A stretch of 64,000 nucleotides of DNA from Lepidodermella squamata (taxonomy: Eukaryota; Animalia; Gastrotricha): contig JBLDXI010000046.1 in the NCBI GenBank assembly GCA_047495785.1, positions 124,001 through 188,000 on the forward strand, read 5' to 3'. The position numbers were made by a program, and so were the translations under genes. This document shows, one piece after another, positions 1-64,000 of the stretch (positions within the stretch are counted from its first letter, which is position 1; every line of letters begins with the position of its first letter). A model generated the notes under the pieces. The model saw only the letters and a program-made list of their open reading frames with translations. It had not been told where the DNA came from and did no database searches.

Positions 1-84
1 TAATGAAAATGCTTAGGTGTACCTAGAACTAGAAATTGAGTGCTTGACAAGTAATTGTATTGAGTCCTTCCATTCTTTTTCCAG

Positions 85-743
85 TTTCTCAAGCCGATGA
101 TTCTTTGGTTGGTTTCTGGCCACTTACCAGCCAGACCTATGTGAATGAAATCAGCCGCGGTTTGACTCCTTCGGCCATCTATTATCCTCTTTTGGACAAG
201 TATGCCGGCCCTTTCGGGGAGATAAACACAGCCTACACCGTCAGCAACCCCACCGGCCGCTTAGCAACCTATAATGATATTTCACTGCCAAGCCCAGACT
301 TCACAATTTCATTCTTCGTGAAAACAATTGATGAGCTTCAATTTACTATTTTGAGTTTTTACGAGAACTCGACTTCCTTCTTTCGCGTGGTTTTCCATCC
401 CCCAAATTTAATCGGCTTCCAAGGCATACCGACTGATACTAGATTCCCTGTTATGCTGAACGGCACCAACCATTGGAACTTCATTTCAATCGTCTACTCG
501 AGCTCTACGGGCTTTGTCGAAATGCATGGTGAAGATGGTTCGATGTTTCCGTTCGCGAAAGCCCTATTGCAGGTTCCTGCCTTGAATCCATCCACCTCCT
601 CCTTTTCAATGGGCGGTGATGCCTCAAGTCAATTTGACATGACAAACTTAGATTCGCTTGCATGTATTACTCTTCATTCAAAAGCTCTAGCTGATAACGA
701 AATCGCTCAATTGACGAGCAATTGTAAGGCTGTTCAGCCTTGA
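85..743 (+). CDS. Secreted ConA-like/LamG (pentraxin-like fold) protein, paralog 1; last exon only, signal-peptide exon presumably upstream of the window
   Basis: Acceptor ttttccAG at 83-84 in phase 1, as in paralog 2. Motifs LVGFWPL, GPFG, FTISFFVK, WNFISIVY and AC-x-x-LHSKAL-x3-EI are typical of Laminin_G_3-like domains. Confidence 0.7.
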
Positions 744-1240
744 AACTGATTTCTTGAATAATAATAAAAATGTTTAGGACTCTGAATGACAAGCTAATAA
801 ACATTCAACTACCCCTATTTCGTCTTCCAGAGGTATTAGGATCGTTGAGCTGGGGGTTACTGCAAGCAACCCCGAGCAGCGTAGTATGTACTTCGCTTCT
901 GATGTGTTCTTCGAACTGTATTCTCGGCCCCTTTATTGAGTCGTCAATTTTTATATCAATTTCTTTCAGAGCAGAAAAGGCGATAGGGCTAAAATTTTAA
1001 GATCAAGGCTCAAGGTCAAGTTTTGAAAGTGATTTCCGTAAATAATGATGAATCACCATTCGATTTGAACGCTAAGCAGAAAACTATAACCTAGATAACA
1101 ATCAAACGGAAGGTAGCAACTGGGCGATAAGGCAAAAAACAAGATACCCAGCAAGAAAAAAGCTTATCTATATATTATATTAGGTCTCCGCGGTATTCAG
1201 TACTTCGTACTTCTTACCTAAATCAACATAGAGCTCTAGG

Positions 1241-2140
1241 ATGGCTTCGGTTTTTTCCATTATTCTGGCTGTGTTTGCCTCCATTTCAGGTATGAATCGA
1301 ATTTGATGACAAAACTGGGCGAATAAAAGGTAGAGCAGTCATTCTAATGATTTATAAGCGATACGGGATGAGCGCATTTAAAATTCGTACTGGGATTTGA
1401 ACATTTTCGGTCGATTTGAAGTTGAAATATGAGAATAGAAATGATATCTTTAACGAACAACCGTTTTCCTTTCTTCAGTTTCTTTGGCCGATGATTCACT
1501 TGTTGGTTTCTGGCCACTAACCAGCCAGACGTACGTGAACGAGATCAGCCGCGGCCTAGCTCCAAGCAGCGTCTACCAGCCTTTGTTAGACACAAAACCA
1601 GGCCCGTTTGGCCAGCCAAACACCGCATACACTACGACTAGGGTTGTAACGCAGGGTCGTTTAGCAGGTTTTAATGACATCCAGTTGCCCACTCCTGATT
1701 TTACCTTCTCATTCTTCGTGCGAACAACTGACACGAATATATTTACGATTGCAAGTTTTTACGATGACGCCTCAGCACATCTACGGGTTGTTTACTACCC
1801 TCCAAATCTGATCTCGCTCGACGGATCACCGAAAACTGTCAGATTTCCGATTCTATCCAATACGACCGAATGGAATTTCATTTCCCTTGTCTACACTAAT
1901 TCCACCGGGTTCGTTGAGGCTTATGGCCAGGATGGGTCTATGTTTCCATTTGCGAAGTTGCGACTACAAATTCCGGCGATGGATCCATCTAAAACAGCAT
2001 TTTACATGGGCGGTGACATTGGCGACTCAGTTGACATGTCTAGTTCTAATTCGCTGGCTTGTGTCACGCTGCACTCGAAAGCTCTCGTTCCTAATGAAAT
2101 CGCTCAACTAACGAGTGCTTGCAAGGCGGTACAGCCTTAA
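1241..2140 (+). CDS. Secreted ConA-like/LamG protein, paralog 2 (exons 1241-1289, 1479-2140)
   Basis: Exon 1 encodes signal peptide MASVFSIILAVFASIS; a GT-AG phase-1 intron joins it in frame to the 1484 ORF. Clearly homologous to paralog 1 along its length. TATA-like run near 1167-1180. Confidence 0.75.
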
Positions 2141-2379
2141 ACAGCTAGAAATGATAAGCCAAAATAAAAAATAAAAATAAAAAATGAAAAAATAAAATGA
2201 GTAGCGGTGGGGATTTGATCGCCTGTTATGCGTTTCCCAGCAAAAATAAAGCTGTGTGCACACTCGTGAAAATTACATCGCGCAATTGCGCCCACGTGGC
2301 CAGTTTTTTGCACGCAATGAAGTGCTGCAATTTTTATTGCTAGGCCAGTCGCTTTTTGGACGAGAATTCTCACCACACC

Positions 2380-3033
2380 ATGCACTCACTTAGTGTTGCC
2401 CTGTTGCTAGTTACTGCCACTGGGCAATTGTTGGCTGACACAATGGGCAATAACACAGATATCGAGCTAATTCGACTGCGTCTCATGAGCCCTAAATTCG
2501 ATGCTACCAGCACTGGAATGGAGAATAATGGAAGCAAAGCCGAGATGGCCAAAGAAGCTGACCAGCAAAAAGGCGATGCTGCCAAATACGTCTCCTATTT
2601 CCTGTTCGCCGTTGTTGGAATCGGCGCTGTTTTCATCATCGGCGGATTTTTCTTCAACAGAACTCTGGATGGTGCGCTTGAATGCTGCGTTCGTCAGGTT
2701 AATCAACACCCACCAAACAATGAGGTGTTCTTCCTACCCAACATCAACCTACGTCATCAACGCAACATCCGGCGATTTCGATCTGAAGCCGGGCTATCCC
2801 GCCTGCCTATCCACAAAAAATCAGCGAAACAACACCGAATTTTGGTGCCTGTCAGACGTCAAGATGTTGTTGCTGAGGCCGAGCAGCCTTGTTCTCATGG
2901 AATTGCCTTATCGACAATTGTCGAAGCCACCGATTCTCGCTACATCAGTTCTTTCAGCGAATTATCAAGTGATGAATCTTCAATCTCAATGGTGTCCAAC
3001 CTCTACCGTGTTAAGACTTCAAGCTCGGTTTAG
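2380..3033 (+). CDS. Type I single-pass membrane protein of unknown function
   Basis: ATG 2380, signal peptide MHSLSVALLLVTATG, short ectodomain with N-x-S/T sites, TM YFLFAVVGIGAVFIIGGFFF, Ser-rich cytoplasmic tail. Confidence 0.65.
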   Translation: MHSLSVALLLVTATGQLLADTMGNNTDIELIRLRLMSPKFDATSTGMENNGSKAEMAKEADQQKGDAAKYVSYFLFAVVGIGAVFIIGGFFFNRTLDGALECCVRQVNQHPPNNEVFFLPNINLRHQRNIRRFRSEAGLSRLPIHKKSAKQHRILVPVRRQDVVAEAEQPCSHGIALSTIVEATDSRYISSFSELSSDESSISMVSNLYRVKTSSSV

Positions 3034-3100
3034 TGACAAAAACACTGCGTTATTCTGCCATAATAGATCTATTGTTCATCCATTTTCATTGTATTTTTTT

Positions 3101-3454
3101 TTAGAATTTAAAGTAATGATAGGCCTCGACGTAGCAGATGCGCATGACTGTTGGAATGGCTCGAGCTTCCGGTCCACCGTATCGATCCAGGCACTTCTCC
3201 AGCCTGCGGGAGCGATTCGAGTTGAAAACCTTCTCATACAACCTTGTTAGAGTTTCTCGGATTCCAAGGTAAGAAATTCGCATGGCTGAAAAAATTGTAG
3301 CTTTAATGATTTTTCAAAAAATGTATAATCTATTAGAAAAATTAAATAGACTTTTCTGTTTACCGTTATTTTTCTGATTCTCCTGGTCCATTGCTAGGCT
3401 GGCGGCATTCGAGACGAGACAGCAAAAAATCACCAAAATAATTGGGGGAAACAT
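3101..3454 (-). CDS. Small secreted prepropeptide, 91 aa (exons 3454-3364, 3285-3101), C-x18-C family member A
   Basis: Manual splice gives MFPPIILVIFCCLVSNAASLAMDQENQKNN-A-MRISYLGIRETLTRLYEKVFNSNRSRRLEKCLDRYGGPEARAIPTVMRICYVEAYHYFKF. Canonical 78-nt phase-1 intron, signal peptide, RSRR site, homolog at 49068-49496. Confidence 0.8.
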
Positions 3455-3650
3455 TTTCAAGCAGTGAATCAAAATAGTCGCTTCCTGTTTTGACCCATGA
3501 GTAATGTTGATATTTTCGCATCGTAATCTCGCTCTCAGCTTATCAGTAGCAACTCATTTGAGGGCAATTTATCTTTTTTTACCCCCCACATTACCTTAGC
3601 ACAGTGCTAATTACTGTCGGGAAAAATACTTCGGCTAGACGCAGTCAATC

Positions 3651-4355
3651 ATGTTGCTTGTAAAATTTGTTGTCTTAATGTCTCTTTCAATCGATTTATC
3701 TCAATGCGTGGGTAATTTGATCGCGTTCTGGCCTCTAAACAAGGCATACAAGCTGCAGGAAGTTTCCTGGGACAAGCCTACATCTGGCTTACACAATCCG
3801 TTGCTCAACTCAGAAACTAATGGACCATTTGGAAAACCTGATACGTCTTACACTGTAACTTGCGCTGGTTGCACTATGGCGCACTATCCCGTCGGGTTTC
3901 CTGAAACATTTACCATCTCGTTCTATTTGAGAACTTCTTGCCAGAAAGAGGCAACGTTTATTGGTTTCAAAGACAAGGAAAACAAAGTTGAAATTGGATG
4001 TGTGCCTCCGAATTTGCTGGAAATCACAGGCTCAGCAAATGGAAAAATCGTTCGCTTCCCGGTTATTCAAACGGATACGATGCAGTTTTTGGCTATTACC
4101 TACGATGAGGATTCGTATTTAGCGGTTCATGATTCAACGGGTGAAATAATCAAATTCGCAGCCGCGTCCAATGTTCAATTACCACTGTTTAATAACACTG
4201 TGACCGATGTAGAATCGTTTAGCCTAGGAGGTATTGACAGTATGATGCAAATGACTGACGCGATAGCTTGCGTTATGATCTACGACAAAGTGCTTAGCAA
4301 CGATGATATTGCCGAGTTACCCCGAGCCTGCCAAAAAGTGCAGCCCAGGTCTTGA
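3651..4355 (+). CDS. Secreted ConA-like/LamG protein, paralog 3 (single exon, more divergent)
   Basis: Signal peptide; LIAFWPL, GPFG, FTISFYLR and ACVMIYDKVLSNDDI shared with paralogs 1 and 2; ends CQKVQP versus CKAVQP; AATAAA directly after the stop. Confidence 0.75.
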   Translation: MLLVKFVVLMSLSIDLSQCVGNLIAFWPLNKAYKLQEVSWDKPTSGLHNPLLNSETNGPFGKPDTSYTVTCAGCTMAHYPVGFPETFTISFYLRTSCQKEATFIGFKDKENKVEIGCVPPNLLEITGSANGKIVRFPVIQTDTMQFLAITYDEDSYLAVHDSTGEIIKFAAASNVQLPLFNNTVTDVESFSLGGIDSMMQMTDAIACVMIYDKVLSNDDIAELPRACQKVQPRS

Positions 4356-5065
4356 AATAAAGCGATATTTTGAAGAAGAATTCCGATTTTTCGAACAGTC
4401 CCCTAAAATTCTAGAATTTTTATATTAATTACATGGTACCCTCGGCTATAGGGAACGATTTTCTACTCGCAAATTCTGATTCAAGGGAGACATGAAACCC
4501 GGAAAACCGTTTTTAGGGAAATCTAGCGCGAACCTCAAATTTAGTGCTGGGGCCCTAGAATTTCGAGTGTCCACTTGTCAAATCCATCCTAATTCTTCAT
4601 CAATGAAAGACGTAGCTGTTGAAATGCTGATTACAACTGATGCCTGATTGTCCTAACGATAAGATAGCTTGTCTAGTTATAGCTCAGACGGAGATACGTG
4701 ACACATAGGCTTGTCTTTTTGCATAATTGTAATTTAGGTAGTGTCGTGATGTGTATGACTTACTTTTTAGGGTTATTATTGCTACTATAATAAAGGAATT
4801 AATGTAATTGCGATATACGAGCCAGCATATGCAACAACAGCATGCTTCTCGCATAAATTATACGCACGTTTGAGCATATGTATGTAGCACGTTCCTCATC
4901 GATCGCCTAATAATCTGAGCCATTTCCTTTTAAAAATATTCATGTTTGCATGTAAATGCTTGCCGTAGTAGCAAGAAGTCACTGCAGAAAATCAAAGCTA
5001 AAGCTGGCTTTGATTTTTCGATACTAACGCCGATTTTCACGCGTTTTTTTGAATAGGGTTTAAAA

Positions 5066-5275
5066 ATGGACATGTTTCCTTCCCTCGACGTCGCGATGGT
5101 GCTATTATTCAATGCAGCCCTTTATGTCGGCTACGGCCTCTACCTATCAGTAATCCTATATCGACGGCTTAGTAAAGTTAGTCGGCTTGAAAGGACGGCA
5201 GCTCGTGAGGTTGACGGACGGTTATCGGAAATACCATACAGCAGTATAAGTGATCACATGGATCAAATAGCGTAA
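5066..5275 (+). CDS. Single-pass membrane microprotein A (69 aa)
   Basis: aaaaATG context, one TM followed by basic residues; shares FN-x-A-x3-GYG-x-YL with the ORF at 6955. Confidence 0.6.
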   Translation: MDMFPSLDVAMVLLFNAALYVGYGLYLSVILYRRLSKVSRLERTAAREVDGRLSEIPYSSISDHMDQIA

Positions 5276-5374
5276 TTTAACAATTTATGTTGTGCCTTTT
5301 ACTCGATGCTTTCTACCATGACAAAAGTATCTACCTTTCAGATTTTTTTATATTAAAAATAAAATCAACAAATT

Positions 5375-6057
5375 TCATGGAATTATCCGAGTGTGGAAAG
5401 ATAGTGTGAAACGAATAGCACAGACCGATTTATCAGTGATTAGAGATCCTCCCGTAGCACAGACCATTCCGTTTTCTCGACATTGGCTGCTGCTAGTACA
5501 TGAGCAGTACATACCCTTCTTTAACCCACAAAAACCTGGCTGATCCGCTTTTTTTCCTGTCCGCAAGCAGCAAATACCCCGACCGCAGTCGCCATCGCTC
5601 ATACAAACTGTCCTAAAAAATTATAAAAATTAAGGTGGATTTCTTTAATTTTTTTCCATCTTACCTGCAGCATTTTGAGGCAGGGGGTCTACAAATCGTT
5701 CCGGCGTAAGCCACGTTTTGGCAGCACCAATCATCAGGGCAGTCAGCATCCCGTTTGCAGGCGATATCTTCCGGGCAAGCTTGATTGCCGTCCTGATAGC
5801 CGAACCGGCACTGGCCATCGCCACAGCATCTGCCCTTTAGAATCGTTTGCGGGACGTGGCACTGCTTGTTCAATGGGCCCATCATCGATAGAGTACTATT
5901 CGGGTTTGAGGAGCAGCTGTTTTAAGATTGAATAATATTGCATTAAATTAAAATGGAGAGGGTGAATTTACTTTACAACTGGAAGATCCACCTGAAGAGA
6001 TCCTTGGAAAATTTGCGCTATAGTCAGCAGAACGAAAATGTCAAGTTTCCGAGGCAT
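5375..6057 (-). CDS. Secreted cysteine-rich protein with colipase/Dickkopf/prokineticin-like repeats (exons 6057-5972, 5916-5665, 5612-5375)
   Basis: Two phase-2 GT-AG introns join a hydrophobic N-terminal exon (MPRKLDIFVLLTIAQIFQG) to the two Cys-rich ORFs; repeats CKRDADCPDDWCC and CMSDGDCGRGICC (C-x5-C-x4-CC). Confidence 0.75.
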
Positions 6058-6954
6058 TTCTCTTTGTTAATTCAATGAGATTAGCGAGAAATTTCGCCAT
6101 GAGTCAGGGGTTTAAAGGTTTTCGTGAAAAAAACGTCAGAAAGAGTGGGCTGAGTAACCTGCTTGAATGAGTGCATATTGCTTTTGGTTGCTGTTGTAGT
6201 TTACGCTGCATACAAATGAAGCGATGCCATATTAACATCAAGTGACCTACACGCTAATAGCTGGCTCGTTTTTTGATCCACTGTAAGCGAGATTTGTATG
6301 CGTTTTGGCAATTGTTTACTCAACACATTAGCTGGCCCTCCGCGTATAATTACAATTGAATAGCGGATCAGCTTTTAATGTTTGATGTCAAATGGCTCCA
6401 GCGCTTAGATCCTGGTTCCTTCAGTTATTTTACGATGAAATATTGACAGAGGATTTCTTCGTCCCTTGAGACCGGATATTATCATCTCTTATTCCTCCAA
6501 ATTCTCGAACTACCTGCTACCAACTTTGATTTTTCCATCATGATTTATCTAGTGGTTCTCGATTTTTGATATTTTTGAGCTATTTTACTTATAAGAATTT
6601 TTTTTCTGATTTGTGCATCCTCTTCCTCCCTAAATCATTTGAATTCCCCAAATATTTCATAACAAAATTCGCTCTCACTTAGGACAAGGAAACAGCTTTT
6701 TGAGTTACGTACAGTGGATACCCTCGTGATTCGTGATTAAGCAAAGTTCATGGGGCAGAGTCCGCTCAGTCACGTGGAAGAAAAATGTTGCATAAATAGT
6801 TTCTTACTTCATCCAGACGGCTAATTTCTATCATGTTTAGCATTTCGCAGCTTAGCACCTCGAAACTGAATTTGGATTTGATTGCTTGTTTTTCGTTAGG
6901 AAAGTTTATCATGTTTTCTTAAGGCTATTTATCGATTCATGCCATGGTTCGGTG

Positions 6955-7158
6955 ATGCTTCAGCCGTACGAGATTGCTGTCATTTTCGTCATTGCTTTCA
7001 ACGTGGCGTTTTCGCTGGGCTACGGCACCTACCTCGGCATTTCGTTCTATTTCTCGCTGCGAAGAGACAATATGACTCGGAAAAAGCTGGCTCAAAAACT
7101 CGCCGTCATGGAGAAAACAGATCGCGCGAACACTTTGAGCACTATCAGAACTATATAG
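6955..7158 (+). CDS. Single-pass membrane microprotein B (67 aa)
   Basis: ATG 6955, MLQPYEIAVIFVIAFNVAFSLGYGTYLGISFYFSLRR; same motif and topology as microprotein A. Confidence 0.6.
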   Translation: MLQPYEIAVIFVIAFNVAFSLGYGTYLGISFYFSLRRDNMTRKKLAQKLAVMEKTDRANTLSTIRTI

Positions 7159-7247
7159 TCCAAAAATCTAATATAGCTTTCCCCTGTAATATAATTATCT
7201 GCTCAATGCTTTCTCCGATTTTTCAATTCGAGTAAAAATTAAGTAAT

Positions 7248-8329
7248 TTATTCGACGGACTTGATTATATGAGGAGTTTTTCGGTTCTGGTTCACATAAT
7301 TCCCGATTGACATGTATTTCAGCGAATCATGCCTTTTCCACCAGTTCTGGCCAAAATATTTCCTGAACCCCTTCTCGTGCAGTTTTTCAATCATAGTATT
7401 ACCATACTTCTCAAGCCGGTCCAAGTCATGGTTGAACGCTTCATCGCTTATCATATGCCATTCGACCAATAGATAACCGACGTAGTCGAGAGCTCCATCG
7501 CTTAACGCCCTAGTTAGCGACACCCATTCATCCCCTTCAACGTCCATCTTTACAACAGTTACATAGCTATGGTTGAGCATTTTCATGATTTCAGCCAGTG
7601 AATATGTATCCGGTTTACGATTTCCCTCCTCCTCGCCTGTAATGCCGTAGTGGTGGAATCGGACCCCGTTCGGCCGCACGGCTACGTCATTCATTGTCAT
7701 GTCAAAGGAATGGACGGTGCAACCGCGGAGAGCCATATCGTCGTCGAAGGCATAGTCATAATTCACCCTATAAAAAACTTGGGAATTACAACGAAAAATC
7801 GAGGAATTTAAAAAAAATACCCGAAGGAATAGACAATGCAAGGTTCGTCCTTAGGAAATTGGTCCATGCACACTTGATAAGTTTTGTGAGCTCTAGGCTC
7901 ATCAATTCCCATAGGTTGTAAAAACGAGCATGTGATATCTTCTTTCCTAGTAACTTTTCTGTAAATTTTAGACTATGAAAAATACAGTGGCTGTGATTGC
8001 TTCAAAATTTACCCAACTAGGCTGAAATATCGCTCAAGGTAGAGAGGCGAGTTTGAGAATGGATTAAACTTCCTTGACTCGTCACACGTATCAAAGCTGG
8101 AATATCAAGGAAAAATGAGGAAATTATATGAGTTATCGACATTTTTTGCTTACCATTTCGGATTTGGTGTTGTGGTTGGGGTTGGGGTCTCGATTGGCAC
8201 ATCCTGCTTAACTCTTTGATGGGGCTTGCCCTTGATGATCAGAATGAGAGATATGACTAATATGAAGACAGATCCAACCGCCACTCCCACTGTTTTCGGG
8301 TATATTCTGAACTGGCCTACTATCAACAT
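7248..8329 (-). CDS. METTL24-like (Methyltransf_22/FkbM-related) type II membrane methyltransferase, copy 1, 4 exons
   Basis: N-terminal TM (VGVAVGSVFILVISLILII), stem PKCFDTCD, then VYSFG-VNYDYAFDDDM..GCTVHSFD and KMDVEGDEW; intron positions identical in all four copies. Confidence 0.8.
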
Positions 8330-8457
8330 TTCCGAGTCTTATTTCGCAAGTGTGAGCATGAAAAGACTGCCTTCCTACACCAATCCTCAAATTCATTAAT
8401 TTATAAGGGAATAGGATTAGTTCTGAGATTTATTTTTAAACTTCAAATGCATAGATA

Positions 8458-9659
8458 CTACATCACCAATTCAGGTTTAGGCATTGTTCTATTTAGATTA
8501 GTATAGCCTGCTATAGTCAGGTATAACAATTGATCGAGTCTTCGCCACCAGTTTTCGACGTAAAATTTACGAAATCCTCGCATTTTCAAATTATCGACCA
8601 GTGAATTGCCGTACTTCTCCAATCGCAGCAAATCATGATTGAACGGATTGTCACTAATCGCGTGCCATTCGATCAGCAAATAGCCAACGGTGTCTAAAAC
8701 TTTATCGTCTAAGGCCCGGGTTAACGATACCCATTCATCGCGTTCGATGTCCATTTTCAGGACAGTTATGTAGCTATGATTGAGCATTTTCATTATCTCA
8801 GCCAAGGTTTTCGTGTTAGGCTTCCGATTCGTCTCATCTTCGCCTGTGATTCCCAGGGGCAAGAAGTTCAAATTCGGCTTCAGGGAGGTATTGAATTCAT
8901 CCATCGACATGTCAAAAGAGAAAACCGTGCAATTACGTGCTGCCATTTCGTCGTCAAAAGAGAAGTCGTAATTAATTCTAAAACAAGCGGAAATTATTCA
9001 AATTAACTGTTAATCGCAAGAGTACCCGAATGAGTAAACAATGCAAGCCTCATCCTTGGGGAAATTGTCCACACAAATGTGATAGGTCCTGTGGCCGTGC
9101 AGTTCATTTTCCCCTCGAGGTTCCAGATTTGAGCAGTTCATTTCCGGCGATTCATTTACCACTCTAGTCAACACAGGTAAACATAGGTGAGTTTGATCAA
9201 GGATAAAAGATGAGTGGGGCCAGAATTGGGAGCAATGTGAATCCGATAACCGGTAACAAAACAAAACTTCTCTAAATTTGATTGCAAAGTAGTAAAATCC
9301 CCGCGCGCCGTTGGTTCAAGCGTCTGAATTTTTTAGCAGAACATACTTTACAAGTCGAAAGAAGCGTTCAAGATAAGCGGCCGAGACTGGGGTAGGATTG
9401 ACTCGTCTCGTGAAGTCACAGGTATCGAGGCTATTGAAAAACGGTTATCAGACACGGAGATAAAACAAATGAAAACTGTTACGAACCAATTCGGATCTCT
9501 TCGTGGCTGAAAATCGCTCGCAGTACTTAGTTCGTGTCTAGTTTTAGCAGCGACAATCACCAGCCACGTGATCAGTGTCAAAATCAAGGCAGCGATAACT
9601 AAGATCTTGCATTCACCGGTGTTTGTTTGCGTTGGCGTCAACAACGCATATTTTGTCAT
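8458..9659 (-). CDS. METTL24-like methyltransferase, copy 2, 4 exons
   Basis: TM ILVIAALILTLITWLVIVAA, PNCLDTCD, ICVD..CIVYSFG, NCTVFSFD, KMDIERDEW. Confidence 0.8.
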
Positions 9660-10113
9660 TCACAAAACTGCATTGAATGGCGGGTTTCTAAGCCGCGGCG
9701 TCGCCAAAAATACAAGCGGAGGTTTAAAAACGCGTGGCTGTTAATTCCTTTGTCTTTAATCTCAAACAAAGAAAATTACGCTATTCAATTAACGCCAGCT
9801 ATCATTAAGATGAAAGCTAGAGGCTAGAGCGTTATGCTTTCGTAATAACACATGCTACTTTCCGATGATGCGGCCGTGAGGTATATATGTAATGCCGCAC
9901 AGAATGTCCATTATTCTGGGTTACTGTCGCGATATTTCATGATAATTCGCTTTACGATTGCAGGAAACGGGAAAGACATGTTACCATAAGTCACGTGACC
10001 GCAAATCTCGCCGAGTGCCTTTTGAAACCGTCTGTTTGTTAGCCACCTTGAGTAAAATCCACCAAATTATCGGAAGCCTCACATTTTCACTCGGAACCGG
10101 CTCAGTGAACTTT

Positions 10114-11196
10114 TTATTGTTTCAGCCATTTTCTATTTCGATTAACGTAGCCTGCGATTGTCATATATTGCATCTGATCATGCCGCGCGTACCAGTTTTC
10201 GATGTAGTACTTCCGGTAACCTAACTTCCATAGGCCATCAACCAAACCATTGCCGTATCTCTCCAGCCTATCTGAATTATACTGAAACGGATCACGGCCG
10301 AATAAGTGCCATTCGATGGAGAGGAACCCAACATTTTGCATAACCCCGTCATCCATGGCCTTCCGTAACGAAACCCATTCGTCCTGTTCAACGTCGAGTT
10401 TTAGCACGGTTAAGTAGTTATGGTTTAGCATTTTCATGATTTCAGCTAGGGTTTTGGTGTTGTTTTTGCGATTTGGTTCGTCTTCGCCCGTAATTCCTAG
10501 CTGGAAGAACCGAACGCTGTTATTCCTTATCGGTTCAGAATTCATTGTCATATCGAACGAGAAAACTGAGCAACCACGAGAAGCCATGTCGTCATCGAAT
10601 GTGAAGTCGTAATTTATCCTAAAATTAACCGATTTCAACATTTAAAAGGTCTGGTATTTAATAGCCTACCCAAACGAGTAGACGATACAAGGCTCAGTCT
10701 CCGGGAAGAAATCCATGCAGATGTGATAAGTCTTGTGGCCATTAGTTTCATCCTTCCCAAAGGCTTTTGACATTGAGCAATTTATATCTGGCGGGTCATT
10801 TATCTTCCTGAGAAAGACTTTAGAACTTAGATTATCAGGGTAGGAAACAAGAAACGTACCTAACAAGGTGAAAGAATTTCTCTAGAAATACGAAGGATCC
10901 TGGTATAGGATTGATCCTTATCGATGAATCGCAGGAGTCAAAACTAGGATTAAATTATTTGAAACCTAATTTTACGTACCTAATTATACATACCATGCTG
11001 GGTTCCGTTTGGCTGGCGACATGACGTTTAGCATTTCTATTGGTATTCTGCAGCTTGGTCTAGGCCTCAGCATCATGATGGTAATGATAATTATTATAGA
11101 CAATACTACGATGCCTTTAAATTTCGATTCTAGTTGCTGATAATATGGGACCAGCCGTTGAATCGGGTATTTTACCAATTGTATGTAGTTTGTCAT
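10114..11196 (-). CDS. METTL24-like methyltransferase, copy 3, 4 exons (start could also be 11283)
   Basis: TM GIVVLSIIIIITIMML, PACFDSCD, CIVYSFG, GCSVFSFD, KLDVEQDEW. Confidence 0.8.
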
Positions 11197-11730
11197 CTTA
11201 AGCTTGATAAATAAGCACAGGCAGTTTATTATGAATAACGCAGTTTTTAAGAGCAAACATGTTTGTAATGAGTCGCTTGCCATAGTGGCATCTCAGCCAT
11301 ATGCAAAATATTTAGTACCGGCTGCTTGCGACTACTCAACCCGGTAGCGACGAACACAGGCAATAACTCTGATTAATCGAATTGACAATTGATGGGATTC
11401 ATGTCTTCTGATGAATCATCAATAATTTTTGAGGATTATTGATTTTTGAGGATTTTGATTGGATTTTTGGGGCCTCCCTGCCCTAAATTAGTGGGGCCCC
11501 TCATTGTGGTCGCTACCTTGTGAAAAGCTTTGAGGATCTGCTCCCAGATAAACCACACTTTGATACTTTGTGCGCTATTAGAACAGATTTTGCTCAAAAT
11601 TCTGAGATTCATTTTAACTGAAAGTTTTTGGTAAGTGGGTTCAATATAAGCGGTTTCGGGCACAGTTAAATTAGCAAAAATAGTATTGATTTATTGAATC
11701 GTTCTTCAACATTTCATAAAATTGCGTCGA

Positions 11731-13182
11731 TTAATCAGGGTCTGAGGATTGCCTTCTGCGTTTCCTCCTCAAGTAATTTTCGAATAGATCAAGCTTATTG
11801 TCGATCACATTGCTGAATGTTTCCCGAATTACAGATTTGTACTCCGCATTTGGAGCTGGAAACCTCGGCTTATCGCCTTCGAAAAGGCGAAAATGAGCAA
11901 TAACACCCTCCGTATACGGGTCAAGATGCCGGACCATTCCTCCCTCGATCAACTTATGAATAGAGGCGACAATCACGTTGTCAGATCTCAAAATCATTTT
12001 CTCTCGAGAATGAACCATTGCCACAACATCAACAGTGTAATGGTCTCGAATTGTATGCTTAACCGAGTATGGGCCGATTCTGGCGTCCGTTGAATTCGGA
12101 GTCGGCATGTGAGTCATTGTCCAGAACGCTATTCCTCCGATGAAAGGATCCGCCTTAATAGTAGACTCCAGTAAATCTATCAGGCTCACTCCATTGAAAA
12201 CTTGTAAGAATTCATCGGTATCCATCGAAGCAACCCAGGTTGATTTTTCCCTCAAGAAATAGAAGCATTCGGTCATTGCCGATGTTTGAAAGTGGTGTGG
12301 CGTGAATTGGAGATGAAAATCAAATGGGACTAATGAAAGGATTCCCATCTCGAGATAATACGTCAAATATTCGAAAAAAGCATAAAAATCTGGGTCGTTG
12401 ATGTAGATAACAAAATGTTCGATTCCCAGCATAAGATGGTACTCAATCCACTCCGGGACTCGGTCTAAATGATATTTGTTGAGAGAAGTGCAAGCGGAGA
12501 GTTTGACTTTTCGGTTGAGTCTCACAGGCTCAGGGCAAATCTTTGTATTAACAGCCATTGTCCGGGTTATCTTCCTTGTTCTCGCTACGCTGGATGGTCC
12601 AAAAAGCTTCAACACATTCGGCTTTGCTAGAATGTAAATTCTACTCTTAGAAGTGATCTTAAATGATTTAGTATCGACCGGGCAATGAAGAATCACATTG
12701 GTATGGGAGCTCTCGTATTCCGGTGTTGGTGATTTAGAAACGCAGTGAATGAAATGACCGCTATCGATAACAATGCTCCAATCGTACTTGTAAGCCCACA
12801 GTTCGTATCCAATGAGGTTGTAATGCGAAATTCCATCAACGAGCAGTGGCGTGAGCAAGAGTGTGATTTGCACATACTCTGGTGTCAAATAGGCACCAGT
12901 TAGTAACGGATACTTAAGGGAAGCGATTTCTCTCAGCGTTCGAACTGCATAAAATTCAGCCTGTTGAAGGCACGAACATTCAGCCCCGCGAGATAGATTA
13001 AGGCGGTCGTAATTTCGGCCCAAATATGCGCATTTCGATAAAACGGCGTCAGGAATTTCCAGCGTCGGCAAAGGCTCGCTGTAGTATAGGTGTGGGTTGT
13101 ATCGAACAAAATAAAGTATCACCAGTATCAATTGAGGGCATATTTTCGGTAGTAATCTCACATTTAGGATATTGCGCAACAT
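11731..13182 (-). CDS. Glycosyltransferase family 92 (DUF23, GALT-1-like), intronless, copy 1
   Basis: N-terminal signal anchor; EWIEYHLMLGIEHFVIY, Q-x5-C and WVASMDTDEF (DxD) are GT92 hallmarks. Confidence 0.8.
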   Translation of the reverse strand: MLRNILNVRLLPKICPQLILVILYFVRYNPHLYYSEPLPTLEIPDAVLSKCAYLGRNYDRLNLSRGAECSCLQQAEFYAVRTLREIASLKYPLLTGAYLTPEYVQITLLLTPLLVDGISHYNLIGYELWAYKYDWSIVIDSGHFIHCVSKSPTPEYESSHTNVILHCPVDTKSFKITSKSRIYILAKPNVLKLFGPSSVARTRKITRTMAVNTKICPEPVRLNRKVKLSACTSLNKYHLDRVPEWIEYHLMLGIEHFVIYINDPDFYAFFEYLTYYLEMGILSLVPFDFHLQFTPHHFQTSAMTECFYFLREKSTWVASMDTDEFLQVFNGVSLIDLLESTIKADPFIGGIAFWTMTHMPTPNSTDARIGPYSVKHTIRDHYTVDVVAMVHSREKMILRSDNVIVASIHKLIEGGMVRHLDPYTEGVIAHFRLFEGDKPRFPAPNAEYKSVIRETFSNVIDNKLDLFENYLRRKRRRQSSDPD

Positions 13183-13875
13183 TATGCCTAGAAACAGGCA
13201 TTGTTTATGAGTTCTTTTTTAGTCTGAATTCGTGGCTTGGCTCGTATCATTTGTAAAAGCAGGATTGGTGGGTTACATGCGATGACCTTTGGCCGGAAAA
13301 AGTTTCAATGCGCGAGATATAATAATCGTTGTCTGGCGAAAAAGTTTGAAGTCAATTTCATAGACCGCGCGTGCTGATAAACTTTAACCTACCTGAAAGG
13401 CCTTACTTTAAGGATGCTCGAAAAAAATGTGATTAGGAACATCAAAATATCGATGATCAACCTATGAAGTCGGATCAGTGTGCGAAGTAGGATGCTCGAG
13501 TTGAGGGTACTTTCAACCAGTTTTTGGCCCGAAATTTCAGACCAAAGGGTCCCCCCTGTGGTTTTTTTCGGTTTTTCTTGCCAAGATAATTTGATCAATT
13601 GGTATATTTGATCTAACGAGAACGAAAATGCAAGGAAATAAGCACAAGACCATGTCCCATGACGGGATGAAAAGTACCGAAAATCATGAAATAATCCGAA
13701 TAGGATCTTTTGCGATGCTTATTTTCGGCAAATTTTCTGGAAAAATGTTCGAGAAGGTTTTGTCTTTATTGCATCGGTGCCTTTCCCTTTAAATGAGCTC
13801 TAAAAATCGATAATTTGTCTTTTATCACAAGTTTCATCACAAGTCTATGGATTTTTATTTGTCGTTCAAAATAAG

Positions 13876-14963
13876 TCAGTCATCGTTTCTGTTACTCTTG
13901 ATTCGATTCTGATTGACGTAGCCAGCAATAGTCAAATATTGCAGCTGGTCGTGCCTTCTGTACCAGTTCTCGCCATAGTACTTCCGAAATCCCTTATCGT
14001 GCAACTTCGTGATCAATCCATGCCCATATTTCTCCACCCTGTCGAGAATACCTTTGAACGGATAATTGCTCACAACGTGCCATTCCATAACTAGATGGCT
14101 GACCCGTTCCATGACGCCATCATCAAACGCCCTAGTCAAAGATACCCATTCATCTCTCTCAATGTCGACTTTGAGTACGGTGATGTAGGTATGGTTGAAC
14201 TTTCGCATGATTTCAGCCAACGTTTTTGTGTTCTCCTTACGATTCCCCGAAATTTCACCAGTTAAACCGATTTCATAGAATTTAACGCCACTCGGACGAA
14301 CAGGCTCATCGTGAATGCTCATGTCAAAGGTGAAAACCGAACATCCACGCGCTGCCATTTCGTCGTCAAACGAATATTCCCAATGAGATCTAGTGGAAAC
14401 ATAGATAGATCAATATTTCGGCGAGAAGAAATTAATACCCGAATGAATAGACAATGCATGGTTCATGTTCTGGGAAATTGTCCATACAAACTCGGTAGGT
14501 TTTGTGAGCATTCTCTTCATCTTGCCCAAATGGCTGTAGCTTGCTACATTTGACCTCCTCCGGAGCTCCTACTCTTCTAAAACCAAGGGTTTATTTACTC
14601 AAAGGCGATGTTTTCAACAAAAACTCACTTTACTAGGGCGAAAAAGCGCTCGAGGTAGAAAGTTGCATCTGAATGTGGATTAACATTCGTATGAAAGTCG
14701 CATGTGTCGTAACTAAAGAGAAATCGAAATGGTTCGCGAATATTGCGAGGTCAAAGTCTTTACCAATTAGGAGATCTAGTTGGCGCGGGCGTTTGTTGCG
14801 TTTCGATCGCTTTCTCCGGTTCACATTTCGGGCAACTCGAGCTTAAAATGAAGATTTGAGTGATGAAAATGAGGAAGAGAAGGCCACATATCACAATAGT
14901 ATTTATGTGGCTTAACCGTGTCAATGACACAAAAACGGAAGGAACTAAAATGCTACCTGACAT
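13876..14963 (-). CDS. METTL24-like methyltransferase, copy 4, 4 exons
   Basis: TM IVICGLLFLIFITQIFIL, PNCYDTCD, VYSFG, GCSVFTFD, KVDIERDEW. Confidence 0.8.
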
Positions 14964-15374
14964 GCTTGGTCGATTTGAGGTATGATAAGAAAGCTTTGTT
15001 TAGTTTCTTTCATGAGTTGTAGACGCGTCTAACGATCTTGTGGGATTAGCTTCCATTTAAAGGTAAATTATTCTCTGAATAACTTTTGTCTACGAAAATG
15101 CTTCTGTAAATAAATGAAAATTGGCAATATTTGAGCCTGCTTAAATATTGAGAGGGAAAATTTCGAAATTTCGAAAAGCTGAACATTTTAGGGGGGATTT
15201 ATTTATTTCTTATTAATCATATATCAATGGCCCTCCTCGAAGCTAAGGTTAGTTCCCGCGCTTAAACAGCAAACCGATCCTTATAGCCTATTAGCCCAAC
15301 TAATCTTATGCTATCATTATATAGGGTCATTTCTTAAAATGGAATGGGTGATGTAGGATTAACATTTATATCAA

Positions 15375-16465
15375 ATGAAAAAGCAATGGGGCATAGTTTC
15401 ATCCTGGATTTTCACAGGTAAAGACTGTTCACTGACCATTAATTACGAAATAAAGAAAAAATTGTTTTCCAGGTCTAGCAGCTTATTTGCTTTCCCAAAA
15501 TGCAACGGAGAAATTGCTCAAGCCAGGTTTGTAACATTTAATCACCCTGAATCTGTTAAATTCAGCCAAATGTAAATTTAGAAACCGTGGAAGATCCGTT
15601 GAATTTGCCATTTATCATAACTGTAATCTCATCGAGATGCCAATTCGAAAAGCGCCAAGCGATTCGAGAAACATGGGGCGATCGCAGAATGTTAGCTAGA
15701 ATGCTTGGAAATCAAACATACGGGCCTTACTTCATCATCGGACAGCCGGATATTAAGAAATTCAATGATTCAATAGTTGACGAATGTCAAACAAGAATAG
15801 AGAAAGAAGTGACTATCTACGGCGATTTGGTGACTATTTCTGCCCTAGATGTTTACAGCCTGCTAACCCCGAAAGTGTTCGAAACTTTCCTTTGGGCTCG
15901 GCATAAGCTCAGTTTAACCCATTCATCTGGGGATAAACATAGTACTTTCTACTTGGTCAAGACTGATGACGATGCTTACATCAATTTGTTGGCTATAGCT
16001 CGGCAATTCTATCATTCGATGAAGGAACATAGCAAGCGATCCATTTTAGACAAAAACCTCTACTGCGTTGCAAATACTGGAGCTATAGTTGTTCGAGCCA
16101 AAGACTCAAAGTATTATACATCTCGGGAAAGCTACGCCCCCGATTGGTATCCACCGTTTTGCTCCGGGATCGGTTACATTTTCCAAGTTGGCTTGCTAGA
16201 TTTGATGATACCGAAAATCAGGGCGAGAATGGCGAATTATGTACAGAATGAAGATGCGTTCTTCACTGGCATAATAGCTGAGGAGCTGAAGTTGAGGCAC
16301 TTGGATTTCGAGTTCACAGATTCTTGCGGACCGCATGGCTCCGGATGGACGCAGGAGTCGCTTTGCCCAAACGCGAGTCGAAACGCGGTCGTTCACCGTT
16401 TGGAGCCACGCGATATGCGGATGTTGCATAAGTGCCCGGATATGCAACGCTTCTATCGTTATTGA
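15375..16465 (+). CDS. GT31 (Galactosyl_T, beta-1,3-glycosyltransferase) copy 1, 3 exons
   Basis: Two short phase-1 introns give MKKQWGIVSSWIFTGLAAYLL...; RQAIRETWG, KTDDDAY, YPPFCSGIGY, EDAFFTG. Confidence 0.85.
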
Positions 16466-16805
16466 AGAGGCGTCGTGCTATGAAAAACTCTAATAAAAAG
16501 CGATAGATTTCTGAGAAGGAAAAAACAGTTGAATATGGCACCAATTACCGATATTTCAAGGTAAAACGAAGTAAACAGAAACCATCAAACTAATAATTTC
16601 TTTCCGCGAAACATTTTTACTTAAACCATCGGAATGTAATTTGTAAAATAAATGTAATTTTTATTCTATATTCATCAGAAACTCGTATTTAACTTAATTT
16701 AGTATTTAAATACTATTTACTATTTCGATGGTATAGGACATCTTTAAATCACGAAATATAGAATGAGTCACGAGAATGTATCAGTTGAAGTATAAAGTAT
16801 AAAAG

Positions 16806-17330
16806 TCAAGCACGACCACGGCCTCGACCCCGAATGCTATCAGTTGGCTCTTCTTGTAGGATAACAGCTTGGCCGCGTCCACGGGCAGCGCTTCGAGTAA
16901 TCGCATGTAATGGCTCTGCTTCAAGCACAGGCTGAACCTTAGCCGTTTGCCCACGGCCTCGACCACGAATAACTGCTAGCTGCTCTGATTCAAGCACAGG
17001 TTGAACCCTAGGAGCTTGCCCACGCCCACGGCCTCGACCACGGATGATGGCAGGGGGTTACACTTCAATCACAGGTGGAATGATGGTAGCTTGGACTCCT
17101 CCGCGACCAAGCCCACGGGGTCGGCCTCGGCCCCTGCCTCGAACAGCCACAGTTGCGGTAGTTGAATTTAAAATTGCCCGACCGCGTCCATGAACGGCTT
17201 GTCGACTGGAGGAGCCAGATCCAAAGCAAGACCATGCCGGGGAAGGGGGGGGGGGGGAGGGGTCTTCCTCGAGGGTTTCCGCGCAATACGAGCGGGATCG
17301 CGGGATTATTATTCCGTCGATTTTACCTGC
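16806..17330 (-). pseudogene. RG-repeat ORF with one in-frame stop, possibly a transposon-derived fragment
   Basis: One reading frame with repeated RGRGRGQ-x3-VQPVLE-x-E units and an AT-hook-like GRPRG, broken by TAA at 17060-17058 where sibling repeats have Glu. Confidence 0.5.
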
Positions 17331-17702
17331 CTAAACTAACCTGTAAACACTAGCTTGCCGTGACCTCGTTTTATATGAAAACATACCGGACATACCGAGC
17401 TAATAATTTACACACGTGTAGGAGGTTTGTTGATAATCTCCATGATTTTTTTCAAATTTGGCTTTGTAGCTTTCAGCCATACGTAAAAACCTATGAGCCA
17501 TGAAAACCTCAATTTTTGATCATTTTACTCAAAAGTGACGGTAACTATCCATTAGACGCTAAATCTAACTTTGGGCAAACAACTCGGCCTCAAATGTTCG
17601 CTGAGGCTAGCGTTGCTGCTGAGATACCGATCCTTTACATTGTTTTTGAATGAATAACAAGCTGAAAATAACAGAATCCTTACTGTGCTGCAGTCATAAG
17701 TA

Positions 17703-18747
17703 ATGGATGTATTATTGTTATTTATATGGCGATTTCTTTTCTTTTTCCTAAATGCCGGTGAGCTATATATTTCTTTCATTTTTTTTATTTATTTTAAAAA
17801 CACTGAAAACAGCTATTTTCAACTATCTGCTGCTGGAGTATTCGCCATTTGGAGCACTTCAAAAAAGTTAGTCCTCGAAATTCCAAGGGTTATCAATTTG
17901 TTTAAGAAATGTTAAAGTTTCTCTAGTCTGGACTAATGGCGACGTTAATGTACCCCTCATCATCACCGTAATTTCTTCACGAAGCAATTTCGAAAAGAGG
18001 CAAGCTGTGAGGGACACATGGGGCAACCGAACTTATCTCACATCGAACCTCGGCTCTCGAATTCTCGGACCGTTTTTCGTGGTTGGAAAATCGGAGAAAG
18101 ATGACGGTTGCCAAGATCGACTGGACGCTGAAATCGCGGCTCATGGCGATCTAATAGTCGTACCTGCTTTGGATACCTATCGCATGCTTACCCCCAAGGT
18201 ATTAGAAGCCTTCCGCTGGGTACTGAGCTTAGCGAATGCGCGAAAGTACTACCTGGTTAAGACGGATGATGATGCTTATGTCAATTTAGTCGCGATAGCT
18301 CGAACTTACCATCGAGTGATGAAGATTAGAAACCGAAGGCTGGACAAATCATTCTACTGCTACGTAGTTACCGGGGCGCCTGTCATTCGAGCTAAAGATT
18401 CGATTTACTACGTCACACCGGAAAGCTTTATTCCTGATCGGTATCCAGACTTCTGCTCCGGTATTGGGTACATCTTTCAAGTTGGTCTTCTAGACCTAAT
18501 GATGCCGGGAATCATGGCTAGAATGGAGCATTTTGTACCAAATGAAGACGCGTTCTATACCGGGATAGTTGTGCAAGGCCTGAAGGTAAGGCATTATTCG
18601 GTGAAAAATGCCGTCGTCCTTGGTACATCATGGACGGATGAAGGACTATGTGGCGATGCAGCTAGAATGGATCTTGTTCATCGGCTGCAGGCACATGAAA
18701 TGCGCCGATTACATGCGTGCTCACTAGCTATTAGAGCTAAATCTTGA
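17703..18747 (+). CDS. GT31 beta-1,3-glycosyltransferase copy 2, 3 exons
   Basis: MDVLLLFIWRFLFFFLNA signal anchor, same two phase-1 introns; KTDDDAY, FCSGIGY, EDAFYTG. Confidence 0.85.
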
Positions 18748-19310
18748 ATTTTATGAAACTGAGAATTTCTAGAAAAATAAAGTCACTAAAAGCAAGACCA
18801 TTGTAGAGTTCTTCTTCGTTATTGATGTCATTTTCGCACTACATCAGTATCAGCAGTCTAGGAAGCCAAAATCACAAATTTCTTCCCTCGCCAAGATATA
18901 AAATGATGGAATCCAATTGGATTATCACGTAAGGACCATGCTTGATTCGCTATAGAAATGGAAGTCGTAGTTAGATCGCTTGAATTCAGCTCTGGAACCT
19001 CAAGTTTCCCCCTACAGAATTTTGCGGGAATTTTGCAACATATATAAACATGTTTTCTCATTGAATTTTGTTCGCATGCTCAGCATATAAATTTTTTATC
19101 CATATCAGCTGTTAGCTACTATACAACAAACACATGTAGGGATTGACCGCGTATAGTTTTTGCACGCGTGTATTTTGATGCAAGCTTTAAAAGCTTGATG
19201 CTACGCCTAATTACAAACAAAATAAAATAATAAACAGCCGAAAGAAATGCCCAAGCGGCATACAATTTTTCAAGTTGAGAAAGGAAAGGAGACGTCCAGA
19301 CTAATTTTAG

Positions 19311-20389
19311 ATGCTCGCCCTACCAAACTCAACAGGATGGCGTTACTTCTTATTTTTCGCAGGTATGTCACCAGGCAAATTTCTCAATTTTTTCCAGCTT
19401 CATCTAGACTAAATCTATACAGTTTCCTTAGTAAACGTGAAAGTGCCAAAAATCGCCATTATTCGAGTTTTGGATTCAGGTAATACTGAAATACTCAACT
19501 CAATTTTCGCTGAATTACATAATTTTCAGCAATCGGTGTTCGCTACGATGATGATAATATTGGGGAGATGAAATTTATTATCACTGTCATTTCGAGGCTA
19601 TGCAACTTTGACAAGCGACAAGCTATCAGAGAAACATGGGGGAACCAAACAATGCTGAGATCGAAACTTGGCCCTCATATCTTTGGACCTTTCTTCATCA
19701 TTGGAACTTTTGATTCTAATCAAAGTAACGTGTCTAGTAACCGGGACTGCATGGGTCGATTGAATACTGAAATCGAAACACATCAGGACGTTTTTCAAGT
19801 ATCAGCCTTCGAGAAATATCGCCAACTTACGCTGAAAGTTTTCGAATCTTTCAAATGGGTGCGGCACAACCTTAATTTGACGAATCTCGAAAACTTCTAC
19901 CTAGTGAAAACGGACGATGATATTTATGTTGATTTGGTCGCTGTTTCCCGAGCTCACCATCGATCTATGATGCCTCGTAGCGATAAGGTGGATAGATCCT
20001 TCTACTGCTTCGTCCATTCTGGGGCTCCGGTTATTCGCGATCCTACGTCAAAACACTACGTCTCAAGGGAGAATTATGCCCCTGACTGGTATCCGAAATT
20101 TTGCTCAGGAATCTGTTACATCTTCCAAGTCAGGCTTCTCGATCTCATGATACCAGAAATTAATAGGAATATGAACAATTCAGACCCGAATGAAGACGCT
20201 TTCTTTACAGGAATCATCGCGGAGCGCCTCAAGTTGCGACACAGATCGATAAAAAGCGCAGTTCCCTTTGCTTTCCCGACTGAAGAAGATAAAGTATGTC
20301 AAAAGGGCAGGAACAAATTGCTGGCTCACCCCTTGGGACCCCGTGAAATGCTAACACTTCATAAATGTCGCGAAAATAAAACTTTTTAA
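19311..20389 (+). CDS. GT31 beta-1,3-glycosyltransferase copy 3, 3 exons
   Basis: MLALPNSTGWRYFLFFA-VSLVNVKVPK...-AIGVRYDDDNIGEMKF via two phase-1 introns; KTDDDIY, FCSGICY, EDAFFTG. Confidence 0.8.
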
Positions 20390-20391
20390 TT

Positions 20392-21693
20392 TTATTCTGA
20401 AATTAAAGTGACAGGAGTAGATTTCATTTTGAAGTTGTTTAGTCTCTGGCTTAGAATCGGGTCGAATCTCATCGCAAACGTCTCGTCCTTCTCAGCGATA
20501 GGGGTTAATCCTCCGATCGTTAGCCTATCGAAGAAAATCGTCCTGATTTGATTGTAAGGATCCGCATGATTTTCCCCAAGTTTCAGCTCAGTTTGCGTTA
20601 CGTAAGATACATTAGGAGTTCGAACTATTACGTCGCTGATTTGATAGTCAAACGTTGGATGCTTGTTCCTCCAAGTCCAGTTTAAAACTCGGCTGTAACC
20701 GAGAGTCTTCACTAAATCAGGCCTTGCCGTAGTGTTTAAGCTGGAAAATCGCCATGGGTGCACCATTAAGCCACCGATCAGAGGTTGTGTGACCACCTTT
20801 CGAATTGCCTCCACCATATGTTTCCCGTATGGATCCATGAACCGGTCTGTTGAATGGAATGAAACGTAAACAGCTCGCGGTTTGAATCGGTATAAACAAT
20901 CGTTCATCGCACTGCTATCTAGGAAGTATTGATCAACCGCTCGAAAATTCCACGGAATCAAAGTCACAATTTTCTCATCCAAATATGGCTTTAAAAAGGA
21001 CGAAAGCTCTTTAAAGTCTTCATGAGAGACGTAGATAATGAAATGTTCGAAATCCGTCAATCTGTGATATTCAATCCACTCAGGTATTGTAATAAATTTC
21101 CGCCTATCAGTTACGTAGGAGCAACTCGTTAATGAGAAATTACGAGGCGCGGAATTGAGCTCATTTGAATTAAGGCAGACATTTTCGTAAGTTTGTATAA
21201 TCGAATGTTTCGAAATAGCCCGGATGTCTATTTTTTGCCCGGGGTATAAAACGCGGTTTAAATTCTCCGAGATGTCGAATTTCAGTATCAGGGTGTCTAA
21301 ATGGGTATTTGGCAACTTGCCAACCGCCTTGAAATCGAACCGAATTCCATCAACCGAGCCTCGCCATTTCGAATCCGCCCACCACTTTCGGTAATTCCAG
21401 TAGGTGTATTGCCAGTTTGAAAGTTTCTTCGAAGCGAAAATTGCGTATAAAACAGGATGGCCTTTCCTTGTCGAACGGAATACGCTAAGAAGATACGGCG
21501 CGTTGTTATCTCCATTAGGAGGCGGAAGATCGGCAATTGAGTTCCTGCTACAGCTTGTCATGCCAGTTTTTGATTGATTTCGAAATTCCTTCCTCTCCAG
21601 CCATCGTATTATCGGGGCCCATGTTAGATTAGCAGATATCAGTAACAGCACGCCTGCTACAATTCTAGCACTTAGAATTCGTTTTTGATTCAT
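20392..21693 (-). CDS. GT92-like protein, intronless, divergent DxD (copy 2)
   Basis: Signal anchor; IPEWIEYHRLTDFEHFIIY, VTLIPW, MNDCLYR; the DxD position reads HSTDRF. Confidence 0.75.
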   Translation of the reverse strand: MNQKRILSARIVAGVLLLISANLTWAPIIRWLERKEFRNQSKTGMTSCSRNSIADLPPPNGDNNAPYLLSVFRSTRKGHPVLYAIFASKKLSNWQYTYWNYRKWWADSKWRGSVDGIRFDFKAVGKLPNTHLDTLILKFDISENLNRVLYPGQKIDIRAISKHSIIQTYENVCLNSNELNSAPRNFSLTSCSYVTDRRKFITIPEWIEYHRLTDFEHFIIYVSHEDFKELSSFLKPYLDEKIVTLIPWNFRAVDQYFLDSSAMNDCLYRFKPRAVYVSFHSTDRFMDPYGKHMVEAIRKVVTQPLIGGLMVHPWRFSSLNTTARPDLVKTLGYSRVLNWTWRNKHPTFDYQISDVIVRTPNVSYVTQTELKLGENHADPYNQIRTIFFDRLTIGGLTPIAEKDETFAMRFDPILSQRLNNFKMKSTPVTLISE

Positions 21694-21827
21694 TTTACCT
21701 TCAAAAGCCTAAGTTGATTCCTGCTTCAAGTTACCAAGCCTCCAATTAAAGATTTCTGATTTTGAGAGATGAAGCCAATCCCACAAGGTATGTAGTCTTG
21801 AAATGAGATGTAAAAGTGTCGCTGGAA

Positions 21828-23949
21828 ATGAATTTACGTTTTACGCGGTCATTGATTACCCCGGCAATATACTGTTGCGTCACGTTACGCGGCCTTTTCG
21901 TAGCATTTAGCCCTAAAATCGAGCCAGTGATTCGAGAAATTCCTCTGCCTCCGATAAATTTTGAAAATTTAACAGCTGAATGCAGTTCTTTTTCGTCGAA
22001 ATTTACGTCTTGTACCAAGAAACCACAATGTCTCTACGGCCGAGACGCGTTAAGTCAATTTCCCTTTACAAATGCACCAAAATTTGACCCGAAAAAAGCT
22101 GCAGAGGCGGACGATCAAGAAGCGATAACAGAGCATATTCGATCGATATATTTTTCAAGGATTAGGCAAAAATTATCCTCGCTATCTTGCGGTAATTCGG
22201 CGTGTAGGCCGAAATTTCTGGTCTATACATGTACTGGTGGATGTTGCGGCTGGGGAGATCGGCTACGAGGGATAACAACCATGTTTTACGCCGCGCTTCT
22301 CACAGATTCAATTCTGCTAATCGACGCCAGGTATCCGTTGCCGCTTGATCAATTTTTCGTTATAAATACCGAACTTTACGGAGTTCATAACGATGTTTTG
22401 ATGGCGAAGCAGGAAGAGAACTGTTTGCTGGATCAACCCGACGCATTTCATTACGAGGTGAAGATGAACTCTGACGACAATTTTCGCGGTACAGTCGTCA
22501 GATTTTACCGGGATTATCTGCCTGATACGACTAAGGTTGGCGTCAAAGTTCAGACTAACACAATGGTTGGCGTAGGAGAGCTGTTGGCCCGTCGAGATCT
22601 GTTTGGAGAGCTAGGGAAGATTTATGGATTGCATGAGTACACCAATATACAGCTGGTTTCTGCCGCTGCTCGGATTTTAGTTGGAAAACCACAGCCAAGG
22701 CTGGAAGCTTTCGCTCAACAGGCGTGGCAGCGAATTTTCAATCAGCCGTATAACAAGTCAACCCCAAAAATTGGTAAGGCTAAGGGTTCATTTCTGAATA
22801 AAAAATGGTCACTTAGGACACTTGAGAACATCTATTTGAAAAATCAATTTGTTAATTCGCTATTTCTCCATTCCCACTCCAATAATTCTCGTTTTCTTGT
22901 CTGGAAATCGAATTTTAAAATCTAGAATTTAATTACGAAAGAAATTCCAGTTTGGAAAAATACTAATTGTGAAATCTTCTTAGCGAAAATCAACACCTAG
23001 CCATTTTATTCGGTTATTTAACTTGATATGGTTAGGGTTAGGTTTAGGGGTTACGGTGACAAAACAGCAACTGCGCAGAACAACAAACGCGACAAAACAG
23101 CAACTTTTTCAACTTGCGACAAAACAGCGAAAACTTAGTATGTAAAAGATGCATCGTGTTTCTGCTGTTATGTCGCAAGATGAAAATGTTGCTGTTTTGT
23201 CGCGTTTGCTGTTTTGGCTATTTGCTGTTATGACGGTCTGCGTTATGAGGTTATGAGGTTACGGCGACAAAACAGCAACTGCGCAGAACAGCAAGTTAGG
23301 GTTAGGGTTAGGTTAGGGTGAGTGGCTGGCTCTTAAAACGGGAGATTAGGAACTGGATGGAATAATTTTGGTACTGAATTCAATAGTTTTGTAATGATAT
23401 CACCATATCCTATGATCTCACTATAGGTATGTAAAATTATTCTACCTCAAAATTTTTAAAATCTTCCAAGGTATCCATTTACGAATCGACACATCTTACA
23501 GAGTATGGACAAGCCAACTTCACTGCATAATACCAGAACTTCGCCACATGATTACGAAATACAATTTGCGGAAGCCATTGATCTACATTGCAAATGACAA
23601 CCCTGAAGCCATAAGCAAGCTAATTAAAGCCCTGTGGGTGAACCATCGGATAAAGGCCTACCAACCTATCGACGACGTTCGTCACATCGACGGCATTATG
23701 ACTGATGAGGAGCCGTGGCGAAGCTGGAATACGACGAAGCGTTGGGAAATTGTTGCGGCGACTTATCGCGACTGGTTGTTCCTATCGCGAATGGACTATC
23801 TTATTGTGAGTAGGAGCGGATTTTCAGAATCAGCTGCTTACATGTCTCGCATCCCTACGCGCCGCTTTTTGTACAAGCACCGCGACGAATGCTTATTCGA
23901 TGACTTCAACTCAATTCCAAATTGGGAATTCCCCATCTCAGAAACCTAG
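21828..23949 (+). CDS. Alpha-2/alpha-6 superfamily fucosyltransferase-like protein (GT23/GT37/NodZ-type motifs); exons about 21828-22773 and 23471-23949, 5-prime end uncertain
   Basis: GWGDRLRG; splicing rebuilds motif I IGIHLR; motif II IYIANDN; motif III DWLFLSRMDYLIVSRSGFS. Confidence 0.75.
23030..23319. repeat. Palindromic MITE-like repeat built from GCGACAAAACAGCAA subunits, bracketed by GGTTAG(G) telomere-like hexamers
   Basis: Subunits run forward over about 23055-23135 and inverted over about 23160-23235. A 38-bp direct repeat at 23049 and 23257. A second partial copy lies at about 42325-43062. Confidence 0.7.
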
Positions 23950-24661
23950 CCAATAGACTTTTTCACTGACATTGAACAACAGGAGCACTAGAAATGAATA
24001 AAATGACGACCCAGAATCTTCTTTTCTCTCCGACCTTCCCCGCTTGAAGAAGTATCAGAGGCATCGATTTGTAAGCAAGTGAGCTTATCTGATACCGATT
24101 CTCACTACACTGTATAAACTGTAGTATATAGAAAATTCAGGCGATTTCCTAGCAAGAATCCTCTAACGCTGGAACGGCTCAAAAAAGTTAGAAATTTTGG
24201 GCAGCATTTTGTCAGAATTCGCCTCAAAACACCCCAGACCTTAGATAACACATTTTCTTGACAATCTAAGGGAAGCCACAAGAACAGCGAAAATCTCAAT
24301 TTTATTTGGGGTTTCAGATCGAAATTTCACTTCTCTACGGCTCCTAAATTCCTAAATTTTCTAAACTATCTTCAAACATTCATCTCCATTGTTTTGACCC
24401 ACTTTTAAGGCTTTCTCACGTCGGGTCGTAAGTTTGTACTAGAAAGCTTGCCAGAGTGACAAGGCAATCCTACTTATCACCGTGAAAGCTTTTAAAGTTT
24501 GTGCATTGTTTAATTCGCCCAATCTACGCGTAATGAAAAAATTAGCTTACGCTTCCCTGCGTCTAGACAAGCCATCTGAAAAAGCATGGTAATTTGGATT
24601 ATCCATCGCTTCCAACAATGCTGTCAAGGAATAAGCATATATCCCCCTTAACATTCGAACC

Positions 24662-26044
24662 ATGTTTACAAAAAGGCATTGCTCATTGGCGATAAGCTCT
24701 GCTTTCGTAGCTATCATGGCATTTTGCATGAAATATCCATACCTTGAAAAGCCAATTTGGACACGACGAGTGGAACCGAAATTAGTGAGTGCCTTCGCAA
24801 AATGCGACTCGCTTCACCAGAAATGGGAGATGAGCAATTTAGCGAGGAGCGCGTCATGCTTCTGCCGGCAACGAGCTCACCTTTACGCCAGCAATTCGCT
24901 AATGAAATTGGCAATGAAGGCTCAACCTTTGATTACGTCCATGCTCCATCAAACCGATATTCACGGCAATCACGCTATTTATATCACTTTGTTGCCTAGT
25001 CGGATAACAATCGATGGGACTGATTACGATACAGCTGATCACTACTTGAAATTAGCTTACCGAACGAAATGGCAGGTGACAGCGAGAAGGGCTGAACAAA
25101 TTGACTGCGAGGCAGTTTCTTCGACGCCTGAAACTAACACGAATTACGGGCCCATTATACTCAAATGTCCGATTCTAGGACAACATGTAACAGCAGTAGG
25201 AGACATCAGCATTTACAAGTCTGGCTCAACTTTTCTTTACAGCGGAGTTTTGTGTGAGCAGCCTCTTACTCTGCAGAAACCGACGTTGAATCTAGTGATG
25301 TGCACTATGGTGAATGGGTATCATAAATCGCGAATTCCGGAATGGATCGAGTATCACTTATTAATAGGATTCGAACATTTTACTATCTACGTCAATGACG
25401 CGAATGCTTTGGAATTTTACGAATTTTTGAAGTATTACCTCGTTAAAGGCGTGGTCACTTTGGTGCCCTACGATTTCCACCTTAATTTTACCGAATTTCA
25501 CTTTCAACACGCCCAGATTAACGAATGCTTTCATTTGTGGAAGGGTCGGGCGAAATGGGTTGGTTCGATTGACGTGGACGAGTTTTTCGAGGTCTTCGAC
25601 GGGAATTTCCTCGATACGGTGGAATCTATTTATTCCGAAAATCCTTTAGTTGGTGGAGTTGGATTTAACACCCAATTTCACGGAAGGACGACGAATGCTT
25701 CCGAGTCTTATATTGGAAATCACATGATATCTCACGTGGTTCGCGACTATACATTTTTACTATCCTTTGCCGAGTACTACACGAGGCAAAAGGTGTTGCT
25801 GAGGGCTGATAATGTCGTCTACAGCCTTGTGCATCAAGTACTTGAGGGTGGCGCGGTGAAATACTTGGACTCTTTTACAGAGGGCAGAATTGCGCATTTC
25901 AAAGACTTCTACGACAGGCCTCTCAACCCGCCAGACCACCGTAATCCAAACGTTCCAACGGTTCGCAAGCGCTATGGCGATGTTATCGAACAGAATCTTC
26001 AAAAATTTCTGCACTTTTTGGATCAACAGCTGAGAGCAGCGTAG
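24662..26044 (+). CDS. GT92 glycosyltransferase copy 3, intronless
   Basis: Signal anchor; EWIEYHLLIGFEHFTIY, QHAQINEC, WVGSIDVDEF. Confidence 0.85.
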   Translation: MFTKRHCSLAISSAFVAIMAFCMKYPYLEKPIWTRRVEPKLVSAFAKCDSLHQKWEMSNLARSASCFCRQRAHLYASNSLMKLAMKAQPLITSMLHQTDIHGNHAIYITLLPSRITIDGTDYDTADHYLKLAYRTKWQVTARRAEQIDCEAVSSTPETNTNYGPIILKCPILGQHVTAVGDISIYKSGSTFLYSGVLCEQPLTLQKPTLNLVMCTMVNGYHKSRIPEWIEYHLLIGFEHFTIYVNDANALEFYEFLKYYLVKGVVTLVPYDFHLNFTEFHFQHAQINECFHLWKGRAKWVGSIDVDEFFEVFDGNFLDTVESIYSENPLVGGVGFNTQFHGRTTNASESYIGNHMISHVVRDYTFLLSFAEYYTRQKVLLRADNVVYSLVHQVLEGGAVKYLDSFTEGRIAHFKDFYDRPLNPPDHRNPNVPTVRKRYGDVIEQNLQKFLHFLDQQLRAA

Positions 26045-26580
26045 CATCCGCACCTAGCTGAGCTTTCAATATCTCCTGCGTTTGGAGTGTCTCTCATTTT
26101 GTATTGATAATAAATGTAATGATGTATTGCTTTCGCTGAAGTCTTATGTCAAAATAGCAGTGGGCGTAGTAGGATTCTCGAACCTGCGAGCTGGTGTCTT
26201 CCCATATTGACTTTCAGAAGTCATAGTTATTGGCCGCTTATTGGCCGACACAACTAAACCATTGAACACCCGCATCGCCCACTTGCGGCCCAATTTCGGG
26301 CGCCCGCATTTCCAAGCAGATCTCAATCAGAGGATGAAACTTGAGAGAGCTCAGTGGTTTGAGTGGACTTTTGCTCAAAATCGTATTTTTCCGGGCTCTG
26401 CTCTGTAGCTTAGTTGTCGATTGTCGAAGCTTGGCAAAGCAACAAGGCAATCCTGCTAATCAGGCATATAAACGCCTCTGCGTTGTGTTCCATTTTCAAG
26501 TAAATAAAAAATAAGCGTGCGCGTCTAGACAATCTGTGTTCATCTCAAAATGAACGCATTTTCCAGTATGAATTCGCAAA

Positions 26581-27966
26581 ATGTTCTCAAAAAATCATTT
26601 CGCATTGGCGACAAGCTCTATTTGGGCTATAATCATCATATTTTGCACGAAATATCCGTACCTTGAAAAGCCAATTTGGACGCGACGGTTAGAGCCGAAA
26701 TTAGTTAGCGCCCTTGCAAAATGCGACTTGCTTCGCCAGAAATGGGACATGAACAACTTGACAAAGAGCGCGTCATGTTTCTGCCGACAACGGGCTCAAC
26801 TTTACGCCAGCAATTCGCTAATGAAATTAGCAATGAAGGCTCAACCTTTGATTACGACAATGCTCTATCAAACCGATATTCACGGCAATCACGCTATTTA
26901 TATCACTCTGCTACCCAGTCGAATAACGATTAACGGAACCCATTACGATGCAGCTGATCATTATATCAATTTGGCCTACCTAACGAAATGGCAGGTTACA
27001 ACCAGAAGCGCGGAAAAAATTCGCTGCGAGGCTGTTTCTTCGACGCCTGAAACCAATACGAATTACGGGCCTATAATACTAAAATGCCCGATTTCAGGAC
27101 AAGCTGCTGTAACAACACCACAAGATATTAGAATTTACAAGTCTGACTCTACATTCCTTTACAGTGGAGTTTTGTGTGAACAACCTTTGGTTGTGAAAAA
27201 ACCGACTATGAATCTTACGATGTGTACTATGGTTAATTGGTACCACAAATCCCGAATTCCAGAATGGTTGGAATATCACATGTTGATTGGATTTGAACAT
27301 TTCGCGATCTACGTGAACGATGTAGATTATCTGGATTTTTTCGAGTTTTTGAAATATTACCATGTAAGAGGCGTGGTTACTTTGGTGCCCTATGATTTCC
27401 ACCTTAATTTTACCGAATTTCACTTTCAACACGCCCAGATTAACGAATGTCTTCATTTGTGGAAGGGTCGAGCGAAATGGGTTGGCTCGATAGATTCCGA
27501 TGAGTTTTTCGAGGTTTTCGACGGGAATTTCTTGGACAAAATGGAGTCGGTATACGCCGAAAACCCTTTAATAGGTGCAGTAGGATTTTGGACGCAATTT
27601 CACGCGAGGACTACAAACGCCACGGAGGATCACATCGGGAAACACGTGATTTCTCATGTTGTTCGTGACTATACTTTTTTACAATCCTTCGCAGAGTACT
27701 ACACGCGGCAAAAGGGGCTGCTTAGGCTCGAAAATGTAGTCTACAATCAAATACATCAAACGCTCGAGGGTGGTGTGGTGAAATACTTGGATTCCTTCAC
27801 CGAGGGTCGAATTGCGCATTTCAAAGATTTCTACGATAGGCCTCTCAACCCGCCAGACCACCGTAATCCAAACATTCCAACGGTTCGCATGCGCTTTGGC
27901 GATGTTATCGAACAGAATCTTCAAAAATTTCTGCACTTTTTGGATCAACAGCTAAGAGCAGCGTAG
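26581..27966 (+). CDS. GT92 glycosyltransferase copy 4, tandem duplicate of copy 3
   Basis: Colinear and highly similar to 24662-26044; WVGSIDSDEF; upstream blocks ACAAGGCAATCCT and GCGTCTAGACAA are also duplicated. Confidence 0.85.
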   Translation: MFSKNHFALATSSIWAIIIIFCTKYPYLEKPIWTRRLEPKLVSALAKCDLLRQKWDMNNLTKSASCFCRQRAQLYASNSLMKLAMKAQPLITTMLYQTDIHGNHAIYITLLPSRITINGTHYDAADHYINLAYLTKWQVTTRSAEKIRCEAVSSTPETNTNYGPIILKCPISGQAAVTTPQDIRIYKSDSTFLYSGVLCEQPLVVKKPTMNLTMCTMVNWYHKSRIPEWLEYHMLIGFEHFAIYVNDVDYLDFFEFLKYYHVRGVVTLVPYDFHLNFTEFHFQHAQINECLHLWKGRAKWVGSIDSDEFFEVFDGNFLDKMESVYAENPLIGAVGFWTQFHARTTNATEDHIGKHVISHVVRDYTFLQSFAEYYTRQKGLLRLENVVYNQIHQTLEGGVVKYLDSFTEGRIAHFKDFYDRPLNPPDHRNPNIPTVRMRFGDVIEQNLQKFLHFLDQQLRAA

Positions 27967-28255
27967 CATCCACTTTCTCTGATAAGGTCACTTATTTTGT
28001 ATGGAAAATAAAGATGTTGATGTGTTGCTTTTGCTAGAGCCTTATAAGTTAATGAACCCAGGGTGCAAGTTATGAATCGTCACTTATTTGTAGACCCGAT
28101 GGCGTACTAAATATTGGATCGCTCATAAATTTCGGAAAAGACGAACGCAACTCAACGGCGCAATGCAAGAGGCTTGACCTTTCATTAAGGTGGAAGGATT
28201 AACCGCGTGATTATTAAATTACTGTTACTTTCATACTACGACAGCACGTGTCGCA

Positions 28256-29584
28256 ATGTCACTATCATGCTTGTCCATACTGCTGTCAATTATTTTCGTC
28301 CCATTTTTTATGATTAATTACGCAATTTTCTCAAATCGAAAATACGTAATGCCCAGGATGACCAAACACCTGGATCGCGTTCATTACATGCAAGCATTCA
28401 GAAATGGAGCTATGGACTGTAAAACAATGGAAATTATTCGAATATCCCACAAATATGATTACGACGATGACAAGTATCGCGAAATTCGCGACTCGATTAA
28501 ACCTGGATTCGATAAATCTTTGATTTGCGATAATTGCTTCAAACTCCCCGACGTAGACAAATACGGCTGGCCTCAACGGTGCGATGAAAGCGTCGAAATT
28601 TTCGTAGCTATCAAGTCTCCACCTCAAAATTTCAAGCAGCGATATGCGATCAGAAATTCTTGGTTGTTAAACCATTTGATAACCAGTCCGAAAAACCGAA
28701 TTCGCCACGCATTTTTCGTAGGCCTGCCGCCAGAAATTCGCGGGGAAAAGTCGAATTTTGCGCGACTTATTCGGCTGAAGCAATTTTGTGAATTATACAA
28801 CAGTTGCCGCTACAACGAGCCGGAATTTGCGGGGAAGACCAACATCAGCTCTGTCCATATGAAAAATTACTACGCCGCTGAGAGAAGTCGCGAAAATTAC
28901 GACAAATTCATCAAATCAACAGCTTATTACCGAAATTTGCCGTCGAAAAAGCTGTTTGATCTAATGTTGGGAGAAGCCGTCTCGAAAAACGACATGGTTT
29001 TGAATGAAAATTATGATGATTTTCCTGGGGATGCTCTGAATAAAAGTCTGTCATCTATGCTTTGGTCGCGGAAATTCTGCGGAAATTCGAGATTTGTTGT
29101 TCTCATGGATGACAATGTATTTCTGTTCCCCGATCGTTTGCGGTTGCTGTTGGATCGATTTTCAAATGAAAAGTTATTCATGGCTGGGAATAGAGTCAGC
29201 GGTGTCATTGACCATTTTTCCAAGCCATTTTACGTTATGGGGTCGGATGCTGTTGATTCATTACTTAGCGTCATTCCCAACCTTAATTTCGAGCTTTTAT
29301 CGAAGAATTCGACTGAAAATGTGATAATCACAGGATTTGCAAGGTCATTAGCTGGAATAGAAGATCGACACATTTGCCATTTTTCTGTTGGATCTCATGC
29401 ATGGCGGACAGTTCAGTACCATGAAATCGAGCCATGGGTTGTAGCAACATTGTCAAATCCAAAAAATTCGCTGTTCATCTCTCGGTCTATTTACAACCCG
29501 CATAGCCCGAAAAATGACCGGAGGAATCTGGAGCGAGCCCTTGCGACTAACTTGAGCCTTCCATTTTACCCTGAAATTCCTTAA
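28256..29584 (+). CDS. Divergent GT31-like protein, intronless (copy 4)
   Basis: Signal anchor; VAIKSPPQNFKQRYAIRNSW, FFVG, WSRKFC; KxDDD replaced by LMDDN and ED by EN; long insertion after FFVG. Confidence 0.75.
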   Translation: MSLSCLSILLSIIFVPFFMINYAIFSNRKYVMPRMTKHLDRVHYMQAFRNGAMDCKTMEIIRISHKYDYDDDKYREIRDSIKPGFDKSLICDNCFKLPDVDKYGWPQRCDESVEIFVAIKSPPQNFKQRYAIRNSWLLNHLITSPKNRIRHAFFVGLPPEIRGEKSNFARLIRLKQFCELYNSCRYNEPEFAGKTNISSVHMKNYYAAERSRENYDKFIKSTAYYRNLPSKKLFDLMLGEAVSKNDMVLNENYDDFPGDALNKSLSSMLWSRKFCGNSRFVVLMDDNVFLFPDRLRLLLDRFSNEKLFMAGNRVSGVIDHFSKPFYVMGSDAVDSLLSVIPNLNFELLSKNSTENVIITGFARSLAGIEDRHICHFSVGSHAWRTVQYHEIEPWVVATLSNPKNSLFISRSIYNPHSPKNDRRNLERALATNLSLPFYPEIP

Positions 29585-29918
29585 TTACTAGTATTTTTCA
29601 ATAAACGTGAATTGCTACCTTCGATTCGGCATTTTTTGTTCAATTTCAATTTCAAATTCCCAAAAGTAATAAGCTTTGGCGCGAGTTTCAAATTAAATTC
29701 ATATCAAAATGTTAATTCGGACACACCTCGTTGAACAGAAGTGGGAGAGGATTAGAAGCTCGTAATACTCCGCAGACACAATGTGACACGTGTGCGGAGC
29801 AGTTTCGTTATGTTAACAATAACAACAAATGGTTCCCTTGTTTGATGCTTTTTAAGGCCTTGAATTTATGGGAATCATCATCAGTTGAACCGCTTTGAAA
29901 ATCCTTCTTCTATAAATC

Positions 29919-30395
29919 ATGAAGTGCTTAGTGATTGCCTCGATCATTCTCGGCTGCGTCTCCCTAGCAACCGCCCATCGCGGCCTTGGTGGTTTGCTCG
30001 CCCAACTCAATCACCGGAACAACTCTGGCGGCGCTACTGCTGGCTCTGGCGGCATGCAGTTCAAGTACCAATACATCGGCAATCGGTTCAACTTCACAGC
30101 GGCTAACGCTCAATGTCGCACGCTCAATGGCATGCTGGCCGTGATTACGAGTTCGTCGCAGAATGAAGCCATCAACAAGGTCATTCAAGGCAACTGGGTT
30201 TGGATTGGCTTGTCGCGTAACAACTCAGCCTGGAAGTGGATCAACGGCCGGTCGATCAGTTCGACATCGTTTTCAGCCTGGGCGCCTGGCCAGCCGCAGA
30301 ATGCGGGATCGTCTGGGTGTGCCTACTACAGCAATCTTCAGTGGTACGATACTTATTGCAGCCGTGACATGTTCCCATTATGCCAAATACCGTGA
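29919..30395 (+). CDS. Secreted single-domain C-type lectin with Gly-rich N-terminus
   Basis: Signal peptide; A-x3-C, LAVI, WIGL, W-x-W, WAPGQP, WYD-x2-C, LCQ. Confidence 0.9.
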   Translation: MKCLVIASIILGCVSLATAHRGLGGLLAQLNHRNNSGGATAGSGGMQFKYQYIGNRFNFTAANAQCRTLNGMLAVITSSSQNEAINKVIQGNWVWIGLSRNNSAWKWINGRSISSTSFSAWAPGQPQNAGSSGCAYYSNLQWYDTYCSRDMFPLCQIP

Positions 30396-31470
30396 TTTTA
30401 CAGAAAAACATGCTATTACTAATGTTTTTGTTGCGACTTTGTTAAATAAAATTGCTCAACGATTTTGTATTTATGGTTTTTTTCGGTGTTCAGTTTCTTA
30501 TTAAGGAATACATTTTCCATAGATCTGGATTTTAAGCACTTTCGGCTTTGCGATGAAACGCAATGTCAAGAAAGATAACGTAGCGACTATATGGGGCGAA
30601 TTAATTAAATTTTGAAGCAAGAGAACCCTTTACGTTCAAGGCCTAAGTGCAAAGAACAATATTTAAGCTGGTATTGTGAAGTGGTTCAGCCTTTTTTAAG
30701 CTATGATCGCTCGAGAAAATGAAAACCAAGATCTCCAACAACCTTCTTTGCGCGCAATGTGATTGATGTTTTGTAACTAAACTTATAGTTAAAAATATTC
30801 CCTCATTTTTCGTTCAATTTTAGCTCTACACTTATTATCTGGAAATTGCCGTCAATAATTAATGGTTACTCATCGATGCTAATTAGCAGTAACAGTTAGA
30901 TCGGATTTGAAATGAAAAATGCTTGCACCATTCACAAAATTTGCTTAAAAGTGCACCAAACGCTCATAGTAAGGCATAAGCCATTATTTGACGCAGAAAA
31001 TTAAAATAGCAGCAGTAACAGGATATCAAATGAGGATATATGCGCAGTACTCCTTATACCTTATAGAAACGTACTTAGTTTGAACGATATTTAATTGCTA
31101 AGTAAGATTATTGCCACTGTAAAATGGACGCCCTGTAGTTTCAATTTTCAGATTTTGTTGACTGACGATTTCGGTGTCACTTTGAGTTTCGATCAGAAAA
31201 TTCAAAACAATACTGGGACATGTGCGAGCGAATGATCAGATGATTTTCATATTTGTCAAGTTCAAGTTTCAAGTTTAATTTCGCTGTTGAATGATTTGCG
31301 TAACATTGGTAAACATTGCGAACAGAAAAGTTTACCTTGTAGCAGCCAGCAGCTGAAATGACCAGAGGTGGTGACCAGAGTAACCCAATGAGATGCGCCA
31401 CAGGTTGAAATCAAAATTTCCATTGTTTACACACACAACCCCTGATGCAACTTTCTGATTCCGATAACTG

Positions 31471-31478
31471 TATATATA
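31471..31478 (+). promoter_or_regulatory. Putative TATA box of the second C-type lectin
   Basis: TATATATA about 80 bp upstream of ATG 31558; positional evidence only. Confidence 0.35.
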
Positions 31479-31557
31479 GGCCAAAGTTCAAATCACTCAT
31501 TTTAAGCAATCATTTCATATTCTCACTTCAATTTTTCGAAAGTTAACTCATTCAATA

Positions 31558-32100
31558 ATGAAGTTTCTGATTATTTTTGCCGTTGTTGCTACAACAGTTT
31601 CCGCGAACTGGTTTGGCGATCACTTTGGCGGAGGCCAGTTTGGTGGCGGTCATCATCACGGCGGCGGTCATCATCAATACCCAGGTGGCGGTGGTGGTAA
31701 CAATTTTCAAAATCAAGGCAATTACGGCAATTACGGCAATTACCAAGGCGGTGGCAATAATCAGTACAGGTACCAATACATCGCTAACCGCTTCAACTTC
31801 ACGGCCGCCATTACGCAATGCCGAACCCTGGGCGGATACCTGGCCGTCATCACTAATCCGTCACAGAACAGTGCTATCGGTTCAGTAGCTGGCAGCAACT
31901 GGGTTTGGATCGGCCTTTCGCACAACAACTCGGCCTGGCATTGGCTCAACGGTCACAGTTTGAACTCGAATTCGTTCACAGCTTGGGCGTCTGGTCAACC
32001 GAACAGCGGGACAGCATCTGGCTGTGCCTATTTCAACAACATGGAGTGGTATGACACGTATTGCAGCCGCGACATGTACCCGTTATGCCAGATTCCGTAA
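31558..32100 (+). CDS. Secreted C-type lectin paralog with G/H/N/Y/Q low-complexity N-terminus
   Basis: Signal peptide; GGGHHHGGGHH and GNYGNYGNY; CTL domain closely similar to the 29919 gene. Confidence 0.9.
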   Translation: MKFLIIFAVVATTVSANWFGDHFGGGQFGGGHHHGGGHHQYPGGGGGNNFQNQGNYGNYGNYQGGGNNQYRYQYIANRFNFTAAITQCRTLGGYLAVITNPSQNSAIGSVAGSNWVWIGLSHNNSAWHWLNGHSLNSNSFTAWASGQPNSGTASGCAYFNNMEWYDTYCSRDMYPLCQIP

Positions 32101-32398
32101 AAACAAGATTTCCTACATGTACTTGACCTATATCTCTGTGTTTTTGAGATTTTGTTGAATAAAATAATGATTTTAACCAGGTTTTTTCGTGATATTTTCT
32201 AAAATTTATTGCAAATTTTGTGAAGAGTACAAATTGAGCAAGATAGCGTCAAGATTAATCAAGGACAACACTAATGCTGAGAATATAAATTGAGGAGGAA
32301 TTAAAAAAAAATCAAGTTCGGAAAATTTCTTTGCGCCAAGTAGGATCCTCGAACCTCGAACCAGAGAGCAAAGTAGGACAGCAGAACTGGTTGGGATA

Positions 32399-32672
32399 GG
32401 GTAAGGTAACCTAAATCTGCATAAAAAAATCTGCAGTTTAGGTTCAGAAGTGAAGCTTTTATGCAGATTTATGGCACTCTCGAGCGATTTTAAATTTTTG
32501 CCTTTTTGACTTTCAGCAACGATGGCTCCCTAACGGTAAGGAATTGGCTCATGAGATTTTGTGAGCTTACTGGAATAAGTTCTGACTGTTTATGGTCAAA
32601 ATATGAACCCGGAGAACCTCATGGTTATGAAATGGCAAGCTTTTTTTTATGCAGATTTAGGTTACCTTAGCC
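32399..32672. mobile_element. MITE of about 274 bp with about 30-bp TIRs
   Basis: GG(G/C)TAAGGTAACCTAAATCTGCATAAAAAAA at both ends in inverted orientation, flanked by TA on each side. Confidence 0.75.
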
Positions 32673-32968
32673 TAAGGTTTCCCGATATATGGGGAAATCG
32701 ATATAAGGTTCCCCCTTTGGTCTCTGACGACTTCACCGTTCATAGATGATCTTTACCATCTCCAGTGGTACATCGCTCTCTACCTCGAACTAGGGGGTAT
32801 AGTTTTATGACCAAAATGTCCCCACCACCCATTGGGTTTTTCAGGTTTTCAACCTGTCTTGTTTTGGTTTTGGTTCTTCGTTTTCTTTATTTTGGCTTGA
32901 AATGAGATCTAAATTAGCTTTTGTATTTAATTTATTCAATTTTGCTTTCACAGCTCTAGCTTCAATAG

Positions 32969-34580
32969 CTAGAATATCGAAAGCATTTTACAAAAAATGT
33001 ACGTATCCACAAGAATTACTAGAAGGGCCGTTATGCCGAAGAACATGGCATCAACAAAACGAATAAGGGTCATTCCCATGACGCCTGTCATGATTTTTTG
33101 CTGAAATGTAACCTGATTCGCCAGTTCGTTGGCTATCAGCGTGTACGTTGTACACAGAACAGAGGCAGCCTGATGGCAGACAACAATAAGAAGCGTGTAC
33201 GGGATCTGGCTCGAGTTCGGTATCATATTGCTGATGATGGATTGGTAAACAGAGAAGGCTAGGACTACAGTGCCGCAAAATGCCGGCCTATCAGGTGCGT
33301 CGGGTTGGAGGAACCCGCAGGCGAAGAGGAGAATCGTGAGAAACATACAGGGCAGAAAGATGTTGATAACATAGAGCGAGGGGCGTCGTTTAAGGTGCAG
33401 TGAAAAAGCTCCGCGATCGAAAAATACCGTCGGTTCGTCAGTGTAAGCGATCTGAAGTTTCGAGGATTCGATGCCCTCCAAAGTCCAAACGTCCATCTCT
33501 GTAATGAATCGACCATCCGATTCGGTCATAACGGCAAACGATACAGAATCAATTTTCGTGTGTTTTATACTCAGAGCCATTTCGAAATTGAACGTACAGT
33601 TCTGCTCATCGAATGGAAAATTGATCAACCTAAAGAAGAAATATAAATTAACTGTTTATCGACGATAACATGGCCGTTAACAAATGAAAAGGGGGGTTCG
33701 GCGAATTTTCTGTATTTTTCGGCAAATGGCAAAAACTGGCTTAACTTGAAGTGGGAAGATTCTTGGATTCCTAGATGTTCTTACTCAGCTTTTCTTAAGG
33801 ATTCAAAATTCAGACGTCTAAGAGGCCAGTGTGCGACTTTCAGAGGGGTGGGGGATGGGGGGATTGATGCTATTAAAAATGCATTTTTTAAGCGCGCATT
33901 TTTCGCAATTTTCACCCGTTAACTTTGAAGCCCATTTTCTCAGCAACCCTGATGACTATCAAGCTCTTTTTGATATCGTTCGACTCCTCGTTCATTGATC
34001 CTCAAAGCGACATCAAAATCTCACGGTGAAAAAATTCGCCAAGCCTCAATTTTTACATGTTAAATGTCATAATATGGGATAGGACCAACTCTAAGGCACA
34101 TTTTGCTGAGACGTATCCATCGGCGAGAAAGGAAACTGTTCCATCATGAGAGTATCGGACATGGCCCCGATCGAATAGGCGTTGCAGGTACATGTCATCT
34201 TCAGAATTCATCAACTGAACGACCGGGTGCCAAGTTGCGGCTGTGTCGCTGGTTGCGGAAAACCACGTTACGCCGCCCCATTCTGAGATGTTCCACCGGA
34301 CACATGGATGCTGCCAGTATAGTGTCAGCTCAGCTGTGATGCCTACAGTCTCCGTTTGTTCAATCAGCTCACGGAAGTAGGTTGGCTCGAATTCAAGGTC
34401 GACCGTTATCGGGCCGCATGAGTTGCGTGGGATCGTCCTCTCAAATACGTCGCATTGCACGTGAAATTTCCGCCTCAGTCGCGATTCTGTCGGCGAGAAT
34501 ATATTATCGTTATCTTGGGCTAGCCTAGAGGCAGCCAACGACAAAGTTAGAACAAATCTATAGATAACCATGTCATCCAT
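32969..34580 (-). CDS. Cys-loop ligand-gated ion channel subunit, nAChR/5-HT3-like orphan (exons about 34580-34090, 33629-32969)
   Basis: A phase-2 intron rebuilds the Cys-loop CALELINFPFDEQNC; WHP, L-x-LKRRP-x2-Y-x2-N-x2-LPC, four TM helices. Start may be 34580 or 34571. Confidence 0.85.
33882..34020. repeat. Dispersed repeat (MITE-like) in the channel intron; second copy at 50105-50250
   Basis: Shared CATTTTTTAAGCGCGCATTTTTCGC-x-ATTTTCACCCGT-x-AACTTTGAAGCCCATTTTCTC...GATATCGTTCGA...CATCAAAATC. Confidence 0.75.
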
Positions 34581-36028
34581 TTGTAGTCGATCTGAGCATA
34601 GGGATTCTTGGCTAGCATGTAGAAGGGTCATTGGGGTAGTCACTATTCAAGCACCATTTCGGTTGCTGCGATGCGCGTTTTAAGTCGTAGGCTAATATTT
34701 GTTCTTTGTATATATTGGCTCAATTCCGGGCCCCCCTTAGTTCCGTGCAGGGTAAAATTCAAAAATTCCGCCTTTTCCCTCTTTTTCTTCACGCGAGTTT
34801 AATAATTTTAATAAATATTAAATTAAAATCTTTATCTAAACAAAAACTAGAATTATTTTAAATATTTACCATAGCGACGTAGTTATCGGGGGATTTTGAG
34901 TTTTTGCCAAGTCCAGTCGCCGCGTCGCCTGACTTTCCCTATGCCACATCTCAAAAACTACGACGGATTATGCAATTCTGTAAATTGCACCCAACTCACC
35001 GTGATCGAAATACTTAGAAATTGGTGTAAGAACGCGTGATCAGGAAATCAAGTAATTTGGCCCAAGTCTTAATGGAGACTTAGGTTATCTATCTGGATCT
35101 CAAGCTGTATATCCTGGAAGCTTAAATGCTGAATTGAACCACCTCAAAGTAGAACTCAGATGAAAAAGACAGGCTAGAATAACTAATTCATGTTTTATTA
35201 TCCATATCATTCACAATTAGATATCACGAGGAAGCAAATAATAAATATCAATCATTTTAGTCTCCGAGATTTTGCCTTTGAACTTTTGAGCAACTTTTGA
35301 GCCAGGCGGCGCTTCTGAGAGCTAGTCGGCATGTGTGTTGAAGCCGCGTCAGAAGGGCGAGCTGCTGCAATTAACCAGCTGGAAACAGATGTTCTGCCCC
35401 GCTTTCCTACTTGCTGCGGGCGGGAAGACCCGGTCGCGTATTTCCGTCTTCCGGTCGCCGTCGGTTGAACTCGGATTCTCGCCCCTATTCTATGGTCATT
35501 ATGTTTCGAAGAGCACCTGGCGAGAAACGACTCCAAAGAGGCCGAGCCCATGGCGGCAGCCTTCGATAGCCTCAGAGCAAACCGCTCCACCTGGTGATTT
35601 AACGTACTGCTAGAAGACGCTTTTATTAAATCAGCCACCTTCCCACATGCAACGTTGAAAGCTGATAATGTTGATTCGCACTCTACATCGGTTTTATCTT
35701 CACCAGGAGCCAATTCGAGGCAGCAGTCTTCGGAGATGGGACCAGTATTGCTGTCGATTGAAGTGACGGCAATCTTGTAAGTTGTACATTCGTCAGCAAA
35801 GAATGAGATTTCCGGAGCACTGCCAGTTGCGATGATAGACAACAACTGAAGGACTTCAGGCTCTCCAACTATCATATAGTTCAGAGGCAATGGGATTTCA
35901 TGATCTTTCGCTAAGGTCATTTGATGCTTGCAGATGCGACCACTCAAACCGTATGGACACGAACAGAGCCAGGAATTCAAATCAACCATATACACATCAC
36001 CATTTCCGGTAGTAATTTCAAACTTATA

Positions 36029-39000
36029 CAGGGTGTTCCTTTCGAAACCGAACATCCGCCGCGCGCGTTGGAAAATCGCGTGCTACCGCAAAATTTTATG
36101 CACAAAATTAAATATCCTTTTAAAAATATTTTTATTTTATTATGTTAATAATTTTTTTTAAATAAAAATTTTGTTGCTACGGAAAAGCGTGCTGCGCGAT
36201 GCCGCGCGTTTTCGCGTTGTAGCCGCTCCGCGCACCGCAAGTTCCCTGGCGCGCAACTTCTCCCCCGTAATTCCGCATTTTATCACCGGTGACGACACCT
36301 TTGTTAGTGTTTTTCTGACAGCATTTCAAGCATTTAATATGGCAGCCGGCGTCTTTTTTTCTAAATATGGCTCAATTAGATGTAACCGCTAAGCCTAAAC
36401 AAGCCTTTTTTGTGACGTTTTTCGCAGTTCTTGGGCGTTTAACCCAAGTGCGGTAATACCCTGCGGAAACAGTGTTTCTAAGTATAGTTATGTATTCTCT
36501 ACAAGATGACCACAGCCTTTCTTTAGGATGATGGTTATTTTTAGCAAGCTTGCCCGAACAGCCAGTCGGTCTTTCAGAGTAAAGATCTCAATATCACCAT
36601 GTTCAAGGTGGTCTATGGCTACAAATCACCCGTAAAAAACACTGCATCTCGATGTTTTCTTGTAAAGCAGAGTAAATACTTCTTAGCTACCGTGACTTTT
36701 TGGGGGGTCACCGCGGTTTTTCACTTGCTGCTGCTATGGATGCATTCTGTCCAGAAAATGGAGTTTTTCGGTATATTCGGAACATTTATGATATTAACAA
36801 ACAATTCAGCGGTCAAATGGGCACTCAAATGAGTGAATCTACTCAGAGACATAGATAAGTTGACAATAAAACAAGAAAAATTCGGTGTTGCCATACTAAC
36901 TCGTGAGCAGGATTGATCTCCTTCTGCCATACCTGCTGTGTTAGATCTCTTCATCTGGTCAGATGAACAATCTTCAAGATGGCCCCTAATGATGAAATCT
37001 GCTTTATTTGCATTGTTACTGACTGTTTTCTTGTAGAACAGAGCGTATATTTCTCAGTTACCATGTCTTTTTGAGGGGTCACCGTGGTTTTTCAGGTTTT
37101 ATGGCTTAGGATGAATTCAGACGTTGAAATGGAGTTTTTCGGGTTTATCGGAACTTTATTGATGTTAGCAAATCATTCAACGGTCAGATTGCGGTAACAT
37201 TGGTTGATTTTTCTTAGAGACTATATCAGTATGACAATTAAGCAGGAAAAAGCTGGTGTTGCCGCCGTAATTCGAGCGCAGGATCGACTTTCGTCTGCCA
37301 TACCCACTCCGGTTAGACGTCATCATTAGGCCAGATCAGCTACCTTAAAGATGGTCCATCTCTTAAAATAATCTGGCAAGAACAATCTTTCTCATCGTTT
37401 TCTTGTAGAATATAGTGTATATATCTTAGTTACCATTACTTTTAGGTTGGTCAGTGCGGTTTTTCGGTATTAGTGGCTTGGCATGCAATTTTCGGGTTTT
37501 TTCGGGTTTTTCGGAATATTTTTGATGTTAGCTGACAATGTAGCGGTTAGATTGCGGCTGAAACAATTTAATTTGCTATGAGACTATTTCAGTTTGACGA
37601 TAAAGTAGAAAAAAGCTGGTGTTGCCGCCATAACTCGAGCGCTGGGTCGGCTTTCCTATGTCATACTCATCCTTGTTAGAGGACGTCTCTACGCGTTGTA
37701 GCCGCATTCCTTCGTGATGTAGCGGTCATTAGAGTTCCATGCATGAATTTTAGTCATTATTTGAATATATAGCTATAAGCGTGTTAAAATTTTGCAGAAG
37801 ACTCAACTAAATCTCACGACAAGTTTAAATCCCCGCGGGACTGATATAGCATGAAAGCATAAAAGCGTTCCTAAACTCACTCTCTAACTGGTTTTTCTCT
37901 AGATATCTAGCGAAAGGCCGGCGGAAGGTACGGTTTCTCAATATCTTCTACCATCAGAAAGCTTCTCAAGAAACAGTAAATCTATGTGAGACTGCTGGAC
38001 TGATCTTACTGAACGTGTGCAGTTACGGAGATCGAAATGACGCTTATCAAAAGAGAAAGACTGACATCGTGCTGAACTTGGGAATGCCACAGTCAAAAAC
38101 AGTTACGCAGGCCACGACTACTAGTTGCCGCAAGGAAATCAATGAAATAGAACACAGAAACCACTGATTGTTATCAAACTGTTCCGGTAGCCGCCCCGCG
38201 CTGCCACAGACGAGTGATCAACGTCCAATTGCGACGAATTAGATCTCAGTTATCAGTCTCTGAGCGTTGTCTCAGTTATCCTGGCTGTCCTATAATCCGG
38301 TGATATCAGTGAAATCTTCACTGAAACGGTGCTATTATCTCACTTTTAACGACGTGCTCCGCCCCCGGATGCTACAAATTAGTATACAAGTGCAGCTTAT
38401 ATGACGCTTTGTTAGACACTTAACTTGATTTGAATGGTGCGAATGGTCTTGCCATGTTGATTTTCCTTGTTAAGGGTGCTAAGGATGCTAAATTAGTTAC
38501 GCTATGGAGACGCTATGGAGACGCTCGTCTTTGTTATGCGTTACTTGCTAAGGACATCCTTAATGGCTTTCAGTAAGGATGCAGCGTCACTGGTCCGCCT
38601 AGTAAGGGTGGCTACCTGAGACGATCCATACTCAGAATTCTCCGCCTCAACGTCTAAGCGATCTAAGGAAGTGATCTCGGATAGAGCTGTGCACCTTAAA
38701 TGACGCGGAATGCAGTCCATACGATCCTTAGGAAGGCAGTCCTTACTAAGCATGTAGTTGCCAGGGTTATGCATAGTAAAAGGCATATGAACCACTATCT
38801 ATGGTAAGGAAGTTTAACATGACGACATTACGAACGGCCGATATGAGCGGCAGAAGTTTAGCGGCTAAACTATATCAATCAAATCTATGATCACCTTGCC
38901 TTGTTATTTTATCGTTAGGCTATTTGAGTAAAATAATTTTAAGAGAAAATGCTCGATATAATCGCGGCAAAGCCCTTGAGATCAGCTTTGATCAATCGGG

Positions 39001-39753
39001 AATAGGGGACTGCGGCATCAATGCGGATGACTTGGTATAACAACACCAGGATGTGGAATTATTAATTATGAAGAAGGAGCAAATGTCTTACTCAGATCAG
39101 CGACATGTATAGATGTAATCGCGACACTTTGTAACCCGTCTTTCCATCCATTTATATGATGCCACTACCATTTTTACCGTGAAACAGCTTGTTGCATTGC
39201 ACTTTGGCAATAAAAGGGTGCATTTCTCTGATCCGCGGACTCAAACTTGAGCAATAATTTATCAGGGCCGCTGGATATACCATTAGCATCGTCAATGACA
39301 GCAGAAAACCACATTACACCGATGTCTTTTTGATCCCAGCGGTGAATTTCAACGGCGAAAAACCGCAATTTAAGGCTCTTTTTACCGATTTTGGGTATAT
39401 CACATCGCGGAAACTGGTGAGATAGATTAAGAAAAAAGGACGCGGCTATTGCATTCAGCTGGCTTGACTGACTAGAAATTTGTCAGGCATGTAGCTACGC
39501 GCTCGCTGACTATCTCGAGAACTGGGTTAGAAAACCCTCATTTCAGGCGTTTTAACGGCTAAAATTTGAAAACCAACGCGTCGACGTGGCAACGCGCGCT
39601 AAAATTCAAGGGCATTTTGCAACTGAAAATAAAATTAAAAATAATTATTAAAAGTGTTTAAAAATTATTTTAGTAAATTATTTTCTCAAATTAACCGGCA
39701 GATTTTTTTTTCGCGACTACGGCAGGATGTTCGGTTTTGAAAGGAACACCCTG
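36029..39753. mobile_element. Tc1/mariner-type non-autonomous element, 3725 bp, nested in the MULE transposase
   Basis: TIR CAGGGTGTTCCTTTC(G/A)AAACCGAACATCC at both ends with TA target duplication; no transposase motif recognised inside. Confidence 0.85.
36600..37680. repeat. Three degenerate tandem repeats of about 365-370 bp inside the Tc1/mariner-type element
   Basis: TTTTCTTGTA recurs near 36655, 37026 and 37398; GGTGTTGCC near 36884, 37255 and 37618. Confidence 0.75.
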
Positions 39754-39892
39754 TATGTTTCAAACTGAGAGGCATGCTCGATATCAGCATGACGGTGACG
39801 AAGCCATTCTGTTTTCAGCTCCCGACGTCCGGTTGAGTAATCCAGCAATTTTTTCTTAAAAAAATCGTTAAAATCAGCAATAATGAATTCGG

Positions 39893-40058
39893 CAGGGTGC
39901 GAAGTACAGGGGTGCTGGGGTGTCGCGACACCCCAGCTCCAGGACTCCAACCAGAGGAAGGCTGAAAAAACCACAGGTGAGACCCTTTGGTTTCTTCGGC
40001 TGGGTCCTAGAAAACAGGTGGAAAACACCTCAGCTCCCGGATCCTACTTCGCACACTG
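39893..40058. mobile_element. hAT-type MITE, 166 bp, nested in the MULE transposase
   Basis: TIR CAG(G/T)GTGCGAAGTA; perfect 8-bp TSD GAATTCGG (39885-39892 and 40059-40066). Confidence 0.9.
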
Positions 40059-42353
40059 GAATTCGGCCAGACAAACAGGATCGTAGGCACGAACTCTGGA
40101 GAGGATGATGTCCTTGATAATGCCAACACACCGTTCCACGATGTTATTTGTCATCTGACCCTCGCAATGCACAGACCGGAAAGCAACTACCCATTTCTCA
40201 GCATTCTTCAGATGTGATAAGAGGTATTCTCGGAGCTTTGAATTGCAAGCAACAAGCGGATCGGCCAGTAGCTCTTCCTTGCTACGCTTAAATTCCTCGG
40301 AATTGGAAGAATACGCAACTCGGTGGAACACTATATAAATGTAAAAAAAATAGGGAAACGCCATTCCGGTAATTCAGGTAACTTACGATCATAAATGCGT
40401 GACCAGCAGTCGTGAGGAATGCTATGATCCCGATTTATCGGCCACCGCCAAACAGCCTGTAATACGTGGAAGACACAATAAAACAGGCTGCTTCCGGGAA
40501 AGGCGGCTAGGAGACCTTGTTGTTCAGCCTCGCTCATGTCTGTTATAAAACATTTCACGTTTTCGCCTAACCATATCCGGGCAAGTTTGAACACGCGCTT
40601 ATAGCACTCGGTATCTTGATTACTATGAATCGCCACAACGCAAGGAAGGGCGCCTGCTGACGAGGCCGATATAAGCAACGTCAAACTGCAGTTCGTGAGG
40701 TCGACACTTGCTGTTGAGTCGCAGAATAGCAGCTTCTTCGCCTGAGCCACCATTGAGAAGACCCTTTCCATTAACGGAGTTCTGATAACAAGACCCCACT
40801 GACGCCGCTCATCTTCCTGCCACACCTTAGCATACAAAAACCATAATTAATCCAATTAACCAATGTATCCAAATAACCTGGAATTTGCAAACATCTGCGT
40901 GCTCCTTAGCAAATTTCTCTAATCGATCCAGCATGGCATCTTCTGTACGCTCACCATAAAGGCTAATCGTTTCGAGATCTTTGAGGTAATACCAGTCTCG
41001 AGTGGTCGGACATAGAGAACGATCAGCGGCGAGGATGGTGGGGTGAACGTCGGGGAAGCGCTGTTCCAGCTCGTTCTGGAATTTCATTGCCGCCTGAGTC
41101 ACCGACGCTGAGCTAGTAAGAAGTGCTCGCATTCGACTCTTCGTTTCTTCGCGCAAATCTTTATATCTCAGCGCTGTTCGCCCAAAAACGCATTGTGTGA
41201 CCAATTTATCTACAGCGGTGAATTGAATTACCTCTAATATTGTTACTGTTCAAGTTCAGTCAACTTACATCAACGAACACTGGGTGACTTTCGTATAAGT
41301 CGTCTCTTCGCAACCGCTCCTTCTTAGCTCGCCTCGCTAATCCGTCAGTTGATGGCAGAACAGTTACGTTGAAATAGGTTTTACAGCCAGTAATTTTTCG
41401 AAGATGGACCTCGATGTCAGAGTCAATGTTCTTCTTTACAGCTTTGGCACCCGGCTCAGCATTGGCTGCCCTCGATTTGTGTTCTCCGGTTTTGTGATCG
41501 GCTCTGCAGCATACCCGTTTCACCTTAGTCTCCACCTATTAATATTAGCATTTTCTTTAATGTTATCCATACCATCGAGCTTGACAAAGATACCTTAACA
41601 CCTTTAGAGTCCAAGTTTTGGTGAGGATTCTCCTTGAATTGGCAATTCAATGATTTCTCAACATATGTCACGAGTTTGTAAACATCGTAGCGAGGTAGTC
41701 GACACCTCAACTTCCAATCTGACTCCCGTTTTTCATAGCTGGTCAATATAGCATTACAACCGATGCTCGGAGGGAATATGTCTTCGACTTCAGCAGGCAA
41801 ACTCATTCAACAACTCAGTAAAGAGTGAACCCTAAAAATATCAGTCTTTGTGAGAAATAAGCGCTTCAATCCCCACGATGCATATCTAAATACTCGTTTT
41901 ACTGATCGCAAGTTATAACTGAATCTGCAGTCTTCCCTTCCATCAGCACTCAGCGATCTTCCGCTAAGAACCGCAGCCCTGGAACCGCATTTTTCAAAAT
42001 CACGTGATGATACAGTAATGGCTTCCATATTTTGTGATAAAATAATAAAAACATTTATTTAAAAATAAATTATCATTTTTAGTATACATGCGTGAAGAAA
42101 AGGCGCAAAATAGGCGATTTTTGAATTTTTTCCCTGCACGGAACTAAGGGGGGCCCGGAATTGAGCTATATATTGACAACCGAGTTGAAGATCGATAGCA
42201 GATATAAAACAGGGTGATCTGATTTCTATGTTTAACTGGCAATTGGCAGCGCATTATAAACTGAAGAAGGTTAATTTGGGTCACGTGACCAACGCAAAAC
42301 TGCGAAAAAATTCCCATTTCAGGCAACCCGTCATATCAGCAAATGCCCTAAAC

Positions 42354-42983
42354 CAGGGGTTCTCAAACTGGGGCACGCGTGCGACTTGGGGCATTTTGAA
42401 GGGCCGACGGGGAATGCGTGCGACTTGGGGCACGCCGGCCCATTTTTGTCCGTTTCCAGTTTTCTTAAACACCCACCAAAGAAATCCTGAAAGTGGTCTC
42501 CAGTAACAAATTTTCTGTTAGCCATGCAACTTTTAACGCATTCTGAGGCTATTTTCAGCTAAAAAAATGCCCGAAAAAGCGTCAGCTAAAGCTCGCTTCG
42601 CTCGCAAATGGGCTTAATAAGTGTTTTTTCGACCCGGAAAATTTCGAAGCCACAGGTAAAAACATTATCACCCCCAAAAATGAATCCTGGCTACGCCTCA
42701 GTCAACATTACGCTCTATTTTCGCACCGGTCTCAGTCGCACCGGGTTCTGGTCAAGATGACTCGGAAGATGACGGCGATGATTCTGCTTCCGAGTCTGAA
42801 GTTGGAACTCCTGTCACGAAAAAATCTGAGTAAGCCCCAAAGAAGAAGATCTATCACTTCAATTCAAAGTGGGAAGCCGATTACATGTTTTTCCACAATG
42901 AAGAAAAAGAGATATCTGCGTTTTTAGATGGATTTAATAGTGGGGCACGCGGCCTTGGTCGCGAAAAAGTTTGAGAACCCCTG
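42354..42983 (+). mobile_element. hAT (Buster/SPIN-like) internally deleted element, 630 bp
   Basis: TIR CAGGGGTTCTCAAACT; 8-bp TSD CCCTAAAC with central TA; remnant peptide KKKIYHFNSKWEADYMFF resembles the SPIN/GTF2IRD2-type N-terminus. Confidence 0.88.
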
Positions 42984-43150
42984 CCCTAAACAGTAAACGC
43001 GACGAAACAGCAAATGCGCGACAAAATAGCGAATTTTTCAGCTTGCGACATAACAGCAGAAAAATGGTACGAAATAACATAACAACAGCTGTTTTAGCGT
43101 CGTTCTTTTTTCACTCTCAGTCGTTGAATAATTTTCTGAATATTATTTAG

Positions 43151-45084
43151 GTATCACAACCGCCGCCACGTTATTCGTAAGTAGCCCTTTGATATTTTCA
43201 TTTATAAAATACAAAAACAATTAGAGTTCGTGAAGCACAAATAAGGATTGTTCTTCTCTTTCCGCGCAAAACTACTCTCGTTGGCCTTGTTAATAAACAG
43301 GTATGGCCTCATCTAATAGCATGTTGCCCTTACTCTTCTGGGGCATTTCTATCATACCGATAGCCTATATTTATTTAATTGTTTTGTGGCAGATATCGAG
43401 AGAGGTTTATCGAAGCCCTCTAAGCCGGATCGCCGTGAACCTCAATACACTGTCGATCTAACCATTTTCAATCATGAAATACCAGAACATAGCGCTGAAT
43501 TATGTCCAGCATATCCATTTGCCGATGGAAAAACTCCGAAAATTCTCAACAAAAATGGTGAGAAATTCTAAATCATTCAAATTAAAACATTATTGGCTTA
43601 TAATTTCTAAGTTAGATAATGAAAAAAAACCGAGATAAATTATTTTGAATCCTATTTCAATCCTATTGTCAATTATAATGTTCATCATTTTTTGATAATT
43701 TATTAAATTTTGAAAATATTTTGAAAAACTTCGAATTTTCCCTAATTATTTCCTTTAGATTTGGAGACATTTTCTGTTCCGAGTATGGATGAAATCAAAG
43801 GTCAGAATATCGATGTCAAAATGGGCGGTCATTATTGGCCCCCTAATTGCCGCACGCTGGAAAGCGTCGCCTTAATATTGCCATATCGAAATCGCGAAAA
43901 AAACCTGCGCGCTTTTCTATCAATCATGCACCCGCTGCTACAACGCCAACGCCTTCACTACGCCATTTTCATCGTCGAACAGCTTGATGACGAGCCGTTC
44001 AACAGAGGCGCTTTGCTCAATGTTGGCTTCGACATGGCGATGCGACTCTTCAATTGGACCTGTGTCATTTTTCATGATATTGACAAGGTGCCATATGACC
44101 AGCGGCAAGATTACGGGTGTCCGAAACCAGGTGATGTTCGCCATATGGCCCAGTTCCAGGACAGATTCAACGGATGGTAAATAAACGTGAAATTCATTTC
44201 AAATATTTTCTAAATTAGTCTAAAATTCGTATATTTTCAAGGATTTTATCATTCAATTATCATCGATCTCCTAATTTCTTCTGAAAATTTTAAAAATTCC
44301 ACAAAAAATTTAAATATAAAATTTTGAATTACCGATTTTTTTTTAAATAATTTTTTTTTATCTAGGCTTTGGAGAGATGGATTTTTTGGTGGAGTGAACG
44401 CTATTCGATCCGATGATGTTCGTCGCATGAATGGCTTCAGCAATATTTACTTCGGCTACGGTTTCGAAGACGATGAAATGCTGGCTCGTTGTACTGCTGC
44501 CGGTCTCAAAATTTGTAAAAACTTTCAATTTTTCAATAAATTTCATTTTTTTATGCTTCAATTATTTTCAGATAGAGAACACCCTGTTGTAGCCACGTTC
44601 GGAAATTTCGAACATTCGGACAAGCCAAATACAGCATTCGATAAGTCGGTCGAACAATTTCCTAATTAATTTTCATTTTTTCAAATATTTTCCGCTTCAG
44701 TGAATTTCTGCTGGACAGCATTGACGCTAGAATAGCTCACGATGGCCTGACCTCACTTGGCATCTATGATTTCAACACCACAGTCGAATTAAAGCCCCTT
44801 ATCACAAGAATAACTGTTAAATTGAATGCTACATCGATGTTAAAGGTAAAGGAAAATATTACGAGAATTTTAAATAAAATATTTACAATTATTTTTGATA
44901 GGCATTTTTCCGAAAATTCCCTCGATTAGCGCTTTCTATCGCTTACCAGCTCAATTTGAACCGGACAGAAATTGCTGATTTTTATTACGAGAAAAATCCT
45001 ATAAAATCTGAGAAATTATTCTACGGACTCGTTTTTAGTACCACGTTCTCAAAATTAATTTCATCATTTTTCAAATTATTCTAA
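43151..45084 (+). CDS. GT7 beta-1,4-galactosyl/GalNAc-transferase-like protein, multi-exon, 5-prime end uncertain
   Basis: VALILPYRNRE, FNRGALLNVGF, FHDID, FFGGV, NGFSN..EDDE, DGLTSL; exons joined by GT-AG introns to a stop at 45084. Confidence 0.8.
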
Positions 45085-45300
45085 AAATTCTCAATAAATA
45101 AATAAAATTATTATAAAATTATTCAGTATTGAGTGCCGCGCATGAAGTATTCCAGCTTTTTGTTATGCGCACTCTGTAATTATTGATTATTGAGAAAAAA
45201 CGTTGCCTAGCAACCATTGTGCGAAGTAGGAAAGGTGAGAGTGGCTTAATCACAACCGCAGTTTATAAAAACATTACTGCTATTTCCTGCTAAAAAGAAA

Positions 45301-47868
45301 ATGCCGTCGCCTAAAATTAACCGCAAAAAATCCAACTTGGAGCCTACTGGCGCAATTAAATCTGGGTCACAAACCGCCCGAGCCGCGACTTCTCTCGACA
45401 AATACCGGTCGAATTTGCCGAATTTCGGTAGATTTATCTGCAAAATTAAACTGACAACCGAATTCGGGTTATCAAGCCATCGCCTCAACGCGTTTCTTTG
45501 CTCAATCAAGCATGACACTGGCATAATTTCAGGGGTTATCACCGACTACGGTCTGATACGAGGTCTTAATTTGAGGAATCGAACAATTTTACTTCAAAGT
45601 TCAGCGATATCGATCGATTTTGAGACATCGAAATTCTGCCTAACCATGCGTGACGATATTTCAAATTTTATCGCCGATCAGTGGTTGAACTTCACCTTCT
45701 TCGAGCTACAGCCTAATATTGCGGCGAAATTCAAAGAGAGGGGCCTTATTTTTCCGGTGTTGATGGAACGGGAAGAACTGATGACCGGCTCGCCGGTGAC
45801 CTTGTACCAATTGAGGCATAACATTGCGTATTTGGGCGACTCGAAAATTTTGAAAATTTTCAACGATGAAACTTTTGTGACCCATCTGCCTCATAATTCG
45901 GAATCCAATGGACTTCCAGCTTTTGATAGGGTAAGAAATAAATTTCAAAATTTTTCAAAATTAATTGCCTCAATTTTCAAATAATTTGCAGAATATTCGA
46001 AGAATAATTGGAATTCAGCGCGATATGACAGATGTTAGTCCTAAAGCTGTAGGCGATACCGGCCCGATTCATCCAGCTTCGAAAGTTGCAAAATCGATCA
46101 TTCGAACCTTTGCAGATCGAATTTTAGCCGGAGAAGCAATCGTTTACCAAACCACGTCAAAAACTGATGAATCATCTGCAGAAAAAGATGAATCGAAATC
46201 TCAAGAAGAGGATAAATTGGATGAGATACCTCAGGATCGAAGCGTCATTTCTGAACCAATTTTGAAAGTCAAAAGACTCAAGGTAAATTTCAAATTTTCA
46301 AAATTTAAATTTATTGGAAAAATTTAATTTTGCTTCATAGATGACATTTGTCAAGGTACTTTTTCGTGAATTTTTGTAATATATTTTTCGTACGAGTTTT
46401 CACCCAATTTAATTGCACTTTTCGGAGTTGATGTTTTTTGATAAAATTATTCGAAATTTGCTCAAAAGGATTTACATATTTTTTGTTATTCTATTGTTTT
46501 AATTTATAGCCTTCGAAATTCATCGAATTTTTCGAGTCCACGGATATCCCGGATCGTCGGACCAAATATCACATTTTACATGTCCTTCAAGGTATTTAAT
46601 TCGATTTTTTTTCAATTTTTATTCCAATTTATTTTCTCCTCAGAATGCGACTTGACTGTCGATGATTTAATGCGAATGGACGCTAATCAAATGAAATCTA
46701 TTCTCAAAAATATTGAACTCAGAAAGCAGGCTGTTCTATGGTTAGGAGCTGTTGAAGTCCTTCGAAAGCAACAGGTAATTTTTTTTAATTTAAAATTAAA
46801 TTTTTACGAATTTTTCGAGTAGCTGGAGCGTGAAGGATTGGTTTTACACTGGGCCTCTGAGCAGGGCAATTTACCAGCAGTTCACGGCCTTCTCAACCAA
46901 AAGCACCTCGAACGGCCGGACCGCGATTACATAATCGACTACCGCGACATTGGCTTCGACAACTGCACGGCCCTCGTCGACGCAGCTCAAAGCGGGCATT
47001 TATCAATAGTTCAATATTTACTGCCTAAACAGTTGGAAAATCGGGCTAAAATCTGCGATTTCGATGAGCAGATCAAATCGGCCATGTTCAAGGCGGCTGA
47101 AGCTGGCCATGTTGATGTCGTTCAATACTTGATCGAAAATGTCAAGCAGCTAGACACAGCTCGAAATAAATTAGGTAAAATTATTTCCCACGCCCAAGTG
47201 TCAAAGAAAAATTCGCGAAATCGGTGTCGGTTTTTAAAGTTTTATCCTCGGCTTCAAATTATCTATCGAATGAGTATAAGCATGATTAGGTTGTGCGATA
47301 ATTGGGTCAAGGCTAATTTTTATTAAGGTGGATTAGTGAGTGTGCGCAATAATTAAGTGTGCGCATTTTTTATTGCACGCGCCTAATTTTTTCACACGCT
47401 TCTAATAATTTTTTTATTGTAGGTGAATTAGCATTACACCGTGCAAGTTTTTCCGGTCGTCTGCGAGTTGTTCAATTTTTTGTCATCGACCGCCATTTCA
47501 GCCTCGAAGTGAAGGGCAAATACGGCTGGACGCCATTTTTGTACGCCGCAGCTGGCGGTTCAGTCGACGTTTGCCGCTTTCTCGCCGAGCAAGGCGCGCA
47601 CGTCCGGGCTCAGGATATGTCGATAAGTGGCGATTTCGCCATGCATTTAGCCGCCTACTACGGCCGGCCGGATGTAGTCAAGTACCTAGTTGAGCTGGAT
47701 GGCGGCGCCGGTATGCTGACTATGGGCAATGCGCTTGGTTTCACGCCGCTGCAGCGGGCTAAATCGCAGAATAACGCATCGACAGCGGCTCTAATTGCTG
47801 AGGCCATAGCTGCTATGCCGGCTGAGCCAAAAGAAAAAGAAATCGCTATAAAATTTACTGATTATTGA
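45301..47868 (+). CDS. Ankyrin-repeat protein with an uncharacterised N-terminal region, multi-exon
   Basis: About six ankyrin repeats (LHWASEQG, ALVDAAQSG, ALHRASFSG, TPFLYAAAGG, MHLAAYYG). Linkage of the 45301-46773 exons is inferred from splice sites. Confidence 0.7.
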
Positions 47869-48137
47869 AATTTTTCGAATTTTTTCAATAAAATAAAAAG
47901 GTGCGTGAAAAGTTGAAGGGTAATTATTATGTCTAATATTATAAATGAAAATGTCCGAAAATGAGGTCAAATATCAGACAGCTAATTGAAGACGAGTTTA
48001 TCGAGAATCGCAATAGATTTTTTGAACGAGAACTAATTTTCAAAAATGAATAACAATGCCTCAGTTGGATAATTGGCTGCATTAATAAGCCGATTTTTTT
48101 CGAAAATTTGCAGAATTTTTTTGGTTGATAGTTGAAC

Positions 48138-48980
48138 ATGAGGAATTTCTGTGCCTATCTAGCTCTTTTTGCTGCCCTGGCGGGTAAAAAATTCTCGTCC
48201 TTATTTATTTTCCAATTTTAATATTTTTTTCAGTTATTTGTGTTAGGGCCACTGAGAAGAATGAAGGCGATCATGCTCAACTTCTGGAACGGCTTCAAAC
48301 TCTGACGAAATCGCTGGACGAAGCGGAGTTGAATGCGGCTGCTCGCAAGGGAAATCTGCTTCAAATGGTGAAAAGGCCGAAACAACGTGGGCTCACTGGC
48401 CCTACCGGACCTCCCGGACCCTTTGGACCTACTGGACCTACTGGACCCGCTGGCTTGCCTGGACTGAACGGCGTACCAGGTACCCATAATGATATTTTTC
48501 AAATTTCCAGCAAGTCTCAAAATTTCAAGGATCCGATTTTGAAATTTTTCAAATTTAGTAGTAAAATTCTAAAATTTTTATTTTTTAATTCATTAAATTA
48601 AAAAAAATTAAATTAATACCTAAATTAAATTTCAAAATTTTTCAAACTTTTTTCAAAATTTCAGAATTAATTTTTTTGAAATTTCATTTCGAACATTGTG
48701 ACTTACAGGTGATACTGGACCTGTTGGACCACCTGGACCTCCCTTGGTTGGCGCCCCTGGTGGTCTTGGTACTACCGGCCCCACCGGACCTACAGGTCAA
48801 ACAGGTCCTGTTGGCGCACCCGGAACACCCGGCGAACCCGGCTACGACTGCGAGCACGAGATCAAAGAAATTCGCCGCCAAATTAAAGCTATCCTCGAAT
48901 GCATCGCCGAACTCTCTCACAAAAAGAAAAAGCACCACATGGGCGCTGAACAGCCAGATGACCTGAAGCTTAAAATCTAA
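48138..48980 (+). CDS. Short secreted collagen-like protein with flanking coiled-coil-like segments, 3 exons
   Basis: Signal peptide [21 protein letters not shown]; 14 + 10 Gly-X-Y triplets with one interruption; C-terminal [18 protein letters not shown]. Confidence 0.85.
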
Positions 48981-49067
48981 CGACCTCGTTGTATAATAAA
49001 TATTTATTATTTATTCGAAATAAAATCCATTGATGATCAATAAAATTTTGGCGCAATGTGTTTTGTG

Positions 49068-49496
49068 TCACCCTATTCTCGCGCCGTCAGTCCGGCATAT
49101 TCTAGCGACGATAGGTATAGCTCGAGCTGCTGGTCCGCCGAATTTTTCGAAGCATCTATCCATTTTTCGCTCGGCTTGATCGCGATAGGCGATTTCGAAC
49201 GCTTTCGACAACCAAATTTTCAATTCTTCCTTTCGCTGAGAAGAGACGCGTGGCGGGGGGTTTCGACCTTGAACTGAGAAAGTTAAAATAAAATAAAAAA
49301 ATTAAGAAAAATTGCGAATAATTTTGAAATTTTGAAATTAAAATGAATAATTTTTCAGTCAAATTTTATTATTATTTTTAAACACCCTACCTGCGTTATC
49401 AGTGATAATTGGAGATAAGATTGAAGAAAAGATCGGGGCGATAAATGCGACTAATAGCAGGAGCGAAACGTTCGAAATATATGTTATTTTTGCCAT
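49068..49496 (-). CDS. Small secreted prepropeptide, 103 aa (exons 49496-49391, 49273-49068), C-x18-C family member B
   Basis: Manual splice gives MAKITYISNVSLLLLVAFIAPIFSSILSPIITDNA-V-QGRNPPPRVSSQRKEELKIWLSKAFEIAYRDQAERKMDRCFEKFGGPAARAIPIVARICRTDGARIG. Phase-1 intron as in member A; absent from the ORF track. Confidence 0.8.
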
Positions 49497-50104
49497 AATT
49501 TGTAAAATTTTTCCACAAAAAAATTCAAAGCTATTATGAAATTAAACCGCACGCATCACTTAGCGTGGGGGACTGAATGTGCGGGATTAGTGGGAATCGA
49601 GAGTCGCTTTAAAATATTAAAGCCAGCTTAAAATCGAGGGATTTTACTTATATCGCGATAGAAATAAATTATTGTAACTCCCACGCTTACTTCCGTTTCG
49701 CCTCACTTGCCGAGTTGAAATATTGCTCTTTTGTTTAATAATGCGTAATGCGTGGAGTGGAAATTATACATATATCCAGAGCTAAAAATATATAATCTGA
49801 AATTTCTATCAGAATTTTTGTACGATTTTAAAAGCGTTCGCATTTCAAAATGTTACGACAGTTTTTAATAAAACGACCTAATTTTATCGCAATTTTTTTA
49901 ATGAGCGTGATGAATAAAATCTAACGACATTTTTTGCCTGATATTTTGGACAATAGGAATATCGAGAATATCAGTAGAATCGAATTTTGAAAATTCAGTC
50001 AGCTCAAATTTGAAATGACCGTTGATATCCGTGAGTCGACTGCGCATAAAAAATAACATCAGAATTTATTGCGCGACGAGTTATTAATTGATGCAATAAA
50101 AACT

Positions 50105-50250
50105 CATTTTTTAAGCGCGCATTTTTCGCGATTTTCACCCGTAAACTTTGAAGCCCATTTTCTCAACGACCCTGGTGACTATCAACTATCAACCTATGTT
50201 TGATATCGTTCGATTCCTCGTTAAGTGATCTTGAAAGCGGCATCAAAATC
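50105..50250. repeat. Second copy of the dispersed repeat at 33882-34020
   Basis: Direct sequence match with scattered substitutions and a short CTATCAA duplication. Confidence 0.75.
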
Positions 50251-50932
50251 CCAAAATGAAAAACTTTTCACCCAAGCTCGTTAACGGTCAAATCTGGTGC
50301 AAACCATATAGGATCCCTTGCTCCTTGCTGGATTTTAGGCCCAAGTACATTTCACATTTACCTCTCGATAAAATGTGTCTCATTATTACAAGTATTTTGC
50401 GTAATTATCGGTCAGCTTACGAGTCATACTTCAGCCTGCAGAGCCGATATCGATTCCGAGTATCGATTTTACAAATCTGTGATTTTTCCGATATCAGCAG
50501 TATAGGAAGCCAAAATTTTAAATATTATTTATTCACACTTCAGTGAAAGAGAAAAAATTGTCAAAATGCTTAAATCTTGATCAAGTTTTGAAATCATCAA
50601 AAATACCTAATAATTCCTGATAATAATCGTTATTTTGAACTCGTTTTTATATGAGCCGCGTATGAGAGATTCGAAAATTGGAACGAGTCGAGTCTATCAA
50701 TTGTTCTTGGTACCAAAACGTAACACCAAGCAACACCAGGTTCTGATTGCAAGCAGTGCGGAAAAAAGCAGATAAATCTCGAAAAAACATACGGCAATTC
50801 ACACCTGCAACTATTATGATAAGTGCAATTATCACACCTTAAACGCTCGAAAATAATGATGAAAAATTAACGAATCACAAAACGATAGGGCGCCTTACAT
50901 TCACTCGCACAGTTTTTTCCGATGCGAGAAAA

Positions 50933-53900
50933 ATGTGGCGAAATTTTGTGATTTTCCTATGTTGCTTCGACGTAGTATGGACGCAACTGGACCCGGCTAA
51001 CCTGCTGGTCTATTGGCCGATGAATAAGCAATTCGGCCGGAACCCGACCAGTTCAGACGCGAGTTTAGCCCTGGCGACTAGCAACTCGTCGGGGCTGCCT
51101 TTAATAACAGGTCCTTACTTCGGTAACGGAGCTTTTGAGACGAAATCAACGACAAGTTCGATCATTAATTTCAAGCTACCTTCAAAAGTTGTGTCGGATT
51201 CTAGCCAGCCTATTACAATATCAGCAATCGTTCAGATAAACAAAGGCGAGCGGTTTTTCGACTGTAACATGGATTCTGATGACACGCAAATGTGGGTCGG
51301 GCGGCATAGTTCGACTAATCAGCGGATGCAGTACTCGTCTGGCTCATCGTCGAGCCCGGCTGGTAGAACGATCAACTTTGATGACAGCGATTGCCAGCTT
51401 GGCGGCAGTTGGGGCCTGGTTGGCATCACGTGGGATCCGGCTAATAAATATGTCTCCATGTTTTGCAAATCTTCGTTAGGATCTCAGCAGAGCTATGTCA
51501 GCTATGCGACAACAGGCACTTGCAGTCTTGGTGTCATAAGGTAAGCAAGCTGTGGTTAAATTGGGCCTAACCAGGTGAAATAAACCGAAAATTACCGACC
51601 CAGTTACCATCGGGATTTTCTTCGGTAAACAGAGTACCGGGGGGTACGGGGGTACTGTACCCCCCACCTCCAGAGGTCAAGGCAAGGAAACCCCAAAAGG
51701 GGGACCCTTTGCCGATAAAGCGCCAAATATACCCGAAAAACCGATGGTTTGGTGATTTTCGGTATTTTACACCGGAAACAAGTAAATTCTGATATTTATC
51801 CGACCTACGATAGTAACCGATTTCAGTAACATTTGTTATTTGTTATTTATTTTCTTTTACTCAGGGCATCGGCTTCCTGGCTACCAGACTATCCAACATC
51901 GTCGCAGTACGCTTGTTTGTCGGTCTTCAACGAGGCTGTCGACAGTGTCGATGATCTGACGTATCTGAGCTCGCTGTGCAGAACCATGCAACAGTTGTGC
52001 CCTTCGCAGAACTGCCTACCCGAAACTTGCCGGTTCAACGGAACTGGCTACAGCTGCACCTGCGACCCATTGTGGGCCGGATCTTGGGACTGCACTGTCG
52101 GTAAGTCCAATCCACCGTCTACTTCTTTTCATTCCTAAAATAGAGCCGAGTAAGGTTGGTGAGGCTGGTCAAAACCATCTTTTTCAAGGTTAAAAGCTCA
52201 GAAGATTATAAAATTTTAACCAAAGAATCTTAGTCTATATCACTTGGGCCATCTGAATTTCTGAATTTCTGAATAACATTCTGAATTTCTTTTTCTAGCT
52301 CAATGCGTACCAGCTTGCCAAAACGGCGGAACTTGCACGTCAGGAACTTGCTCGTTAGTTTTTTCAAGCGATTTGGCCTTAAAAATGCTTCTTGATTTTC
52401 TTTATCATCTCCTATGCAGATGCCGTAGCGGATGGACAGGGGCACAATGTCAGACGTTCACCTGTAGCCCAACATGCCAGAATGGCGGAACTTGCACGGG
52501 ACCTAACACTTGCACCTGCGCGTAAAACGAAAGAATCGATTGTTATATTTTCCCTCATGAATTTCATGATTTAGAACTGGTTGGTCAAATGCAACTTGCA
52601 CAACCCCAATTTGCACGAATGCTTGCCAAAACGGTGGAACGTGTACAGCCCCGAACAATTGCACGTAAGCCTCGATCATTTTTTGCATATCATATGCTAT
52701 TTTTTCGATGATAACGAATCCAGATGTACGACACAATACGAAGGCCCAACATGCACAGCTCGTGAGTATTCATATCTAATTGGAGTAGGGAGTGAAAGTT
52801 CTAACTTTAACAGCTCGCTGCGTTCCATCGTGCAAAAATGGAGGAACGTGTCCAGCTCCTGCGAGTGCTTGTCAATGCACGTAAGTAATGACCTACACTT
52901 AAGTCCTCAGCAATTGAAATTCTCCTCAAAACTTTAAGCAATGACTACTCAGGCAATGACTGCAGCCAAGGTATGAGTTTATCTAAAATCCCTATATGAA
53001 TTCTACAAAGATTTTGTTCCGATCGAAACTCAGCTGTCTGCAATCCGGTATGAGTATGTGAAAATTAGAAAATTTCGATAACTTCCTTCGTTTAGGTTTG
53101 CCAAAATGGAGGAAACTGCACAGGTAACATAGACTTTGAGCGTTTTTTTCCGAAATTGATTTAATTTTTTTTCAACAGCTCCCAATGTTTGCACGTAAGT
53201 CAAGATTTTATGTATGTTAGCGGTGGCTATCCGAGGGTTTTCAAGTTGCCCAACGAATCTATGGAACGGTACGGCTTGCACATCGCCCCTCTGCGTTCCA
53301 GGGTGCCAAAATGGCGGCAGCTGCGTATCAGGAGGCGTTTGTGCTTGCAAGTAAGTTTTGACCTCGTTCAGAGCCCTAAAATTCGGCTTTCATCAATTCT
53401 AGTACTGGAACAACTGGGAACCGGTGTCAGAACTTTATCTGTACCCCACCTTGTGTAAATGGCTACTGTGGAGTCGGGGCGATGTGCTATTGCGATTTTG
53501 GTTATGCCGGAACGCTTTGTGACCTAGGTAAATGTCTTTTACGAGAAAATTCGAACTAATCAAGAATGCTTTCGAAATGTCAATTTTTTCCAATTTTTCA
53601 TTTTCATACAAAGCTTACAATTCATTATCTAGATTATTGCACGACGCAATGTGAAAATGGAGGTGTTTGTAAGGCCGGCTATTGCAAATGCCCAGCCCCA
53701 TGGACCGGAGCCACTTGCACGACAGAATTCTGCACACCAGCCTGCGAAAATGGCGGTACATGCAAAGACCAAGAATGCCAATGCCGTCCTGCATTCACCG
53801 GGCCGACTTGCAACATTAGTAAGCCTCGCAAGCCTATCAATAATTAATGAAACGATTCTTGTTCCAAAGCGTGCCCTGATCCGTGTAGAAATGGCGGAAC

Positions 53901-56900
53901 GTGCGTGGCGGCTCAATGCGTTTGCCCAGCTGGCTGGACTGGAAGCGATTGCTCGATCAGTTTGTGCCCGGCCAACTTCTGTACGAACGGTGGAGCTTGC
54001 TCGGGTAAAATTGCCGTTGGATTTTTCTTTGATTTTTCAAAAAAACCTTCAAACAGATCTGAACTGGTGCTCGTGCCCAGATCGTTGGACCGGAGCTAAC
54101 TGTTCCGTCCCGAACTGTAACCCAGCCTGTGTATCCGGGGTGTGTATCAACAACGGGACAGCCAGTGTCTGCACCTGTAAACCATTATGGCAGGGTTCTT
54201 ACTGTCAGATTCCTATTTGCAACCCAACGTGCTCAAATGGAGGAATTTGTCAGAAACCGGGCGGAAATTCGTGCTACTGTCCTAATCAATGGACAGGACA
54301 AACTTGCACGCTACCCGTTCTGCAAATCTATGCTGGAAGTTCGGCTTTCACCCCGGATGGGTCCACAGTTTGGAATTCAAGTTTGGCCTAATATCCTACT
54401 TCAAATAAAACCCTGTTATTGTGTTTTGTAGAGAAAATGGTCAGTACTTTCGTCCCGGAAACTGTCGATTCTTCATGTGAGTAACTTCCGAGTTTCCTTG
54501 ATGCAAATTTCATTCTAAATTATCAGATTTGTCCACTCAAACGTGCTGTCCATGCGGCTCATTGCTAATTGATGGGAAATGCATTTTTATCAAAGCTCTA
54601 AATGATTCTCTGCAAGTTTAAGGTGGATTAAACCCATCTCATTCTGAAGCCCATCTTTTCACAGGTATCTAGAAAATCCAGTTATATTTGATGACGCAGT
54701 GGCTGAATGCGTCAAATACGGTATAGTGGGACTAAATGGGCTATCAAGCCATGCATTTTACATTTTTAAGGTGGAACTTTAGCAACTTTCGAGTCTGGAA
54801 ATGCTCAGAGAAATCTGGCGACGTTCTTCTCGTGGCTTTCCTCGGATTCTAACATAAAACTGGCGAAATGGCCTGTTGATTTTTGGGGCACCCCTGATGA
54901 TATCTGCGTCTGGCTTGGGATTTTTCAGGATAAGGTGAACAACAAGTGGTACTGGGAAGGCAACCCGCCAGTTGAGGTTCCGAGCTCACTTTGGGTCAAA
55001 TTTCAAGACACGAGTTCCAACACTTTGGCCTGCGTAGTCCCGGTGGGTTTTCTTCAGTATATTTAGGATCCACCTTATTTCAATATTTCCAAAGCATCGA
55101 TTAAGGCCTATGCTCCGAGCAGCCTCTACAACCGATACCTATCCAGTTCTTTGTCAAATTTCCCAACCTTGCTCCCAGCAATGCAAACAAGGTGATGTCA
55201 AGATTTTCGATCGCTGTTATTCGAAAGGAGCTGGGACGCCTGTGGATCGTTTGGTTGCGAGTCAGTCTTGTGAGGCTCGTGGCGGGAAGTTGACAGCCGT
55301 GAATCAGCAATTTGATGTATCGTATTGGTCGAACGGCCTCTACGATCCAGATGTAGAGAATTTCGACAACGGATGGATAGGCTACAACCACCTTAAATGT
55401 GACTTCAAGCTTATTTGAATAGCTTTGGATAACATTGGTTTTTTTCAAGCTGATTACGTATGGGATACTGATGGCAGGGCTCTGCAGTCGCCGCTCGACA
55501 CTCGTTGGGACATTATGTCGAATGCTCCGTCGAATCAAGTAACAAACAAATGCACGATGGCGACTGGTAGAGGCTGGGTTGATGTCCCGTGTACTGAGAA
55601 CAATGTTTCACCGGCTAACATTGCCTGTCAGGGTCCTGTAGTGACCGCTAGCCAGCAGGTGAGACATTTTTGATTTACCTCAAGTTCCCCTCGAGTTCGA
55701 ACCTCTATTGAATCTCGAATTTCTAGCCATCAACCCCAGCCCCACCTACTACCACAGCAGCTAGCACGTCTACAGGACAGCCGACCACAACTTGGCCGAG
55801 CTATTGCATAGCATCGAAATGCGATGGCGCACGTAAGAACCTAAGTTAGAGTTAAACCTTTGTATGACCAGTATCGATTCAGCACCTTGCCCTGATGGAT
55901 ACACCTACAACTCGTGCTACGACAGGTCTGATTTTTCGTAATAACCAATTTAAAAAAATACAACTTACTCTTTTACAGCTGCTACAAAGTCAGGTGAGTA
56001 ATGTTAACATTTCATCGATAAAAACCGCTAATTGGTATGCTCAGTAATTCGAGGACTTGGTACGATTCGGCACTATGGGACTGCATGAACCGGAATGATC
56101 CTAACTACAGAAGTGCCACTCTTTTTGTCCCGAATTCAAAGGAAGAGCTTGCTGATGTCATGAGAATGCCTGGAGTTTCAACCTCCGACGATTATTGGAT
56201 TGGATTAGTCGTATGTTTTGCAGAAATATAGCACAATATCGGCGAAACACCTTTGAATTACAGGATTTCGGCAGGTTTGTTTCCCTGAACTCTGATTTAT
56301 GAGGAAATTTATTTTGGTTCAGGAGCTTTGGTCCTTATAACCCTACAATAGGAATCTCAGACCCGGGTGAGGATTCCTTTTGCGTCGCTTTAATCACATT
56401 GAGCTTTTCTATCTTTGAAAGATGGCACATGGATGTCGCTAGATGATACTATGACAATTGGGCCACCTTTCACAGCAAAAACTGCGACTCAATTTGTGAA
56501 CTCGAACTATTCATGGCTTACGTTTGCCATGAACCCAACCTTGAACATCGGAAATGATGCAGCATTTCTAGATTACACCGAAAACCAGTGGGCGGTTAGC
56601 CTAGCTGTGCGAACAGCTTCAAGTAACCAAAAGGCCTACATTTGTGAAGTAATTTCGCTTGGTACATCAAAGTTCTAGAAATACTTCTTTTTTTACAGTT
56701 CTCATCAGCGTGCAAATTGTGTCCTGGAGGTAGGCGTTTTAATTGCATTCAGCAGATTTGTTAATCCTACGCAATCTTATAGGCTGGAGGAAATACCTTG
56801 ACCAGTGTTTTGCTTATAATTCATATACCTACACTGCAGATGGGGCTAAAGCAGCTTGCAGGAGTTTAGACTCAGATGCTACTTTGTTCAGACCGCGAAC

Positions 56901-59900
56901 ACCGAGTATCTTTCAGTTCGGCCGCTGGATTATCGAGGAGCTTGGTTTTCCGTCTTGGATGGGCCTAGTCTACAGAGGTCCATCTGCCTTTTCCTGGGAG
57001 GTGGGGATGATTTATTGAATAAAACCCAGATAAATATGAGTGTTTACTGGCAGGATACTGGCCAGAATCTTGACGGAACGAGCCAGGCTAAATTTTTGTA
57101 TGTGGCATCAACCGATACTTCTAAGTCGCAATTTGCGTGGGGTGCTAACAACCAATGGCTGAATTACTACCCATCGAGTTCTGCTTATATGATATGTCAA
57201 ATGGGCTGGCAATCTGTTTTCACTGCAACGACTACGACATCCACGACCTCTACAACTACGACGTCATGCCGAGTAAAATTGATGGCTACTAAAAAGGATT
57301 TATGTCCACTTTGAAGGGAATTATAGGACAAATGCTGCCCGTGTGGTTTTAAATTCATCCAGAACCTCAACAAGTGCCTCATGTTCGTCAACATCTGGTA
57401 CGTTGGTTGTATAATGTGATGACATGTCGAAAACTGACTTTTCCTATAGGCGATCCCGATCAATAGCTATCCAGGAATGTATGACAAGAGGAGCAACTCT
57501 TGTTTCGATCAGTTCGGCCCCTGAATTGCAGAACGTTATTTTTGACTCAGGATTCTCTGGGTCCTATTATTGGACATCTCTCACGAGGAGTAAGATTAAC
57601 CGAACTTTTAGGTTTTATTCCTACATTTTCCCGATAAGATCAATACGGCGTCTGGTCTTGGCCTGATGGTTCAGTGCCGACCAGTGCTGTAATTGGAAAC
57701 TTGGGTTCTGCTAACGACTGCTACGGGGCGTTTGTTACCAAATCTCCAGCAGGGGTGTATTCAGTTTGCGGTTACGACTACACCACCCAGCCTGTTAATC
57801 CTACACTGAATATGACATTGATTTCCCCCAGTGCGAGTCATCTTGCTTTTTACATTTGCGAAATCGCAAGCCCTTGCTCAAGTGAGTGAAAAATTGGACC
57901 CTATCTACATAGATAGGAATTTTGTCGCTACAGGTTGTCGGAATCCGAATTTTGAGGCCGGCCTATCGCTGTATGCTAATAATACCGGGTTCAATCTACC
58001 CCTCCGAGTTGCACCTAACAAGTGCGTTTGGATCTTCAACAACACATCTTCGGATCGGGCTACCAATGTTAAAGCTTGCAAAGCGGCAGGCCTGGACCCT
58101 CTCGCGTTGACTAATCGCTACGAGAATGAAGTTGTTGAACGATTTCTCACGGCTTCAAGCCGCAGAATATGGACTGATCTTATTCTAGGCGATACAAGTT
58201 TGTTCTTTTGTTCCCAAGTTCCAACTCTTGGATAAGAGGATCTAAGAGGGTCCAATTGGGGACATCAAAAAATGGGAAAATAAATGTTTAAGCTGGATTT
58301 TTCAAATTCGATTTTTCGGATTTTGATACTTGAAATGTTCTTTGCTCACTTTCAATTTCAATTTTTCAGCTGCTTACTCTTGGGATGGTGAAAGTGGCTC
58401 CTACAGTCGGCTCTCAGCTGCTCCGACAAATACTTGGCAACAACCCTGCGCTTTCATCGAGAAGAACACCTCGAAAGTTACCGTCGATTCTTGCGTGAAC
58501 CCTCGCTATCCAATCTGCTCGATTCCTTCAGCCGCATCTTGCGCTGATATGTGCCCAAGGGGCTTCATTTGGATCACAGCTGGTAAAATTGGTGGAACAT
58601 GCATCAGAGTTGTATTGAAGTAAGCTTTCCTTCGTAAATTTCTTTCCTACAACGGCATATTGTTTAGTGAAACTGCTGGCACGCCACTTCAAGCTAGGAA
58701 GCGATGCTACGAGATGTTTGGAACCTACAACCTACTTTCAATGAATAACGAGAAAACACAGACGGAAGTTGCGAGCTACCTTAAGAACATTTCGGCAGTT
58801 CATGGAACTGACTTTTGGATCGGGCTTGACAACAGTTTTACGAAAATAGGCGGCGTGCTGTATGTTCGGTACCCCACGGATCCTGACAGTAGTAAGTTTA
58901 TTCAAACATTGCCGTATCCCATTTGCTAACCGGGTTCGCTATAGAATGGATTTGGGACAATGGAGAAGCGACTTTCCCGCCTTTGGCAAAGTTATGGAAA
59001 GCCGGTCAGCCAGATAACAACAACGGATTTGCTTTCATTGACTACGATGCGAACACACCTTCAGTTCCACTTGCAACTCTCCACGAGTCTCAAACCTCTT
59101 GGAAGTATTTCATCTGTGAAAGGACCCAGCCATGCTTGACCTGCGAACCCGATTGGGTCTACTTCAACGGCCGCTGCTTTCGCAACTTCAAATTCACGTC
59201 GCCTATTTATCAAAACCAAGTGCGAGGCTTATGCGACTTTTACGGGGCTTACACGGCTACGATGAATTCTGGCGTTAAGGACCTCTTCATCCGGAACTTG
59301 ATCGGGAGGACGACCAACAATGGCTATACTGTTTATATATCTCTATACCGCTCTAGAACGCCTCTGGTTGCAGCAGGGAATACACCTCTCTGTAAGTTGA
59401 TTTTAGTTCGAGTTTAATGAACAAATTAATGGATGGCGATAGCTTGGTTCCATTGGGATGATGGAACAACAATGGCCGACACCCAGTACGGCCGTCTAAG
59501 CGATACCGAGCCGGATATGGGCGGGCAGGGTGTCAATTCGAATTACGAATCAGGCTTCGGTCTGATCTTATGGAGCGATGGAGGCCCATGGGTCGATTTA
59601 CCTTACACAGTCGGAATGCTGGATTCCATTTGCGAAAAAGATGCCTTCACGTATTTGTATCCGTGCCCAAAAGGTGTGATAGACAATTACATTTAAATTT
59701 TGAAGTAAATTCTGCCTTTTAAGTTGGTTCTGGACCATCCGCTTGTGGCGACTCCCTAATGACATCGGTCTACGTCAATGCAACAACAGGATTCAACGCC
59801 AGCTCGGCTACAACAGCTAATCCACCTCAAGGCATGATCACAACTGGCGGTGCTTGGATACCTGTTTTATCAGATAACACCCCATGGCTTAGGGTAAGGA

Positions 59901-62900
59901 TTCCGATCTTGAGCGGTCAATTCGTAATTCCAAGTTTTTAAAGGTGAAATTTAATTCCCCTGTCTACATTCGGGCGGTGAATCTAGCAGGTGGCTTGGCT
60001 ACAGCCGGAATTGTGACCAATTATCGCCTGCAGTACAAAAGTGTTTCAACAGCTACAACTTGGGAAGATTTCTACGTTCACCGTGCGATTGCATACTTCA
60101 GTAAAACCAGCCCGTTATACTTCGCTGGTCCAGCCCAGGCTTCGGTGAAAAGCAATCAGGAGATCTGCCCCAGGGTCCCAGCTAGTGACGTTCTATTCAC
60201 CTCTGCAGCATGGGTAGGAAGACCTGCCGTGAGGCTCGATTTCAGAGGATGCGACTTAACTGATCAAGGTGAATCAATTTTAACAATTTTGCGAAATTAC
60301 TAATTCTTAATTTAGTGAGCACCTACTGCGATTGTTGGAGCGAATTGCTGCTTCATTCAGAAGTTTTCGGATGGTGGAGTGCTGCCACTCTAAGGACTTT
60401 CCCATTTCTCCCCGAAACGATTCTCGCTGATTCGTTTGAATCGACATCGACTAACGGAGCTCCTCTACTTCGAGAGGATCAGTTCAATGGAAAACTAGTC
60501 CCAGATGGCTGGCTACCTAAGGTTGCAGACAGTACGAATTTCTGGCAGGTACGATTCAGAATTCTCAGGGTAATCACTGGCCTGGTTATGACTGGCCGGA
60601 AAGTCTCTGGCGAGACGAATTACATAACTGCCTACTACGTAAAATGGTCAACGTCTGGCCACGAACACACATTCAACGACTATCAAAGTTCAGATGGAAA
60701 CCCTAAGGTGAGATATTATATCGTTATTAGATCCTTCTCTTAATCATTACCGACCAGCTCTTCGCCGGTATATTAAACCAAGCTGCGAGTGTTCAGCAAA
60801 CGTTTTGCCCGCCTATCAAGGCCCTGGCCGTTAGAATTGTCCCAAGCGGGTATATCAACAAGCCAGGGATGGTATTGGAAATGTTTGGATGTGCCGCCCG
60901 GGGTAGAAGGTGCTTTGATTGCTGCGACGAAACCAAGGGTTGCCAATGCTTCTGCCCGGTCGGTTACTCCGGATCAACATGTAGCACGCCGAGTTCTGAT
61001 TTTATTATTGAATCTGAGGCACCGATCTGCGAATCTACCGATATTCTTCCTATGGTCCTCACTAGCCGATGGGGTGGTAGGGGCATTCTTGCTTCCTCGG
61101 CTCTGGACGAGGCTAGATACGCTGTTTTCGGCCAAGACCCCCTCAGAGCTTGGATTCCTACAAACAGCGATACGAGGCCTTTCATCGAGGCGGATTTCGG
61201 CAGAGTCATGTCGATAAGCATGATTCAGGTAGCTGGAAATCAGAGCGGGACTATTCGAACCTATGCTGTTTGGTTCAAAGTTCCGAACAAAGGCGATAAC
61301 ATGTTTTACCCGATCTTGACGACCCAAACTGACCCATCATCTCCAATACTCCCAATACCTGGAGCTCGGGATGGTAATGTGGCGAACTATATTCCCTACA
61401 GATTCTGCCCAAATATCCGGACTAATGCTTTGAGAATTCAGCCTTTGACTAGCATTGGGCTAAAGGCGATGAGATTGAGGGTATTTGGATGCCCTCCTCA
61501 TGCACCCTGCTCTACTTGTTGCACAAATGCCGAGGGCTGTACCTGCAAATGCCCGATCGGTTATAAGACCAATTATCAATCTTCGACAGCCGTGAATCCT
61601 TGGGAACATTGCGGTAAGTCTCTTAGGTTTAATTTCGATTCTAATTTTGCTGATTTTGAACAGAACAATGGCAATTCCAGCCAATCGATTGTGAAGATCT
61701 TGCCCTCCATCAGCCGAACCTTCCGAGTGGGGTCTATACCATATACCCACCCGGAATCGCCCCGAGACAAGTCTATTGTGAAATGAAGGACTACGGAGGT
61801 GGCTGGACAATCATTCAGCAAAGAATCGATAACACGCAGGATTTTTATCAAAATTGGGCGGCTTACAAGGCTGGTTTCGGACAAATCACCGCCAACTTCT
61901 GGCTTGGAAATGATGCTATTTACCAACTAACAAACGGGTTGAATACTTATACGATAATGTTCGAGTTGACTGCTTTTGACGACGAGCTCGCCATCGCTAG
62001 CTACGACAGTTTTAGAATTGAAAATGAAGCGAATAGGTACACACTGCGACTCGGCAACTTCATATGCGGAAAGGCCGGTAGGGACTTTCGCAACACTATC
62101 ATCCGCAGATATTGTAAAGGGATAGATTTTAAGGCGATTCGTTCTCGTATCAAAACAACATGGGATTTCAAACAAAGGACAACCAAGGCGGTTCGAATTG
62201 CGTCTCAAGATTCAACGGCGCGTGGTGGCATAATGCTTGCCATCAGAGGTAAGCCTGAAATATTTTCTAAAGCAGTTGGGATATTATCTTCCTATAGCAA
62301 CCTGAATGGGCTGTATGGATCGAAGACCTTTGGGGTTGGTATAAACTGGCTAACGTTCAAAGGCTACTACGAGTCGAATAAGGCCACGCGAATGATGATT
62401 CGCCGCTCGCCATTCCTCTACTCGCTACCACGTAAGGATTCAGGTAATATAAGATGGCTCTTCTTAATGCAGACTATTTTCCAGCCTTTTTACCGACCTA
62501 TACTTACCCAACTGACTGTCAAGATATCCTACAGAATGACCCGCTCTCTGGTTCGGGAGTCTATCGAATCTACCCAGCTGAGACTCCTCTATCGACCGTA
62601 GTAACCGTTTACTGCGATATGGCTGCTCTGGGAGGTGGCTGGACCTCAATTTCTCGAAATTTCGACTCGACTGGAAATTTCAGCCAAAACTGGGCAGCTT
62701 ACGCTAAGGGCTTCGGCGACCCAAGCGGCAATTACTACCTAGGAAACGAAGCTATCTCTCAAATGACGAATTTCCAAAAGTCAAACCTACCGTACAATCT
62801 TGCTGTTGTGCTTGAGGATTCAAGTGGCGACAAACGTACGGCTTACTACACCAATTTCTATCTAGGCGATGCCACCGCGAATTACCAGCTTAATTTTGCC

Positions 62901-64000
62901 AGCTACGTAACGAATGATGTGGATCTACCAGGTATGAAATAGCCCTAATGAAAATTAAGCTGTATTAAGGATGATCTCTCTAAATGAAGGTGATAGTTTG
63001 ACTGCTCACAAATCACAAAAATTCAAGACTATCGATAAGCAAAACAATGACATGTGCCCACAAAGTCGCAGCGGTGGGTGGTTTTTCAATCAAAACCTGT
63101 ACGCAGAAAACAGTGGCTATTGCCTCGAGGCAAATCCCCATGGCCGGTACGGCAACAACGATTTCGAAATGGGTCTCAATTGGGTGACCTGGAAAGGTCG
63201 TTACGAATCACTGAAATCGATAATTTTGATGGTGAAACGGCCTAGTAAGCGCTATTTGGCTTCATTTTGGGTACTAATACAGAGATTTTTTTAGATGAAA
63301 AACCGATCGATTGCCAACATCTCCTGACTCAAATCGGCGGGACAGCTACGGATAAGGCTTATTGGGTGTACCCATTTAGACAACCACCTCTTTTCGTGTC
63401 CTGCCAAATGAGTGCCGATATCAATGGAGTTACTGGTTGGACGGTACCTCGACCACCAATTCAACCAACTTTAAAGCCTAAAAACCTTTGTTTTTCAAGC
63501 TTATTCAGCGGAGGAAGACCAACAACATCGACTTCACCAAGACGTGGGCTCAATACAAGGTAGGTTTTGGAAACGGGGGCGCATCTGGTTCGGATTTCTG
63601 GATAGGTAAACGTCACATTGGAAAAATAAAAACAGAATAATTTTGAATCCCTAGGAAATGATGTCCTGAACGTTTTGACAACAACGGCATCTTACATGCT
63701 AAGGATAACGGTTGTAGCTCAAAACGGGTCATCGTTCTGGGCTCAGTACAACCATTTTAGGATTCTGAGTGAAAGTGATGGCTATCGATTGCAAGTTTGG
63801 GCATATTGGCCGAATAGTACTCTCCGTAAGTCTTTAAGCTTAACAGCTAGTTCTAATTAATCTATCGAATTCCAGCCGAGGCTTTTAACTGGCACCATGG
63901 CAATACTTTCTCCACAATTGATCGTGGCAATACGGCTTGCGCTAATTCCTACAAAGGCGGATGGTGGTACCGTAGCAGTGAATGCTACCGCGTCAATTTG
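50933..64000 (+). CDS. Giant secreted or membrane multidomain protein: LamG-like, about a dozen EGF, about 8 C-type lectin, 3 F5/8 type C (discoidin) and at least 3 fibrinogen-related domains; truncated by the window end
   Basis: Signal peptide at 50933; CxNGGxC..CxC repeats 52.0-54.3 kb; WIGL/YICE modules 54.5-59.6 kb; discoidin motifs ([16 protein letters not shown]) 59.7-61.5 kb; FReD motifs ([29 protein letters not shown]) from 61.7 kb. That this is one transcript is inferred from continuous short introns. Confidence 0.8.
51572..51775. mobile_element. Degenerate MITE-like insertion in intron 1 of the giant gene
   Basis: Imperfect inverted ends (GGTGAAATAAACCGAAAATTACC / GGTGATTTTCGGTATTTTACACC) and an internal GGGGGTAC-TGTACCCCC hairpin; no clear TSD. 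Confidence 0.4.

What the first reader, a model, noticed from the sequence alone, without database searches (positions are those of the whole stretch)
7248..29584. Candidate animal gene cluster for a methylated, fucosylated galactan-type glycan
Seen: 13 consecutive intact genes in 22 kb all encode predicted Golgi-type enzymes from four unrelated families, interleaved rather than in separate arrays (MT, MT, MT, GT92, MT, GT31, GT31, GT31, GT92, FucT, GT92, GT92, GT31). Lectin genes flank the block and a GT7 lies 14 kb further on. Known: GT92 members are beta-1,4-galactosyltransferases (C. elegans GALT-1 adds Gal to core fucose; plant GALS makes galactan), GT31 adds beta-1,3 sugars, and O-methylated Gal/Fuc/Man occur in mollusc, planarian and nematode glycans, where the methyltransferases are largely unidentified. 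Inference: tandem duplication alone does not explain unrelated families sitting together, so this may be a co-regulated pathway cluster that builds and methyl-caps one mucus, cuticle or egg-coat glycan.
Basis: partly seen in the sequence, partly recalled or inferred. Interest (0 to 1): 0.85.

Follow-up and report, generated by a model that had tools for sequence, protein, structure and literature searches.

The report
Mixed sugar-enzyme gene cluster in an animal
Thirteen neighbouring genes in a small invertebrate genome (probably a gastrotrich) all encode Golgi-type sugar-adding or methyl-adding enzymes from four unrelated families, a real and old cluster that resembles the uncharacterised "glycoclusters" of C. 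elegans and offers four testable candidates for the still-unknown animal enzymes that methylate glycans.

Summary
Positions 7248-29584 carry 13 consecutive genes: four GT92, four GT31, four METTL24/FkbM-like methyltransferases (MTs) and one weakly supported fucosyltransferase-like gene. Two C-type lectin genes follow, and a GT7 gene lies 14 kb further on.

- **Gene models:** each MT gene has four exons and encodes a 304-338 aa type II membrane protein. RNA contigs confirm four of the introns and show that MT1, MT2, MT3 and GT92a are transcribed.
- **Age and constraint:** all paralogues are old (dS saturated), except GT92c/d (dS 0.69, dN/dS 0.15).
- **Caveats:** the FucT call rests on sub-threshold evidence. 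The 5' exons of GT31a-c were not found. GT92b and GT31d have degenerate DxD motifs.

- **For a glycan role:** a homologous MT domain is fused to GT11, GT10 and GT32 domains in one metagenomic ORF. C. elegans "glycoclusters" already published combine GT92, GT31, GT11 and methyltransferases. Planarians make methylated, polygalactosylated core fucose.
- **Against, or untested:** MT homologues in four other phyla have no GT neighbours within 10 kb. No shared promoter motif was found. The product glycan is unknown.

The scan noted the same family set on another piece of this genome (s1-393984). That may be the other haplotype.

The parts
7248..8329 (-). MT1: METTL24/Methyltransf_22-like methyltransferase. 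Four exons, 305 aa, N-terminal membrane anchor.
   Evidence: Pfam on the last exon. Exon homology among paralogues. Spliced ORF without stops. RNA joint 7766/7820.
8458..9659 (-). MT2: as MT1, 304 aa. Introns 8978-9025, 9164-9346 and 9431-9486.
   Evidence: All three introns are seen as GT..AG joints in RNA contigs of run X2, which also gives MT2 the highest depth. Spliced ORF is intact.
10114..11283 (-). MT3: as MT1, about 338 aa. The start codon is inferred.
   Evidence: Low RNA depth.
11731..13182 (-). GT92a: single-exon type II glycosyltransferase, 483 aa, DxD = DTD.
   Evidence: Pfam PF01697, E 7.8e-20. Alignment. RNA contigs cover it.
13876..14963 (-). MT4: as MT1, about 311 aa.
15560..16465 (+). 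GT31a: catalytic exon with DDD and EDAFFTG motifs. The 5' exon(s) were not found.
   Evidence: Pfam PF01762, E 2.7e-23..
17872..18747 (+). GT31b: catalytic exon. The 5' exon(s) were not found.
   Evidence: Pfam E 1.8e-32. Matches human B3GALT5 (8zwp) at E 4e-19.
19523..20389 (+). GT31c: catalytic exon. The 5' exon(s) were not found.
   Evidence: Pfam E 2.3e-26.
20392..21693 (-). GT92b: single exon, 433 aa, membrane anchor. DxD is replaced by STD and the C-terminal His is missing.
   Evidence: Pfam E 8.9e-15. Alignment A2.
21828..23949 (+). Fucosyltransferase-superfamily-like gene. About two exons. The long intron (about 22780-23478) holds a 75-nt inverted repeat.
   Evidence: XG_FTase E 0.0064, below cut-off. 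Atlas feature hits to XG_FTase, O-FucT, FUT8 and GT11 at 0.89-0.91. GxGD, HxR and C-terminal motifs read by eye. Repeats.
24662..26044 (+). GT92c: single exon, 460 aa, DxD = DVD.
   Evidence: Pfam E 1.7e-23..
26581..27966 (+). GT92d: tandem duplicate of GT92c (82% aa identity, dS 0.69, dN/dS 0.15).
28256..29584 (+). GT31d: divergent single-exon GT31-like gene, 442 aa, membrane anchor, DDN in place of DxD.
   Evidence: Pfam partial match, E 1.3e-9. No PDB relative.
29919..30395 (+). Secreted C-type lectin 1.
   Evidence: Pfam Lectin_C, E 1.3e-16.
31558..32100 (+). Secreted C-type lectin 2 (70% identical to lectin 1 over the domain).
43761..44669 (+). GT7 (beta4GalT-like) gene, at least two exons. 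A Cys-loop receptor gene and MULE transposase ORFs separate it from the block.
   Evidence: Pfam Glyco_transf_7N E 6.5e-44 and 7C E 1.3e-10. Intervening genes.
60..4355 (+). Three paralogous secreted genes (60-743, 1484-2140, 3651-4355) with a weak ConA/LamG_3-like match.
   Evidence: Pfam E 0.002-0.07, below cut-off. Paralogy 32-65%.

Best explanation
This is a genuine, old and transcribed 'glycogene cluster' in a compact spiralian genome, probably the gastrotrich Lepidodermella squamata.

Four unrelated families of Golgi-type type II membrane enzymes each expanded by local duplication and have been kept side by side:
- GT92, putative beta1,4-galactosyltransferases;
- GT31, beta1,3-hexosyltransferases;
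- METTL24/FkbM-type SAM methyltransferases with a luminal catalytic domain;
- one fucosyltransferase-like GT-B enzyme.

Most likely mechanism (inferred): the enzymes act in the same Golgi compartment on the same class of secreted or surface glycans. They would extend fucose- and galactose-containing chains, for example Gal-beta1,4-Fuc and oligo-galactose as in planarian N-glycans. The methyltransferases would then O-methylate terminal sugars using luminal SAM.

Shown: the family assignments (except FucT), membrane anchors, splicing, transcription of four genes, long-term purifying selection, and animal ancestry of the MT genes.

Inferred: donor and acceptor specificities, a shared pathway, and co-regulation.
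For: - **Families:** Pfam assignments. GT92 profile matches the solved galactan synthase 8d3t with the DxD aligned. GT31b matches B3GALT5 and B3GNT2.
- **MT gene models:** 304-338 aa with an N-terminal hydrophobic anchor, the CxVYSFG-I..D.SFDD SAM motif and all six family-invariant residues.
- **Transcription:** run X2 is RNA. It shows GT..AG joints and zero depth in intergenic bins, and it covers MT1, MT2, MT3 and GT92a.
- **Constraint:** dS is saturated for nearly all paralogue pairs although the ORFs are intact. GT92c/d has dN/dS 0.15.
- **MT family:** relatives are metazoan METTL24-like proteins. The intron after VYSFG is shared with Lingula and Ptychodera.
- **Domain fusion:** P0057 is one uninterrupted ORF with GT32 + GT11 + Methyltransf_22 + GT10 + Methyltransf_22. 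The ORF beside it has GT10 + Methyltransf_21 + MGAT2-like domains, and a LicD gene and a nucleotide-sugar transporter gene lie nearby.
- **Literature:** C. elegans glycoclusters combine GT92, GT31, GT11, methyltransferases and DUFs, with hints of co-expression (PMC7614267). Planarians carry methylated polygalactosylated core fucose and GALT-1 homologues (PMC5936828). The animal fucose methyltransferase is still unidentified.
- **Scan notes:** GT92 is flagged only in this cluster and its counterpart.
Against: - MT homologues have no GT neighbours within +-10 kb in Solemya, Macrostomum, Lingula or Ptychodera.
- No over-represented shared motif was found upstream of the genes.
- The FucT call is sub-threshold. 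It has no PDB or sequence relatives, and the structure prediction failed.
- GT92b and GT31d have degenerate metal-binding motifs.
- N-terminal exons of GT31a-c were not found.
- The same genome carries many other GT clusters (18 notes), which suggests a general tendency to cluster rather than one dedicated pathway.
- Vertebrates have METTL24 but are not known to make O-methylated glycans (my own knowledge).
- RNA evidence comes from contigs of one whole-animal sample, so it does not show co-regulation.
Confidence: 0.5

Rival explanations
1. The block is a duplication hot-spot without a shared pathway. It would be a fast-evolving region where several expanded Golgi-enzyme families happened to seed and then amplify locally. 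The enzymes would work on different glycans, in different cells or at different stages, so adjacency carries no functional meaning.
For: - The genome has many other mixed or single-family GT clusters.
- Each family here is a local paralogue group.
- No shared promoter motif was found.
- MT homologues in four other phyla have no GT neighbours.
- Two members have degenerate catalytic motifs.
Against: - Four unrelated families are interleaved over 13 consecutive genes with nothing else between them.
- dS is saturated, so the arrangement has persisted for a long time.
- The same family combination recurs in C. elegans clusters.
- The same combination recurs as a domain fusion in P0057.
- The scan's notes flag GT92 nowhere else in the genome.
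Confidence: 0.33
2. The methyltransferases do not act on glycans. They would methylate another luminal substrate (protein, lipid or small molecule), and their position next to the glycosyltransferases would be incidental.
For: - METTL24 has no assigned substrate in the literature I could search.
- The fold search gives only generic class I SAM-methyltransferase matches, such as RNA 2'-O-methyltransferases and sugar C-methyltransferases, at TM about 0.3.
- Vertebrates keep METTL24 without known methylated glycans (my own knowledge).
Against: - A homologous domain is fused with GT11, GT10 and GT32 in one ORF, and a Methyltransf_21 domain is fused with GT10 and MGAT2-like domains in the neighbouring ORF.
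- The topology is type II and luminal.
- One MT gene lies on the far side of GT92a from the other three.
- There is precedent for GT-methyltransferase fusions with proven sugar O-methylation in PBCV-1 A064R (PMC9614988).
Confidence: 0.12
3. The cluster is a horizontally acquired glycosylation island, for example from a giant virus, protist or bacterium, taken up as a block.
For: - The GT92 genes and GT31d are intronless.
- A comparable GT and MT gene neighbourhood exists on an intron-free metagenomic contig.
- Three word-based searches found no close relatives.
Against: - The MT genes have three spliceosomal introns each. One is at a position shared with brachiopod and hemichordate homologues.
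- The best MT relatives are animals.
- GT31b is close to animal B3GALT5.
- GC content is flat across the window.
- No relatives of P0057 were found in viral contigs.
Confidence: 0.03

Closest known systems
C. elegans 'glycoclusters' (C13A2/F07G11, K06H6/ZK488, T09E11/T15D6/E03H4; Paschinger et al. 2023, PMC7614267)
   Same: Runs of consecutive genes for putative Golgi type II enzymes of different CAZy families, including GT92 galt-1 homologues, GT31, GT11 fucosyltransferase homologues and methyltransferases. Several members of the same family occur per cluster. Function is unknown and co-expression is only suggested.
   Different: A different phylum (probably Gastrotricha, not Nematoda). Here the methyltransferases are METTL24/Methyltransf_22-type; I could not check the family of the worm ones. 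No nucleotide-sugar transporter, sulfotransferase or DUF268/273/1647 genes lie in this block. Lectin genes flank it.
GT92 beta1,4-galactosyltransferases (C. elegans GALT-1, plant GALS1-3, poplar GalS1 structure 8d3t)
   Same: Pfam GT92 domain, type II topology, and a DxD (D-x-D-E-F/Y) that aligns with GalS1 in GT92a, c and d.
   Different: Only 25-35% identity among the window's own lineages. No activity is known. GT92b lacks the DxD and the C-terminal His.
METTL24 / Pfam Methyltransf_22 (PF13383), FkbM-like class I SAM methyltransferases
   Same: The profile of the four genes retrieves PF13383 proteins. The invariant D, D, E, E, E, H residues and the VYSFG motif are conserved. An intron position is shared with other animal members. 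The proteins enter the secretory pathway through a signal anchor.
   Different: A fourfold tandem expansion embedded among glycosyltransferases. No member of the family has a proven substrate.
Chlorovirus PBCV-1 A064R (two rhamnosyltransferase domains plus a 2-O-methyltransferase domain; PMC9614988)
   Same: A proven case of glycosyltransferase and sugar O-methyltransferase acting consecutively and linked genetically. It is analogous to the P0057 fusion found here.
   Different: A viral cytoplasmic enzyme with a different methyltransferase family. It is a fusion, not a gene cluster.
Planarian methylated, polygalactosylated core-fucose N-glycans (Schmidtea mediterranea; PMC5936828)
   Same: A known glycan that would need exactly this enzyme set (a GALT-1-like GT92, further galactosyltransferases, a fucosyltransferase and O-methyltransferases), in a phylum considered close to gastrotrichs.
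   Different: No glycan data exist for this animal, and no gene cluster was reported for the planarian.

Membership tests
CAZy GT92 (Pfam PF01697) | Significant match to the GT92 domain model above the curated cut-off | tested here: met
   All four ORFs score 55-84 bits against a cut-off of 23. The profile of the four hits the only solved GT92, 8d3t, at E 3.8e-4.
CAZy GT92 (Pfam PF01697) | DxD metal-binding motif of a GT-A enzyme | tested here: met
   GT92a has DTD, GT92c DVD and GT92d DSD, aligned with DVD of GalS1. GT92b does not meet it (STD), so that copy may be inactive or atypical.
CAZy GT92 (Pfam PF01697) | beta1,4-galactosyl transfer from UDP-Gal | not testable with these tools
   Requires an enzyme assay.
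CAZy GT31 (Pfam PF01762 Galactosyl_T) | Significant match to the domain model above cut-off | tested here: met
   83, 113, 93 and 39 bits against a cut-off of 23. GT31b matches B3GALT5 at E 4e-19.
CAZy GT31 (Pfam PF01762 Galactosyl_T) | DxD (DDD) and ED-aromatic-x-G motifs | tested here: met
   GT31a-c have KTDDDAY and NEDAF(F/Y)TG (translations, alignment). GT31d does not meet it (MDDNVF).
CAZy GT31 (Pfam PF01762 Galactosyl_T) | Type II membrane anchor (complete gene) | tested here: inconclusive
   GT31d has an N-terminal hydrophobic segment. For GT31a-c, no upstream exon with an anchor could be assigned.
METTL24-like / Methyltransf_22 (PF13383) | Match to the family model | tested here: inconclusive
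   The last exons alone score 17.8-21.9 bits against a cut-off of 22.4, and MT1's last exon matched only Methyltransf_21. Spliced proteins could not be submitted. Indirect support is strong: a profile of the four exons retrieves 1713 proteins, and all 19 I scanned are PF13383 at E 1e-13 to 1e-53.
METTL24-like / Methyltransf_22 (PF13383) | SAM-binding motif and family-invariant acidic and His residues | tested here: met
   CxVYSFG / (I)NYDFSFDD is present. The six invariant columns (D, D, E, E, E, H) of a 64-sequence alignment include the four window genes.
METTL24-like / Methyltransf_22 (PF13383) | Common descent with animal members (shared gene structure) | tested here: met
   The intron directly after VYSFG is shared with Lingula and Ptychodera genes.
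Glycan O-methyltransferase (functional class) | Methyl transfer from SAM to a sugar hydroxyl of a glycan | not testable with these tools
   Only context supports it: luminal topology, GT neighbours, and the P0057 fusion with GT11, GT10 and GT32.
GT-B fucosyltransferase superfamily (GT11/GT23/GT37/GT65/GT68) | Significant match to a fucosyltransferase model or structure | tested here: not met
   XG_FTase scores 15.6 bits against a cut-off of 23.4. AtFUT1 in the PDB matches at E 0.67. The C-terminal exon has no hits. There is no similarity to the GT11 domain of P0057.
GT-B fucosyltransferase superfamily (GT11/GT23/GT37/GT65/GT68) | The three shared motifs (N-terminal GxG[ND], HxR, and a C-terminal hydrophobic-S-x-S-x-F motif) | tested here: inconclusive
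   GWGDRLRG, GIHLRID and DYLIVSRSGFSESAAY are present by eye. The motif definitions come from my memory, not from a tool. The Atlas feature search places both exons nearest FucT families at 0.89-0.91. The AF2 model was unusable (pLDDT 32).
Biosynthetic gene cluster (pathway cluster of non-homologous enzymes) | Three or more unrelated enzyme families contiguous | tested here: met
   Four families lie in 13 consecutive genes.
Biosynthetic gene cluster (pathway cluster of non-homologous enzymes) | Co-expression or co-regulation of members | tested here: inconclusive
   MT1, MT2, MT3 and GT92a are present in one RNA data set. No shared upstream motif was found.
Biosynthetic gene cluster (pathway cluster of non-homologous enzymes) | Clustering conserved in other species | tested here: not met
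   No GT genes lie within +-10 kb of MT homologues in four other phyla. An analogous but not demonstrably orthologous cluster exists in C. elegans.
Biosynthetic gene cluster (pathway cluster of non-homologous enzymes) | Members act on one product | not testable with these tools
   Needs glycomics and enzymology.

The most novel reading that the evidence does not exclude
The four clustered METTL24-like genes are the long-sought animal Golgi glycan O-methyltransferases. Together with the neighbouring GT92, GT31 and FucT-like enzymes they would build methyl-capped oligo-galactosyl-fucose epitopes of the planarian type. Under this reading, the recurrence of the same family set in nematode glycoclusters and in a single fused ORF elsewhere reflects a widespread, modular 'galactose-fucose-methyl' glycan toolkit.
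Probability: 0.3. Interest if true: 0.8.

Novelty: new member of a known kind. Interest (0 to 1): 0.55.

Why it matters
O-methylated glycans of nematodes, molluscs and flatworms are targets of fungal and animal innate-immune lectins. The animal methyltransferases that make them have not been identified; PMC7614267 says so explicitly.

This locus names a specific family (METTL24/Methyltransf_22) as a candidate. The family has type II topology, glycosyltransferase neighbours, and a natural fusion to fucosyltransferase domains. That makes the question directly testable with recombinant enzymes.

The locus also extends mixed-family 'glycogene clusters' from C. elegans to a second, distant animal phylum. 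If the clustering proves functional, it bears on whether animals have pathway-type gene clusters at all.

Tried and rejected
- **Word-based homologue searches:** searches with GT92c, MT1 and the FucT-like ORF all came back blank. The lineage is not represented closely, so microsynteny through close relatives was impossible.
- **FucT-like gene:** AF2 on the first ORF without an alignment gave pLDDT 32 and was not used. PDB sequence searches with either exon gave nothing significant. BLASTP against the GT11 domain of P0057 gave nothing.
- **MT fold:** a good model of a homologue (pLDDT 89) gave only generic class I methyltransferase matches at TM about 0.3, so it says nothing about substrate.
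- **Shared promoter motifs:** k-mer enrichment over 12 upstream regions, and two candidate motifs, were no better than shuffles.
- **Spliced leader:** a 30-nt loose end at 7955 looked like a spliced leader. It is the spliced exon 3-exon 4 sequence on the other strand of a palindromic contig.
- **MT-homologue neighbourhoods:** three long metagenome contigs were uninformative because of prokaryote-style gene calls.
- **Viral origin of P0057:** no relatives were found in viral contigs.
- **HGT origin of the cluster:** rejected on intron and phylogenetic-affinity grounds.

Full report
**Observation**

- GT92 (PF01697): 11731-13182(-), 20392-21693(-), 24662-26044(+) and 26581-27966(+).
- GT31 (PF01762): 15587-16465, 18007-18747, 19568-20389 and 28256-29584, all (+).
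- Four paralogous minus-strand ORFs at 7248-7841, 8458-8946, 10114-10641 and 13876-14358. They score just below threshold for Methyltransf_21/22.
- The ORFs 21816-22925 and 23548-23949 form the 'FucT'.

Two C-type lectin genes follow at 29919-30395 and 31558-32100. The GT7 gene lies at 43761-44669 (Glyco_transf_7N, E 6.5e-44). A Cys-loop receptor gene and MULE/SWIM transposase ORFs separate it from the block. The left flank holds three paralogous secreted genes with only a weak ConA/LamG_3-like match. Nothing else of size fits between the 13 genes, except a 1.4-kb gap at 16466-17871 that holds a repeat.

**Gene models and expression**

Comparing the regions upstream of the four methyltransferase (MT) ORFs shows three further conserved exons in each gene. 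The first exon encodes a hydrophobic anchor.

I laid two public runs on 7248-13200. Run X2 is RNA. Its contigs skip 8978-9025, 9164-9346, 9431-9486 and the MT1 intron at about 7767-7820, with GT..AG ends on the minus strand. Its depth is zero in the intergenic bins. It covers MT1 and MT2 well, and MT3 and GT92a weakly.

The spliced MT2 ORF is 304 aa with no stop. MT1, MT3 and MT4 give 305, about 338 and about 311 aa, with three introns of 49-57 nt at the same positions. All four carry an N-terminal anchor followed by the C-x-VYSFG / (I)NYDFSFDD motif.

The four GT92 genes and GT31d are single-exon genes with N-terminal anchors. For GT31a-c only the catalytic exon is defined. I could not assign upstream exons.

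The FucT-like gene has an N-terminal anchor. Its intron is about 700 nt long and contains a 75-nt inverted repeat flanked by direct repeats.

**Age and constraint**

| Paralogue group | Amino-acid identity |
|---|---|
| MT1-4 | 57-62% |
| GT31a-c | 48-50% |
| GT92a vs c/d | 34% |
| GT92b vs the other GT92 | 25-30% |
| GT92c vs GT92d | 82% |

Synonymous sites are saturated for nearly all pairs, yet the ORFs are intact. GT92c/d has dS 0.69 and dN/dS 0.15. The array is therefore old and under purifying selection, not a recent burst.

Two members look catalytically atypical. GT92b has STD in place of DxD and lacks the conserved C-terminal His. GT31d has DDN.

**What the families are**

- **GT92.** The profile of the four genes hits the only solved GT92, poplar galactan synthase 8d3t, with the DxD aligned.
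- **GT31.** GT31b matches human B3GALT5 at E 4e-19 and B3GNT2 at E 6e-15.
- **MT.** A profile of the four last exons, searched against 1.84 billion representative proteins, finds 1713 relatives.
  - The best named relatives are METTL24-like proteins of molluscs, a brachiopod, a nemertean, a flatworm, a hemichordate and a cnidarian, plus chytrid and charophyte proteins.
  - All those I scanned are Pfam Methyltransf_22.
  - In a 64-sequence alignment, the six invariant columns include the window genes.
  - The intron immediately after VYSFG is shared with Lingula and Ptychodera genes. This argues for vertical descent in animals.
  - A confident model of a homologue (pLDDT 89) matches only generic class I SAM methyltransferases.
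- **FucT-like.** The assignment stays weak.
  - XG_FTase scores E 0.006, below cut-off, and AtFUT1 matches at E 0.67.
  - Atlas feature hits are all within fucosyltransferase families, at 0.89-0.91.
  - Three motifs that I recognise from memory are present.
  - No significant sequence or structure match was obtained.

**Is it a pathway?**

Direct tests available here were limited. The window's lineage has no close relatives in the protein collections: three searches came back blank.

Evidence against, or neutral:
- MT homologues in Solemya, Macrostomum, Lingula and Ptychodera have no glycosyltransferase neighbours within 10 kb.
- No upstream motif is shared beyond chance.

Evidence that favours a link between this MT family and glycan synthesis:
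1. **A natural fusion.** One relative, P0057, is a single uninterrupted 1795-aa ORF on a metagenomic scaffold.
   - Its domains are GT32, GT11, Methyltransf_22, GT10 and a second Methyltransf_22.
   - The ORF upstream carries GT10, Methyltransf_21 and MGAT2-like domains.
   - LicD and nucleotide-sugar transporter genes lie nearby.
   - Fusions of a glycosyltransferase with a sugar O-methyltransferase are experimentally proven in chlorovirus A064R (PMC9614988).
2. **C. elegans glycoclusters.** Paschinger et al. 2023 describe C. elegans 'glycoclusters' of consecutive putative Golgi enzymes that include GT92 galt-1 homologues, GT31, GT11 fucosyltransferase homologues and methyltransferases. Some have similar temporal expression. 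The authors state that the fucose methyltransferase is unidentified (PMC7614267).
3. **A matching glycan exists.** Planarian N-glycans carry mono- to penta-galactosylated core fucose that is selectively O-methylated, and planarians have GALT-1 homologues (PMC5936828). That structure would need exactly this enzyme set.

**Organism and genome context**

The published assembly has 122 Mb, 157 contigs and 43% GC (PMC11660948). This fits the window's 42% GC and the scan's 148 pieces. I did not test the identification further.

The scan holds 18 notes on glycosyltransferase clusters in this genome. Only one other note mentions GT92: s1-393984, which describes the same family set on another piece.
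- Its length (30.7 kb) is close to the MT1-to-GT7 span here (about 37.4 kb) minus roughly 7 kb, about what the MULE ORFs occupy.
- Run X1 has contigs 90-99% alike at full depth.
- I therefore suspect that piece is the other haplotype and not an independent cluster. I could not check this.

**Verdict**

The cluster is non-random, old and expressed. A glycan role for the MTs has new independent support. A single co-regulated pathway making a methylated fucosylated galactan remains an inference; I put it at about 0.3-0.5.

The phenomenon is already described, though unexplained, in C. elegans. I file this as a new member of a known kind, of moderate interest. Its main value is that it yields concrete, testable candidates for animal glycan O-methyltransferases.

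Noticed in passing
L005:7271-12658 (also L006:22-5409); L005:3-4982: A metagenomic scaffold carries one 1795-aa ORF with GT32, GT11, Methyltransf_22, GT10 and Methyltransf_22 domains. The ORF beside it has GT10, Methyltransf_21 and MGAT2-like domains. LicD and nucleotide-sugar transporter genes lie nearby. The origin is unknown (an intron-poor eukaryote or a giant virus), and no relatives were found in viral contigs.
   Followed up: partly
window 35252-41204 (-): ORFs with SWIM zinc finger and MULE transposase domains, probably a Mutator-like element. They lie between the glycoenzyme block and the GT7 gene, next to a Cys-loop receptor gene (32969-34643, -).
   Followed up: no
window 16790-17340: A Pro/Arg- (or Gly/Arg-) rich low-complexity stretch with a 69-75-nt tandem repeat (16913-17112) lies in the 1.4-kb gap between GT31a and GT31b. 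It is unclear whether it is coding.
   Followed up: no
window 23040-23294: A 75-nt inverted repeat (23060-23134 / 23158-23232, 84% complementary), flanked by 47-nt direct repeats, lies inside the long intron of the FucT-like gene. It looks like a MITE.
   Followed up: no
window 20389-20392 and 21693-21828: GT31c and GT92b converge, with their stop codons 2 nt apart. GT92b and the FucT-like gene diverge, with about 130 nt between their start codons, so they may share a bidirectional promoter. MT2 ends only about 130 nt before the MT1 start codon (possibly an operon-like pair).
   Followed up: no
window 7248-13200 (run X1): DNA contigs of run X1 include many pieces only 90-99% identical to the window, at depth equal to or above the identical pieces. 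This suggests a diverged second haplotype or a duplicate of the cluster. It fits scan note s1-393984, which places the same family set on another piece.
   Followed up: partly
L003:11951-13273; L004:14586-15197; window MT genes: The intron placed directly after the VYSFG SAM-binding motif is conserved between the window's MT genes, a brachiopod METTL24-like gene and a hemichordate one. It is therefore an ancient bilaterian intron.
   Followed up: yes
P0008, P0134, P0149, P0083 (hemichordate and mollusc proteins): Many 500-600 aa Methyltransf_22 proteins carry an N-terminal region of about 300 aa with no Pfam match. In Ptychodera P0008 this region is a second, degenerate MT-like half.
   Followed up: partly
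window 60869-62942 (+): F5/8 type C-like and fibrinogen-C domain ORFs (a fibrinogen-related lectin-type gene) lie at the right end of the window. The window is therefore rich in putative carbohydrate-binding proteins.
   Followed up: no

Follow-up and report, generated by a model that had tools for sequence, protein, structure and literature searches.

A tandem set of METTL24-like genes in a glycosyltransferase-rich locus of the gastrotrich Lepidodermella squamata: putative glycan O-methyltransferases

Gene content of the locus

The window, which is the whole 64,000-nucleotide stretch of Lepidodermella squamata DNA analyzed here, contains four METTL24-like methyltransferase genes, A to D, all on the minus strand and each with four exons separated by GT..AG introns. 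Gene A (7248..8329, 305 aa) consists of exons 8329-8154, 8096-8013, 7958-7821, and 7767-7248, and gene B (8458..9659, 304 aa) of exons 9659-9487, 9430-9347, 9163-9026, and 8977-8458. Gene C (10114..11196, 309 aa) has exons 11196-10994, 10943-10860, 10807-10670, and 10618-10114, and gene D (13876..14963, 311 aa) has exons 14963-14764, 14712-14629, 14576-14439, and 14389-13876. The lengths of exon 2 (84 nt) and exon 3 (138 nt) are identical across the set, and the models bear out the original prediction of four genes with a common four-exon structure between 7248 and 14963. An earlier 338-aa frame for gene C, starting at the ATG at 11283, was ruled out by a 1-nt indel near 11272 between two genomic copies of the locus. 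Because this indel falls inside the N-terminal extension, the coding start is Met30 of that frame, at 11196. The four proteins are 47-52% identical in pairwise comparisons. They are old tandem duplicates, forming a fast-evolving, lineage-specific subfamily.

Glycosyltransferase genes are interleaved with and adjacent to this set. A GT92 gene (11731..13182, minus strand; a single 483-aa frame; PF01697, E = 7.8e-20) lies between C and D, and a GT31 gene (Galactosyl_T, PF01762) at 15587..16465 on the plus strand (E = 2.7e-23) is divergent from gene D. Two additional plus-strand GT31 genes follow at 18007-18747 (PF01762, E = 1.8e-32) and 19568-20389 (PF01762, E = 2.3e-26). Beyond them are GT92 genes at 20392..21693 (minus strand; PF01697, E = 8.9e-15), 24662-26044 (plus strand; PF01697, E = 1.7e-23), and 26581-27966 (plus strand; PF01697, E = 5.1e-21), and a GT31-like gene at 28256..29584 (plus strand; PF01762, E = 1.3e-09). 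Within 25 kb there are four GT92, four GT31, and two C-type lectin genes, so that the glycosyltransferase neighbors that had been predicted are, by Pfam, more numerous than claimed. All GT92 members characterized so far are beta-1,4-galactosyltransferases, and GT31 enzymes are beta-1,3-transferases. The same region holds an ORF at 21816-22925 (369 aa) that has no homolog by word search and a sub-threshold match to GT37.

Second genomic copy, selection, and transcription

The locus occurs twice in the genome, a different contig bearing a second copy with about 92% identity. In both copies the genes are intact and their splice sites are conserved; dN/dS against the copy on contig C29 is 0.16 for A, 0.11 for B, 0.10 for C, and 0.07 for D. 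All copies of A to D are under purifying selection. Elsewhere in the genome there are two canonical METTL24-like genes (FDPSM), on contigs C25 and C28. One dispersed copy has lost an invariant Glu and carries a frame change.

Genes A and B are transcribed and spliced, as indicated by the exact predicted joints in RNA-like contigs. All three intron joints of gene B occur in the X1 contigs with CT..AC ends, and the intron 3 joint of gene A occurs in RNA-like contigs; the joints of both genes are absent from the DNA run. RNA-like coverage of gene C is thin and confined to exon 4, and RNA-like contigs also align on the GT92 gene between C and D. This comparison spanned 6000 bases, and gene D lies outside that span.

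Relationship to the METTL24 and FkbM families

Based on profile evidence, A to D belong to the METTL24/Methyltransf_22 family (PF13383, FkbM-like), and they make up a new subfamily within this known orphan family. Exon 4 alone scores 17.8-21.9 bits with PF13383, slightly below the gathering cut-off of 22.4 bits. Extending the scored region to exons 3 and 4, with the intron included, raises the values to 30.4 bits for gene C and 28.9 bits for gene B, both above the cut-off; this read-through scoring covered B and C only, to which A and D have the 47-52% identity given above. A profile search with exon 4 identified 1713 relatives, and PF13383 was present in all ten of the best matches scanned (E = 1e-14 to 8e-53), the named ones being called METTL24-like. 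With a wider profile, the best 120 matches all possess PF13383 and many are named METTL24. Among the named matches, large sets of mollusc paralogs dominate. Searching proteins by word index with this exon of gene A gave no match, since family members have diverged too far to share 5-mers, and an exhaustive profile search was required.

The FkbM profile (PF05050) scores 16.6-21.3 bits on exon 4 of A to D, the highest value being that of gene A, and all are below its gathering cut-off of 22.7 bits. It matches all ten of the scanned homologs, five of them above the cut-off. Judged by these scores, A to D are related to the FkbM family but are not classed in it. The METTL24 membership and FkbM relationship that had been proposed are supported by the profile scores, the nearest relatives, and the structural match of a homolog, and the description of METTL24 as an orphan holds within the literature searched.

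Like other METTL24 family members, A to D possess three N-terminal cysteines, the motifs (L/I/V)VYSFG, FD, K-x-D-x-E-x-x-E-W, and E-x-H, and an N-terminal hydrophobic segment combined with a single catalytic domain roughly 200 residues long. In contrast to them, they group apart in a long-branched clade of their own, the stem branch of the subfamily measuring 1.89 changes per site, and are only about 25-37% identical, over single exons, to the homolog P0009. Moreover, the stem motif C-x-D-(T/S)-C-D..NP..LE(R/K)xF is absent from the eight homologs inspected, and A to D carry FDM where the family carries FDP.

The predicted model of P0009, the closest homolog with the same architecture, has a pLDDT of 90 and displays the class I SAM-methyltransferase fold, standing in for the proteins of the window. 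When it was compared with solved structures by VIA-align, the first match was the FkbM-family structure 2py6 (Z = 10.2, 195 residues), a top rank tied with many other structures. The sugar O-methyltransferases EvdMO1 and SpnK gave Z of 8.3 and 7.9, respectively. Because rRNA and small-molecule methyltransferases had similar values, the structure gives no substrate. Foldseek against the PDB found only generic class I methyltransferases (TM about 0.3), and sequence searches of solved structures found nothing but a chance match to prion protein.

Genomic context and proposed function

As a putative and testable hypothesis, to which we assign a probability of about 0.4, A to D may methylate the hydroxyls of glycans. 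Each is predicted to be a single-pass, type II-like membrane protein, and in the most likely mechanism its class I SAM-dependent methyltransferase domain would face the lumen of the Golgi or ER. An MFS_5 (SAMT-1/GoSAMT-type) transporter would bring SAM into the lumen, and the methyl group would be transferred to sugar hydroxyls on glycans built by the neighboring GT92 and GT31 enzymes, the four paralogs differing in acceptor or position. The genome encodes MFS_5 (PF05631) homologs at C20:1298916 (259 bits) and at two sites on contig C1 (162 bits). The MFS_5 family has been proposed as the Golgi SAM transporter (bioRxiv 10.1101/2021.07.06.451061); since the family is widespread, its presence is permissive rather than discriminating.

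The genomic context is central to this proposal. GT92 loci are a small fraction of the 121-Mb assembly, so under a uniform model the methyltransferase genes would be unlikely to fall within such a locus by chance and to have a GT92 gene among them. The original prediction that context would give this family a function stands in part: GT92 and GT31 neighbors are present here, but the association does not recur at eight homolog loci in other species. None of these eight has a GT92 or GT31 neighbor, three of them being metagenome contigs with uninformative gene calls only, and at the Capitella locus the neighbor is a UDPGT/sulfotransferase-type conjugating enzyme. Within the same genome, the canonical METTL24-like gene on contig C25 and a fifth copy, on contig C29, have no glycosyltransferase neighbor among the large open frames scanned. 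Among the loci examined, methyltransferases and glycosyltransferases are associated only at this locus and its second copy. Because A to D are tandem duplicates and the second copy is not independent, the context represents a single independent observation.

In another reading, A to D are luminal or secreted methyltransferases of secreted-protein side chains, lipids, small metabolites, or xenobiotics, and their proximity to glycosyltransferases reflects a neighborhood of secretory genes prone to duplication. The orphan status of METTL24 in the literature searched and the macrolide hydroxyl methylated by FkbM itself, in the 31-O-methylation of FK506, are consistent with such substrates, as are the small-molecule and RNA methyltransferases that match the P0009 model with Z equal to those of the sugar enzymes. 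So are the Capitella neighbor and the other homolog loci described above. C-type lectin arrays occur in the region as well, and several other glycosyltransferase clusters of the genome are without methyltransferase genes; the methyltransferase profile matched nothing in the other GT92 clusters, on contigs C32 and C38. In addition, vertebrates, which retain METTL24, are not known to produce O-methylated glycans, and this counts against a glycan substrate. Against a non-glycan substrate are the improbability of chance placement, the anchor-plus-stem layout typical of Golgi glycan-modifying enzymes, and the expansion of the family in molluscs, a phylum rich in O-methylated glycans, which fits glycan methylation. 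We consider a non-glycan substrate to be about as probable as a glycan one.

Worms and molluscs are known to O-methylate their glycans (PMC12507850), and in the literature searched, reviews still list the animal glycan methyltransferases as unidentified (PMC6422873, 2019; PMC7614267, 2023). It would be a larger step to conclude that A to D and, by extension, METTL24/Methyltransf_22 are the missing animal Golgi glycan O-methyltransferases, with each paralog specific for its own sugar or position within the Gal-rich glycans of the adjacent GT92 and GT31 enzymes, and we regard this extension as rather unlikely. If it were true, it would account for the many methylated sugars of molluscs through the large expansions of the family in that phylum.

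Protein architecture and membrane topology

Methylation of glycans in the secretory pathway would place the catalytic domain in the lumen. A single hydrophobic segment lies near the N-terminus of each of the four proteins (19-residue Kyte-Doolittle mean of 2.3-3.0), at about residues 13-32 in gene A. The segment is followed in all four by the stem motif P-x-C-x-D-(T/S)-C-D ... NP ... LE(R/K)xF, by six cysteines conserved throughout A to D, and by VYSFG, FD, and K-x-D-x-E. The N-terminal transmembrane segment, stem, and catalytic core that had been claimed are all found in these sequences, and the short N-terminal tail, single anchor of about 20 residues, stem, and C-terminal domain support a type II-like architecture. 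A type II anchor followed by a stem is the hallmark layout of Golgi glycan-modifying enzymes. An N-terminal hydrophobic segment is also present in 43 of 48 homologs, and four of the six cysteines reach at least 90% conservation across the family. A single N-glycosylation sequon recurs, but in only 15 of 52 family members, which weighs against the proposal. A luminal catalytic domain is predicted from the anchor, the stem, and the shared cysteines.

Alternatively, the catalytic domain could be cytosolic (type I-like or tail-out), or a cleaved signal could release a secreted protein that acts extracellularly. The rule of flanking charges does not clearly give an N-in orientation for B and C, where the charge balance between the two sides of the anchor is close to zero or tips slightly to C-positive, and human METTL24 carries a signal-peptide annotation and is listed as secreted. 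Nevertheless, six cysteines common to A to D, four of them family-wide, would be unfavorable in a reducing cytosol. Likewise, the sequence after the hydrophobic stretches (about 16-22 residues) is charged or Pro-rich and lacks a small-x-small cleavage motif, so that these stretches resemble anchors rather than cleaved signals. Both a cytosolic domain and a secreted protein are thus improbable.

Catalytic residues

Across 52 aligned sequences, the motifs YSFG, FD, K-x-D-x-E..E, and E-x-H hardly vary, and A to D keep all of them. Gly occupies the position after D(I/V)E in A, but B and D have Arg there and C has Gln. The original prediction had correctly noted Arg or Gln in three copies, but the Gly that it took to be usual occurs in only 17 of the 52 sequences. 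Because this position varies across the family, the change from Gly to Arg or Gln was rejected as a functional signal. From the retention of the invariant residues, A to D are likely to be active. That they are instead inactive pseudo-enzymes, for instance glycan- or SAM-binding scaffolds for the neighboring transferases, is very improbable: Met does replace the Pro that follows the motif-II Asp in 48 of 48 homologs (FDP) in all four genes, and the subfamily stem branch is very long, but every family-invariant residue is kept in both genomic copies with dN/dS of at most 0.16, and the dispersed copy that lacks the invariant Glu is also frame-changed, as expected if this Glu matters.

Significance and comparison with known systems

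Innate-immune lectins, ranging from fungal tectonin to those of animals, target the O-methylated sugars on worm and mollusc glycans, and such sugars are also antigens of parasitic helminths. The locus offers a concrete and cheap set of candidates, namely four expressed or conserved METTL24-like enzymes of Golgi-type architecture among genes of galactosyltransferase families. If a glycan activity were true, it would provide a function for the orphan METTL24 family, which is conserved in animals, and genetic control of glycan methylation, and a negative outcome would still narrow the search for the animal glycan methyltransferases.

The bacterial enzymes of the FkbM family resemble A to D in their related profile and in the best structural match to the P0009 model, 2py6, which is also of this family. 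Unlike A to D, they are soluble and cytosolic, and they possess neither an anchor nor the conserved cysteines. NoeI, probably an FkbM-family member, would be a precedent for sugar O-methylation if this assignment is correct. Two papers name noeI as responsible for 2-O-methylation of Nod-factor fucose (PMC6275314, PMC8678110). RIPS-1 was dropped as an FkbM-like animal precedent, the term not being used in the papers found.

The plant DUF579 enzymes (GXM, AGM) are a precedent for the methylation of sugar hydroxyls in the Golgi. These polysaccharide O-methyltransferases of the Golgi have the type II layout. They belong to an unrelated sequence family, and the resemblance is limited to the proposed mechanism and location. 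Methylation of the glucuronic acid of xylan is reported to depend on GoSAMT (bioRxiv 10.1101/2021.07.06.451061).

In Caenorhabditis elegans, the glycosylation gene clusters C13A2, K06H6, and T15D6 contain "potential methyltransferases" (PMC7614267). These are candidates by gene context and may be unrelated to the METTL24 family. As in the gastrotrich, the genome is a compact animal genome in which glycosyltransferase families are mixed with putative methyltransferases of type II layout, and GT92 and GT31 are large families there also. The samt-1 pathway of C. elegans provides a further parallel, because methylation there needs a transporter of the MFS_5 family, proposed to carry SAM into the Golgi, and homologs of this transporter are present in the L. 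squamata genome.

Gene Models and Family Assignment

The window is compact eukaryotic DNA; its GC content is about 0.42 and its introns measure 48-183 nt. On the minus strand, 7248-14963 holds four METTL24-like genes, A (7248-8329), B (8458-9659), C (10114-11196) and D (13876-14963), which share one four-exon plan with canonical GT..AG introns, an exon 2 of 84 nt and an exon 3 of 138 nt. Spliced models were built locally and are the basis of translation, alignment, dN/dS and the tree; database searches were run with single exons. The proteins are 304-311 aa long, with pairwise identities of 47-52%. All four have a single hydrophobic stretch of ~16-22 residues near the N-terminus (Kyte-Doolittle 19-mer mean 2.3-3.0) and a stem that contains P-x-C-x-D-(T/S)-C-D, NP and LE(R/K)xF. 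They also share C-I-V-Y-S-F-G, S-F-D-M, K-x-D-(V/I)-E-x-D-E-W and E-W-H. The gene models and translations confirm the N-terminal TM, stem motif, four-exon structure and motif core of the original prediction. Its view of Gly as the usual residue after D(I/V)E did not hold. Gly is found there in just 17 of 52 aligned family members, so the Arg or Gln at this position is uninformative on function. A start of gene C at 11283 was ruled out by a 1-nt indel (~11272) between the two genomic copies of the locus, within the proposed extension. The gene starts at the ATG at 11196, which gives it a single anchor like the other three.

Exon 4 alone falls just short of the Pfam thresholds of both Methyltransf_22 (PF13383) and FkbM (PF05050). 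When exons 3 and 4 are read through the intron, PF13383 passes its cut-off of 22.4 bits in C (30.4 bits) and B (28.9 bits). A word-index protein search for relatives gave no match, and an exhaustive search, run with a profile of the exon-4 sequences of all four genes, recovered 1713 proteins at E<1e-3, just one of them below 1e-30. All 10 top hits scanned were strongly PF13383, and those with names were mollusc 'methyltransferase-like protein 24'. With a profile of 56 rows, a second search brought up many mollusc matches, including Haliotis, Pomacea, Biomphalaria, Mytilus and Pinctada, and also matched a nemertean, Capitella and Macrostomum. Pomacea carries tandem gene arrays of the METTL24/Methyltransf_22 family (locus L031). 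Many spiralian relatives have two or three tandem Methyltransf_22 domains per protein, among them the Solemya velum homologue P0001 (842 aa) and numerous matches 480-610 aa long. In the literature searched, METTL24 occurs only as an expression marker, without a substrate, in keeping with its description as an orphan, and no link between METTL24 and glycans was found.

No solved structure for any relative was found by sequence search. The closest homologue of the same architecture, P0009 (305 aa), was folded with the family alignment (mean pLDDT 90), yielding a model with a long helix at the N-terminus, a pair of short ones and a Rossmann-type domain at residues 95-300. Foldseek with this model returned generic class I methyltransferases only. 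A wider structural search ranked the FkbM-family 2py6 first (Z 10.2, 195 residues), with many rRNA and small-molecule methyltransferases less than 1 Z unit behind and the sugar O-methyltransferases EvdMO1 (Z 8.3) and SpnK (Z 7.9) in the same crowd. The P0009 model confirms a SAM methyltransferase fold near FkbM, and its structural matches point to no substrate. The PF13383 scores, profile hits and FkbM-family top match support the METTL24 membership and FkbM relation originally claimed.

Residues conserved at 90% or more in the family alignment comprise three N-terminal Cys, YS(F)G, a fourth Cys, FD, K-x-D-x-E-x-x-E and E-x-H, and A-D retain all of them. Their sole systematic departure is the replacement of the Pro of FDP by Met. 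At S-F-D-M (7701-7712 in gene A), Met is present in A-D and in a dispersed fifth copy, and Pro in 48 of 48 aligned homologues. This Met, right after the presumed SAM-ribose-binding Asp, is a subfamily signature. In a quick maximum-likelihood tree A-D form one clade (SH-aLRT 99) with a long stem branch (1.89 changes per site). The genome also contains two canonical FDPSM family members, on contigs C25 and C28. A-D are a new and divergent subfamily within a known orphan family.

The fifth copy lies on contig C29 (L009, C29:3055132-3058551), where the match at C29:3056632-3057131 is nearest to gene C. It keeps FDM, but because the invariant Glu of K-x-D-x-E is changed to Val and the frame shifts near the 3' end, it is probably a pseudogene. 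It sits ~6 kb downstream of an ATP-sulfurylase/PAPS-synthase-type gene (L016:1154-2696).

Glycosyltransferase Context

Glycan O-methylation, at a probability of roughly 0.4, is the best single explanation of A-D, not far ahead of action on another kind of substrate. The glycosyltransferase neighbours on which the proposal drew are present and are more than were originally noted. Specifically, there are four GT92 genes (11731-13182, between C and D; 20392-21693; 24662-26044; 26581-27966) and four GT31 genes (15587-16465, 18007-18747, 19568-20389, 28256-29584). Additionally, a plus-strand 369-aa open frame (21816-22925) matches the GT37 xyloglucan fucosyltransferase profile at a sub-threshold 15.6 bits over residues 111-171; it had no homologue in a word search and no other Pfam signal, and may be a divergent fucosyltransferase-like gene.

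Directly past the last GT31 gene are two plus-strand C-type lectin domain genes (29919-30395, 31558-32100), placing glycan-binding and glycan-making gene families side by side. Next on the minus strand are exons (32969-34643; Neur_chan_LBD, Neur_chan_memb) that belong to a Cys-loop ligand-gated ion channel gene, and with them the glycan-related cluster ends.

Genome-wide, at least 49 GT92 and at least 31 GT31 matches were found, counting both genomic copies. Because most GT92 matches sit in a few large clusters, a uniform model makes it unlikely that A-D came to lie inside one of these by chance. A-D are a single tandem family and therefore represent one independent association only. That A-D are luminal or secreted methyltransferases with a non-glycan substrate is a serious contender, of about the same probability as glycan O-methylation. 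The methyltransferase profile had no match in the large GT92 clusters on contigs C32 and C38, the large open frames scanned around the C25 and C29 paralogues included no glycosyltransferase, and a GT92 or GT31 neighbour was seen at none of eight homologue loci in other species, three of which are uninformative metagenome contigs. In Capitella teleta (KB302988.1; L030, 2796-5329), a gene matching both UDPGT and Sulfotransfer_1 lies 5 kb from a METTL24-like gene; this neighbour is a conjugating enzyme, not a glycan-building one.

Topology

The catalytic domain of A-D is quite probably luminal, since the proteins have one anchor at the N-terminus with a stem after it, the Cys are conserved, and 43 of 48 homologues possess an N-terminal hydrophobic segment. 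The stem is Pro/Thr-rich or charged, and exactly six Cys past the anchor are conserved in all four proteins, four of them family-wide. Two points lower the certainty: the charges on either side of the anchor favour N-in in A and D but are neutral or slightly reversed in C and B, and a recurrent NH(S/T) sequon occurs in just 15 of 52 family members. Cytosolic or secreted variants are less likely and, set against the anchor and Cys pattern, seem improbable.

Second Genomic Copy, Selection and Expression

The window belongs to contig C46 of a 121 Mb assembly. Window positions 1-52783 are collinear with C29:3311775-3360000 at ~92% DNA identity (range about 89-96%), and 50047-52783 is 100% identical to the C29 copy. 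The C29 copy could be either a homeologue or a divergent haplotype in which one tract has lost heterozygosity or undergone gene conversion. All of A-D are intact there, with exon lengths and splice sites unchanged. Between the two copies, dS is 0.11-0.21 and dN/dS (Nei-Gojobori) is 0.16 for A, 0.11 for B, 0.10 for C and 0.07 for D, indicating that the genes are under clear purifying selection. Beside such ratios, a reading of A-D as pseudo-enzymes is less likely still and can be given very little weight.

Contigs of two public runs, one RNA-like and one DNA, were placed on 7200-13199, a region that takes in genes A-C. The RNA-like run joins gene A exactly at 7767/7821 (intron 3) and gene B at 8977/9026 (intron 3), 9163/9347 (intron 2) and 9430/9487 (intron 1), all with CT..AC ends on the plus strand. 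None of these A and B joints occurs in the DNA run over the same region, which means that both genes are transcribed and that their splicing follows the models. RNA-like cover is only thin on gene C and on the GT92 gene at 11731-13182.

Proposed Mechanism and Comparison With Known Systems

If glycans are the substrate, A-D would act as SAM-dependent O-methyltransferases anchored in the Golgi membrane. The invariant His and acidic cluster (K-x-D-x-E-x-x-E, E-x-H) would be the obvious residues to serve as a general base and perhaps to bind a metal. Since every characterised GT92 enzyme is a beta-1,4-galactosyltransferase and the GT31 family consists of beta-1,3-transferases, galactose-containing glycans would be the likely acceptors. 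The maintenance of four old paralogues under selection suggests that A-D differ in acceptor or position. SAM would be delivered by a transporter of the MFS_5 family. SAMT-1 of C. elegans and the GoSAMTs of plants belong to this family, and both have been proposed to import SAM into the Golgi (bioRxiv 10.1101/2021.07.06.451061). The L. squamata genome contains three MFS_5 homologues, of which one is strong.

Reviews and glycomic papers say of the nematode enzymes that methylate glycans that they 'remain to be identified', and describe clusters of putative Golgi glycosylation genes in C. elegans that include 'potential methyltransferases' (PMC6422873, PMC7614267). Because these clusters have been described, the idea of clustered glycan methyltransferases is already known; its assignment to the METTL24 family appears to be new. 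A 2025 review of microalgal N-glycans makes no mention of any methyltransferase. The present finding turns the open question of animal glycan methyltransferases into a short list of expressible candidates.

Sugar O-methylation has two precedents. The first is NoeI, a putative FkbM family member. NoeI is named as the gene for the 2-O-methylfucose of Nod factors (PMC6275314, PMC8678110). The second is formed by the DUF579 Golgi methyltransferases of plants (PMC6508755), which are unrelated to A-D in sequence.
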